48,029 nt of DNA from Candidatus Krumholzibacteriia bacterium (GCA_036351155.1 JAZBOO010000293.1:1-48029); one strand, 5' to 3'; numbered from the stretch's first letter, positions 1 to 48,029 are shown. The notes: generated from the letters alone by a model not told the origin. A program made the numbers and translations.

Positions 1-1618
<1,618 letters not shown>

Positions 1619-1684
1619 TCATGTGCCGAGCTGCGTCGGCAGATCTTTCAAATACGATGTTGAGCCGCCACAGGGCGGATAGAA

Positions 1685-1975
1685 CTAGCCCAGAATGGCC
1701 AGAACGTCACTTTCGCGCAGGATCAGGTAGTCGCTGCCTTCGACGTTGACCTCGGTGCCGGCATACTTGCCGTACAGGACGATATCGCCCTTCTTCACCT
1801 CGAGGGCCACACGGTCGCCCTTGTCACTCAGGGTACCGGGGCCAACAGCCACGATCTTGCCCTGCTGGGGCTTTTCCTTGGCGGTGTCGGGGATGATGAT
1901 CCCACCCTTCATGGTTTCCTTTTCCATGGGGGCCACGATCACGCGGTCGGCCAGGGGCTTGATTTTCAGAGCCAT
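1685..1975 (-). CDS. groES: Co-chaperonin GroES (Hsp10)
   Basis: 96 aa: IKPLADRV...[24 protein letters not shown]...YGKYAGTEV...[20 protein letters not shown]. Confidence 0.99.
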
Positions 1976-2053
1976 GGTTCTTCCTCCTTCTCAACCATTT
2001 ACAACGATTGTCTTGCGGAAAACAAAGATTCCCTAATGGGAGGGCAACGGCCA

Positions 2054-2080
2054 TTAGCAGTCGTCGCCCTGGATTGCTAA
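2054..2080 (-). promoter_or_regulatory. CIRCE element (HrcA operator) upstream of groES
   Basis: TTAGCAGTC-N9-GATTGCTAA against the consensus TTAGCACTC-N9-GAGTGCTAA: one mismatch per arm, exact 9-nt spacer, located between the putative promoter and the groES start. Confidence 0.92.
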
Positions 2081-2089
2081 TCGTGTGGC

Positions 2090-2117
2090 AATATACGGGA
2101 GCGCGCGAGGGTGGCAA
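2090..2117 (-). promoter_or_regulatory. Putative sigma70-type promoter of groESL
   Basis: Minus strand TTGCCA-N16-TATATT immediately upstream of the CIRCE. Confidence 0.6.
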
Positions 2118-2209
2118 GTGATATATAGATAGAAGCTGCAAAAAAACAGTTAGGCCTGCCAGGACTGCCATTTTGGCAGTACTGGCGAAAAACAGCAGAT
2201 AAAAGGGGG

Positions 2210-2863
2210 TCAGTCTCCCTGGGCGGAGGAGTCTCCGGCTGTCACCTCGAAGGTCTTTTCCCCCAGGAAACGTCGGTCCAGGTAAACCCGCAAAGCATAC
2301 TGCCCGGGGTCTCGTGCACGCTTGTTGCTGATGTTCAGACGCGTCTGAAGCTGGAATTCCGCACCTTCGGCCGCCACCGTGTCCCGCTTGACCTTGTGGA
2401 GCTTTTCGGCGTCCAGCCAGGTCACCAGGGTTTGCCGCTCTCCATTTTCGGAAATGGTGGGCACGACTTCCACATACTTGCGGAACACATCCTTGCCGTC
2501 GGGCCGCACCCAGACCAGGTGGATCACGTAGGTGCGGTCCTCCTTCACCCCCCGGAAATCCACCAGGGCGTTGACGTAACTGCGGGCCGCCGGATGAAAG
2601 ACAACATCTTCACCGATGGGTCGGCCACTCCTCTTGCTGACCTTGCGGCAGAGAGTGATTTCCGCAGAAAAACCGGCCATTGATGGACTTTCCTGTGCGG
2701 AACTGTCCAGGACCAGGCTCCCCTCTCGGGGTTGGCCCGAAACCAGGGCCATTTCGCGGGCCTCGTCGCTGCTGCATCCTGTCACCAGCCACAGGGCCGA
2801 CAACAGGAGCAGCAGAAAAGCATGGGATTGGCGGGGCAATGCGTATCCTTTCGAGCGCGGCAC
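2210..2863 (-). CDS. Hypothetical lipoprotein with Ig-like beta-sandwich (possibly DUF2914-like)
   Basis: Hydrophobic stretch ending in lipobox LVTG-C; beta-rich domain ending PGQYALRVYLDRRFLGEKTFEV; 30 nt downstream of the C25 gene on the same strand. Confidence 0.7.
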   Translation of the reverse strand: MPRSKGYALPRQSHAFLLLLLSALWLVTGCSSDEAREMALVSGQPREGSLVLDSSAQESPSMAGFSAEITLCRKVSKRSGRPIGEDVVFHPAARSYVNALVDFRGVKEDRTYVIHLVWVRPDGKDVFRKYVEVVPTISENGERQTLVTWLDAEKLHKVKRDTVAAEGAEFQLQTRLNISNKRARDPGQYALRVYLDRRFLGEKTFEVTAGDSSAQGD

Positions 2864-2893
2864 GGTGGCCGCGCCCCCGAAGAATCAAACGAA

Positions 2894-5800
2894 TTACTTG
2901 ACCAGGGTCATCTTGCGCGTCAGGACACCACTATCGGTGGTCAACCGGTAGAAGTACAGTCCGGAAGCCACCCGCCCGCCCCGATCATCCTGACCGGACC
3001 AGATCTGGGTGTGGGTCCCGGCATCCTGCCGGCCGTTGACCAGGGTTTTCACCAGGCGTCCCTCCACGTTGTAGATCTTCAGCTCCACCTTCTGGGCACT
3101 GGGCAGGCTGAACTTGATCTCGGTCCGCGGGTTGAACGGGTTGGGCGCGTTCTGGGCCAGGGACAGGCGGTTGACCGGGAGGTCGCCCACCGGAGTCTGG
3201 CTGTCGATGGTGAAATCGGCGCCCGACATGCTCTCGGAGCTGTGGCCCGCTGCGTCGATGGCCACCACCTTGAGGCGGCAATTGGCCGCATACCCCATGG
3301 GCACGGTCCAGGCAAAGGTCTGGTTGAAGGGACCACTGGCGACCACCTCATCGAAAGTGGCGCCGGAATCGCGGCTCAGGCGGATTTCCACGTTCACCAC
3401 ACCGATGTCATCGCTGTGGGTCCAGGTGATGGGCTGGGTGGTGCCGTTCAGCACGTTCTGCCCTCCGGTGAAGCTGGTCAGGGCAATGTCGGGGCCCGCC
3501 GTGTCACCGGGCAGATTGTAGCCCATGAGCACGAAGTCATCCACGCCGGCCTCGATCACACTGCCGTAGCCCGCATCATCGGCCAGGAAGCGGAACATCA
3601 CCTGACTGCCGAGGGTGATGAAATCCTCCACCAGGAACGACTGGGCCACCCAGCTGCGTTCGCTGGTGTTGGTCTGCTCCAGGTTGACCCAGTTGCCGTC
3701 GCCGCCGGAGACCTGGACCCGCCAGAAATCGGATCCGGGATTCTGCCCGGTGTCGTTGGTGTACCAACGATGATAGCTCACCTGAAGTCCGCTGATGCCC
3801 GCCACGTTGAACGACGGAGTTTCCAGGGTGGTCAGTCCCCCGTCCACATCGTTGGCGCCCTGGTTGCTGCCGACGGGATCGTTGCCGGTGATCCAGCAAT
3901 GGGTGCCGGCGACGGTGTGATCATCTTCCGGAGAAACTTCCACACTGTTGTCGAACACTCCGTTGGGATCCACGCGCTCCCAGATCCCTGTGGTGGCCGT
4001 ATCGGTGCCCAGGCCACCGATCCAGCCACTGTCGGTTTCCATGTCGGTGGCGTAGATCTCAGAAACCGCGGTGACCACGAAGGAATGCACGGTCGCCGGA
4101 GCATTGGCCGGTTCGGTACTGGTGAAGCCCAGCACATCGGCCCCTGTCAGCCAGTACTGGACACGGGTGTCCAGGGGTTGACCGGGAATGGCCGCCGCCA
4201 GGGTCCCACCCGGATGGAGAGTCAGCGGCAGTTCGAAAGGACCACCGGTGGCGGATGACGTGTAGTAGAAATGGACCTCGTCCAGTCCCGAGAAATCTCC
4301 GACTTCGACTTCCACCACATAAGGTCCGGCGGTATCCTCGCTGTTGCCCGGCATGTCCACCATGGTGAAATGAGGGCCGGCGATGTCGGTCAACGAGAAG
4401 TCCACCGTCAGTTCCAGGTCCTCCATGATGACCACGGCATAGGTGGTGTCCGGAGCAAAGGACGGGTGGCTCACGGCCACATCGTAGGTGCCCACGGGCA
4501 CGCCGCCCTGGTAGCCGCCGTCGGCCGCGGTGGAGAAGATCCGGCTGGAGCCCACGATGGACACGGTGGCCCCATCGATGGGCTGACCGCCGGCCGAAGC
4601 GTTGGTCACCTCGCCCTTGATCTGACCCTGGGCCTGCGCCAGGACCGTCCGGTAGGCAATGGCCCGACCGGATTCCAGAGGCGCTCCGCCGCCGGGATAC
4701 TCGTTCCAGTAAGTGTACAGCACACCATCATCGCGGTCTTCATTCTGGATGCCCGCGGTGGCATACCCGTTCTCCCAGTCACTCTGGTTGACGGTGTGGT
4801 ACTGGGCCACGATCAGACCATCGCCCGTATCGCCGGCCTCGTACGCCGGGTCGTAGAGCATGACCTGGAAGGTCTCGGTGACGTTGTTGTAGTAGTTGCG
4901 CACCCGGCTCCACTCCACGATGAAGCGGTGATTGGCCACATCATGCCAGTAGTAGACACCGCCGGTGCCGCTGACCTGGTACAGGTCGTCCCAGAACACG
5001 GCGATCATGTTGTCCGGCCCGCCGGGGCTGGGAATGGTCCAGTTGCGGTAGTGGCGCAGATAGGTTTGCCCCATGGCAATCCACCCGTTGGAGCAAATGC
5101 TGATCTCGTCGAAATTCTGCCCGTAGTAATCAAATGAGAAGGGCAGGCTGATGGTCCGGGTGTCGTCGTCGTAGCGGTCGTAATCAGTCAAACCCAGGAA
5201 GGTTCCGGCACCGCCCAGACCCGGATCGATCTCCACCCAGTCGTACACCGGGGCCCCAATATAGCCCACATCGGTGTTGTCGATGGCGTAGTAGCCGTAA
5301 TGGTCCGGACCCACCGGATCGGTGGAGCTGGCCTGTCCCACGGGCAGAGAAAATTCGACCAGGGCGGTCCCGCCCTCGGCGAACACCAGGTCCAGGCTGA
5401 AGCTGGCCAGGTGGCCGGGGTAACAGTCGCCGGTCACCGACACGGTGAACGGATCGGCGTTGTTGTCCCCGCTGGCACCCACGGCGATTCCGCCGAAGGT
5501 CCCATCAGGATCGGAAACGTCCACCCACTGGCTGTGACTCGTCAGGACACCGGTCACACCCGTGGTCGGCAGATTGCCGGCATTGTTCAGCACCAGGCGA
5601 AGGTTGTCGCTCTGTCCAGGGTCCAGAAGGCCGTCACCCTCGACACTCACCGAAACCACCTCGGCCGCAGGGCCATGAATGGTCATCGGCAAGGAGGCGA
5701 CAAAGGTCTCTCCACCCGTCAGGATGGTCAACTCGACCTGGGCCTCGGTGCCTCCCACGGCTGCGGGATCCACCGACAGAGTGAGACTCTGGTTGCCCCA

Positions 5801-8062
5801 GGCGCTGGCGCCCACATTCAGGAAACCGAATCCGGCCTGCCCATTGACCACGGTCACCGAGGGATCATGAATCGCCGTCGCCGTGGCCTGCACATCAGCA
5901 GCTCCGCCGGTCCCGGCGTTGACCAGCTGCAGGTCAATGTCCACGGTCTCCCCGGGAGAGGCCAGACCGTCCCCGTTGCCCAGGCTGTTGCCCGTGCCGT
6001 CATCAATCAAGATCTGGTCCTGGTAGTTCACGGCCAGGGCCAGGTCGCCCACGTTCACGCCGCCCAGGTGCGGATACAGATTGTTGCCGGTCACGGTGAC
6101 CAGCATCTCGCCGTCGATCAATCCTTCCAGGGGCATCAGCACGCGGCCGTCCTGTCCGGTCACGGCGTTCTTCTGGATCACGTCTTTCATGTAGATGGCC
6201 ACGCGGGCCCCGGCCACGGGCTGCCCCATCTGGTCCAGCACCGTCACGGGCAAGACATTGGCACCTGCAGTCACACTGGCCGGGTAATCCACGGTCAAGG
6301 GCTCGGGATAGGCGGTCCAGATGGGCGTCGCCGGATCACCCATCAGGTTGTTCCAGGTGGACCAGATGGTCACCGTGCTGGGCTCGGCGCCGAAGTAGTT
6401 GCGATACATGTCCAGCTTGCCGCGGGTCAAACCGGGGCCCACGCGGGGATCGCCCGAGTTGAGCACGCCCTCGGCCACGCCCTGGAACATGCAGTTGTTG
6501 TACCGGGTGTGGGTCCCGGTGGTGGCTGTGCCGATCGAGGCCACACCACCGCCGTTGGGGGCACGCAAGAAAGCCTCGGAGCGGCAGGTGGTATCACTCC
6601 AGAAGGAGCCGGTGTCACAGGTGAGCACCAGTGCAAAGGGCAGTTCCGGCCCGTTGGACAGGCTGGCTATGTGCCCCGTGTTCATGCCGCTCATGTTCCA
6701 GTAACCGCGGTAGGTGAAGATGGACAGACCCTGATTGATCTTGCTCATCATCTCCACGGTGAAATTACCGCCCCAGATGGTGTCGATCTGGGTATAGTTG
6801 AGCTCTTCCAGCTGCTCCTTGACCCACTGATTGACCCAGATGGTGGAGTAGCCGGAGCTGCTGGGGTCGCCGGTCAGGGCGGCGCGGGTGAACCAGCCGT
6901 CGTCGATGCCCACCGAGGGAGTCATCTCGTAGTTGACGATCTTGTCCACGACCGTTTCCAGCTCGCTCACGCTGGTCACCGAAAGGCGTCCCAGGTGGAT
7001 GTCGGCCAGCACGTCGTTGCCTTCCAGGCGGGTGTATTCGTGGTCCCCTTCCCCGCTGTAGCTGGACTGGTTCTCGCGCCAGGAGGCCAGGGTGAGGCTC
7101 CCGGTGGCGTCTCCCACCAGGGTGACAAATTCCAGGGGAATTTCCAGGTTGTCGTACTGATTCTGGATGTAGTTCTTGATGGCCGAGTTGCTGGTTCCGG
7201 TCACGCTGGTCGAGACCATGATCACATTGTAGCCCTGGCGGGTGCGCCAATCGGCCAGGGGGGTGATGGCCGTCTGCACACCGGAGACGGACGGGTAGAT
7301 CATCAGCCAGGTGCCCAGAGTCCCTTCATCGAAGGCGCTCTTGTCGGAACCCAGGACTTCGTTGTTGAAAAAGGAGAGAAAAGACTCGGGCACGGGGCGC
7401 CCAGCCTTTTCGGCATTGTTGCCGTCGGCCGAGGGGACAAAACGCAGTTCGGCGGTCATGCGCTGGGCGGCGGTCACGACACCGCTGCCCGGGGTCCACT
7501 GGACGGGGTGAAAGGCCACCGAGACCACACGCTGGCCGCGGATCAGACCGGGCTGGCCGATGGTGACGCGCAGTCCGGAATCGGCTGCCAGGGCCTTGCG
7601 GCCGTCATAGTAGGCGCGGTCCAGGACGATCGACTCATCGGTCCGGGCCTTCAGTCCCTGGGCCGGCTCGGGACGGAAACTGCCGTCGAGAATGGTGGTC
7701 TGGTTGGCCAGGTCCACCACTTCCAGGGTCATCCCATTGGGTATGGCCACAAACCGGGAAACCACCGGCAGAGCAGGCTGCCCGGTGGTGCCGGCCATGG
7801 CCGCACCGGGGAGAGTCAGAGACTGATAGTCCTGACCACCGAGGCGTGTGTCCTTCACTTCCAGAACCGGCACCTCCAGCTCCAGGATCATCCCGGCGCT
7901 GTCGGCATCTTTCTGACGCACCAGGGGTTCTTGCCCCTGGGGCAACAGGCGGACCGGTGGCTGTTCTGGACCGGTGCTTTGAGCCAAAGCCACGGTGCAG
8001 GACAGCAACACGAGCAGGATCATGGTGACCAGATAGGTGGAACCCCGGCGCCAGAACATCAT
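2894..8062 (-). CDS. Large secreted gingipain-like C25 family protein (propeptide, C25 core, Ig-like repeats, nidogen-like domain, carboxypeptidase-regulatory-like domain, C-terminal FlgD-Ig/T9SS-like domain)
   Basis: Signal peptide; propeptide motif GQPALPVVSRFVAIP; core motifs IKNYIQNQY, LVGD, DIHLGRLSV, KIVNYE, LTCDTGSF, EAFLRA, NLMGDP; C-terminus NAPNPFNPRTEIKFSL...GLYFYRL...KMTLVK. Start moved from 8155 to ATG 8062 (GGAGG RBS); 8059 is also possible. Confidence 0.88.
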   Translation of the reverse strand: MMFWRRGSTYLVTMILLVLLSCTVALAQSTGPEQPPVRLLPQGQEPLVRQKDADSAGMILELEVPVLEVKDTRLGGQDYQSLTLPGAAMAGTTGQPALPVVSRFVAIPNGMTLEVVDLANQTTILDGSFRPEPAQGLKARTDESIVLDRAYYDGRKALAADSGLRVTIGQPGLIRGQRVVSVAFHPVQWTPGSGVVTAAQRMTAELRFVPSADGNNAEKAGRPVPESFLSFFNNEVLGSDKSAFDEGTLGTWLMIYPSVSGVQTAITPLADWRTRQGYNVIMVSTSVTGTSNSAIKNYIQNQYDNLEIPLEFVTLVGDATGSLTLASWRENQSSYSGEGDHEYTRLEGNDVLADIHLGRLSVTSVSELETVVDKIVNYEMTPSVGIDDGWFTRAALTGDPSSSGYSTIWVNQWVKEQLEELNYTQIDTIWGGNFTVEMMSKINQGLSIFTYRGYWNMSGMNTGHIASLSNGPELPFALVLTCDTGSFWSDTTCRSEAFLRAPNGGGVASIGTATTGTHTRYNNCMFQGVAEGVLNSGDPRVGPGLTRGKLDMYRNYFGAEPSTVTIWSTWNNLMGDPATPIWTAYPEPLTVDYPASVTAGANVLPVTVLDQMGQPVAGARVAIYMKDVIQKNAVTGQDGRVLMPLEGLIDGEMLVTVTGNNLYPHLGGVNVGDLALAVNYQDQILIDDGTGNSLGNGDGLASPGETVDIDLQLVNAGTGGAADVQATATAIHDPSVTVVNGQAGFGFLNVGASAWGNQSLTLSVDPAAVGGTEAQVELTILTGGETFVASLPMTIHGPAAEVVSVSVEGDGLLDPGQSDNLRLVLNNAGNLPTTGVTGVLTSHSQWVDVSDPDGTFGGIAVGASGDNNADPFTVSVTGDCYPGHLASFSLDLVFAEGGTALVEFSLPVGQASSTDPVGPDHYGYYAIDNTDVGYIGAPVYDWVEIDPGLGGAGTFLGLTDYDRYDDDTRTISLPFSFDYYGQNFDEISICSNGWIAMGQTYLRHYRNWTIPSPGGPDNMIAVFWDDLYQVSGTGGVYYWHDVANHRFIVEWSRVRNYYNNVTETFQVMLYDPAYEAGDTGDGLIVAQYHTVNQSDWENGYATAGIQNEDRDDGVLYTYWNEYPGGGAPLESGRAIAYRTVLAQAQGQIKGEVTNASAGGQPIDGATVSIVGSSRIFSTAADGGYQGGVPVGTYDVAVSHPSFAPDTTYAVVIMEDLELTVDFSLTDIAGPHFTMVDMPGNSEDTAGPYVVEVEVGDFSGLDEVHFYYTSSATGGPFELPLTLHPGGTLAAAIPGQPLDTRVQYWLTGADVLGFTSTEPANAPATVHSFVVTAVSEIYATDMETDSGWIGGLGTDTATTGIWERVDPNGVFDNSVEVSPEDDHTVAGTHCWITGNDPVGSNQGANDVDGGLTTLETPSFNVAGISGLQVSYHRWYTNDTGQNPGSDFWRVQVSGGDGNWVNLEQTNTSERSWVAQSFLVEDFITLGSQVMFRFLADDAGYGSVIEAGVDDFVLMGYNLPGDTAGPDIALTSFTGGQNVLNGTTQPITWTHSDDIGVVNVEIRLSRDSGATFDEVVASGPFNQTFAWTVPMGYAANCRLKVVAIDAAGHSSESMSGADFTIDSQTPVGDLPVNRLSLAQNAPNPFNPRTEIKFSLPSAQKVELKIYNVEGRLVKTLVNGRQDAGTHTQIWSGQDDRGGRVASGLYFYRLTTDSGVLTRKMTLVK

Positions 8063-8488
8063 GCAAGCCTCCATCCAGCAGGAAGAACTCCTGCCGGGTT
8101 GAGTTTCAACGGGTGCGGATTCGGGCGAAACCGACACGAAAAAACGGTTTTCCAAATGCTGGACACCTCACAAGCCAACTCGGCCAGGCACCCACCTTCG
8201 GACACAATACGCGCGACTTTTTAACTAATCGCTGACTGATTATATCAGATGACCTATACAATGGGGCGGCCTTTATCTTCACATTTCCGTGACACCTTCT
8301 GCTTTTTGCGGCCATAAAACCCTTATTCATACGGCTTTGTCACGAAAACGTTAGGATTTACCTGTAGAAAGCGGTCATGCCTTTTCGTTATACTCCTGAA
8401 CGGAACCGACCCCTGGATTGGGGGGAATTGCGGAGGCGCTTGAGATACCCAGTGGTGGCTGAGGCGGCCGCTTTTGAAAGGAAACATC

Positions 8489-10135
8489 ATGAAACGACTC
8501 CTCACCGTCCTGGTTTTCGCCTTGTTCTTGATTCCGGGAGGCTCCGCGCTGGCCGCCGACCTCCTGGTCCCGGCGCAATATACCACCATCCAGGCGGCCA
8601 TCGACGCCGCCCAGGTCGGGGACACCGTCCTGGTCTCCCCCGGCACCTACACGGACTGCACGCACCCCACCGAGGGTCCCGAATCCACCAACGCCTGCGT
8701 CATCATGAAGACCGGGGTGACATTGCGGGGTGACGGCCTGGCCACAGAGGTCATCATCGATGCCCAGTCCCTCGGTCGCGGCATCTTCATCGAGAACGTC
8801 AGCGATTGCGCCGTGGAGAACCTGACGGTGACCGGCGCCTATGCCGACATCTACGGGGCCGCCATCCTGGTGCGGCAGGTGGACAATACGGTGGAAATTT
8901 CCGATGTCCGGGTGGATCAGAACCTCGACGGGGGCCTCATCTGCATCAATGGGGCCAACCCGGTCATCACCGGCTGTATCATGTCCAACAACGTGGCCAA
9001 GCAGGGCGGCGGCCTGGCCATCGAAGAGAACAGCAGTCCCCTGGTCTCCGGTTGCCGGGTCACCGGAAACGAGGCCCCCTCGGGCGCCGGGATCTTCATC
9101 CGCAGCGGTTGCTCGCCCACCATCACCGAGACCACGGTCGACAACAACACCATCACCGCCGCTTACGGTAACGGCGGCGGCATCTGTGTACAGGACGCCA
9201 CACCCACGATCTCCTTCTGTACCATCCAGGCCAACGTCACCCTGGGCTACGGCGGCGGCGTGGCCTTTGTTTCCGGCGGCGGCGGTCTGATGAATGATTG
9301 CCTGGTCAACGGCAACGATGCCGCGGGCACCTACAGCCTGGGCGGCGGAGTGGCCACCAGCCAGAGCGCCCCCACGCTCCGCAACCTCACCATCACGAAC
9401 AATACCGCCACCGGATTCTTTGCCGAAGGTGGCGGCCTGGATATTTCCTTCACCCCCGCCTCCCTGGTCGAGGGTTGCACCATTGCCGACAACACGGGGA
9501 GCCCCAGTGGCCTGGCCGGAGGCGTCTCAGTGCAGTTCGGAGCGGACCCCGTCATCGACCGGTGCATCATTGCCGGATCGATCACCGGGCAGGGCCTGCT
9601 CTGCATGGGCGCCACTCCCGTGGTCAGCTGCACCAACATCTGGAACAACGCCGGGGGCGACGACCTGTGCGGCACCGACAACGGCGGCAATTTCTCGGCC
9701 GACCCCCTGTTCTGCGGCTCCGTCGAGCGCCCCTACAACCTGCAGGAGGGCAGTCCTTGTGCTCCCGGCAACCACCCGGACAGCCTCTGTGACGACCAGC
9801 TGATCGGATCCCTGAGTGCCGGTTGTGGCCCCAGCCCCGCTCCCCTGCCCCGGCCAGCCACCCTGGTGCTGGGCAATCAGCCCAACCCGTTCAACCCCCG
9901 CACCACCATTTACTTTAGCCTGTCCCAGGCAGGTCCGGCTCAGTTGAGGATCTTCGATCTGGCCGGCCGTCTGGTCACCACCCAGTCCTGGTCTGACCTG
10001 CCCGCCGATCAGCGGATCGAATTCCAGTGGAACGGTCAGGATCAACATGGACGTCAGGTCACCAGTGGTGTTTACTTCTATCGCCTTGACTCCCGCCAGC
10101 ACTCCATCAGTAAAAGGATGAGTTTGATACGATGA
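8489..10135 (+). CDS. Secreted right-handed beta-helix (Pmp-like GG[IL] repeats) protein with C-terminal FlgD-Ig/T9SS-like domain
   Basis: Signal peptide; VPAQYTTIQAAID...GDTVLVSPGTY; repeated N.A..GGG[ILV] coils; DPLFC...YNLQEGSPC; NQPNPFNPRTTIYFSL...GVYFYRL. Start at ATG 8489 after AAAGGA. Confidence 0.85.
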   Translation: MKRLLTVLVFALFLIPGGSALAADLLVPAQYTTIQAAIDAAQVGDTVLVSPGTYTDCTHPTEGPESTNACVIMKTGVTLRGDGLATEVIIDAQSLGRGIFIENVSDCAVENLTVTGAYADIYGAAILVRQVDNTVEISDVRVDQNLDGGLICINGANPVITGCIMSNNVAKQGGGLAIEENSSPLVSGCRVTGNEAPSGAGIFIRSGCSPTITETTVDNNTITAAYGNGGGICVQDATPTISFCTIQANVTLGYGGGVAFVSGGGGLMNDCLVNGNDAAGTYSLGGGVATSQSAPTLRNLTITNNTATGFFAEGGGLDISFTPASLVEGCTIADNTGSPSGLAGGVSVQFGADPVIDRCIIAGSITGQGLLCMGATPVVSCTNIWNNAGGDDLCGTDNGGNFSADPLFCGSVERPYNLQEGSPCAPGNHPDSLCDDQLIGSLSAGCGPSPAPLPRPATLVLGNQPNPFNPRTTIYFSLSQAGPAQLRIFDLAGRLVTTQSWSDLPADQRIEFQWNGQDQHGRQVTSGVYFYRLDSRQHSISKRMSLIR

Positions 10136-13100
10136 ACCGAAAAATGAGTGTCGCCCCGTCCCGCACGCGGTTCCTCATTCCGGTCGCCCTCGTGGCGGCC
10201 GGTTTTGTTGCCGCCGGATTGCTACCCCTGACCAGTTCCGCCACGGCTCAGGCCTCCGAACAGGTTGCTGGTCCCGATATATCCGTCCATCCCGAGGCCG
10301 CCCCCACCTGGGCTCTCGAGACAGGAGCGGACAAGACCCTGGTGACCATTCAGGATGCCGCCAGGGAGTCTACCTCCCGCGCCGCCACCGTTTATCTTCC
10401 CGGATCAGCCACCAACTTCACACTGGAGGTGGTCAGCGGTGGGCCGGCCAAGGTCACCGCTCCCCGGGGAATGCAGATTCAGCGGGGCGTGAAGGTGCTG
10501 CGTCTGCTGGTCGAAGAGGCCGGCCCCGGCCCCGTCACCGTGGCCGTCAGCCACAACGGGGACTGGGCGAGCCAGAACGAAGGAAAAGCGGGAAAGCTCT
10601 GGTCTCCGGCTCTTCACGGGCTTTCCCGTCCTCCTCTGGCTCTTGCCGACAAGGCCGCCGGTGGTGGTCCCGGATCGTACGTGATCGTGCACGGCCCGGC
10701 CTTCACCTCGGCCATGGCCCCTCTGGTGGAATGGAAAACCCGCAAGGGCTTCGATGTGACCACCATCAGCACCGGGGTGACCGGTTCCACGGCCGCCGGC
10801 ATCAAGGAATACCTGCAGAACGCCTATGACACCTGGGACAATCCCCCGGAGTACATCCTGCTCCTGGGCGATGTGGCCGACATTCCCACCTACAGCTTTT
10901 ACGGAAACCCCTCGGACCTGGACTACACCCTGCTGGATGGCGATGACTGGTTGCCCGACGCCCTGATTGGCCGGTTGCCGGTGGAGAACGACACCATGGC
11001 CCGGACGGTGATCAACAAGATCGTGGGCTACGAACGCTCTCCCTACCTGGCCGGCGAGGACGACTGGTTCACCCGCAGCATCATGGTGGGCGGAGTCGAG
11101 GGATCAGACACCCCTCCTCATACCGTGCGCTATTGTGGGCAGCAATTGACAAAGATCGGATTTGCGCCCGCCCAGACTTTCCTGCATCCTCCGCTACCCT
11201 CGAACATGTTCATTGCCAACATGTTCAACCCCGCCCTGGACAACGGGGCCAGCATCGTGGCCTACCGCGGCTGGGCCTATGGAACCAGCGGCTGGAGCGA
11301 TCCCCGCTATGAAGTCAACGACATGGGAGGCATGAACAACCAGGGCAAGCTGCCCGTGGTGATGAGCTTCGTGTGCCTGAACGGCGATTACACAGCCAGC
11401 AGCCCGTGCTTCGGCGAGGCCTTCCTGCGCCAGGGGCAGCCCGATCAGCCCAAGGGCGCGGTGGCCTTCATCGGCAATGGCGAGCACTGGTCCCATACCC
11501 GTTACAACGATGCCATGGCCATCAGTTTCTTCGAGCGCATCATCGACCCCGAGGTGACCAACCTGGGCAGTCTGGTCAATGCCGGCAAGATGCGCTATTA
11601 CGACTATTTTCCAGGAGAAGTGGATGCGGAAACCTTCGGCGAAGAGTCGGTAGAATTCTATTTCCACATCTACAACCTGCTGGGTGATCCCGAGCTCAAC
11701 TTCTGGAAGAGCACGCCTCGGCTCCTGAGCGTCAACCACTCCACCACCCTTGAAATCGGCACCGGTTTCCTGGAAGTGGAAGTGGATGAAGCTGACCTGC
11801 GCGGTCCCGTGGCCGGAGCGGTGGTCACCGCCGTGTCCGGCGGGGCCCTGGTGGGCCGGGCCGTGACAGACGACAGCGGCATCGCCTGGCTGTCCTTTCC
11901 CCCGGTGGCTGACGAGGCCTCCCTCGAGATCACCGTGACCGGAGCCGGCCTGGTGCCTTACGAGGGCACCGCAGGCACCATTTCCAGCGCGGCCCACGTG
12001 ACCGCCACGACCTTCGCGGTCGATGATGCCGCGGGGAACCAGGATGGCACGGCCAATCCGGGCGAGACCCTGGGCCTGATCCTGACAGTGGCCAACCACG
12101 GGACGGGCAATACCGGCCCCTTCACCATGGAGCTGGTCGATGTGGCCGGTCCAGCCACCCTGGGTGGCCAGACGGTCAACTTTGCCGACCTGGCTTCCGG
12201 CGGCACGGCCGAAGCCGGAACCGCCCTGGACATCGAGGTGCATGCCGGCGCTCGCGATGGTGATGTGATCAAGCTGATCGTCGAAGCTGAACGCAGCGGC
12301 GAGCAATTCGATCAGTCCCTCCTGCAGCTGGTGGTTGCTTCCCCCGACCTGCAGGTGGTGTCCTTGACGCCCGTGGCCTCCGGGCAAGCGGGCCCCGGGG
12401 AAACGGTGGACCTCGACTTGACCATGCATGCCGAGGGCTCCATCGGCACCGGCGGCGGAACCGTGGAACTGGAACTGGTCAATCCCGAGGGTGCCTCTCT
12501 CGTGTCCAGCCAGACCTCCTTTGGCGCCTGCGCGCCCGGCGCCACTGTCCAGAGCACCTCGCCCATCAGCTTGCAGATCGATGCCGATACGGCCACGGGG
12601 ACCAACCTGAGTTTCCTGGCCACCATCACCACGGCAGAGGGCTTCACCTTCCAGGCCACCTGCGGACTGGTGGTCGGTCCGGTTGATGTGGCCACCGTGT
12701 GTGGACCCGACAGTTACGGTTACTACGCCTACGACAGCGCGGACCTGGATTACCCGGCCAAGCGACCGGTGTACCAGTGGAACGAGATCTCCCCCACCTT
12801 TGGCGGCGAAGGCACGCGCCTGGACTTCCCGGTGGACAACGAGATCGTCACCGTCCAGGTGGACCTACCCTTCACCTTCACCTTCTACGGCGAAGATTAC
12901 AGCCGCATCCGGGTCAGTGACAACGGGTGGATCTCCTTCGATCTGGCCCCCCTGTTCAACTTCTACAACTGGACCATGCCGTCCGAGCACGGGAACAACG
13001 CCGTGATCGCCCCTTACTGGGAAAACCTGGTGCCCACCGGCGATGGCGGCAGCAACGGCATCGCGCCGGATGGCGTGTTCTATCACCACGATCCCGTGGC

Positions 13101-13971
13101 CGGAACCTTCACGGTGGAGTGGAGCCGTCTGCATCACTACAAGCCGCAGATCCTGGGCATGCAAACCTTCCAGGTGGTGCTTCTGGATCCGGCCAGTCAC
13201 CCCACCGCCAGCGGCGATGGTGAGATGCTGTTCTATTACCGCGATGTGACCAACAACGACTACGTCCGGAATTATGCCACCGTGGGTATCGAGAATGCCG
13301 ACGGCCTGATCGGAATGCAGCTCAGCTATTTCAGCATCAACGACCCGGGGCTGGCCCCCCTGCAACCCGGACTGGCCATCAGGGTGACCACCGAGTCCCC
13401 GGTCCGGGTGCCTCTGGTCCTGAATTCGCTGGCCGCCGAGCAGATCGGCAGCGACGTGGGCATGGCCTGGTCCCTGGACGACGAGCGGCCGATTCTCGGC
13501 TGGCATATCGATCAGGTGTCCCCCGAGGGCATCACCCGCTTGACCGAGCAGCCCCTGCCGGGAACGGCGCGTCACTGGACAGGCCCCGCTGCGGTGGCCA
13601 GGGGTGAATCGACCCGATTCCGGCTGACTGCCTTGCATCCCTACGGCACCACCAGTCAGCCCGGCGAAGTGGAGCTGGAAGGACAAACCGTCCTGGGTCT
13701 GGCCCTGCACCGCGCCAGCCCCAACCCGACGGCGGGACAGGCCAGCATCGCCTTTGCCTTGCCGGCCGATGCTCAGGCCCGGCTCCAGGTTTACGACACC
13801 GCCGGCCGCCTGGTCCGCACTCTCCTGGACGGACACACGTCCGCCGGTGAGGGCGTGCGCACCTGGGACGGACGAGATGACCGCGGCATGCCCGCCGCCG
13901 GCGGCGTGTACTTTTTCCGTCTGGAAACCCGGGGCCAAACATTGACCCGGAAGCTCATCCTGGTTCGCTAA
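10132..13971 (+). CDS. Second secreted gingipain-like C25 family protein with Ig-like, nidogen-like and FlgD-Ig/T9SS-like domains
   Basis: PLVEWKTRKGF, IKEYLQNAY, YILLLGD, DALIGRLPV, KIVGYE, FVCLNGDY, CFGEAFLR, YNLLGDPEL; GPDSYGYYAYD; C-terminus ASPNPT...GVYFFRL...RKLILVR; ATGA overlap with the upstream gene. Confidence 0.88.
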   Translation: MNRKMSVAPSRTRFLIPVALVAAGFVAAGLLPLTSSATAQASEQVAGPDISVHPEAAPTWALETGADKTLVTIQDAARESTSRAATVYLPGSATNFTLEVVSGGPAKVTAPRGMQIQRGVKVLRLLVEEAGPGPVTVAVSHNGDWASQNEGKAGKLWSPALHGLSRPPLALADKAAGGGPGSYVIVHGPAFTSAMAPLVEWKTRKGFDVTTISTGVTGSTAAGIKEYLQNAYDTWDNPPEYILLLGDVADIPTYSFYGNPSDLDYTLLDGDDWLPDALIGRLPVENDTMARTVINKIVGYERSPYLAGEDDWFTRSIMVGGVEGSDTPPHTVRYCGQQLTKIGFAPAQTFLHPPLPSNMFIANMFNPALDNGASIVAYRGWAYGTSGWSDPRYEVNDMGGMNNQGKLPVVMSFVCLNGDYTASSPCFGEAFLRQGQPDQPKGAVAFIGNGEHWSHTRYNDAMAISFFERIIDPEVTNLGSLVNAGKMRYYDYFPGEVDAETFGEESVEFYFHIYNLLGDPELNFWKSTPRLLSVNHSTTLEIGTGFLEVEVDEADLRGPVAGAVVTAVSGGALVGRAVTDDSGIAWLSFPPVADEASLEITVTGAGLVPYEGTAGTISSAAHVTATTFAVDDAAGNQDGTANPGETLGLILTVANHGTGNTGPFTMELVDVAGPATLGGQTVNFADLASGGTAEAGTALDIEVHAGARDGDVIKLIVEAERSGEQFDQSLLQLVVASPDLQVVSLTPVASGQAGPGETVDLDLTMHAEGSIGTGGGTVELELVNPEGASLVSSQTSFGACAPGATVQSTSPISLQIDADTATGTNLSFLATITTAEGFTFQATCGLVVGPVDVATVCGPDSYGYYAYDSADLDYPAKRPVYQWNEISPTFGGEGTRLDFPVDNEIVTVQVDLPFTFTFYGEDYSRIRVSDNGWISFDLAPLFNFYNWTMPSEHGNNAVIAPYWENLVPTGDGGSNGIAPDGVFYHHDPVAGTFTVEWSRLHHYKPQILGMQTFQVVLLDPASHPTASGDGEMLFYYRDVTNNDYVRNYATVGIENADGLIGMQLSYFSINDPGLAPLQPGLAIRVTTESPVRVPLVLNSLAAEQIGSDVGMAWSLDDERPILGWHIDQVSPEGITRLTEQPLPGTARHWTGPAAVARGESTRFRLTALHPYGTTSQPGEVELEGQTVLGLALHRASPNPTAGQASIAFALPADAQARLQVYDTAGRLVRTLLDGHTSAGEGVRTWDGRDDRGMPAAGGVYFFRLETRGQTLTRKLILVR

Positions 13972-14016
13972 AAGAACCGTGACCGGGGGCGGCCTGGCCG
14001 CCCCCTGCAAGGTGCC

Positions 14017-15195
14017 ATGTACCTGGTGATTTTCTTGTTGAGCCTGTTGACTGCCCTCGGAATGTGGGAGATGGGCCGGCATGTCCTGCACCGCCGCCGG
14101 ATTCCCGTGCGGGTGCACGTCAACGGCAGCCGGGGCAAATCCTCGGTGGCCCGCTTGATAGCCGCCGGCCTGCGGGCCGGTGGGTACAAGGTGGTAGGCA
14201 AGACCACAGGCAGCACCGCGGCGGTCATCCATACCGATGGCAGCGAAACCCCCATCCGTCGTCGAGGTGGACCCAACATCAAGGAACAGCTGCGCGTCAT
14301 ACGCCGGGCCACCCGCGAGGGATGTCAGGCCCTGGTTCTCGAGTGCATGGCCGTGCGCCCTGACCTGCAGAAGGTGTGTGAACATTCCATCGTCCGGGCC
14401 ACCCACGGCGTGATCACCAACGTGCGCCCCGATCACCTGGAAGTCATGGGACCCACCATGGACGACGTGGCCTCCAGCCTGGCCGGCACCGTCCCGCGCA
14501 AGGCCCACCTGTTCACAGCCGAAGATCACTATCATGATTTTCTGGCCCAGCGCGCCCGACGCGCCGGCTCCCGTTTCTCCCTGGCCACCGCAGCAGGGGT
14601 AGCCACCGAGGAAATGGCCGGTTTCGGGTACGTGGAATTTGCCGAGAATGTGAGTCTGGCTCTCGACGTCTGCACCTCCATCGGGGTTCCCCGCGAAAAG
14701 GCCCTGCAGGCGATGTACAAGGTCACACCCGATGTCGGCGCCTTGACCCGCTGGCGGGTCACTTCGGCCCATGCCGATCATCCCGGCACCATGACCTTCA
14801 TCAACGGCTTTGCCGCCAATGACCCCGAGAGTTATCTCCGGGTCTGGCGGCGCCTGGAACTGGCCGAGAGCACCGAGCGCGTGCTGATCCTGATGAACAT
14901 CCGTGGGGATCGCCAGCGCCGCAGCAAGGATCTGGCTCCGCTGATGGGCAAGGAACTGAAAGCGGACGGATACATCCTCATCGGTGAGGAAACCGCCCTG
15001 TTTGGTGACATGATCCGCCGCTCGGGGGTGGACCGCAGCGCCATCCACGACTGGCATGGTCTGTCGGCCGAGAATCTCTGGCTGCGTCTCTGTGAGCTGG
15101 GGCAGGGACAGGCCACCGTCTTTGGCATGGGTAACATCGCCGGGATCGGCAACCGCTTGCTGGACCATCTGCGTGACCGGAGGTTGGATCCTTGA
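14017..15195 (+). CDS. pgsB: Poly-gamma-glutamate synthase PgsB/CapB (Mur-ligase-like ATP-dependent amide ligase)
   Basis: N-terminal TM; RVHVNGSRGKSSVARLIAAGL, KTTG, PNIKEQ, VLECMAV, ITNVRPDHLEVMGPT, FINGFAANDPES, GMGNIAG motifs; adjacent to pgsC. Confidence 0.93.
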   Translation: MYLVIFLLSLLTALGMWEMGRHVLHRRRIPVRVHVNGSRGKSSVARLIAAGLRAGGYKVVGKTTGSTAAVIHTDGSETPIRRRGGPNIKEQLRVIRRATREGCQALVLECMAVRPDLQKVCEHSIVRATHGVITNVRPDHLEVMGPTMDDVASSLAGTVPRKAHLFTAEDHYHDFLAQRARRAGSRFSLATAAGVATEEMAGFGYVEFAENVSLALDVCTSIGVPREKALQAMYKVTPDVGALTRWRVTSAHADHPGTMTFINGFAANDPESYLRVWRRLELAESTERVLILMNIRGDRQRRSKDLAPLMGKELKADGYILIGEETALFGDMIRRSGVDRSAIHDWHGLSAENLWLRLCELGQGQATVFGMGNIAGIGNRLLDHLRDRRLDP

Positions 15196-15665
15196 TCTAT
15201 CAAAGCATTGGCCTGGGCCTGGTGGTCAGCCTCTTCTTCAGCGAGATCCTGGGTCTGGCCGCGGGCGGTCTGGTCGTCCCCGGCTACATCGCCCTGTACC
15301 TGGATCAGCCATTGCGCATCCTGGGGACCATCCTGGCGGCTCTGGTCACCTACGGCTTCGTGCGCCTGGTCGGGCGCTTCGTCCTCCTGTACGGAAGGCG
15401 CACCATGGTCTTTTCCGTGCTGGCCGGATTTCTTTTCGGTTACCTCACCCGGTATCTCCTGGTCTTCAACGCCACCCTGGATCTTGGCGTGGATGCCAGC
15501 GTGATCCAGTCCATCGGCTACATCATTCCCGGTCTCATCGCCTACTGGATGAGCCGGCAAGGCGTAGTGGAAACCCTGTGTACCATGATCATGGCGGCCT
15601 TCATTGTCCGCCTGGCCCTGGTTGTTGCCCACGGAGGAAAGCTCATTGAGCTGGCGGTTGGATAA
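15192..15665 (+). CDS. pgsC: Poly-gamma-glutamate biosynthesis membrane protein PgsC/CapC
   Basis: 157-aa hydrophobic protein: IGLGLVVSLFFSE..GLAAGGLVVPGYIAL, LYGRR, IGYIIPGLIA..M.RQGV; TTG start overlapping the pgsB stop. Confidence 0.93.
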   Translation: MIYQSIGLGLVVSLFFSEILGLAAGGLVVPGYIALYLDQPLRILGTILAALVTYGFVRLVGRFVLLYGRRTMVFSVLAGFLFGYLTRYLLVFNATLDLGVDASVIQSIGYIIPGLIAYWMSRQGVVETLCTMIMAAFIVRLALVVAHGGKLIELAVG

Positions 15666-17658
15666 CAGACGACGCTTCATCCTGCTGGTCCTGGCCAGCA
15701 TCGCGCTGCTCTTGCAGTGGGTGCTGGACAGCACCCGGACACCCACGCGTCAACGTGACCACGATCTGAAAATCGCCGCGGCGGAACAGGCTGAGCGGGC
15801 TTTTGCCGTGATCCGCGAATATCGTCGCATGGACGATTCACGCCTGGACCTGGTGAACGATCCCGCAGGCACGGGACTGGTGGGCCCCCAGTTCAGCCTG
15901 ATCACCAATGCGCGAGGCGATCTGGACGCCAAGCTGACCAGCTTGAATCCCAACTTTGCGGGACTGCTGGTGAAATTTTTCCGTGAAGCCGGACTGAACA
16001 AGGGCGACAAGGTGGCCGTGGCCGTCTCGGGCTCCTTTCCCGGCATCAACATCGGCCTCTATGCCGCCCTGGAGACCATGGAGCTGGACCCGGTGATCAT
16101 CACCTCGGTGGGCGCCTCCATGTGGGGGGCCAACAACCCGGAGTTCACCTGGCTGGACATGGAAACCCTTTTTCGGGAAAAGGGTGTCTTCAAGTTGCGG
16201 AGCGATGCCGCCACTTACGGCGGAGCCAACGACATGGGCCGGGGCCTGAGCCCCGATGGACGCCGTCTCATCCAGGAAGCCATCGACCGCAACGGCATTC
16301 CCCTGCTGGATTCGAAAAACATCCAGGACGCCATCGACCAGCGCCTGGCCTTCTTCATGGAGAATGCCCGTGGTCGCGCCTACCAGCTCTATGTGAACGT
16401 GGGCGGCGGGGTGGCCAGCATTGGCAGCACCCACAACCGTTTGCTTCTCCCCAAGGGGCTGAACTTCGATCTCCAGGAGCACAACTGGGCACGCAAGGGC
16501 AACCTCATCCAGTTCGCGGAAATGGGTGTTCCCACGGTCCACTTGCTGGGCATCACCGGCCTGGCCAGAGAATACGGTCTACCCATTTCTCCCGACTACC
16601 AGCCCCAACCGGGCGAAGGCGAGATCTTCATGCAGGACATGTACCGGCTGCCCCTGGCCTTCGGAATTTTCGTGACCTATTGCTTGCTGTGCCTGCTCGT
16701 TCTGGCCCCTGAAATCCGGCATGGACTGTTCGACAAGCTGACCCGCAGGCCACCCGTGGTGCCCCTGGCTCTGGCCCTGCTGTGCCTGGCCGGCTGGACG
16801 GGAGCCGGAGCAGCCCGGGCGGAAACCCGCTGGGCCTCCGTGTCTCCGCAGGGCGAGGCTCCGACCGTGTGCCTTCGGTCCTCGGGCCAGGAATTCCAGT
16901 ATCAACTCCTCGACACCGGAACCCTCTATCGCGTGAATGGACCACGGCCCATCAAGATCGTGGCCCGGTACATTTTCGCCGAAGGGGAAACCGGAGCACC
17001 CAGCTTCACCTTGCTGGCCCATGTCGACGGCGAGGAGATCCTGCGCAAGACCTTCCGCGCCCGGCCCCATGAAGGCGTCCAGGCCTGCTCCGGAGACCAG
17101 CTCGTCTCGGCCCTGCGGCGCGCACTGCTCAACGTGAGCAAGGGTCGGCACATCGTCGAGCTTTCCGCCGAATGCGATGGCCCTGGACAGGTCGCGGCCC
17201 GCATGTTCCGGGAGACACGCAAGAAGACGGCACCGCTGGTGAGCTTCCAGCCCCAGCAATACCATGAACTGGCCGAACTGCAGTTCGAAAGCGGAAACCA
17301 GTCGACCTACTACCGCTTCGAGGCGGGACATCCCCTGGTTTTCCGCCTCAATGGCCCCACCACCGCCAAGCTTTACACACGCCTGGATTTCGACCACACC
17401 ATGAACGGTGATCAGGAATACGGGCTGGAAGTCCTGCGCGACGGCAAGAGCTGGCGCACCTTTCGGTTCCACACCCGCGAGTTGAGCTCCGGTCTGTATC
17501 TCGACCGCCCCGACCTTTTGCCCGGCATCCGCAAGACCGTCACCCTCGAGGTGCCGGACGGCGCGCACTCCTTCGAGGTGCGCTGTCTGCATCCGGCCGC
17601 CTGCGGGGTGGCCGCCCAGATCCGCATCCCTGAAAAGGCCCTGGAGGTTCGTCCTTGA
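15646..17658 (+). CDS. pgsW: PgsW-like poly-gamma-glutamate system protein fused to an extra C-terminal periplasmic two-repeat module
   Basis: Start at TTG 15646 after GGAGG (MSWRLD...). Motifs DPAGTGLVG, GDLDAKLTSLNPNFA, SGSFPG, SVGASMWGANNP..TWLDME, YVNVGGGVASIG match my recollection of the PGA-system protein family that accompanies pgsBC. After two TM segments there are ~280 additional residues. Confidence 0.8.
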   Translation: MSWRLDNRRRFILLVLASIALLLQWVLDSTRTPTRQRDHDLKIAAAEQAERAFAVIREYRRMDDSRLDLVNDPAGTGLVGPQFSLITNARGDLDAKLTSLNPNFAGLLVKFFREAGLNKGDKVAVAVSGSFPGINIGLYAALETMELDPVIITSVGASMWGANNPEFTWLDMETLFREKGVFKLRSDAATYGGANDMGRGLSPDGRRLIQEAIDRNGIPLLDSKNIQDAIDQRLAFFMENARGRAYQLYVNVGGGVASIGSTHNRLLLPKGLNFDLQEHNWARKGNLIQFAEMGVPTVHLLGITGLAREYGLPISPDYQPQPGEGEIFMQDMYRLPLAFGIFVTYCLLCLLVLAPEIRHGLFDKLTRRPPVVPLALALLCLAGWTGAGAARAETRWASVSPQGEAPTVCLRSSGQEFQYQLLDTGTLYRVNGPRPIKIVARYIFAEGETGAPSFTLLAHVDGEEILRKTFRARPHEGVQACSGDQLVSALRRALLNVSKGRHIVELSAECDGPGQVAARMFRETRKKTAPLVSFQPQQYHELAELQFESGNQSTYYRFEAGHPLVFRLNGPTTAKLYTRLDFDHTMNGDQEYGLEVLRDGKSWRTFRFHTRELSSGLYLDRPDLLPGIRKTVTLEVPDGAHSFEVRCLHPAACGVAAQIRIPEKALEVRP

Positions 17659-19205
17659 TTCTCAGACGCTTATGGCCAGGCATCCTGGTGGTCCTTTCCC
17701 TGTGGGCCGGCACCGTGATGGGTGCCGAAACCCTGCGCCCCCTGGGGTCGCAGGACACCGTCCCGGTGGGAAGGTCAGCCAAGCCCTACCTCGTCATGCA
17801 GGACGGGCCGCTGGTCTTCCCGGTGACGGGACCCGGCTCGGTGACCATTTACACCCGGGTGCCCATGGCCGGCCCGGAAGCCCCCACTCGCAAGGGCTCC
17901 TTGCAGGTGGCGGGGTTGGCGCCGGAACCGCTGGTCCTTCCCCTGGAGTTCCAGGTCACACGCTCCAGCCGTTACGGCGATGCGCGAGAAGGTGTGCCCA
18001 GTGGGGGCCAGAAGACCACCCTCGAGGTGCCGGCCGGCAACCATCGGCTGGAGTTGTCCGGTCAGATCGTCGGCGGAGGTCCGGCCCTGGTCATCGTCTA
18101 CTATGACGGTCCTCCTCAGCCCTCCACCCCCGGCTTGATGCCCCGCGAAGTGACCGTCAAGACACCCCAGGGTCTCTCTGCCGGACCCAAGAAATCGGCC
18201 TGGAGTTTTCGCGGAAGTGCCGGCTTTGACCTCATGTACAACGACAACATCCTGACCAACAGCGACGACTACCTGGACGAGTTCCAGAGCGGCCGGTCGC
18301 CCCATAAATTTCAGCACAACACCGATGACGATTTTGTCTTTGCTCCCGAGTTCGATATCGAGGCCCGCAACAGCAAGCTGCTCCCCTGGGGACAAACGCG
18401 GTTCAAGTTCAAGTTCAAGCACTGGCTGTACACCAACAACGCCATCAAGACCAACACCGACTTTCATTTTTACGGGCGTCAGTACTTCGGCAAGAAACGC
18501 AGCCTCGAGGGGTACTTCCACTTCGCCCCGGAGCAGTACATCCGAGATTTGACCGACCGGTCCCCCCTGGCCGATCCCGGCTCTTCCGTCATCTGGCAAG
18601 CCTTCAATTTTCAGCGCAACGTGTGGAACCTTACCTGGCGGCAGACCATCAACAAGAAATTATCGGTGAAGTTCATCTACGAAAGGAACTATCGCTACTA
18701 CAACCAGCCCTTCATGGAAAACGACATCAAGGCCTGGGAGGTCCGCGGCAATGCCACCTGGAAATTCAACCGCACCTACACCATGAACCTGGACTACAGC
18801 TTCGAGGATGGCAACGGGCGCGGCCTGGACGAGGTGGGCGAAGATATCCTGACCTCGGACAACAGTGATCCGTCGTACGAACGGGATCTTTACCGCATTG
18901 GCCTGACCATGAAGCACAAGGCGCTGAAGAAGTTCATCAGCCAGATGGATTTCAGCTTCCTGTTCATGGACTACTACTACACCACGACCAAGAACCTGGT
19001 CCAGGACCCCTATCATGCCGGGCGTCGGGACACCTACTACAAGGCCACTGCCGAAGTGCGCCGCAAGCTGACCAAAACCATCTCCGCCAAGGCGGCCGTG
19101 CGCCGTACAGAGCGGGTTGTCTACTCCCCCTGGGAAGGGGACATCACCACGGACAAGGATTTCACCCAGTGGCTCTACTGGGTCAACCTGAGTTACCGGT
19201 TCTGA
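17655..19205 (+). CDS. Outer-membrane beta-barrel protein with N-terminal periplasmic beta-sandwich domain
   Basis: Signal peptide; Pro-rich linker; then alternating aromatic amphipathic strands (YNDNIL, FKFKFKHWLY, FIYERNYRYY), ending WLYWVNLSYRF with a terminal Phe (BAM signal). TTGA overlap with pgsW. Confidence 0.75.
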   Translation: MILRRLWPGILVVLSLWAGTVMGAETLRPLGSQDTVPVGRSAKPYLVMQDGPLVFPVTGPGSVTIYTRVPMAGPEAPTRKGSLQVAGLAPEPLVLPLEFQVTRSSRYGDAREGVPSGGQKTTLEVPAGNHRLELSGQIVGGGPALVIVYYDGPPQPSTPGLMPREVTVKTPQGLSAGPKKSAWSFRGSAGFDLMYNDNILTNSDDYLDEFQSGRSPHKFQHNTDDDFVFAPEFDIEARNSKLLPWGQTRFKFKFKHWLYTNNAIKTNTDFHFYGRQYFGKKRSLEGYFHFAPEQYIRDLTDRSPLADPGSSVIWQAFNFQRNVWNLTWRQTINKKLSVKFIYERNYRYYNQPFMENDIKAWEVRGNATWKFNRTYTMNLDYSFEDGNGRGLDEVGEDILTSDNSDPSYERDLYRIGLTMKHKALKKFISQMDFSFLFMDYYYTTTKNLVQDPYHAGRRDTYYKATAEVRRKLTKTISAKAAVRRTERVVYSPWEGDITTDKDFTQWLYWVNLSYRF

Positions 19206-19214
19206 GGAGAGACC

Positions 19215-21680
19215 ATGGCCTTCCAACGACGTTTGATCATGATCATTGCCGCCTGCTCCAGCCTGGCGCTGCTTTTTCCGATCGGGTGTGCCGAACAGGA
19301 TCTGTATGAACCGCCCGGAGCCCCCTTCCAGCGGGTGGGCCGGGTGCCCTTGCCCAGCCAGAACGAGGGGGTGGCCGCCCTGGGTCGCCACGCTTTTGTG
19401 GCCGGCGGCCAGGCCGGATTGCATTCCATCGACTTCACGAACCCCGCACACCCGGTGCTGCTGCAGACCATCAACACCCAGAAGTACTCAGAAAGCGTGG
19501 AAGTGGTGCGCAGCTTCGTGGGCCAGACCCTCCAGGACATCGCTCTGGTAGTCGAAGGCACCGAGGGTATCACCAGCTACGACATCACCGTGCCGGACGG
19601 CATGACCAGCTTCGAAACCGGCACCACCGCGGTGTTCGGCAACCGGGTGGCCGTGACCGAGTCGGACGATCCCGAGGTGCCCTACGTGGTCTTCCTGGCC
19701 GAAAGCTGGAAGGGTGTGCGTATTTTCGAATCCATTCCCGCCCAGCCCGGCATCCTGGCCTACAACGGTGTGTTTTCCGGCACCAACGGCTACGCCGAGG
19801 GTGTGGCCGTCAAGGATGGTTACGCCTACGTGGCCGACGATCAGATGGGCCTGGCGGTGCTGGATGCCCGCGTGCTGGACCTCGGCAGCGTTCAGCTGGT
19901 CAACTGGTGCGACAGCCCGGGCGAGGCCCTGGATGTGGACCTCTCCGGTGACTACGCTTACGTGGCGGATGGGGACTACGGCCTGGCCGTCTTCCGTATC
20001 GATGGCGGGGAAGCCCCCATCCACGTGGCTCAGCTGGAGCTGGAAGGCGACTGCCGTGCCGTGGAAGTGCGCGATGGACTGGCCGTCCTGTGTGCCCAGG
20101 GCGCGGGGGTTCATTTCGTAGATGTGAGCAACCCGAGGAATCCGGTTTTCCTGGGCCGCATCATCACCGAGTACGCCATGGACCTGACCATCACCCGCGA
20201 GGGCTTCATTCTGGTCGCCGACCGGGACGAGGGCTTGATCATCATGGAGGGCAATTACCCCTTCACCGACGACACCCCCCCGCTGACGGTCAACAGCTTG
20301 CAAGCCACACCCTACGCCCTCGGATCGGTGGAGCTGTCCTGGGTGATGACCGGAGACGACCGCCTTGAAGGCCTGGCCTCCGGGCTGGAAATCCGCATGG
20401 CCGAGACTCCCATCACCTCCCCGGCTGAATGGGATGCCGCCACCCCCTTGACCGACTTGCCGGTGCCTGAAATGGCCGGATCCACCATGTCCCACGTGGT
20501 GACCGGATTGACCGGTGGGAACACATATCATTTCGCCATGATCGTGTCCGATGACGCCGGTCTGACCACCGCCCTGAGCAACTCCGCGGTGGCCACCGCC
20601 GGGGAGGGCATCCTTCTGCTGGACCCCACGCTGGACATCCAGGGCGGCACTGATCAGGATCTCTACACCTACGAGGTCACCTACATCTTCTCGACCGCTC
20701 CCGACGTGCACGAGGTGGTCATCGACGGAACCGGACATCCCATGAGCCCCGTGGACAGCACACGGGACGGGGAAGTCCTGTACCGCTTCCAGACCACCCT
20801 GCCGCACGGACAGCACGACTATTTCTTCCGCTTCGGGGTGGACGATCCCTCCGTTCCCGATTTCATCACCGATCAGCAAGTGGGCCCCACGGTGGGCGCC
20901 CTGGCGTTCACCATGGGCAGTCCCGACCTGGACAATGAGCTCCATCCGGATTACGAGCCGGGTCGCGAAAGTGACGAGTGGCAGCACACCGTGGTCCTGT
21001 CGGACAGCCTGGTGGCCGGTCTGTTCGAGGTCACCCAGGCCGACTGGGCTGACCTGAGCCTGGCCAACCCCTCCCACTTCGTGGGCGATGACCTGCCCGT
21101 GGAAACGGTGACCTGGATGCAGGCCGTGCAGTACTGCAATCTCCTTTCGGCCGAAGATGGTTTGACGGCCGTTTACCAGGTCAATGGTCCCGAGGTCTCC
21201 TGGAACCGGGAAGCCGACGGCTGGCGTCTGCCCACCGAGGCCGAATGGGAATGGCTGGCCCGCGGAGGATCGACCACCGCCTTTGCCGCCGGCCCCATCA
21301 CCGCCCAGGTGTGCAACCTGGACCCCGTGCTGGTCAACCTGGGCTGGTACTGCGGCAGTGATTACTCCCCGGATATGCCGGGCACCCGGAATGTGGGCCT
21401 GCTGAATGCCAATGATCGTGGCCATTTCGACCTGCACGGCAACGTCTGGGAATGGTGCTGGGACTGGTATGGCGATTACCGCCAGCTGGACACCGATGGA
21501 GACGGCGTTGTCCTTGATCCGGTGGGGCCGGTCACGGGCAACGAGCGGGTCATCCGCGGAGGCAGCTGGTATTCCGGCAGCGAAGCTTGCCGCAGCGCCA
21601 ACCGGGGCTTCCGATTCCCCGATTCGGCCGATGACCTGGTGGGATTCCGCGTCGTGCGCACCATTTTCACGGACAGGTAG
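19215..21680 (+). CDS. Lipoprotein with LVIVD-repeat propeller, FN3-like domain and C-terminal SUMF1/FGE-sulfatase-type domain
   Basis: Lipobox FPIG-C; repeats GYAYVADDQMGLAVLD and DYAYVADGDYGLAVFR; FTMGSP...EVTQ...PVETVTW..A..YCN..S..DGL...WRLPTEAEWEWLARGG...FDLHGNVWEWCWDWY...RVIRGGSW...GFRVVR. Confidence 0.85.
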   Translation: MAFQRRLIMIIAACSSLALLFPIGCAEQDLYEPPGAPFQRVGRVPLPSQNEGVAALGRHAFVAGGQAGLHSIDFTNPAHPVLLQTINTQKYSESVEVVRSFVGQTLQDIALVVEGTEGITSYDITVPDGMTSFETGTTAVFGNRVAVTESDDPEVPYVVFLAESWKGVRIFESIPAQPGILAYNGVFSGTNGYAEGVAVKDGYAYVADDQMGLAVLDARVLDLGSVQLVNWCDSPGEALDVDLSGDYAYVADGDYGLAVFRIDGGEAPIHVAQLELEGDCRAVEVRDGLAVLCAQGAGVHFVDVSNPRNPVFLGRIITEYAMDLTITREGFILVADRDEGLIIMEGNYPFTDDTPPLTVNSLQATPYALGSVELSWVMTGDDRLEGLASGLEIRMAETPITSPAEWDAATPLTDLPVPEMAGSTMSHVVTGLTGGNTYHFAMIVSDDAGLTTALSNSAVATAGEGILLLDPTLDIQGGTDQDLYTYEVTYIFSTAPDVHEVVIDGTGHPMSPVDSTRDGEVLYRFQTTLPHGQHDYFFRFGVDDPSVPDFITDQQVGPTVGALAFTMGSPDLDNELHPDYEPGRESDEWQHTVVLSDSLVAGLFEVTQADWADLSLANPSHFVGDDLPVETVTWMQAVQYCNLLSAEDGLTAVYQVNGPEVSWNREADGWRLPTEAEWEWLARGGSTTAFAAGPITAQVCNLDPVLVNLGWYCGSDYSPDMPGTRNVGLLNANDRGHFDLHGNVWEWCWDWYGDYRQLDTDGDGVVLDPVGPVTGNERVIRGGSWYSGSEACRSANRGFRFPDSADDLVGFRVVRTIFTDR

Positions 21681-21687
21681 GGAAAAC

Positions 21688-22782
21688 ATGGCTCAGACCA
21701 GCCGCTTCCACTTCATCGACGAGTTCCGGGGCCTCATCGGCGTGATGATGGCCCTGGGACACAGCAACTACTACTTCAACAGCGCCTGGTTGACCCTGGA
21801 TCCCCTCGATCCATTTTTCGACAACACCCCCCAGTTTCTGCTGCGCTACATGGGGTACCTGTGCGCACCCGGCTTCCTGATGATGAACGGCGCCATGGTG
21901 CACTATGTGTTCTGGCGCCGGTTGCGCAACGGAGAAGCTCTGGGCAAGATCCGCTGGGGATTCATTCAGCGGGGACTGTTCCTCATCGCCGTTCAGCTGA
22001 TCTGGGTCAACGCCTCCTGGGGAGGGTTCACCCGCCTGCGGCTGGGGCATTTCGGGATCATCGCCACCATCGGCACCAGCATGATCCTCCTGGTCTGGAT
22101 GGCCGGCTGGAACTGGAAGTACCGCGCCCTGGTGGCCCTGGCTCTCTTCGTGGGCCACCCTTTCCTGCTCAGCATACCCTACGACCACGGCTCCTGGACC
22201 CACTACCTCATGCAGTTCTTCGTGGACGCCGGAGACTTCAACAAGTATCCGATCATCCCCTGGTTCGCCCTGGCCACCGTGGGCAGCGTGATGGCGCATT
22301 TCTGGTTCGATGGGTGGAAAGACCCCGACGAGCGCGGGCGCAACAGCATGATCGTCGGACTGGTGCTGCTGGCCATCGCCTGGGTTCTGCGGTTCGGCCA
22401 GGGCTTCGGCAACATCTTCGCCTGGGACACCTTCTTCAGCTACTCGTTCTTCCTGGTCCAGAAATATCCCCCCAGCCTGGTCCACCAGTTCTGGTTCTCC
22501 GGCTCGGTCATTTTCCTGGTGGGACTGTTCAGCGTGATCGATGCACGGGTGCCCATTTTGCGGCCTCTGGCGAATATCGGCCGGGTGCCGCTGTTCTTCT
22601 ATGCGGTGCACATCCCACTGCTGGCCATTTTTTCCAAGCGGCTGGGTTTTTTCTACCACGAAAGCGCGGTGATGGGTTCACTCATCGGGTGGGTCGCCCT
22701 GCTGATCGTGATGTACCCTCTGGCCCTGTGGTTCGGTGGGGTCAAGAGAAAGTCGCGCGCCTGGATCATTCGAATGATCTAA
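21688..22782 (+). CDS. Multi-pass membrane acyltransferase-like protein (DUF1624 / HGSNAT catalytic-domain-like)
   Basis: Start at ATG 21688, 7 nt after the upstream stop; IDEFRGLIGVMMALGH, CAPGF, IQRGLFLI, YPIIPWFAL, KYPPSL, GRVPLFFYAVHIPL motifs; about 9-10 TM segments. Confidence 0.75.
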   Translation: MAQTSRFHFIDEFRGLIGVMMALGHSNYYFNSAWLTLDPLDPFFDNTPQFLLRYMGYLCAPGFLMMNGAMVHYVFWRRLRNGEALGKIRWGFIQRGLFLIAVQLIWVNASWGGFTRLRLGHFGIIATIGTSMILLVWMAGWNWKYRALVALALFVGHPFLLSIPYDHGSWTHYLMQFFVDAGDFNKYPIIPWFALATVGSVMAHFWFDGWKDPDERGRNSMIVGLVLLAIAWVLRFGQGFGNIFAWDTFFSYSFFLVQKYPPSLVHQFWFSGSVIFLVGLFSVIDARVPILRPLANIGRVPLFFYAVHIPLLAIFSKRLGFFYHESAVMGSLIGWVALLIVMYPLALWFGGVKRKSRAWIIRMI

Positions 22783-23816
22783 TGATCAGTCTTGCGTGAG
22801 TACCTGGCGTTCATGTCCTGCAGACGCTTGACGATCTCCGCCAGATCCTCGGTGGCCTTTTCCAGGCCCGCCTTGCTATGCTGGTCCGAAGATGCGACCG
22901 ACCGCGCGGGAGCCAGGATTTTTTCCGGCTCCCGTGCCGTTTTTACCGGCCCGGGAACCGCGGACCCGACGGCCCCCTCCACCTTCTGGTAGTAGGTGGC
23001 CCGCCCCGATCGAATCAGGGAGAAGCCCGTGCTCCCCTCGGGCAAGCTTTCGCTGCTTCCCACGAACAACACCCCGCCTTTTTCCAGGGCGCCGTGGGCC
23101 TTGCGCAGCACTTCTCTCTTGAAATCATCGGAAAAATAGATGAGCACGTAGCGGGTCAAGATGATGTCGAAGTTCCCCATCATCACGAAGGAATCCTGCA
23201 GATTGAACTTGCGGAACACCACGGGGTCACGGATTTCCCGATTGACCTCGAAGTCGTTTCCTGCCGGGCTGAAATACTTGCCGCGATACCCTTCAGGGAG
23301 ACCGCGCGACATGGCCATGGAGCCGTATTTCCCCGCCTTGGCCTGGGCCAGGGCCTTGTCCGAATAATCGGTAGCCAGGATGTCCAGCTGCCCGGGCTCC
23401 AAGGTCGGGTTCGTCCTGGCCGCTTCCAGGAAGGTCATCACCAGGGAGTAAGGTTCCTGTCCCGTGGAACAGGCGGCGCTCCAGATCCGGATCTTCTTTC
23501 TTTTTCCCTGCTGGATTTCCGCCGCATAGGCCGGCAGCAGGATGTCCCGAAACACATCGAAGGGCAAGCTGTCCCGAAACCAGAGAGTTTCGTTGGTGGT
23601 CATGGCGTCCAGCACCTTGGCCTTGAGACTGGCCGAACGACCCGCCAGCAGGACTTCATGCAGAGCGCTGAAATCCTCGATGCCCTCGCTGCGCATGATC
23701 TCCCGCAAGCGGGTCTCCACCAGGTAAACCTTGTCCGTGGCCAGACTGATGCCGGTCTCCCGGGCGATGAAATCCCTCAGGAGGTCGAACTCCCGGGTGT
23801 TGATGGCCACCGTCAT
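22779..23816 (-). CDS. cheR: Chemotaxis methyltransferase CheR
   Basis: MTTNETLWFRD, IRIWSAACSTGQEPYS, ILATD, FDIILTRYVLIYF, LFVGSSES. Confidence 0.95.
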   Translation of the reverse strand: MTVAINTREFDLLRDFIARETGISLATDKVYLVETRLREIMRSEGIEDFSALHEVLLAGRSASLKAKVLDAMTTNETLWFRDSLPFDVFRDILLPAYAAEIQQGKRKKIRIWSAACSTGQEPYSLVMTFLEAARTNPTLEPGQLDILATDYSDKALAQAKAGKYGSMAMSRGLPEGYRGKYFSPAGNDFEVNREIRDPVVFRKFNLQDSFVMMGNFDIILTRYVLIYFSDDFKREVLRKAHGALEKGGVLFVGSSESLPEGSTGFSLIRSGRATYYQKVEGAVGSAVPGPVKTAREPEKILAPARSVASSDQHSKAGLEKATEDLAEIVKRLQDMNARYSRKTDH

Positions 23817-24970
23817 CGCGCACCCACCTTGGATCCTCGCACCAGGCGTACCATTCTTTCGGCCATGTCATCCAGAGGGATGCTGCCATCGGAAAGCCCC
23901 GCCTTGTCCACTGCGCGAGGCATGCCGTAAACCACGCACGTGTCCTCGGTCTGGGTCAGGCAAAGACAGTTCGTCAACTTCAGGGAACGCAGTCCGGCCA
24001 GCCCGTCTTCTCCCATCCCCGTCAGGACCACCGCCAGCACCGCGCGATGGGACTGGCACCGGGCCAGCGAACGGAACAGGACATCGGCCGCAGGGCGCAC
24101 GCTTTGCTCGGGCGGATCCTCGTTCAGGGCGGTGACCGCCTTGCCGTCCATCTTGCGCACCACCAGGTGCTTGCCCCCAGGGGCGATGTACACCGTCCCG
24201 GCCTCCAGGGTCATCCCCGCCCGGGCCTCCACCACCCTGACCTGGCTCTTGTTATCCAGGCTCTTGGCCAGCGAATCGGTGAAAAGCGGCGGCATATGTT
24301 GCACCACCACCACGGGTACGGGGTAATCAGCGGGCAGCCGGGGAATGATGTGGGAGAGCGCTTCCGGCCCCCCGGTCGAAACGGCAATGGCCGTGACCCA
24401 GACACCTTCCACGGGAGGGCGCACGGCCGACCCGAATCCCCGCGTGGGACGCGCGGGTGCCACCACGGGCACCGGGGCAGAAGAAGGCCGCGGAACGGCC
24501 GGTGCCGGCACCGGACCCGAAGACCTCGGGAGTTGGGTTGATTTCATCGGAGCATGCATTCCTGTTTGAAGAGTGACGGTCTTGATGACGGGTTCCAGCT
24601 CGGCACGCAAGGCGTCCACGCTGCTCTGAAATCCCCCGCTGCTGGGCTTGCCAATGAACTGCTGGGCTCCCTTGGAAAGGGCCTTGACCGTCAGGTCGGC
24701 CCCTTCTTCGGACATCCCGCTGACCACCACCACCTTGGTCCTCAGACAGCATTTCTTGACCTCATCCAGGAGGTCCATCCCATCCATGTCCGGGAGATGC
24801 AAATCCAGGAAAACCACGTCGGGCTTGAAGGTCCGGATCAGATCCAGGCCCTGCTGACCCGTCGCCGCCACCTTGACCAGATCCACCCCGTCCAGGTCGG
24901 CCAGGACCTGCCCCATGACCTTCTGGAACACCAGACTGTCTTCCACCACCAGCGCTTTCAAGCCCATCAT
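23813..24970 (-). CDS. cheB: Chemotaxis response regulator / methylesterase CheB
   Basis: REC domain (VVEDS, FLDLHLPDMDG), Pro-rich linker and catalytic motifs STGGPEAL, VQHMPP, RPAADVLF, LTGMGEDG, VVYGMP. Start is 24970 or 24967. Confidence 0.95.
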   Translation of the reverse strand: MMGLKALVVEDSLVFQKVMGQVLADLDGVDLVKVAATGQQGLDLIRTFKPDVVFLDLHLPDMDGMDLLDEVKKCCLRTKVVVVSGMSEEGADLTVKALSKGAQQFIGKPSSGGFQSSVDALRAELEPVIKTVTLQTGMHAPMKSTQLPRSSGPVPAPAVPRPSSAPVPVVAPARPTRGFGSAVRPPVEGVWVTAIAVSTGGPEALSHIIPRLPADYPVPVVVVQHMPPLFTDSLAKSLDNKSQVRVVEARAGMTLEAGTVYIAPGGKHLVVRKMDGKAVTALNEDPPEQSVRPAADVLFRSLARCQSHRAVLAVVLTGMGEDGLAGLRSLKLTNCLCLTQTEDTCVVYGMPRAVDKAGLSDGSIPLDDMAERMVRLVRGSKVGAR

Positions 24971-25000
24971 GCATCCTTGGTGCAACCCCGCAGGGTCGCT

Positions 25001-26773
25001 TTAGAGTTGGAAACGCGACACCAGTTCATCCATGCTTTCGGCCAGGGTGCCCAGTTCACTGGCATTGCTGCGCGTGGCCTGGATGCCCTTGTCCGTCTCG
25101 ATCACACCTTCGCGCACGGCCTGGATGGTCCGGGAAATTTCCTGGGTCCCCTTGGCCCCTTCCTGCACGCGGCGCGTGATCTCCTGTGCAGCCTGGTTGG
25201 CCACGCCGCCGCTCTTGCTGATCTCGTTCAGAGTCGCCGACTGTTCTTCCACGGCACTGGCGATGCTGGTCGAGATCTCGTTGACCTCCTCGATCACCTT
25301 GCTGATGGCCTGGACCGACTCGACCGCCGTCGAGGTGCTGGCCTGCATTTCCCCGATCTCGCGGTTGATCTCCTCGGTGGCCTGGGTGGTCTGGCGGGCC
25401 AGCTCCTTGACCTCGTTGGCCACCACCGCAAAGCCCTTGCCCGCTTCTCCGGCACTGGCTGCCTCGATGGTGGCGTTCAGAGCCAGCAGGTTGGTCTGGT
25501 CGGCAATGTCGGTGATCACGTCCAGCACCTTGCCGATCTTCTCACTGGCTGCCTTCAGCTGATCCATGACCTCCACCGCCTGGTTGCTCTGGCGATTAGC
25601 ATTGTCGGCAATCTCAGCGCTGCGCACCGAGCTCTTGGCCACTTCGGTGATCGAAGCCGTCATTTCCTCGATGCTGGCGGCCACGGTGTTGAGCATGGTG
25701 CTCATGTCCTCGGCGCTGCCGGCAATGCCGCTGATGCTGGTGCTCAGCTCTTCGCCCGCAGAGCTGACCGTGTTGGCCACATCGGTCATCGACTCGGAAT
25801 CATCGGCCAGCTTGTCGGACTGGCTGCCCAGGCTATTGCTGGAGTCCTTGAGGGTGTTGCTCCCCTTTTTCAATCCCGAGATCAGATCGCGCAGGTTCTC
25901 GGTCATGGTGCTCAGCGCAGCACCAAGCACCCCTATTTCATCCTGCCGACCTTTCTGCTTCAGCTCGGCGGAGAGGTCGCCGCGGGCCAGATCGTTGGCA
26001 TAGTCCACGGCCTCGCTCAGAGGGGCCACGAACAGCTTCTTCATGGCCACCTGGAGAAGCATGGCCATGACCACCAGGCCCACCAGGATGACCACCGCCA
26101 TCTTGAAGAGGGCCGCCTGGAAGGCGGCGTCCGCCTCGTCCATCGACTGGATCACCTCGAAGGCTCCGTGAATGCTGCCCACTTCCCAGTTCTCCATCCG
26201 GGAGCCCGTGGGGTCCAGTCCCTTGTCGTTGCCCCAGAGTTCCTGGCTGGTGGCCGGATCACCGTGGCAATTCAGGCAGCTTGCGGTCAGCTTGACGGGC
26301 CTGAAATACCGGATGGTGTTCGCCGCCTGATCGTGGACGTAGTACTCCGCAAGATTCTCCGCCTTGATCTTCTTGAGAGCCTTGGCCTCCAGTTCATCAG
26401 GTTCGTTGTCCGGATTCCGGGGCTGGAACTTGGGCACCTTGAACTCGTAATTCCCTTCGTCCGAGTTGACCATCACCGAGCGCCAGGCCGCCACGATGGG
26501 CACCGAACCCAGCGCGGTGTCCATCTCGCCCCGGTCGGCCCACTCGCGCATCATCTCGGTGCTGAACACCCCATCGGTCCAGTTTTTTTCCATGGTGGTC
26601 CGGGCCCCCTGGGCCGAAAGGGCCACGGAGCGTGCCTTGTCCACGGTGCTGCTGTTGATCTTTGCCCTTTCTTCACGGGCATAGACCACGAACAGGGAAA
26701 CGGACAGCAAGGCCGGCAGCAAAATGCTCGCTGCCGTGATCTTTGTCCGGATGGAAAGCCTTGACCAGTTCAT
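25001..26773 (-). CDS. Methyl-accepting chemotaxis protein with periplasmic c-type heme (DUF3365/Tll0287-like) sensor, HAMP and signalling domain
   Basis: Two TMs flanking a domain with [17 protein letters not shown] and CLNCH (CxxCH); HAMP (DEIGVL); [37 protein letters not shown]. Confidence 0.93.
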
Positions 26774-26832
26774 GATGACCTTTCCTTTTCTCGTCCCTCT
26801 CTCCAGGGACAGTCAACTCTGCTTGACCTTGT

Positions 26833-27336
26833 CTATGATTGTTCGGTGATGGTCTGCGCCAGGCCCTGATCCACCAGGGATTTCAGGCCCAGCACCATCA
26901 TCAGCTTGTTCTCCAGCTTGATCACACCGCTCAGGTGTTCGGGATCCAGTCCATGGGCGTTGGCCGGCGGACGGTCGATGCCGTCTTCCTCCACCTTGAC
27001 CACATCACTGATGCCATCGACCAGCAAACCTATGGCGTCGGTGTGCATCTCTTCCTTGATGATCCCATCCTCGTATAGCCGGGCCGTTTCATCGGCGGTT
27101 TTCAGGATGATGCATCGCGACTGGCCCGAGTGGCCTCGCGGCTCGAGGCCCAGGGTTGGGCCCAGGTCCAGAACGGTGATGATCTGGCCGCGCAGATTGA
27201 GCAGGCCGCGCACGGCCTTCGGCGCATGTTCCACCGGAGTGAAAACCACATTCCGGATGATTTCTCGCACGACCAGGATATCCACCCCGAACAGGTGGTC
27301 ATCCATCAGGAAGGACACGAACTGCTGATCACGCAT
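26833..27336 (-). CDS. cheW: Chemotaxis adaptor CheW
   Basis: QFVSF...FGVDILVVREI...VRGLLNLRGQIITVLDL...GLLVDGISDV. Confidence 0.95.
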   Translation of the reverse strand: MRDQQFVSFLMDDHLFGVDILVVREIIRNVVFTPVEHAPKAVRGLLNLRGQIITVLDLGPTLGLEPRGHSGQSRCIILKTADETARLYEDGIIKEEMHTDAIGLLVDGISDVVKVEEDGIDRPPANAHGLDPEHLSGVIKLENKLMMVLGLKSLVDQGLAQTITEQS

Positions 27337-30232
27337 GGGCGCACACTCCTTCCATGACCTGCCGCAGGGTGGCGGCCAGGCGATCCTTGTCGAGCTTGGT
27401 CTCGTAGGCGGTCACCCCGGCCTCGATACCGGCTTCCCGGTCATCCGCTGAACCCAGAGAGGTCAGGGCCACCACGGGGATGTCCCGCCACCGGGCCGAT
27501 GACCGGATGTGTCGGGTCAGTTCAAGCCCCCCCATCTGGGGCATCTCCAGGTCGGTGACCACCAGGTCGAAAGCCGCATCGGGGTGTCCCAGAGCGGCCC
27601 AGGCCTCTTTCCCGTCCATGGTGGAGGTCACCACCGCACCCAGGCTTTCCAGGTACTTCTTTTCCACCGCCCGGAAAAAAGACGTGTCCTCGGCCAGCAG
27701 CACCCGGGCCCCCTGGATGGATCCGGTTCGAGCCTGATCCTGCCGGTAAGTTTCCGGATCCACCGCCTCGAACAGGCTGTAGATGTCCAGGAAGAGGGTC
27801 ATCATTCCCTCCAGGACCGCACTTCCCAGCACACCCGGACCCTTGAGGTTGTCGCGTTCCACCTCCACCCGGGTGGTGATCACATCGTGGCAATCGTGGG
27901 CCACGATGCCCATGGGGTGTTTCACCAGCTTGGGAATGATGATGAAGACATCCTCCGGATCGTGGAGGGGAGCGGCCACCGGCATGTGATCATGCAGACG
28001 GACCAGACGCAGGGAGGAGTCCTGGTACTTGAGGAATTCCTTGCCTCCCACCCGGGTGATGTCCGCGGAAGACACCTGTTCGATCCGACTGATCAGGGCG
28101 AGATTGAGAGCGAAGTTCTCGCCCCCCTCGGCGTTGGTGAAGAGCAACAGGGTCTGGCCTTCCGTGCGATCTCGATAGGCTTCGCTGGTTTCCTCAGCGG
28201 CCTGGTCCTCACGGCTTTCGATGAAACGGAGCCCGCTGAACTCGGCAATCCCGACCACATCGAGAATCATGGCCACCGACCCATCGCCCATGATGGTGGC
28301 CCCGGCGTAGCAGGGAGAGTCCTTCAGGGCACTGGGCAGTTGCTTGACCACGATTTCCTCGCTGTCGAGAACCTCGTCCACGATCAATCCATACCGGTTG
28401 TTTCCGGACTTGAGCACCAGGACGTGGGTGGCCTTGACCTTGCTTTCCTTGGCGGCCGGCACGAGGTTTTCAGGGACGGTCATCCCCAGCAGATCCTTCA
28501 GCCGCACCAGGGGCAAGAGCTTGCCCCGCAGGCGGAGAACCTCTGCGCCTCGGACCTCTTCGATCCGGTTCTTGGGGTCGTCTTTTCTGAGGCGCACCAG
28601 CTCATCCAGGCTGACCTGGGGCACGGCAAATCGCCGACCCCCGGCCCGGATCAGAAGCGAAGGGATGATGGCCAGGGTCAAGGGAAGCTTGAGGCGCATC
28701 CGTGTGCCTTTTCCCCACCGACTGTCCAGATCAATGGAGCCGCCCAGGTCTTCGATGTTGGTCCGGACCACATCCATCCCCACGCCGCGGCCCGAGATAT
28801 CGCTCACCTGTTCCGCTGTGGAAAAACCCGGGGCGAAGATCAGCTCGGCCGCCTGGCGATCGTCCAATCTCTCGGCCTCGGCGGCGGTGATCACGCCCTT
28901 TTCCACGGCCTTGCGCTTGATGACTTCCGGGTTGATGCCCCGGCCGTCATCCTCGATCTCGATGATGACCTGTCCCCCCTCGTGGAAGGCCCTCACACTC
29001 AGCTTGCCGGCCACCGGTTTGCCGGCTTCGCGTCTTCCCGCGGGATCCTCGAACCCGTGGTCCAGGGAGTTGCGGATCAGGTGGTTCAGGGGGTCGGACA
29101 GGCTTTCGATGATGGACTTGTCCAGCTCCACCTCGTTGCCCGAAACCACCAGCTCCACCTCTTTGCCCACCTGCTGGGCCAGCTTGCGGACCTGACGCGG
29201 CAGCTTGCCGAATACGGCCTCGATGGCCTGCAGCCGGGTGCGCATGATGTTTTCTTGCAGGTTGGTGGTGACCGCATCGATGTTCACCATCGAGGCGTTC
29301 ATGCCCGCCAGGTCACTCAATCGGTTGGGCAGGGCTTTCATGAGGCCTTCGGTCAGATCATGGAATTCCCGCTGGATCTGTTCCGTGATGACGCGGGCCG
29401 TCTCTTCATCCAGGGCCGCCTTCTGACGCTGTTCATTCAGGATCGCGGCAACCCGGCGAAAGGAATCTTCCAGCGTTCCCCGTGTTGAAGCATAGATGGC
29501 CTCGCCGCTGGGAGTGTCGGCCAGCTTGTTGTCCAGGGATTGCACCATCTGGTTGCGGGCCAGCACCAGTTCTCCCGCCAGATTCATGAGCTGGTTCAGG
29601 AGGTCCACCTTCACGCGCAGGACATCGTTGTGCCCATGGGATCGACCGGCCACCGCTCCCCGTGATTCGGAAGGCACCTCGGGCTGAGGCTCCACCGGAT
29701 TCAATTCTTCCGGTTCCTGGGCTACCGGCCGTTCGGGGACCGGTCCCAGGGGGATGAAACCCGAGCGGGCTTTTTCGGGAGGTGCCTCCTCCGTCTCCAC
29801 GGGCACCGACGCGGGTTCGGCGAGTTCTTCGGGCTGTTCTGCTTCTTCGGCCAGAAATGGCTCCAGTCCCTTCAGGACCGCCGAGGCATCCACCTGATCA
29901 CAGCTGGCCACATCGTCCAGCATTTCCCGGACGCGATCCGTGCCTTCCAGCAAGATGTCCACCATGCCCGGAGAAACACTCAGCTTCCCCGACCGGACCT
30001 TCATCAGCACGCTTTCCATCTGGTGAGTCAGATTCTGCACGGGAGCAATACCCAGGAATCCACACCCGCCCTTGATGCTGTGGATTCCGCGAAAAATTCG
30101 GTTCACCAGTTCGGCTGTCTCTTCCGGGCCCGCACCTTTTTCCAGAGCCAGCAAGTCCGGCTCCAGGGTGCCCAGGTGTTCCTGGGACTCGATGATCAGC
30201 TCTTCCAGCAATTCGCGATCGTCCAGATCCAT
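27329..30232 (-). CDS. cheA: Hybrid chemotaxis histidine kinase CheA (Hpt, dimerization, HATPase, two CheW domains, C-terminal REC)
   Basis: IFRGIHSIKGGCGF (Hpt His); LRVKVDLLNQLMNLAGELVLARN; HLIRNSLDHG, DDGRGI, FAPGFST, GRGVGMDVV; two CheW-like domains; LLAEDT...VTDLEMPQMGG. Start at ATG 30232 after GGGAG. Confidence 0.95.
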   Translation of the reverse strand: MDLDDRELLEELIIESQEHLGTLEPDLLALEKGAGPEETAELVNRIFRGIHSIKGGCGFLGIAPVQNLTHQMESVLMKVRSGKLSVSPGMVDILLEGTDRVREMLDDVASCDQVDASAVLKGLEPFLAEEAEQPEELAEPASVPVETEEAPPEKARSGFIPLGPVPERPVAQEPEELNPVEPQPEVPSESRGAVAGRSHGHNDVLRVKVDLLNQLMNLAGELVLARNQMVQSLDNKLADTPSGEAIYASTRGTLEDSFRRVAAILNEQRQKAALDEETARVITEQIQREFHDLTEGLMKALPNRLSDLAGMNASMVNIDAVTTNLQENIMRTRLQAIEAVFGKLPRQVRKLAQQVGKEVELVVSGNEVELDKSIIESLSDPLNHLIRNSLDHGFEDPAGRREAGKPVAGKLSVRAFHEGGQVIIEIEDDGRGINPEVIKRKAVEKGVITAAEAERLDDRQAAELIFAPGFSTAEQVSDISGRGVGMDVVRTNIEDLGGSIDLDSRWGKGTRMRLKLPLTLAIIPSLLIRAGGRRFAVPQVSLDELVRLRKDDPKNRIEEVRGAEVLRLRGKLLPLVRLKDLLGMTVPENLVPAAKESKVKATHVLVLKSGNNRYGLIVDEVLDSEEIVVKQLPSALKDSPCYAGATIMGDGSVAMILDVVGIAEFSGLRFIESREDQAAEETSEAYRDRTEGQTLLLFTNAEGGENFALNLALISRIEQVSSADITRVGGKEFLKYQDSSLRLVRLHDHMPVAAPLHDPEDVFIIIPKLVKHPMGIVAHDCHDVITTRVEVERDNLKGPGVLGSAVLEGMMTLFLDIYSLFEAVDPETYRQDQARTGSIQGARVLLAEDTSFFRAVEKKYLESLGAVVTSTMDGKEAWAALGHPDAAFDLVVTDLEMPQMGGLELTRHIRSSARWRDIPVVALTSLGSADDREAGIEAGVTAYETKLDKDRLAATLRQVMEGVCAHA

Positions 30233-30316
30233 GCTGGCTCCCACCTTTCCCTCGCGCTGCGGACACCGAACGGCACACTGCCACCCTGTCCAGGCTATCT
30301 CTACTCCTCGGCCCAG

Positions 30317-30343
30317 GTATCGGTTTTTTAAGGGTTCGCTTTA
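30317..30343 (-). promoter_or_regulatory. Putative sigma-28 (FliA/SigD) promoter of the che operon
   Basis: Minus strand TAAA-N15-ACCGATAC (consensus TAAA-N15-GCCGATAA), ~85 nt upstream of cheA in the coaX-cheA gap. Confidence 0.75.
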
Positions 30344-30366
30344 GTTTGAAAAAAGGAGAGGAAAGA

Positions 30367-31128
30367 CTAAAATCCCGCCAGGATGGCGGCCCCGCGCAGA
30401 GTCAAATGAGGGTCGTGGAGCCACAGGTCACCCTCGAGGTGATGTCCCAGGCCCCCGGTCACCAGCACCGGCATGGCTCCGTAACGGTCCAGCAAGCCCG
30501 TGATACAGGCCTGGATGCCCCCGAATCCGACGTGCCAGGCACCCCGGGTCATGGCAGACACCGTGTCCGGGCCGGCCTCGAGAGGAGCCGGTAGAAAGGC
30601 AATCTCTGGAAGCTGGGCTGTCTGGCGGGCCAGCCCTTTCAAGGCCAGTTCGGGGCCCGGGGCAATGAGGCCCCCGGGGAATACCCCGTCCAGCAGGAGG
30701 TCGAACGTGGTGGCGGAACCGATGTCCACCACCAGCACAGTGCGCAGTCCCAGAGACCAGGAGGCGGCCAGGTTGCAATACCGATCGCTGCCCACAGCGG
30801 TGCGATCCGCCACCGACACCTGGAAGGGGAGGGCGCTCCGGTGACCCACCGTCACCAGATCTGGAATAATGGGCGTCAGCTGGCACTCCGCCTCAGGCAC
30901 CACCGTGGTCATGGCCAGCGGGCAGCCGGGATAGCTGTGTCGAATCGCCGCAATCCGGGTGGTGATCTCCGCCCAGTCGGCCGGTTCCCCCGGCGTGGCC
31001 CAGGCCTCCAGGAAGTCCAGGGGCGCCCCCAGCCCGGCATCCGTGGCCTCGGTACCACGGTGCAAGCGTCCGTCCCAGTGCAGCAGCTTGGTGCGTGTGT
31101 TTCCCACATCCAGGATCAGCCCTTTCAT
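30367..31128 (-). CDS. coaX: Type III pantothenate kinase
   Basis: Start at ATG 31128 (ATGA overlap with birA): LILDVGNTRTK, VGSDR, LVVDIGSATTFD, GGLIAPG, T..AM.RG, VTGG, LTLRG. Confidence 0.92.
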   Translation of the reverse strand: MKGLILDVGNTRTKLLHWDGRLHRGTEATDAGLGAPLDFLEAWATPGEPADWAEITTRIAAIRHSYPGCPLAMTTVVPEAECQLTPIIPDLVTVGHRSALPFQVSVADRTAVGSDRYCNLAASWSLGLRTVLVVDIGSATTFDLLLDGVFPGGLIAPGPELALKGLARQTAQLPEIAFLPAPLEAGPDTVSAMTRGAWHVGFGGIQACITGLLDRYGAMPVLVTGGLGHHLEGDLWLHDPHLTLRGAAILAGF

Positions 31129-32045
31129 GAGGTGCTCTCCTCCTGGTCCGATGACGTCTGGTGCAGCAGGTGCACCTCGCCCGCGGAGAGGCAACTCACC
31201 TGGCCGTCCGGGGTTTCCAGCAGCAGGCCACCGGCGGCATCGATGCCCCGTGCCCGCCCGGTCAGCTGCCGATCTCCCACCACGAGCTTGATGGTGCGTC
31301 CCAGCAAACAATCCAGACAGACCAGCGCATGCTGCCAGGGTTGCCAGCCGGCAGTGTCGAACCTGTCCACTTCCTGTTCCACTCTCCGCAAGATTTTGCC
31401 CGCCACATCACCCGGTCGGTAACGACGACCGGTTTCCATGCGCATGCTGGTGGCCCGCCCCTGCAACGGGGCCGGAAAGGCGTCCGCCCGGGTGTCCAGG
31501 TTCAGACCAAGCCCGGCAATGATGTCGGTGTGATCGGCGGTGACCCTGTTTTCCAGCAAAATGCCCCCCAGCTTGCGGCCCCCACTGACGATATCGTTGG
31601 GCCACTTCAGGCGGGCGTCCACGCCGAAATCCTCGCGCAGACAGAGCACGGTCATCAAGCCCAGCCACACGCTGAATCCCTTGTCGAAAGCGGCGCGATG
31701 AGAAGGAACCACCACCGAAAAATGCAGTCCCCCACAATCAACCCAGCGCCTGCCCTGACGGCCTTTTCCTGACGTCTGAGTGCGGGCGACACAGACCAGT
31801 CCAGATTCCACATGGTCCAGAGGTTGAATCAACTCATGTTCACGGGCCGACCAGCCCCACGGATCCAGCGTGCACTCTCGCCCTCGCGCCGGCTCCCCGC
31901 GCCCCAGGAGGAAATCGTTGGTGCTGCCCACCTCGTCCAGCAGGAACAGGCGCGAGCCCTGACGGGTAAACCGAGGCCCGGGCTCGAACAGGTCCAGCCC
32001 GAACCAGTCCCGGCTGACCGGGCCGTTGCCGTGGAGGGTTTTCAC
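31125..32045 (-). CDS. birA: Biotin--[acetyl-CoA-carboxylase] ligase without HTH domain
   Basis: VGSTN, QTSGKGRQGRRW, LKWPNDI...KLGGILLE, GLGLN, GIDAAGGLLL...AGEV. Confidence 0.92.
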   Translation of the reverse strand: MKTLHGNGPVSRDWFGLDLFEPGPRFTRQGSRLFLLDEVGSTNDFLLGRGEPARGRECTLDPWGWSAREHELIQPLDHVESGLVCVARTQTSGKGRQGRRWVDCGGLHFSVVVPSHRAAFDKGFSVWLGLMTVLCLREDFGVDARLKWPNDIVSGGRKLGGILLENRVTADHTDIIAGLGLNLDTRADAFPAPLQGRATSMRMETGRRYRPGDVAGKILRRVEQEVDRFDTAGWQPWQHALVCLDCLLGRTIKLVVGDRQLTGRARGIDAAGGLLLETPDGQVSCLSAGEVHLLHQTSSDQEESTS

Positions 32046-32917
32046 TTCAGATCCCGGTCCATGTCCAGGCCCAGGTCCAGCGCCGGAGCGGAGTGGGTCA
32101 ACCGGCCCACGGAGGCCGCATCGACACCCGCCCGAGCATAGCCGGCGATGGTTTCCAGCGTCACGTTGCCCGAGGACTCGAGCAGGGTGGCGCCTTGGCG
32201 CGCATCCCGCCGCCGGACGGCCTCGGCGGTCTGTTCGAAGGTGAAATTGTCCAGCAGTATCCAGTCCACCGCCAGAGGGAGCACCCGGTCCAGCTGTTCC
32301 AGGCTGTCCACCTCGACCTCGATGGGCAGGTCGGCATACATGCTGCGGGAGCGAGCCACCAGGCTTTCGATGGATCCATCGGCGGCCGCCCAGTGGTTGT
32401 CCTTGAGCATGACCCGATCATAGAGACCCAGCCGATGGTTATGCCCCCCTCCGCAACGCACCGCGTACTTGGCGAGATGGCGATAACCGGGCAGGGTCTT
32501 GCGGGTGTCGAGCACCTGGCAGGCGGTGCCGGCCACGGCATCGACGTAGCGCCGGGTGACCGAGGCGATGCCCCCCAGGTTCTGCAGAAAATTCAGCAGG
32601 GTCCGCTCGCCGGTCAGGATGGCGGCGGCCGGCCCTTTCAACCAGGCCACGGCCTGTCCGGGCCTGACCCGGGTTCCGTCATACAGCAGACGTTTGATCG
32701 CCACGGTGTCATCCAGTTCGTCAAACAGCAGATCGATCAAGGGCAGTCCGGCCACCACACCCTCTTCCCGGGCACAGACCAGGGCCTCGATCATCAGATC
32801 CCCCTGCACGGTCACGGCGGTGGAGGCATCTCCGGAGCCGATGTCTTCGGCCAGGCTCTGGCGCACAAGCTCCCGGATCCAGGGCTCGTCGGGGAAAGTT
32901 TTTTCCAGTTCGGACAT
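32042..32917 (-). CDS. nadC: Nicotinate-nucleotide pyrophosphorylase (carboxylating)
   Basis: LAEDIGSGD, LTGERTLLN, LDTRKTLPG, NHRLGLYD.VMLKDNH, IEVEVD, ILLDNF, ESSGNV, LTHSA. Confidence 0.97.
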   Translation of the reverse strand: MSELEKTFPDEPWIRELVRQSLAEDIGSGDASTAVTVQGDLMIEALVCAREEGVVAGLPLIDLLFDELDDTVAIKRLLYDGTRVRPGQAVAWLKGPAAAILTGERTLLNFLQNLGGIASVTRRYVDAVAGTACQVLDTRKTLPGYRHLAKYAVRCGGGHNHRLGLYDRVMLKDNHWAAADGSIESLVARSRSMYADLPIEVEVDSLEQLDRVLPLAVDWILLDNFTFEQTAEAVRRRDARQGATLLESSGNVTLETIAGYARAGVDAASVGRLTHSAPALDLGLDMDRDLK

Positions 32918-32932
32918 GCCGTCTGCTCCTTG

Positions 32933-34939
32933 TTACCCGCCCAGACCCCACTGGGCCTTGAGATCATCGATCCGGTCACGCAGCGCGGCGGCCTTCTCGA
33001 ATTCCAGGGCCTTGGCCGCCTCGTTCATGGCATTCTGCAGCATGGTCACCATTTCCTTGGGGGTCAAGTCGTGGTCCAGAATTTCTTCCCACGGCCTGTC
33101 GGCGGCCTTACCGGCTCCTGCGGGAGATTCCTTCCCCGCCGCCATGGTGGACTGCATGATTTCTTCGCGGCTCTTGCTGATGGTCCGGGGCACCAGACCG
33201 TGCTCCTTGTTGTAGGCCAGCTGACGCTTGCGGCGACGCTCGGTTTCCTGGATGGCCTTCTCCATGGAGCGGGTCATCCGATCGGCGTACATGATCACCT
33301 CGCCGTTGACGTTCCGTGCCGCCCGGCCGGCTGTCTGGATCAGGCTGCGCGCGGACCGCAGGAACCCTTCCCGGTCGGCGTCGAGGATGGCCACCAGGGA
33401 AACCTCGGGCAGGTCCAGCCCTTCCCGCAGCAAGTTCACCCCCACCAGCACATCGCTCTCTCCCAGCCGCAGCTTGCGCAGGATCTCGATCCGGTCCAGG
33501 GCCGCGATGTCCGAATGCAGGTAGGTGACCTTCACGCCGGCCTGGGCCAGGTAGTCGGTCAGGTCCTCGCTCATCTTCTTGGTCAGGGTGGTCACCAGCA
33601 CCCGCTCCTGGCGCGCGGTGACCACGCGGATCTTTTCCAGCAGGTCGTCCACCTGGTGAGTCACCGGCAACACGGTGATGGGCGGATCGACCAGACCGGT
33701 GGGTCGGATGACCTGTTCCACAACCACGCCGCCGCATTTCTCCAGCTCGTAGTCGGCCGGGGTGGCGGACACGAAAACGGTGGCCGGCAACATGGTTTCG
33801 AACTCTTCGAAGAGCAGAGGCCGATTGTCCAGGGCACTGGGCAACCGGAAGCCGTGTTCCACCAGGCTCATCTTGCGAGATCGATCCCCGTAGTACATGG
33901 CACCGATCTGGGGAATGGTGGCGTGACTCTCGTCGATGATCATGAGGTAGTCTTCGGGAAAGTAGTCGAGCAAACAGGCCGGCCGTTCCCCTTCTTGACG
34001 CCGATCGAAATACCGCGAGTAGTTCTCCACCCCGGCGCAATGGCCGATCTGGGTGATCATCTCCATGTCGTAGCGGGTGCGTGAAGCCAGGCGATGAGCC
34101 TCCAGTGGCTTGCCCAGCTCATCCAGCTGGCCCAGGCGCAGTTCCAGATCCCGGCCGATCTCGTCCACGATCGTACCCACCCCTTGCTGGTCGGTGACGA
34201 ACTGGGTGGCCGGGTAAATCACCGCATTCTCCACCTCGTCCAGCACCCGCCCGGTCAAGGGCTCGATCCAGGCCAGGGCCTCGATCTCGTCGCCGAAAAA
34301 TTCCACCCGCAGGATACGTTCCTCGAAGGCCGAGCGCACCTCCACCGTGTCACCCCGGACCCGGAAGGTGCCAAAGGCCGTTTCCACATCATTGCGCTGG
34401 TACTGGATGCCCACCAGGCGGCTCAGCAACTCGTCGCGATCCAGCTCCAGGCCAACCTGCAATCCGATGATGCTTTGCCGAAACGTCTCGGGGTTGCCCA
34501 CTCCGTAAATGGCCGAAACGCTGGCCACCACGATGACATCGCGCCGGGCCAGCAAGCTGCTGGTGGCGCGCAAGCGCAGCCGCTCGATCTCATCGTTGAT
34601 GCTGGTGTCTTTTTCGATGTAGGTATTGGTCGACGGAATGAAGGCTTCGGGCTGGTAGTAGTCGTAGTAACTGATGAAATACTCGACGGCATTGTCGGGA
34701 AAGAAACCCTTCAGCTCGCCGTACAGCTGGGCCGCCAGCGTCTTGTTGTGGCTGAACACCAGGGCCGGCCGATCCAGCTGGGCAATGGCATTGGCCATGG
34801 TGAAGGTCTTGCCCGAGCCCGTCACCCCCAGCAGGGTCTGAAACCGGGTTCCCGCCCGGATTTCCTTGACCAGCTCGGCAATGGCCTGGGGCTGGTCCCC
34901 GGTGGGCTGGAACGGTGCTTTCAGCTGGAAAAGACCCAT
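32933..34939 (-). CDS. uvrB: Excinuclease ABC subunit B
   Basis: PTGDQPQAI, LGVTGSGKTFT, SYYDYYQPEA, IIDESH, GFRLPSALDNRPL, VNLLREGLDLPEV, QTAGRAARN, C-terminal UVR domain. Confidence 0.98.
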   Translation of the reverse strand: MGLFQLKAPFQPTGDQPQAIAELVKEIRAGTRFQTLLGVTGSGKTFTMANAIAQLDRPALVFSHNKTLAAQLYGELKGFFPDNAVEYFISYYDYYQPEAFIPSTNTYIEKDTSINDEIERLRLRATSSLLARRDVIVVASVSAIYGVGNPETFRQSIIGLQVGLELDRDELLSRLVGIQYQRNDVETAFGTFRVRGDTVEVRSAFEERILRVEFFGDEIEALAWIEPLTGRVLDEVENAVIYPATQFVTDQQGVGTIVDEIGRDLELRLGQLDELGKPLEAHRLASRTRYDMEMITQIGHCAGVENYSRYFDRRQEGERPACLLDYFPEDYLMIIDESHATIPQIGAMYYGDRSRKMSLVEHGFRLPSALDNRPLLFEEFETMLPATVFVSATPADYELEKCGGVVVEQVIRPTGLVDPPITVLPVTHQVDDLLEKIRVVTARQERVLVTTLTKKMSEDLTDYLAQAGVKVTYLHSDIAALDRIEILRKLRLGESDVLVGVNLLREGLDLPEVSLVAILDADREGFLRSARSLIQTAGRAARNVNGEVIMYADRMTRSMEKAIQETERRRKRQLAYNKEHGLVPRTISKSREEIMQSTMAAGKESPAGAGKAADRPWEEILDHDLTPKEMVTMLQNAMNEAAKALEFEKAAALRDRIDDLKAQWGLGG

Positions 34940-34951
34940 GGTGACACTCGC

Positions 34952-36016
34952 CTAGGGCCGGTGCGGAGGCAGGTTGGAACGAATGACCGCGGGATCGTTC
35001 AAGATGAGTTCCTGGCCTTGACGCAGGCCCCCGAGATCTCGGTATTCCCCGTTGATCGTCGCCTGGACCCCCAGGGAATCGTTCACGCGAATACTGAAAT
35101 GGTCTTCTCCCCCCCAGAAAACCACCCAGCCGTCCCGCACGGGATAACCGCGACCGGCCACCAGCTCCGAGGGCAAGACCGCTTCAGGAGCGGCCCAGTT
35201 CACCGTCTTGTACTCCCGCTGGCCATCCTTTTTCACCGAGATCTCCCGCTGATCCGGGCACATCAGGCGCAGCACCACCGGCCAGACCTCGCCATCGATG
35301 ACAGTCTCACCGGGCTTCCCCTCGGGAGCCGGCATCAATCGGGGAGCAGGGTCGGCCAACGCTTCACTCGCGGCAGCAGCCCCTTCCGTTGCGGGAGGTG
35401 GCGGGGGATCGGACACCGCCAGCTGGTCCTTCAATGGACCGGCAGCCAGCAGGGACTCCCGGTGGGTAGCAGACTGGAGACTGTCCCCAGGCACGGGCTG
35501 CACCCCGGCGGGATTGGTGCCCTCGGCAGGACTTTCGTCCCCATTTCCACGGAGAAGCAGATAGCCGCCGAAGACCAGGAGGACCACCGCGAACGCAGCA
35601 ATGGCCAGGCCTTTCCAGGGCAGGCCCAGCCGCTTGATCTGGACCTCCTCATCTCGCCAGACCCCGGGGGAATCCCCCTCGGCCCCGGTGACGGCCGGTG
35701 CCGTCCCGGTGAATGAGAGGTACCGCTCCAGCACTTCCTCCGCGTCCAGGCCCACCTCCTTGGCATAGGCACGCAAAAAGCTTTTCACGTACAGCTCACC
35801 GGAGATCTTGTGGTATTCATCCTGCTCGATGGCCAGCAACATGGGCTGAGGAATCTTCGTCCCCTCGGCCATCTGGTCCAGGTTCAAGCCGGACTTGCGA
35901 CGGGCCGCCCCCAGCATTTCACCGGGGGTCAGGCGCTCCGCATGGGTTTCCCCACCGACCGCGTGATGTGACACGTTCTGGTCGGGGCCGTTCTGGTCAG
36001 GCGTATCTTTGGTCAC
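34952..36016 (-). CDS. RodZ-like membrane protein (XRE-type HTH, single TM, periplasmic domain)
   Basis: Start at GTG 36016 after GGGAG; PGEMLGAARRKSGL...TKI....LAIEQDEY...YVKSFLRAYAKEVGLD; one TM; low-complexity linker; C-terminal beta domain. Confidence 0.8.
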   Translation of the reverse strand: MTKDTPDQNGPDQNVSHHAVGGETHAERLTPGEMLGAARRKSGLNLDQMAEGTKIPQPMLLAIEQDEYHKISGELYVKSFLRAYAKEVGLDAEEVLERYLSFTGTAPAVTGAEGDSPGVWRDEEVQIKRLGLPWKGLAIAAFAVVLLVFGGYLLLRGNGDESPAEGTNPAGVQPVPGDSLQSATHRESLLAAGPLKDQLAVSDPPPPPATEGAAAASEALADPAPRLMPAPEGKPGETVIDGEVWPVVLRLMCPDQREISVKKDGQREYKTVNWAAPEAVLPSELVAGRGYPVRDGWVVFWGGEDHFSIRVNDSLGVQATINGEYRDLGGLRQGQELILNDPAVIRSNLPPHRP

Positions 36017-36038
36017 GGGCGACTCCCTTTCCTCCCGA

Positions 36039-38810
36039 TCAATCCTGCAAGGCGTCGAGGCGCTCGCGCAACTTGACGGCCTTGTCCTCGTTTTCTGCCA
36101 GCAGGTCCTTCTGTTGCTGGACCACCTGCTCGGGTGCATTGTCCACGAACTTGGCATTCCCCAGCTTGGCCCGGCAGCCCTTCATCCAGCCTTCGATCTT
36201 GCCCAGTTCCTTTTCCAGTCGCGCCCGTTCCTTGTCCAGATCAACCAGCCCCTTCATGGGCAGAAAAATCTCGATGTTTCCGGCCAGACCCGCTCCGGCG
36301 GGCGAGGGATCTGCACCCCCCACCACCACCTGGACCTCCTCCATCTTGGCCAGCAACGCCACCAGACCAATGCAGGGGGTCAACTGATCCAGACGGGCCT
36401 GATCCGGGACGCGCAGAATGGCCGTCCCCCGCTTGCCGGGGGGCACGGCCAGCTCGTTGCGCACGTTGCGCACCACTCCGACGATCTCTTTCACCTCTTC
36501 GAACAGGCGATGGTCGTTCGTGAACGGGGCCGGACCCGAGCTGGTGGGATAGGAAGAGGTCATGAGGTAGCCCGACGTGCAGGGCAGCCAGTTCCACAGT
36601 TCCTCGGTGATGAACGGCATGACCGGATGCAGTAGCTTGTAGCTGATCCCCAGGTTCAGGACAGCCACCGCCAGGGCCACGCCCTGGGTCTGCTCATCAC
36701 GCAGGCGGGGCTTGATGGCCTCGAGGTACCAGTCGCAAAACTCGTGGCGGAAAAAGTTGAAGACATCGTAGGCCGCATCGTTCAGCCGTCGCTTGTCCAT
36801 GTTCTGCCCCACATCGCTCACCACCTGGGACAGGCGGCTCAGGATCCAGCGGTCCTCCAGACCCAGATCCGCATCGGTCACCTGGACCGGCAGTTTCCCG
36901 CCGAACACCCCTTGCCACAGATCCGTCAGGGACGCAGCCGGGGCCGTTTCCCACCGGTCCGTACCGGCCACGGTCGCCAGATCCAGGGTCCGGGGCGCGG
37001 TTGCTTCGCCCACGACCTGAGGCAATCCGGCCTCGTCCCAGATTCCCAGCACCAGCTTGGAGGCCTGGAAGATCTTGTTGCAGAAGTTGCGGCCCACCTC
37101 CAGGGTGGCCTCGCTGAAGAAGATGTCCTGCCCGGTGGGCGTGAGCATGATCAGGCTGCAGCGAAGGGCATCGGCCCCGTACTCGTCGATCAGGTCGATG
37201 GGGTCCGGGCTGTTGCCCAGACTCTTGCTCATCTTGCGCCCATCCTCGTCCCGCACGATGCCGGTGAACAGAACCTCCTGGAACGGTTTCTCGCCCAGGA
37301 AGTGGTAGCTGGCCATGACCATGCGCGCCACCCAGAAGAAGATGATATCCGCCGCCGTCACCATGACCGTGGTGGGATGATAGGTGGCCAGATCCGGCGT
37401 CTTGTCGGGCCAGCCCAGGGGCGAGAAGGTCCACAGCCAGCTGCTGAACCAGGTGTCCAGCACGTCATCATCCTGGACCAGCTGCGCAGACCCACAGGCG
37501 GGGCACCTGGTGGGGGTTTCGGCCGCCGCGATTTCCGCGGGACAGTCCTGGCAATACCACACGGGGATACGATGCCCCCACCACAGCTGCCGCGAGATGC
37601 ACCAGTCCCGGATGTTGCTCATCCAGTTGTGGTACACGCCCACCCAGCGGTCGGGAAACAGGGTGATGTCCCCGCTGTTCACCGCCTCGACGGCCGGGGC
37701 GGCCAGCTCGTCCATTTTCAGAAACCACTGCTTGGACAGGTAGGGCTCGATGACGTGGCCACAGCGGTCGTGATGGCCCACCTGGTGCATGTGCTTCTCG
37801 ACCTTGGCCAGCAATCCGGCCTGGTCCATGGCCTCCACGGTGGCCTTGCGGCAGGCGGCGGTGTCCAGTCCGCAAAACTGTCCGGCCGCCTCGTTCATCA
37901 CCGCCGCCGGGGTCATGCAGATCACCTGGTCCAGTCCGTGCCGCCGGCCCACCTCGAAGTCGTTGGGGTCGTGAGCGGGGGTGATCTTGACGAACCCGGT
38001 GCCCTTCTCGGGGTCGGCATGGTGGTCGCCGATGATGGGGATGACCCGGTCGGTCAGCGGCAACTTCACCAGCTGACCGATGAGGTGCTTGCGCTCGGGG
38101 TCCTCCGGATGGACCGCCACAGCCACATCGCCAAACATGGTCTCCGGCCGGGTGGTGGCCACGGTCACATGGCCCTCCCCTTCGGCCAGGGGATAGCGCA
38201 GGTGCCAGAGGTGCCCCTCCACTTCCTTGTGTTCCACCTCGTCGTCGCTGATGGCCGTCAGGTCATGGGGGCACCAGTTCACCAGGTAGACATCGCGGTA
38301 AATCAGGCCCGCATCCTTGAGGCGCACAAAAGCCTCGACCACGGCCCGATTGCGCTGTTCATCCATGGTGAAAGCCTCGCGGGACCAGTCCAGGGAACAG
38401 CCGAGGCGGCGTATCTGCTGGGTGATGCGGCCATGGGTTTCCTCTTTCCACTCCCAGGCCTTCTCCAGAAAGACCTCCCGGCCCGCCTCTCGCTTGGGAG
38501 TCCCGGCGGCGGCCATTTGCCGGCTGACCACCTGCTCGGTGGCAATGCTGGCGTGGTCGGTGCCCGGCACCCACAGGGTGGGATGGCCTTTCATGCGGGC
38601 CCAGCGGATCAGGGTATCCTGGATGGAATTCCCCAGACAGTGCCCCATGTGCAGGATTCCCGTGACATTGGGGGGCGGCAGGGTGATCACGAAGGGATCG
38701 GCTTTCAGGGATTCATCAGGAGAGAACAGCCCCGCCTTTTCCCAGGCCCCATACCATTTTTCCTCGATTCCCGAGGGGGAATACTGGGCAAGCTGTCGAA
38801 TATCGTTCAA
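36039..38810 (-). CDS. valS: Valine--tRNA ligase
   Basis: PPPNVTGILHMGH, PGTDHASIATE, ATTRPET, KITPAHDPNDF, DWCISRQLWWGHRIP, DVLDTWFSS, KMSKSLGN, C-terminal coiled coil. Start is probably TTG 38810 (GGAG RBS); the ORF track gives 38840. Confidence 0.97.
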   Translation of the reverse strand: MNDIRQLAQYSPSGIEEKWYGAWEKAGLFSPDESLKADPFVITLPPPNVTGILHMGHCLGNSIQDTLIRWARMKGHPTLWVPGTDHASIATEQVVSRQMAAAGTPKREAGREVFLEKAWEWKEETHGRITQQIRRLGCSLDWSREAFTMDEQRNRAVVEAFVRLKDAGLIYRDVYLVNWCPHDLTAISDDEVEHKEVEGHLWHLRYPLAEGEGHVTVATTRPETMFGDVAVAVHPEDPERKHLIGQLVKLPLTDRVIPIIGDHHADPEKGTGFVKITPAHDPNDFEVGRRHGLDQVICMTPAAVMNEAAGQFCGLDTAACRKATVEAMDQAGLLAKVEKHMHQVGHHDRCGHVIEPYLSKQWFLKMDELAAPAVEAVNSGDITLFPDRWVGVYHNWMSNIRDWCISRQLWWGHRIPVWYCQDCPAEIAAAETPTRCPACGSAQLVQDDDVLDTWFSSWLWTFSPLGWPDKTPDLATYHPTTVMVTAADIIFFWVARMVMASYHFLGEKPFQEVLFTGIVRDEDGRKMSKSLGNSPDPIDLIDEYGADALRCSLIMLTPTGQDIFFSEATLEVGRNFCNKIFQASKLVLGIWDEAGLPQVVGEATAPRTLDLATVAGTDRWETAPAASLTDLWQGVFGGKLPVQVTDADLGLEDRWILSRLSQVVSDVGQNMDKRRLNDAAYDVFNFFRHEFCDWYLEAIKPRLRDEQTQGVALAVAVLNLGISYKLLHPVMPFITEELWNWLPCTSGYLMTSSYPTSSGPAPFTNDHRLFEEVKEIVGVVRNVRNELAVPPGKRGTAILRVPDQARLDQLTPCIGLVALLAKMEEVQVVVGGADPSPAGAGLAGNIEIFLPMKGLVDLDKERARLEKELGKIEGWMKGCRAKLGNAKFVDNAPEQVVQQQKDLLAENEDKAVKLRERLDALQD

Positions 38811-39016
38811 TGTCTTCTCCTGTCCCGGTCCAAACCCCACGGCCGCCTGGCCTTCACCTGATCGTCAGGGCTGGCAATTTAACATCTGGCCAGGGGCTGG
38901 GCAATGCCTTTGCCGCCCGGAAATGCCCAGAAAACCTAGCTTTTCGGGAAAAACGGCCTTCACGTACAGAAACCCCACATGGGCGGGTGATAATTTCGTG
39001 AGAATGGTGAATCTAT

Positions 39017-39044
39017 TTGCCAAAATAAGTGTTTCCCCTACAAT
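39017..39044 (+). promoter_or_regulatory. Putative sigma70-type promoter for the 39188 gene
   Basis: TTGCCA-N16-TACAAT in the AT-rich intergenic region. Confidence 0.45.
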
Positions 39045-39187
39045 TCATATGGATTTTCCACGGGGATTTATTTGTATTTCCAGAAAAAAAAGCTTTTCAG
39101 ACGGTGCCATTTCCGGTAATATCTTCAATGGAGACCAAAAACAGCCCTCGCTCACACACATGAAACCACTTCTTTTGGGGGACCATC

Positions 39188-39781
39188 ATGAAGAAAATTG
39201 CTCTTGTCCTTATGATTACCGCTGTCCTGACTGGGAACGCGTTTGCCCAGCTGGACCCCGATGACGACGGCATCGGTGTGTACTTCGATCCCTGTGCCTG
39301 TGTCAATTGCCTGACCCTGGATGCCGGTGAGCACCTGGGTGATATCGTGATCACCCACCCCACCAGCCCCATGGGCATCCTGGGCTGGGAATGCAAGATG
39401 TGGGCTGAAGGTCCTGCCTTCATCACCTCGGTTGAACTGCTGGGCAATGCCATCGACGTGGGCACCCGGGAAAACGAGTACATCGTGGGTCTGGCCGATC
39501 CTCTGTACAACCCGTACAGCTTCCCCGCCATCGTGGTGGCCATGGTGAACGTGTTCATCACGGACACGTCCGAGCCCATCAACTTCTACATTGATGGTGT
39601 CTACTTCCCCAGCCACGAAAGCGGCCAGCCTGCTTATCTGGACGGCAGCGACAACACCATCATCAAGCCTCTGCAGCAGAGCACCGGCGGCCCGGACTTT
39701 CCCGTGGCCACCATCAACGGTGAGTGCGCTGTGGCGACTGAGTCGACGACCATTGACGGTATCAAGGCTCTGTACCGGTAG
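39188..39781 (+). CDS. Secreted hypothetical protein with C-terminal VATESTTIDGIKALYR tail
   Basis: Signal peptide MKKIALVL...AFA-Q; strongly biased codon usage; GGGGA RBS; own terminator. Confidence 0.85.
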   Translation: MKKIALVLMITAVLTGNAFAQLDPDDDGIGVYFDPCACVNCLTLDAGEHLGDIVITHPTSPMGILGWECKMWAEGPAFITSVELLGNAIDVGTRENEYIVGLADPLYNPYSFPAIVVAMVNVFITDTSEPINFYIDGVYFPSHESGQPAYLDGSDNTIIKPLQQSTGGPDFPVATINGECAVATESTTIDGIKALYR

Positions 39782-39794
39782 ATTTTGGTCCCTC

Positions 39795-39840
39795 AAAAAC
39801 CGGCCGGTCCCTTCGGGGATGCGGCCGGTTTTTTTATTTT
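39795..39840 (+). terminator. Rho-independent terminator
   Basis: AAAAACCGGCCG-gtccc-TTCG-gggat-g-CGGCCGGTTTTTTT: GC-rich hairpin followed by a U tract, just after the 39781 stop. Confidence 0.9.
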
Positions 39841-40131
39841 CATCAGGTAGGTGTTCCCCGCCCTCCTGCCCTGTGCTAGTATTTTGCCAGCCTGACAGAA
39901 CACCAGGATTCCCAGGTCCCATCACAGCAACAGCCCGGATTATTCCTGAGGGAATGTGACGAGGATGAGGAAAAACCGCTTCAGAAAAGGGGCTCACAAG
40001 GAATTGCGAGGAAGGCGTGCCCGATGCGGTACGTCGATGGAGCAAATCCGAGAACGCCTTTTCTGGAGTGGTTTTAACCATCCGCAGTAGCTCCCTCATG
40101 AATTATCCGGGCTAGCACCCGGGGAGGCCCC

Positions 40132-42681
40132 ATGACTCGCTCCTCCACCCCCAGCTCCGGAGAATCCTCCCTCTTCGTCCGCAGTTCCCGCTGGTTCAGC
40201 CTCTTCGTCCTGGCACCCCTCATGCTCATCCTGAGCTTGCCCGGTGCCATCCATATTGCCCAGAAGCCCGACCTGGGTTTCGATGTGCATCAGCTCAAGG
40301 TCGTGTCCCTGGATCCACGCGGGCCCGCCGCACGCGCCGGCATGCGCCTGGAAGACCAGGTCATCCAGGCCAACGGCATCCCCGTCCACAGCTGGGCCAG
40401 CTGGTATGCCGCCACCGCGGGTCGATTCGATCTTCAACCGCAGACCGTCACCGTCAGGCGTCAGGGACAAGTTCACCAGCTGGAGATCACTCCCGTGCGC
40501 CCCGGCCAGGGCAGCCTGATCCGCGACTACAGCCTCTGGGTGGTGGGGCTCACTTTTCTCCTGATCGGCTCGTGGGTTTTCCTGCGGCGCCGCGATGCGG
40601 TGGCCCGGAATTTCTTCGGTCTTTGTTTTGTCTTCGCCTTTTTTCTGATCGATATTCCGGATCTGCCTCAGGTCCGATACATGGTTTTCAAGGAGCATCT
40701 GCGCGATCTGCTCCAGTTGCTTTTGCCCGCCTATTTCTTGCGCTTTTTTCTGCTCTTCCCCAGTGCCGGACGCACCACGGAGTGGTCACCAAGGCATTTT
40801 CGCCTGCTGCTGGTCCCCGGGGTCGCCCTTTTTCTGATTTCCCTGACGGTGGCGGCGTTCCACCCTTCGCCCACCGGCAGTACCGCCCTGCGGGTTCTTG
40901 AAGCCATTTCGCTGATTTACATCGTGGGATACTTTCTGGCCAGCCTGGTGATCTTCGCACGCCGCGCCATGAGACGGGACCGCCCCATTCAGCGGACCAA
41001 GATGGTGGTCATCCTCCTGGGCCTCGTGGCCGGCCTGGGCCCATTTCTGCTGGCCACCATTCTCGGGAGCATCCAGCCCGGATCCGGAACCCCACACCTG
41101 CAGTATCTGGCTTTCAGTCTCATGCTGGTGCCGGCCAGTTTCGCCCTGGCCATCATGCGATACGGCGCCCTGGACAAGGCCTTCGTTTTCCGCATTGGAC
41201 TGGTTTACGGGCTGCTCACCCTTTTCGTGCTGCTGGTGTACTTCCTGGTGGTAGTGGGGCTTGGCTACTTCCTGGGACGGGTTTTCCAGGTCAACTCCTA
41301 CCCTGTTCTGGTGCTCATCATGGCCGCCTCCGGACTGGCCATTCTCCCCATGCGTCGCGTCATTCAGGAGTTCATCGACCAGTCCTTCTACCCTTCTCGT
41401 CGGGCCCCCCGCCAGGCCATGAGCGACCTGGCGGACCACTTGACCGGTCTGATCGACACCGGTGAGGTGACGGCCACCCTGGTGGATCGGCTCGATCATC
41501 TTTTCCGTCCCACCAGCCTCGGTCTGTACCTGAATGGTCCGGCCGGAGAAAAGGTTCTCGTCCCCCGGCGATTTCGCGGTTTGCCCGGCGAGCCCCCCCC
41601 TCCCTTGCCCGAAAGTTCAGCCCTGGCGCGCTGGCTGAACCGTGAACGGAGGCCGGTGTTCACCGAAGAACTGGAAGATACACTTCTGGTGGGGGAATCG
41701 GATCCCGACAGCCTGAGGGTGCTCACGCGCACCCGGGCCTCGCTTCTGGTGCCCATGGTCTCGGGGAATCGTCTGCAAGGGATCATGGTCTTCGGTCCCA
41801 AGAACAGCGGGGACCTCTACAGCCAGGAAGATCTGGCCCATCTGCGCAGCCTGGCCATGCAAGCGGCTTCGGTGGTGGAAAGCCGGCGTCTCTATCAGGA
41901 GAGCCTGGAACGCAAGCGACTGGAAACGGAGCTCGGCCTGGCCCGGGACCTGCAGCGCAAGCTCTTGCCCGAAGGCAGTCTCAACGACCCCTGCTTCGTC
42001 ATCACCGGCCGCAACGAACCGTGCCGCATGGTGGGCGGCGATTACTTCGACTACTTCCAGCGGCCCGACGGCACCCTGGGACTGGCCATCGCCGATGTCG
42101 CGGGCAAGGGCATTCCCGCCGCCCTGCAGATGACCTCGCTGCAGTTTGCTTTTCGGCAGATCGCCGGCGAGGCTCAGACCGCTGCGGCGGTCATGCGTAA
42201 GCTGAACGCAGCCGTCACCTCGCTGGTTTCCGGCGGGGGTTTCGTCTGCTTCTTCTTCGGGATCTGGGACCCTGTCACCGGGGTGATGAGCTTCTGCAAT
42301 GGGGGAATGGAACCCCCTGTTCTGTTCCGGCCTGGCCTTCAGTTTCGGCAGGAATTGCGGAAGGGCGGACCGGTGCTGGGCGTGGCTCCGGACTACCCGT
42401 ACGCCGAGGGAACGGTCCTGCTCCAGCCCGGCGATCGCCTGTTTCTCTACACAGATGGACTGACGGATGAGCTCAATACGGCCCAGGAATTTTTTGACGC
42501 CGATCGGCTCCTGTCCCTCGTCCAGGACAACCTCGAGGCCAGTCCCGAGCACCTGGTTGGCACGGTTTTTTCCACCGTCAACGATTTCGGCGGGGATCAG
42601 AAAGAGGATGATAAAACCGCTATACTACTGGAAATAAAGAAATTAAAAGAAAAACCCGCACTCCGGTCCTCTTCTTGCTGA
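40132..42681 (+). CDS. Membrane-bound PP2C/SpoIIE (RsbU-like) Ser/Thr phosphatase with PDZ, multi-TM and GAF input domains
   Basis: TM, PDZ (GPAARAGMRLEDQVIQANG), about 8 TMs, GAF (LLVPM...GDLYSQEDL), coiled coil and PP2C motifs VGGDYFDY, IADVAGKGIPAA, LYTDGLTD, EDDKT. Confidence 0.9.
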   Translation: MTRSSTPSSGESSLFVRSSRWFSLFVLAPLMLILSLPGAIHIAQKPDLGFDVHQLKVVSLDPRGPAARAGMRLEDQVIQANGIPVHSWASWYAATAGRFDLQPQTVTVRRQGQVHQLEITPVRPGQGSLIRDYSLWVVGLTFLLIGSWVFLRRRDAVARNFFGLCFVFAFFLIDIPDLPQVRYMVFKEHLRDLLQLLLPAYFLRFFLLFPSAGRTTEWSPRHFRLLLVPGVALFLISLTVAAFHPSPTGSTALRVLEAISLIYIVGYFLASLVIFARRAMRRDRPIQRTKMVVILLGLVAGLGPFLLATILGSIQPGSGTPHLQYLAFSLMLVPASFALAIMRYGALDKAFVFRIGLVYGLLTLFVLLVYFLVVVGLGYFLGRVFQVNSYPVLVLIMAASGLAILPMRRVIQEFIDQSFYPSRRAPRQAMSDLADHLTGLIDTGEVTATLVDRLDHLFRPTSLGLYLNGPAGEKVLVPRRFRGLPGEPPPPLPESSALARWLNRERRPVFTEELEDTLLVGESDPDSLRVLTRTRASLLVPMVSGNRLQGIMVFGPKNSGDLYSQEDLAHLRSLAMQAASVVESRRLYQESLERKRLETELGLARDLQRKLLPEGSLNDPCFVITGRNEPCRMVGGDYFDYFQRPDGTLGLAIADVAGKGIPAALQMTSLQFAFRQIAGEAQTAAAVMRKLNAAVTSLVSGGGFVCFFFGIWDPVTGVMSFCNGGMEPPVLFRPGLQFRQELRKGGPVLGVAPDYPYAEGTVLLQPGDRLFLYTDGLTDELNTAQEFFDADRLLSLVQDNLEASPEHLVGTVFSTVNDFGGDQKEDDKTAILLEIKKLKEKPALRSSSC

Positions 42682-42731
42682 TGACCTGTGGGTGGGCCCC
42701 CCGGGGACTCACCCACGGCAGGCACAAAAGC

Positions 42732-42759
42732 TAAAGTCACCCTGGAATTCTGCCGATAT
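42732..42759 (+). promoter_or_regulatory. Putative sigma-28-type promoter
   Basis: cTAAAg...GCCGATAT (TAAA-N16-GCCGATAT); near-perfect -10 box and the same CTAAAG -35 as upstream of cheA. Confidence 0.6.
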
Positions 42760-42812
42760 CTGACCTGTCCACCCCGAGATTCACTTTTCGCCGCAGGAAA
42801 GGAGGGGCCGAC

Positions 42813-42881
42813 ATGGGAGGCGAGTTCTATCTGGTACTTGGTCTTTCACTCATCGACCTCTTTTGGTGGTTGAAGAAATGA
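42813..42881 (+). CDS. Putative 22-aa small hydrophobic membrane peptide (MGGEFYLVLGLSLIDLFWWLKK)
   Basis: Below the ORF-track cutoff; perfect AAAGGAGG Shine-Dalgarno at 42798-42805, 7 nt before the ATG; promoter upstream and 13-bp hairpin downstream. Confidence 0.6.
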   Translation: MGGEFYLVLGLSLIDLFWWLKK

Positions 42882-42892
42882 TCGAAATCATC

Positions 42893-42930
42893 TGACCCCT
42901 GACTGCCGGATACGCCACAGTCAGGGGTCA
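42893..42930. terminator. Perfect 13-bp hairpin between convergent genes (probable terminator or 3' stabiliser)
   Basis: TGACCCCTGACTG-N12-CAGTCAGGGGTCA between the small ORF (+) and crcB (-); the U tract is weak. Confidence 0.6.
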
Positions 42931-42953
42931 ACTTCTGTCCACCAGTAGAGATC

Positions 42954-43340
42954 TCACACCGCAGGAAAAACCGACCGCGCCACCACCCAACCAACCCAGA
43001 CCGCACCACAGCCCAGCAGCAGATTGGCCGCCACGTTCAACAGGGCCAGGTTTCCCGCCCCATCCTGCATGTAACGCATGGTTTCATAGCCGAAGGTGGA
43101 AAAGGTGGTGAAGGCCCCCAGAAAGCCCACAGCAAGCAACATGCGCAAGGGGTGGGTCACCAGGTCTGTTTGCCGTTCGATTTCCAGCAGAAAACCCAGC
43201 AAAAGACAACCCAGCACGTTGACCAGAAGAGTGCCGAAAGCGAAGTGGTTACCCAGGGTGCGCTGCGCCCACAGGGCCACGCCATACCGCGACATGGCCC
43301 CCGCGGCGCCAGCCACACCGACCAGGAAGTAGGAGGTCAA
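42954..43340 (-). CDS. crcB: Fluoride efflux channel Fluc/CrcB
   Basis: GAAGAMSRY, FGTLLVNVLGC, GFLGAFTTFSTFGYE; TTG start overlapping the upstream stop. Confidence 0.95.
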   Translation of the reverse strand: MTSYFLVGVAGAAGAMSRYGVALWAQRTLGNHFAFGTLLVNVLGCLLLGFLLEIERQTDLVTHPLRMLLAVGFLGAFTTFSTFGYETMRYMQDGAGNLALLNVAANLLLGCGAVWVGWVVARSVFPAV

Positions 43341-43936
43341 CCCTGAACTCCGATCACCTGACGCACGGCTTCCTCGTAGGCGGCCTTGGGCATGGCGCCG
43401 GTCCAGATCTGACGGATCACGCCCTCGCGGTCCACCAGGAAAGTCGTGGGAATACTCTGCACCCCACCGAAGTCACGCATCACCTGATACTGCGGCGCAT
43501 CGGCCATCACAAAAGTGAAATCCAGGTTGTTCTCTTCCACGTACGACTTCACCTTGGCCTCGCCATCGCGCCCCATGGCCACACCCACGACCACCAGATC
43601 GGCGGCATAGGCTTCACTCAGTTCCTGCAGATGAGGCAGGGCCCGCCGGCAGGGAGGACACCAGGTGTCCCAGAAGTCGATCAACACGGCCTTGCCCTTC
43701 AAGCTGGCCAGTTCCACCGTCCCGCCATGAATGTTCTTCAGATTGAAGTTGGGCGCCAGATTGCCCTTCAGTGGTCCAACAACCAGGTCGCCCTGAACCG
43801 CGCCGCCCTGCTCGGAGGTCTGGGCAGCCGCCTGGGTGTTCTCGGCGGTTTCGGTGTCGTTGCTGCAGCCGGACATCAGCAGGCCAACGCTCAGGATCAG
43901 GGTCAAGGTCAGCAAGAAAGTGGTCTTGTTATTCAC
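43337..43936 (-). CDS. TlpA/ResA-family thiol-disulfide reductase lipoprotein
   Basis: Lipobox MSG-C; APNFNL, LKGKAVLIDFWDTWCPPC, IPTTFLVDREGVI. Confidence 0.9.
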   Translation of the reverse strand: MNNKTTFLLTLTLILSVGLLMSGCSNDTETAENTQAAAQTSEQGGAVQGDLVVGPLKGNLAPNFNLKNIHGGTVELASLKGKAVLIDFWDTWCPPCRRALPHLQELSEAYAADLVVVGVAMGRDGEAKVKSYVEENNLDFTFVMADAPQYQVMRDFGGVQSIPTTFLVDREGVIRQIWTGAMPKAAYEEAVRQVIGVQG

Positions 43937-44169
43937 GAGGTATCCTCTTCGGTGTGGAGTGGGTGTGACTAATTTTCCCCAAATAACGCAAAAGTTGCAT
44001 TTTTTTGCAACTATCTGGCCAAAAACTCCGAAAAAACCTCCTGTCCGGGGAACAGGGCCTTGTTTTCAACCTATAACTTCGTATAGTAGTTTCAAAATCC
44101 CCCGGCTGGTGGCAGCAGCCATACAGGCCGGTGTTTTTTGTCCACCACTGACCCGACGAGGATGGCAAC

Positions 44170-46002
44170 ATGACCGCCCTGACCCGCCGTCTCCTGCTTC
44201 TGACCCTCCTGACCTGGAGCCTCACGGCCGCCGGTGTCACCCAGGCCGCAGATTTGACCGTCACCGCCACGCCCCAGGACAAGGCTGCCGTCATCGGACA
44301 GGACCTGGTCCTGCATATCGACGTGGCTCTGCCCCAGGGTACGGCTCTGGCCCTGGATCAGTTCCAGGTCGAGGTCGTCCATGGCGACGGCAGCCCTGTG
44401 TTCGATGAGCCCTACCCCCTGAAACCCCTGACGGGGCCCGTGGCCGGCAGCAATCCCGCCACCTACGCCGGGCAGGTCAAGCTGGAATGGGTGGCCACCG
44501 TTTTGACCGAAGCTTTGCCCAGCGAGGGCGACCTCGTGGTCAACGTCACCGCCGGCAGCGACCAGGGCACCTGGAGCGCGCCCTTCAAGGTCGATTTCGG
44601 GAGTGAATGGAACCAGACCAAGATCGCCTACTACCTCGAACACAAGGGGATGTTCCTGTTCCTGGTCCTGGTCTTCGGATTCGGCCTGCTGATGAGCCTT
44701 TCTCCCTGTATCTACCCCATGATCCCCATCACCCTGGCGGTGATCGGAGCCCAGCGCAAGGAAGGCACCGGCCTGCTCCAGGGACTGGGCCTGTCCCTGA
44801 CCTACGCCCTGGGTCTGGCTCTGGTTTATGCGGCCATCGGCTTCATCGCCACCACCCTGTTCAGCGGGATCACCGCTTTCATGCAGAGCGCCTGGGTCAT
44901 GGCTCCCCTGGCCGTGCTGTTCCTGGTTCTGTCCCTCAGCATGTTTGGCGCCTACACCCTGCAGGCTCCCGCCTGGCTCCAGAATCGTCTGGGGGGTCCG
45001 GGCGGTGGTGGGCGCAGCGGCCTGATCGGCGTGCTGCTGATGGGCATGGTGGCCGGTCTGGTGGCCTCCCCCTGCGTGGGACCGTTTCTGCAGGCCCTCC
45101 TGCTGTTCCTGATTACCCTGGGCAAGCCTCTGGTCTCCCTGCTCACCCTGTTCGTTTTCGGCGTGGGCATGAGCGCCTTGCTGGTGGCGGTGGGCACCTT
45201 CCCCTCCCTTCTGGCCCGGATGCCCCAGAGCGGCGGCTGGATGGAAACGGTCAACCGGAGCATGGGCCTCCTGCTGGTGGGTATGGCTTTCTACTTCCTC
45301 CGGCCCGGTTTCGTCCTGCCCCCGCAGGTATTCTGGCCGCTGGCCGGCGTGACCACCATCATCGTGGCTGTTTTCATGGGGGCTTTTGACCGCCAGGAGA
45401 GCACCGCCGGGTGGTGGGACCGCGTGCGCAAGGGGCTGGGGCTGTTCGCCTTCCTGGTGGGTCTGTATTTCCTGGCCGGATCCTTTGTCCAGAATGGTTT
45501 CATGATGGCCTCACCCTGGGCGGAAAAGGAACACAAGACCCCCACCGCCATGGTGGCGGTTCCGCAGACCGTGATGGCACAGGCGGCCCTGCCCGCGACC
45601 GCCACAGACACCCAGCCTCTGCCGGCCAAGGTCCCCTGGACCATTTTCAAGACCGGGGAGAACGTCCAGGCCGCCCTGGACGAGGCCCGCGCCCTGGCCC
45701 TCGCCGAAGGTAAACCGGTGATGATCGACTTCTGGGCCACCTGGTGTGTGTACTGCAAGAAGCTGGACAAGATGGTGTGGAACGTGCCCGAGGTGGTGGC
45801 CGAATCTCAGCGGTTCGTCACCATCAAGATCGACGCCACCAAGCCCGACGACGAGGAGATGACCGCCATCAAGGAACTGTTCAAGGTGGCCGGCCTGCCC
45901 CGAGTGGTGTTCATCGACAGTCGCGGCAAGATCCTGCACGGCCGCAGCACCGGTTTCCTGGAAGCTGCCGAGATGCTGGAGATCATGAAGGGTGTGCGCT
46001 AG
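44170..46002 (+). CDS. dsbD: DsbD/CcdA-family transmembrane electron transporter with C-terminal thioredoxin domain
   Basis: SLSPCIYPMIPI and ASPCVGP TM cysteines; PQSGGWM; GKPVMIDFWATWCVYC; the N-terminal periplasmic domain has no Cys. Confidence 0.85.
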   Translation: MTALTRRLLLLTLLTWSLTAAGVTQAADLTVTATPQDKAAVIGQDLVLHIDVALPQGTALALDQFQVEVVHGDGSPVFDEPYPLKPLTGPVAGSNPATYAGQVKLEWVATVLTEALPSEGDLVVNVTAGSDQGTWSAPFKVDFGSEWNQTKIAYYLEHKGMFLFLVLVFGFGLLMSLSPCIYPMIPITLAVIGAQRKEGTGLLQGLGLSLTYALGLALVYAAIGFIATTLFSGITAFMQSAWVMAPLAVLFLVLSLSMFGAYTLQAPAWLQNRLGGPGGGGRSGLIGVLLMGMVAGLVASPCVGPFLQALLLFLITLGKPLVSLLTLFVFGVGMSALLVAVGTFPSLLARMPQSGGWMETVNRSMGLLLVGMAFYFLRPGFVLPPQVFWPLAGVTTIIVAVFMGAFDRQESTAGWWDRVRKGLGLFAFLVGLYFLAGSFVQNGFMMASPWAEKEHKTPTAMVAVPQTVMAQAALPATATDTQPLPAKVPWTIFKTGENVQAALDEARALALAEGKPVMIDFWATWCVYCKKLDKMVWNVPEVVAESQRFVTIKIDATKPDDEEMTAIKELFKVAGLPRVVFIDSRGKILHGRSTGFLEAAEMLEIMKGVR

Positions 46003-46026
46003 CGTTCACCACTTCCCGCAAAAGAA

Positions 46027-46066
46027 GAAGGCCGCCGGCTCTGGAAGTCGGCGGCCTTCATTTTTT
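46027..46066 (+). terminator. Rho-independent terminator between convergent genes
   Basis: GAAGGCCGCCGGCT-ctgga-AGTCGGCGGCCTTC followed by aTTTTTT. Confidence 0.85.
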
Positions 46067-46080
46067 CTTCTCGCAGAAGA

Positions 46081-46869
46081 CTACTGGAAACGCACCTCGT
46101 TGCCATAGTCCATGTCGAACACTTTCAGAGGGCCCCCGAAACCGTTCTCGGTCAGCACCTCGGGCATTCCATCGCCATCGATATCCAGCAACTCGATGAA
46201 CTGATAAAAGGATTGCTCCTCCCACTCCACGCTGCCCGACACCGAGTCCAGCACCTTACCTGTGTTCAGGACCACCTCCACGCGTCCGTCCCCATCCACA
46301 TCTCCGCAACGGACCATGGTGGCCTCGTATTCATCGATGCTGGTCCAGTCCTTGTTGAAGGACACGCCATCGATGTAGACCAGACGGCGGTCAGCGATCA
46401 GTACGATTTCGTTGGGGGGATCTTCATCCATGCTGGCTGTGGTGAAGGCGGTGATCTTCTGATATTCGCTGGGCAGCGATTCCCACAGCAGGGTGTATCC
46501 GTCCATGTCCCAGACATACACCTTCCCGTTGCTGGTGCGGCACAGGATGGCGTCCTCCAGACCGTCGTTGTTCAGGTCGGCGGTGATCACCTCCTCGGGT
46601 ATACCGCTCAGCTGGTTACTCTTCCAGTCGCGCTGCGCACCGCGGGGCGTCATCTTGACCACCTGCACGGTGCCGAAGCGCTCGGCGATCACCAGGTACA
46701 TTCCGGTCTGGCCGTCCATGGGTTCGAACATGGCCACATGGTCCAGGCGATCAGCAGCCCAGGCCAGAGCTCGGTACTGTTCATAGGACAGCTCCTGCTG
46801 ACCGAACACGGAACCGGCGGCAATCAGCTGCAAGCAGACCAGGGCTCCAAGTAGAATTTTGCGCGTCAT
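46081..46869 (-). CDS. Secreted FG-GAP/VCBS-repeat protein
   Basis: Signal peptide; Ca-binding loop repeats DLNNDGLED, DVDGDGRVEV, DIDGDGMPEV; start at ATG 46869 after GAGG. Confidence 0.8.
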   Translation of the reverse strand: MTRKILLGALVCLQLIAAGSVFGQQELSYEQYRALAWAADRLDHVAMFEPMDGQTGMYLVIAERFGTVQVVKMTPRGAQRDWKSNQLSGIPEEVITADLNNDGLEDAILCRTSNGKVYVWDMDGYTLLWESLPSEYQKITAFTTASMDEDPPNEIVLIADRRLVYIDGVSFNKDWTSIDEYEATMVRCGDVDGDGRVEVVLNTGKVLDSVSGSVEWEEQSFYQFIELLDIDGDGMPEVLTENGFGGPLKVFDMDYGNEVRFQ

Positions 46870-47001
46870 GAAACACCTCAAGGTAGGCCGGTGGAGTGAT
46901 ACTCCGCCCCGGCGTCCGGCGATCAGGGTGACTGGAACACAGTATAGGACATGGAAGGATGGGGGTCACGGTTTGTTCCGGATTGATCCGGGGCGTGCCT
47001 G

Positions 47002-47685
47002 TCAAGGCAAGGCAAAGCCCAGCCCCGCCTGGAGCGACCAGTTGGAGAAATTGAAACCCTCGTTCTTGTAGTGCCGGTACTGAGCCTTGACGAAGGCCAG
47101 TGATTTCCGCTGGATGGTCCATTCCTGCCCGATCTCCAGCAGGAACGACCAGCCTTTCTGGAACCGCTCACTGGCACCGACCGGTAGCTCAACTTCGCTG
47201 GCTCCCAGACCGGCTCCCACGAACGGTGACGCGCCCGCCTGGAGTTCATCCAGGCTGTGCAGGTACCGGCGCAGGATCAGATCACCGCTGAAGATACGGT
47301 TCTCTCCCGACACCTTCTGATAATCGGCCTGAAGCAGCATGGCCGTGCGCCAGTCGTAGAGTGCGGTCAGGAACCGGGAGGCCCGACCGGGCCGAAATAG
47401 AATGGCTCCTCCGTACCCCAGCTGTCCCTGGTCGTAGTCGACGCCTCCCCCCAGGCCCAGGAATCCCACCAGGAATATCGGGTCATCCAGGGGCTGGTTC
47501 AAAACCCCGCGCGGCAAGGACAAACGCGGGTTTTCCGGGACAGAAGAGGTTTGCGCCAGGACACCACTCCCGACCATCAGGCTGACCAGAATCAAGCCAC
47601 ACAGGAGAGCTCCGCCCGGTGACCGTGCTGGGTGGACCTTTCGACCCTGTTTGCACAAGATGTTGACAGGATGCAAGTTACTCAT
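47002..47685 (-). CDS. Hypothetical small outer-membrane beta-barrel-like protein
   Basis: Signal-like hydrophobic segment; amphipathic strands (SPFVGAGLG, FVKAQYRHY, WSLQAGLGFALP). The true start is uncertain. Confidence 0.6.
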   Translation of the reverse strand: MSNLHPVNILCKQGRKVHPARSPGGALLCGLILVSLMVGSGVLAQTSSVPENPRLSLPRGVLNQPLDDPIFLVGFLGLGGGVDYDQGQLGYGGAILFRPGRASRFLTALYDWRTAMLLQADYQKVSGENRIFSGDLILRRYLHSLDELQAGASPFVGAGLGASEVELPVGASERFQKGWSFLLEIGQEWTIQRKSLAFVKAQYRHYKNEGFNFSNWSLQAGLGFALP

Positions 47686-47806
47686 TTCCGCCTTCGTTCG
47701 GGACAGGATGGGTTGGGGTCGGTCCTGTGTTCAGAGAATGGTAAAGCAATGGAAATGCCAAGGTGTTAAAATCACCCAAAACCCCAACCGGAGAATTTTC
47801 GTGCCC

Positions 47807-48029
47807 ATGAGCCAGATCAATTCCCCCGACAGCTACCTCACCCTCGGCGGTACAGGTGACGCCGAGATCAAGATCCAGCGGTCCCGTTTCGTGGCCTGGG
47901 CCGGCCCCGCCTGCGATGAGGAAGCTGCCCGCAGTTTCATCGCGGATCTGGCCCGGCGCTATCACGACAGCCGCCATGTTTGCTTTGCCTGGCGGCTGGG
48001 ACAGAACGGCTCCCCCACCGAGAACCGCA
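47807..48029 (+). CDS. yigZ: YigZ/IMPACT family protein, N-terminal part (truncated by the window edge)
   Basis: Manual translation: MSQINSPDSYLTLGGTGDAEIKIQRSRFVAWAGP...EEAARSFIADLARRYHDSRHVCFAWRLG, matching the EIK.SRF...H.C.A IMPACT signature. Confidence 0.85.
   Translation, partial: MSQINSPDSYLTLGGTGDAEIKIQRSRFVAWAGPACDEEAARSFIADLARRYHDSRHVCFAWRLGQNGSPTENR

Follow-up and report, generated by a model that had tools for sequence, protein, structure and literature searches.

In synthase-dependent exopolysaccharide systems, such as those for alginate (Alg8/44-AlgK-AlgE with AlgG and AlgI/J/F), cellulose (BcsA/B/C), PNAG (PgaABCD), and Pel (PelB/C), a periplasmic scaffold containing TPRs is attached to a barrel of 16-18 strands or works together with one. 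Passive uptake is the role of CymA and OmpG, both monomeric 14-stranded outer-membrane channels. The nearest known systems for poly-gamma-glutamate (PGA) are PgsBCA(E)/CapBCADE of the monoderm Bacillus, in which a third membrane-anchored subunit has its bulk outside the cytoplasmic membrane; in one report, PgsA made in E. coli was found to be largely periplasmic (PMC7490850). A pgsB-pgsC-TIGR04332 cassette also occurs, and NCBIfam names its TIGR04332 member 'poly-gamma-glutamate system protein'. No paper on the TIGR04332 family was found by family id or family name, apart from an apparently unrelated mention of the name in a Francisella paper, 'pgsW' was not found as a gene name among the literature matches listed, and no description of the block reported below as a system was found in the literature searched. 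We regard this block as a testable candidate for how two-membrane cells export PGA.

The window, which is the whole stretch of 48,029 nucleotides analysed, originated from a Candidatus Krumholzibacteriia bacterium. The plus-strand ORF listing and the junctions confirmed the eight co-oriented, overlapping or near-abutting genes between 8489 and 22782, in the order given by a preliminary description of this DNA (Table 1); second starts were listed at 8474 for g1, 15604 for g5, and 21406 for g8. The g1/g2 junction was an ATGA overlap at 10132, the pgsB/pgsC and g5/g6 junctions were TTGA overlaps at 15192 and 17655, and g5 overlapped pgsC by 20 nt at 15646, with GGAGGA preceding its TTG start. The gaps between g6 and g7 and between g7 and g8 were 9 and 7 nt, respectively, and the largest intergenic space inside the block was the 45 nt between g2 and pgsB (13972-14016). 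The block was bounded by the divergent C25 gene upstream and by a convergent cheR gene (22779-23816, minus strand) downstream. As the preliminary description had noted, the block lacks capA and capD: Pfam scanning detected no CapA or GGT gene in the eight block proteins or in the 24 other ORFs of the window.

Table 1. Positions of the block genes and associated features in the window.
Feature	Position (nt)	Strand	Basis or remark
Giant C25-family protein, 1753 aa	2894..8155	-	Propeptide_C25, Peptidase_C25, CarboxypepD_reg, T9SS C-terminal sorting domain (Pfam)
Sigma-70-like promoter match	8365..8394	+	About 95 nt upstream of g1; sole match in 7800-23200
g1, secreted right-handed beta-helix protein, 548 aa, pI 4.35, signal peptide	8489..10135	+	Beta_helix and T9SS type A C-terminal sorting domain
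g2, C25 (gingipain-fold) protein, 1279 aa, pI 4.5	10132..13971	+	Peptidase_C25 and T9SS C-terminal sorting domain
GC-rich hairpin, 9-10 bp stem	13985..14005	+	In the 45-nt g2-pgsB gap; no T-run after
pgsB, poly-gamma-glutamate synthase ligase subunit, N-terminal membrane anchor	14017..15195	+	TIGR04012
pgsC, membrane subunit of the synthase	15192..15665	+	TIGR04011, Pfam Caps_synth_CapC
g5 N-terminal part, PgsW-type protein	15646..16821	+	TIGR04332
g5 C-terminal part, periplasmic tandem jelly-roll protein	16822..17658	+	No Pfam family matched
g6, outer-membrane protein, 516 aa, pI 9.3, signal peptide	17655..19205	+	Structure model; no Pfam family
g7, lipoprotein, 821 aa, pI 4.1, predicted lipidation at Cys25	19215..21680	+	LVIVD and FGE-sulfatase
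g8, polytopic membrane acyltransferase, HGSNAT_cat/DUF1624 family, 364 aa	21688..22782	+	Pfam

A scan of the region 7800-23200 for the sigma-70 consensus gave one match, by consensus only, against 2.7 expected. No RNA run containing this DNA was found. The tight junctions and this single promoter-like site upstream of g1 were counted in favor of a single system. The g2-pgsB gap had an MFE of -26.4 kcal/mol; a gap of at least 40 nt with a strong hairpin was present in 17 of 34 valid loci, and the gap was 5-34 nt in the other 17. Since the strong hairpin occurs in half of the loci, g1 and g2 may be expressed separately.

PgsB, encoded by a single-copy gene in the genome, scored 409.7 bits against TIGR04012 (equivalog cut-off 222.7; model positions 2-380 of 380), and PgsC scored 123.8 bits against TIGR04011 (equivalog cut-off 96.45). 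The TIGR04332 match of g5 reached 313.4 bits (cut-off 100) over residues 27-331 of the 684-aa ORF from 15604, equivalent to residues ~13-317 from the 15646 start, which is the numbering used otherwise. The PgsW-type part contained a transmembrane helix (residues 7-29), a periplasmic alpha/beta domain, and hydrophobic helices at ~332-359 and 370-390, and the structure model of g5 had a pLDDT of 89.8. The C-terminal part comprised two homologous modules of ~125 aa (residues 393-526 and 527-666; hhalign probability 98.2%, E 5.8e-14) with conserved Cys pairs at 409/481 and 647/653. Structure comparison of the model assigned these jelly rolls a CBM51/36/35-like fold with Z 8.3-9.3, which are middling scores close to the stated background of the tool. 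The topology was consistent, with basic residues flanking the cytoplasmic sides and the conserved Cys pairs in the periplasmic modules.

PgsW is a stand-alone protein of ~375 aa in many relatives, and the jelly-roll protein is encoded independently, with a signal peptide of its own, in loci such as L024, L037, L040, and L043. Judged from these relatives, what was first described as an extended pgsW joins PgsW and a periplasmic jelly-roll protein in a single fused gene; the PgsW assignment stands, and the supposed extension is a signal-peptide-bearing protein that is encoded separately elsewhere. In the fusion, the signal peptide of this partner persists as a relic, the hydrophobic helix 370-390.

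The g6 protein consisted of a jelly-roll module (residues 25-151) followed by a 14-stranded beta-barrel (residues 183-515, ending ...LSYRF). The call of an outer-membrane barrel was upheld by the model (pLDDT 85.1, 14 strands, C-terminal Phe); the protein combined a signal peptide, an even strand number, and a C-terminal aromatic residue, and its match list was dominated by outer-membrane barrels. The best structural matches of the barrel were CymA (Z 24.9, rmsd 3.4, 289 aligned) and OmpG (Z 20.6, rmsd 3.1, 239 aligned), with Foldseek TM-scores of 0.59-0.67 on target, and the exopolysaccharide channels PelB (Z 14.3), BcsC (13.8), and PgaA (13.0) followed lower in the list. The common fold with uptake channels shows no transport direction. 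The g6 profile search revealed no barrel or porin relative among PDB sequences, its four matches being at chance level (E 0.38-0.65). The N-domain aligned with the two g5 repeats at probabilities of 97.3% and 96.4% (hhalign), and is by this comparison a third copy of the g5 jelly-roll module. The barrel carried a conserved basic ladder (R249/K251/K253/K255) and the invariant residues R275, R329, and R487. Among putative lumen-facing residues, assigned from strand alternation and not from coordinates, 23 were K/R versus 15 D/E; the excess of basic residues and the ladder were counted in favor of an export pore, the presence of 15 acidic residues against it.

The g7 protein was composed of an LVIVD beta-propeller region, a middle region without a family, and a C-terminal FGE-sulfatase-fold domain (113.1 bits, Pfam). 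A Cys followed the signal peptide in 28/28 orthologues, in agreement with its designation as a lipoprotein. From the LVIVD/FN3/SUMF1 composition proposed previously, LVIVD and the FGE-sulfatase domain were recovered but FN3 was not, as residues 361-592 (nt 20295-20990) gave no Pfam match at E<=5. The best PDB sequence match was the Treponema denticola variable protein (2y3c, E 1.9e-26), followed by FGEs and by PorK/GldK at ~1e-12. With a net charge of -80, g7 is very acidic and thus not an obvious binder of a polyanion. The g8 protein matched HGSNAT_cat (DUF1624) with 41.9 bits (gathering score 22), contained at least six hydrophobic segments, and was among the best conserved proteins of the block (56-80% identity). 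Enzymes of the DUF1624 family take an acyl group from acyl-CoA in the cytoplasm and place it on an acceptor across the membrane, and the N-terminus is the only amine of PGA.

The TIGR04183 sorting domains of g1 and g2 scored 30.4 and 33.1 bits, respectively (cut-off 23), and no PDB sequence relative of g1 was found. The Peptidase_C25 domain of g2 scored 181.9 bits (Pfam gathering score 23) and matched the structure of RgpB (1cvr, E 1.4e-29), whose catalytic residues we take to be His211 and Cys244. Cys415 of g2 aligned with the gingipain catalytic Cys and was kept in 34/34 orthologues. The position of the catalytic His was occupied by Trp381 within a YRGWAYG motif, Trp was likewise present in all 34 orthologues, and no invariant His was found in the C25 domain among them. 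In the divergent C25 paralogue, the catalytic Cys also aligned and the His position was Tyr. The genome contained the type IX secretion (T9SS) translocon SprA (483 bits summed, cut-off 200) and the sortase PorU (499 bits, cut-off 420); more than 40 further genome matches fell in the portion of the PorU model that represents the C-terminal sorting domain. A PorV-like gene adjoined porU with a score below its cut-off (94.7 versus 250), and no GldK over its cut-off was detected in the genome.

Genes resembling capA and capD were also sought elsewhere in the genome, where the preliminary description had allowed that they might account for export and anchoring. Such genes do exist: two canonical GGT genes were on other contigs (C284 and C19), unlinked to the block, and the sole PGA_cap domain of the genome was in a 929-aa protein on contig C282 together with PKD and T9SS sorting domains, which is T9SS cargo and not a PgsA-like subunit. 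The GGT genes could process PGA.

Of the 40 PgsB loci of Krumholzibacteriota, the phylum of the window, 28 contained all eight genes in this order, and in 7 more loci cut by contig ends every gene that fits was present; the identities of syntenic block genes fell to 29-60%. Among 208 Krumholzibacteriota genomes, PgsB was detected in 69, the barrel in 67, and both in 65 (in these and the following counts, related genomes are non-independent samples and most loci come from one phylum). The barrel profile retrieved 62 loci from the species-genome collection, in 61 of which the lipoprotein adjoined the barrel; pgsB was present in 47, whereas 12 were cut on that side and 3 had PgsB elsewhere in the genome. 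In Eisenbacteria, the gene order was beta-helix, C25, barrel, lipoprotein, DUF1624, pgsB, pgsC, pgsW, and jelly-roll, and PgsB was detected in 59 of 201 genomes, with a barrel match in 55 of those (43 within 12 kb). PgsB without a detectable barrel was confined to 4/69 and 4/59 genomes of the two phyla, respectively. Barrel matches, mostly weak, without any PgsB match occurred in 18 Eisenbacteria genomes, and 3 more with a barrel match had only a sub-threshold, partial PgsB. The DUF1624 orthologue gave 65 strong matches, one per genome except for two pieces in G167, and all but that in G163 were in genomes showing PgsB and/or the barrel.

The N-terminal 450 aa of the divergent C25 protein gave matches in 32/40 PgsB loci and 41/62 barrel loci. 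The long matches (>300 aa) were on the opposite strand directly upstream of the beta-helix gene, also in the Eisenbacteria loci L101, L104-L107, L110, and L111, and the shorter ones landed on the block's own C25 gene. Hence this gene, although left outside the block as first delimited, belongs to the conserved block. One locus of 21.6 kb (L115) contained the rest of the block with no C25 or beta-helix match, and another (L045) held a five-gene core without C25 and beta-helix genes, in which the barrel came directly after pgsBCW and the jelly-roll gene. Loci L046-L048 contained the pgsB-pgsC-TIGR04332 cassette alone, and so did L027, where it is a second copy in G105. The expectation that the flanking genes would be syntenic with pgsBCW elsewhere was thus realized in two phyla, and retention of gene content despite the rearranged order in Eisenbacteria was counted in favor of a common system. 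A system-level reading appears well supported by this comparative genomics.

In summary, the block probably encodes a trans-envelope machine (a probability of roughly 60%), in which PGA would be made at the inner membrane and passed through a dedicated outer-membrane channel. By analogy, the logic of this machine would resemble that of the alginate, cellulose, PNAG, and Pel systems, with unrelated parts. It is a well-founded prediction that PgsB, an ATP-dependent amide ligase facing the cytoplasm, and its membrane partner PgsC link glutamate into a polymer and extrude it. The role of PgsA/CapA would be taken by the PgsW-type protein, which has an anchoring helix at each end and a periplasmic domain. 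Polymer-binding guides across the periplasm may be provided by the tandem jelly-roll protein, which in this genus is part of the PgsW fusion, and by the module of the barrel, in a way that would resemble the carbohydrate-binding domains of BcsB; the fusion and the module common to the barrel were counted in favor of a joint role in export. The 14-stranded barrel would be the exit pore, with an Arg/Lys ladder facing the putative lumen that is suited to a polyanion. At the outer membrane it would be accompanied by the lipoprotein, and the DUF1624 enzyme may modify the polymer or its acceptor. T9SS would export three lineage-specific accessories, the beta-helix protein and both C25-fold proteins, which would bind the polymer at the surface or trim it; with no catalytic His in the C25 domains, binding is no less likely than cleavage. 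That the pathway is complete and ends in surface display, as the preliminary description put it, we infer.

Other explanations were weighed against this export reading. PGA could be made while the barrel, lipoprotein, and acyltransferase are not exporters; the barrel might then serve uptake or recycling of glutamate or gamma-glutamyl oligomers, or the module might remodel the envelope for a periplasmic or loosely held polymer. Such oligomers would be released by secreted enzymes and GGT. The resemblance of the barrel to passive uptake channels, the two periplasmic-type GGT genes, and the hydrolase-like folds of the secreted beta-helix and C25 proteins agree with this explanation. However, the barrel shares its module with the protein fused to PgsW, directly follows pgsBCW and the jelly-roll gene even in the five-gene locus, and co-occurs almost completely with PgsB in two phyla, a restriction not expected of a porin for a common nutrient; we consider this explanation unlikely. 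It is hardly credible that the neighbors are linked to pgsBCW only by shared genome ancestry, without a common function. Most loci do come from one phylum and from related, non-independent genomes, but hitch-hiking does not fit the kept content and rearranged order in the second phylum, the PgsW/jelly-roll fusion and the common module, or the matched presence and absence across 208 and 201 genomes.

The anchoring role first proposed for the C25 proteins, as replacements of CapD, was not supported. In its full form, they would be transpeptidases that attach PGA covalently, while trimming falls to the beta-helix protein and a lipid anchor comes from the acyltransferase. In its favor, both phyla show synteny of the block with the two C25-fold genes and the beta-helix gene, the catalytic Cys is invariant, and NCBIfam naming places the transpeptidating sortase PorU in the same peptidase family, in a genome that uses T9SS. 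Nevertheless, Trp or Tyr at the His position and the absence of any invariant His, the two loci devoid of C25 and beta-helix genes, the lack of similarity to the genome's own PorU (tblastn, E<=1e-3), and the lack of a known acceptor make such anchoring quite unlikely. It also seems very unlikely that the product differs from plain PGA, either as a gamma-linked polyamide of a modified or another kind or as PGA primed on a lipid or glycan, with the DUF1624 enzyme and the FGE-fold lipoprotein being biosynthetic. PgsB and PgsC score well above their equivalog cut-offs, and the best match of the FGE fold is a non-enzymatic Treponema surface protein, with a further likeness to the structural T9SS lipoprotein PorK. 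These points stand against the strong conservation of the DUF1624 protein almost only in block-carrying genomes, the replacement of PgsA/CapA by a different protein, and the five-gene core lacking g7 and g8, as expected of a decoration step.

With respect to known systems, the locus shares with synthase-dependent exopolysaccharide systems the outline of an inner-membrane synthase, a CBM-like jelly-roll periplasmic subunit, an outer-membrane beta-barrel, an outer-membrane lipoprotein, a membrane acyltransferase, and a beta-helix protein. BcsB (5eiy_B) was among the structural matches of the jelly rolls with Z 9.2, but with an rmsd of 20. The locus differs in having no sequence homology to any part of those systems, 14 rather than 16-18 barrel strands, a polyamide as its polymer, and predicted T9SS export of two or three members; Pfam detected no TPR scaffold or c-di-GMP receptor domain in the eight block proteins. 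CymA and OmpG have, in the model, the fold closest to that of the g6 barrel domain; however, sequence identity is 10-12%, g6 has an added N-terminal jelly-roll module, and it is encoded in a polymer synthesis operon instead of a sugar uptake operon. With gingipain-type T9SS cargo, the locus has in common the C25 domain with its aligned Cys, the type A sorting domain, and a genome encoding SprA and PorU, whereas the catalytic His is changed to Trp in g2 and to Tyr in the upstream paralogue.

Compared with Bacillus PgsBCA(E)/CapBCADE, the block has PgsB and PgsC orthologues and a third subunit that is anchored in the cytoplasmic membrane and lies mostly outside it; however, this subunit is of a different family, TIGR04332. 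The block has neither PgsA/CapA (PGA_cap) nor CapD (GGT family), and its intergenic spaces of at most 45 nt would leave no room for a CapE-like small gene. In a host with an outer membrane, it further encodes the jelly-roll protein, barrel, lipoprotein, acyltransferase, and T9SS cargo. The pgsB-pgsC-TIGR04332 cassette forms the center of the block; here, unlike in the plain cassette, the TIGR04332 protein carries a fused partner and the cassette is part of a conserved block of 9-10 genes. The jelly-roll fusion, the module common to the barrel, the 14-strand barrel with its basic ladder, and the divergent C25 gene as a member of the block are new here.

The eight-gene block lies in a MAG of 4.19 Mb (405 contigs, 97.6% complete), one 48-kb contig of which makes up the window in full, and the families found by profile search are listed in the table. 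The junctions between the genes were as noted in the preliminary description, namely a 4-nt ATGA overlap at 10132, TTGA overlaps at 15192 and 17655, a 20-nt overlap at 15646, a 45-nt gap before pgsB, and gaps of 9 and 7 nt. The TTG start at 15646, which belongs to the PgsW gene, is preceded by GGAGGA. The TIGR04332 match of this gene covers residues 27-331 of the 684-aa ORF that begins at 15604 (approximately 13-317 when counted from the start at 15646). No family match was obtained in the profile searches for the barrel protein. The middle region of the lipoprotein, previously described as FN3, gave no Pfam match at E ≤ 5, and this assignment was not confirmed. In the search against PDB sequences, no match was found for the beta-helix protein or the DUF1624 protein, and the window contained no match to Rfam (gathering thresholds) or by ARAGORN.

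Features of the window. T9SS, type IX secretion system; L numbers denote fetched loci of relatives.
Feature	Position	Strand	Assignment and basis
Divergent gene upstream of the block	2894-8155	-	Second C25-fold T9SS cargo protein, 1753 aa, gingipain-type propeptide; syntenic in both phyla
Sole promoter-like site	8365-8394		Upstream of the beta-helix gene
Eight-gene block	8489-22782	+	ORF listing of the window
Gene 1			Beta-helix protein with T9SS type A C-terminal sorting domain; profile search
Gene 2			C25 (gingipain-fold) protein with T9SS type A C-terminal sorting domain; profile search
Gap before pgsB	13972-14016		45 nt
Hairpin in this gap	13985-14005		GC-rich, -26.4 kcal/mol, without T-run; hairpin at the same junction in L014, L016, L017, L024, L026, L028-L030, L032, L037-L039, L041, L043, L044, L049, L051
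pgsB			PgsB, 409.7 bits (cut-off 222.7); profile search
pgsC			PgsC, 123.8 bits (cut-off 96.45); profile search
Gene 5			PgsW with jelly rolls; TIGR04332 'poly-gamma-glutamate system protein', 313.4 (cut-off 100); profile search
Gene 6			Barrel protein
Gene 7			Lipoprotein with LVIVD repeats and FGE-sulfatase domain; profile search
Gene 8			HGSNAT_cat/DUF1624 membrane protein; profile search
Chemotaxis cluster	22779-30244	-	Complete: cheR, cheB, MCP with Tll0287-like sensor domain, cheW, cheA-cheW-receiver hybrid
Four ORFs of 200-315 aa	39152-42552	-	No Pfam match
Three of these four ORFs	40096-42552	-	Overlap the 849-aa gene
849-aa gene	40132-42681	+	PDZ, GAF and SpoIIE phosphatase domains

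The block is bordered upstream by the divergent gene for the second C25-fold protein and downstream by the convergent chemotaxis cluster, whose cheR, encoded on the opposite strand, shares 4 nt with the DUF1624 gene at the stop of the latter. The three minus-strand ORFs that overlap the 849-aa gene are probably artefacts of high G+C, and the same probably applies to the many long antisense ORFs inside the block.

The conservation of the neighbourhood was evaluated in Krumholzibacteriota, the phylum of the window, where 69 of 208 species genomes had a PgsB above the cut-off; 40 PgsB loci of this phylum were fetched and searched with the window's proteins. All eight genes were found with unchanged order and orientation in 28 of the 40 loci, at identities down to 29-60%, and seven loci end at a contig edge with every gene that fits in place. 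pgsB-pgsC-pgsW stood alone in five, one of which, from another family of the class (L045), also carries a jelly-roll gene and a divergent barrel according to profile search. When the barrel profile was run against the species-genome collection, 62 loci were recovered, and the lipoprotein gene lay directly 3' of the barrel gene in 61 of them; pgsB was within the locus in 47, 12 loci were cut on that side, and in three PgsB was encoded elsewhere in the genome, on a different contig. Loci titled Eisenbacteria showed the order beta-helix, C25, barrel, lipoprotein, DUF1624, pgsB, pgsC, pgsW, and jelly-roll; therefore, the gene content was kept through rearrangement. The synteny of the flanking genes with pgsBCW, on which the preliminary description depended, was thus recovered both in the same order and in a rearranged one. 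As a separate observation, genome G105 of the same family has pgsB-pgsC-pgsW twice: the more divergent copy (35-48% identity; contig C27, locus L027) lacks the barrel module, and the full cluster lies on another contig.

Because related genomes are not independent, the presence and absence counts describe a pattern and are no test of it: in Krumholzibacteriota, PgsB and the barrel occurred together in 65 genomes, PgsB without the barrel in four (one 59% complete and three with divergent PgsB), and the barrel without PgsB in two (72% and 91% complete). The DUF1624 orthologue gave 65 strong matches, one orthologue per genome (in two pieces in G167), and all except that of G163 were in genomes also showing PgsB and/or the barrel. 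Of 201 sampled genomes of the second phylum, Eisenbacteria, 59 had PgsB, with a barrel match in 55 of these, and 43 of the 55 barrel matches were at most 12 kb from PgsB on the same contig. Barrel matches, mostly weak, were present in 21 further genomes of this phylum in which PgsB was not over the cut-off, including three with a partial PgsB.

The fifth gene does encode a long protein, as the earlier term 'extended PgsW' implied, but the protein is a fusion of PgsW with a protein that is encoded separately in many relatives. The fused form of approximately 670 aa occurs in several genera (e.g., L014-L020, L023, L032, L049, and L053), whereas many other relatives have a PgsW of approximately 375 aa and encode the C-terminal part by itself, as a protein of approximately 300 aa that bears a signal peptide. 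In the window, this former signal peptide persists as the third hydrophobic helix. Two homologous modules of approximately 125 aa (hhalign 98.2%, E 5.8e-14) make up the C-terminal part, and a third homologue forms the N-terminal domain of the barrel protein (hhalign 97.3% and 96.4%); none of them had a Pfam match at E ≤ 5. In the structural model of the fusion protein (pLDDT 89.8), a helix at the N-terminus is followed by an alpha/beta domain, membrane helices, and a pair of jelly rolls. The carbohydrate-binding modules CBM51, CBM36, and CBM35 were the best fold matches of these jelly rolls, at a middling level (Z 8.3-9.3). BcsB, a cellulose synthase subunit, was also among the matches at Z 9.2, but with an rmsd of 20. 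In both fold searches with the 670-aa model, jelly rolls filled the match lists. In an Atlas search limited to named clusters, no match was obtained for the alpha/beta domain, and the jelly-roll part matched unnamed clusters only, with WOR-3 and Fidelibacterota as the few known taxa. The search of this protein against PDB sequences yielded a single chance-level match (E 0.79). Barrel orthologues of approximately 370-470 aa lack the N-terminal jelly-roll module in several genera (L019, L025, L026, L031, L033, and related loci), so this module is either dispensable or supplied by a separate periplasmic protein.

The model of the barrel protein (pLDDT 85.1) placed a beta-sandwich in residues 25-151 and a barrel of 14 strands in residues 183-515. 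The best fold match was CymA (Z 24.9, rmsd 3.4, 289 aligned residues), followed by OmpG (Z 20.6), whereas the exopolysaccharide channels PelB, BcsC, and PgaA ranked below these (Z 13-14.3). Only four chance-level matches (E 0.38-0.65) were found with the barrel profile among PDB sequences. The putative lumen face, estimated from the sequence as alternate strand residues, had 23 Lys/Arg versus 15 Asp/Glu. The positions of a ladder formed by R249, K251, K253, and K255 have basic residues in 12-15 of 16 sequences; R275, R329, and R487 do not vary. The proposed lipoprotein nature of the adjacent gene product was upheld, with Cys directly after the signal peptide in all 28 orthologues. The best match of its FGE-fold domain was a surface protein of Treponema (E 1.9e-26), and PorK matched as well (approximately 1e-12).

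The C25 protein of the block was aligned to gingipain R (E 1.4e-29). At the positions that we take to be those of the catalytic Cys and His, the Cys was retained (Cys415) and the His was replaced by Trp. Trp occupied the latter position in all 34 orthologues, whose C25 domains contained no invariant His anywhere, and Tyr was present in the upstream paralogue. As judged from the alignments, these residues make it unlikely that either protein is a canonical Cys-His protease or transpeptidase, and another mechanism is conceivable. Neither locus L115 nor the five-gene core (L045) has the beta-helix and C25 genes, which are regarded as accessories. Matches to SprA (483 bits summed) and PorU (499 bits) were found in the genome, together with a PorV-like gene beside porU that scored below the PorV cut-off. 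The sorting-domain part at the C-terminus of the PorU model gave over 40 additional matches. The C25 domain of the second gene of the block gave no tblastn match to the PorU loci at E ≤ 1e-3. No GldK/PorK was over the cut-off in the genome, the best matches being FGE-fold domains only, one of them in the lipoprotein of the block. The T9SS of this genome (contigs C99 and C203) looks partial by the curated models.

It had also been noted that capA and capD are lacking. This holds for the block, which has no gene of the GGT family (the family of CapD) and no PGA_cap gene, but two canonical GGT genes and one PGA_cap (CapA-family) domain are present on other contigs. The latter, the only one in the genome, belongs to a 929-aa protein on contig C282 (L003:190-2979, minus strand) with PKD and T9SS sorting domains. 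This protein was considered as the missing PgsA and rejected; its domains mark it as a secreted enzyme and not as a subunit of the synthase, and it might act on poly-gamma-glutamate (PGA) outside the cell.

With respect to transcription, 13 terminator-like sites were found in comparison with 10.0 +/- 3.4 expected, which is the chance level. The C25-pgsB gap is at least 40 nt with a strong hairpin in 17 of 34 loci and 5-34 nt in the other 17; this count leaves out L027, which is not orthologous, and L036. The hairpin sequence was not conserved among loci. Since half of the loci do not have the long hairpin gap, this junction is not a fixed break but may modulate expression, and the hairpin could act as an attenuator, or in mRNA processing or stability, and in this way uncouple secreted-protein from synthase expression. 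None of the listed runs that contain the stretch is recorded as RNA, and no RNA contigs were found on 8000-23000 in a metatranscriptome run and in two others for which RNA is not the recorded type.

On the basis of the family assignments, synteny, fusion, shared module, and folds, we infer that the block is a trans-envelope apparatus for PGA synthesis and export, with a probability of roughly 0.6. PgsBC would be the synthase and PgsW a periplasmic subunit in place of PgsA, while the jelly-roll modules would guide the polymer. The 14-strand basic barrel may form the exit with the lipoprotein as its outer-membrane partner, DUF1624 may be a dedicated modifying enzyme, and the T9SS cargo proteins would be surface accessories.

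Several other explanations have to be weighed against the same data. That the barrel module serves uptake or recycling appears unlikely, and is to be read beside both the fold ranking led by CymA and the proximity of the barrel to pgsB. The CapD-like anchoring by C25 proteins suggested in the preliminary description is likewise unlikely: the fold and Cys415 are there, but the catalytic-His position is taken by Trp or Tyr, and both L115 and the five-gene core do without C25. A modified or different polymer seems improbable in view of the PgsB and PgsC scores, and mere hitch-hiking of the neighbours is scarcely credible given the content shared by two phyla.

A broader form of the export reading, put forward as a speculation of low probability, is that FCB-group bacteria build a PGA surface coat by two cooperating machines, a dedicated exporter with leading-amine acylation and a set of T9SS-delivered holders or shapers. 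The exporter would consist of PgsBC, PgsW, three jelly-roll modules chained across the periplasm, and the 14-strand basic pore, and would thread the polymer out N-terminus first. DUF1624 would acylate the leading amine, either as a cap against exo-acting GGT or as a tie to the outer membrane. The His-less gingipain-fold proteins and the beta-helix protein would be delivered by the T9SS to hold or shape the surface polymer. If true, the polyamide secretion system would be of a new class, and the C25 fold would have been put to a new use.

PGA is a polymer of capsules and biofilms and of industrial use, and to our knowledge nearly all work on its synthesis concerns monoderm Bacillus and related organisms. 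In open-access text, no description of the block or of TIGR04332 was found, the gene name 'pgsW' was absent among the matches listed, and no account was found of PGA crossing the periplasm and outer membrane of a two-membrane cell. The block offers candidates for each export step, namely a PgsA replacement, a new family of periplasmic binding modules, a small basic barrel, a partner lipoprotein, and a dedicated acyltransferase. Since the export parts travel together in two phyla, the question is directly testable by heterologous expression, and the block could help Gram-negative hosts to produce secreted PGA better. It also ties a polymer exporter to T9SS cargo and reveals a gingipain-fold family that is conserved and lacks the catalytic histidine. 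In comparison with the synthase-dependent exopolysaccharide systems, the proposed export apparatus would work in a similar manner, yet it is no member of that group, as it has no homology to it, no TPR, and a barrel of 14 strands.
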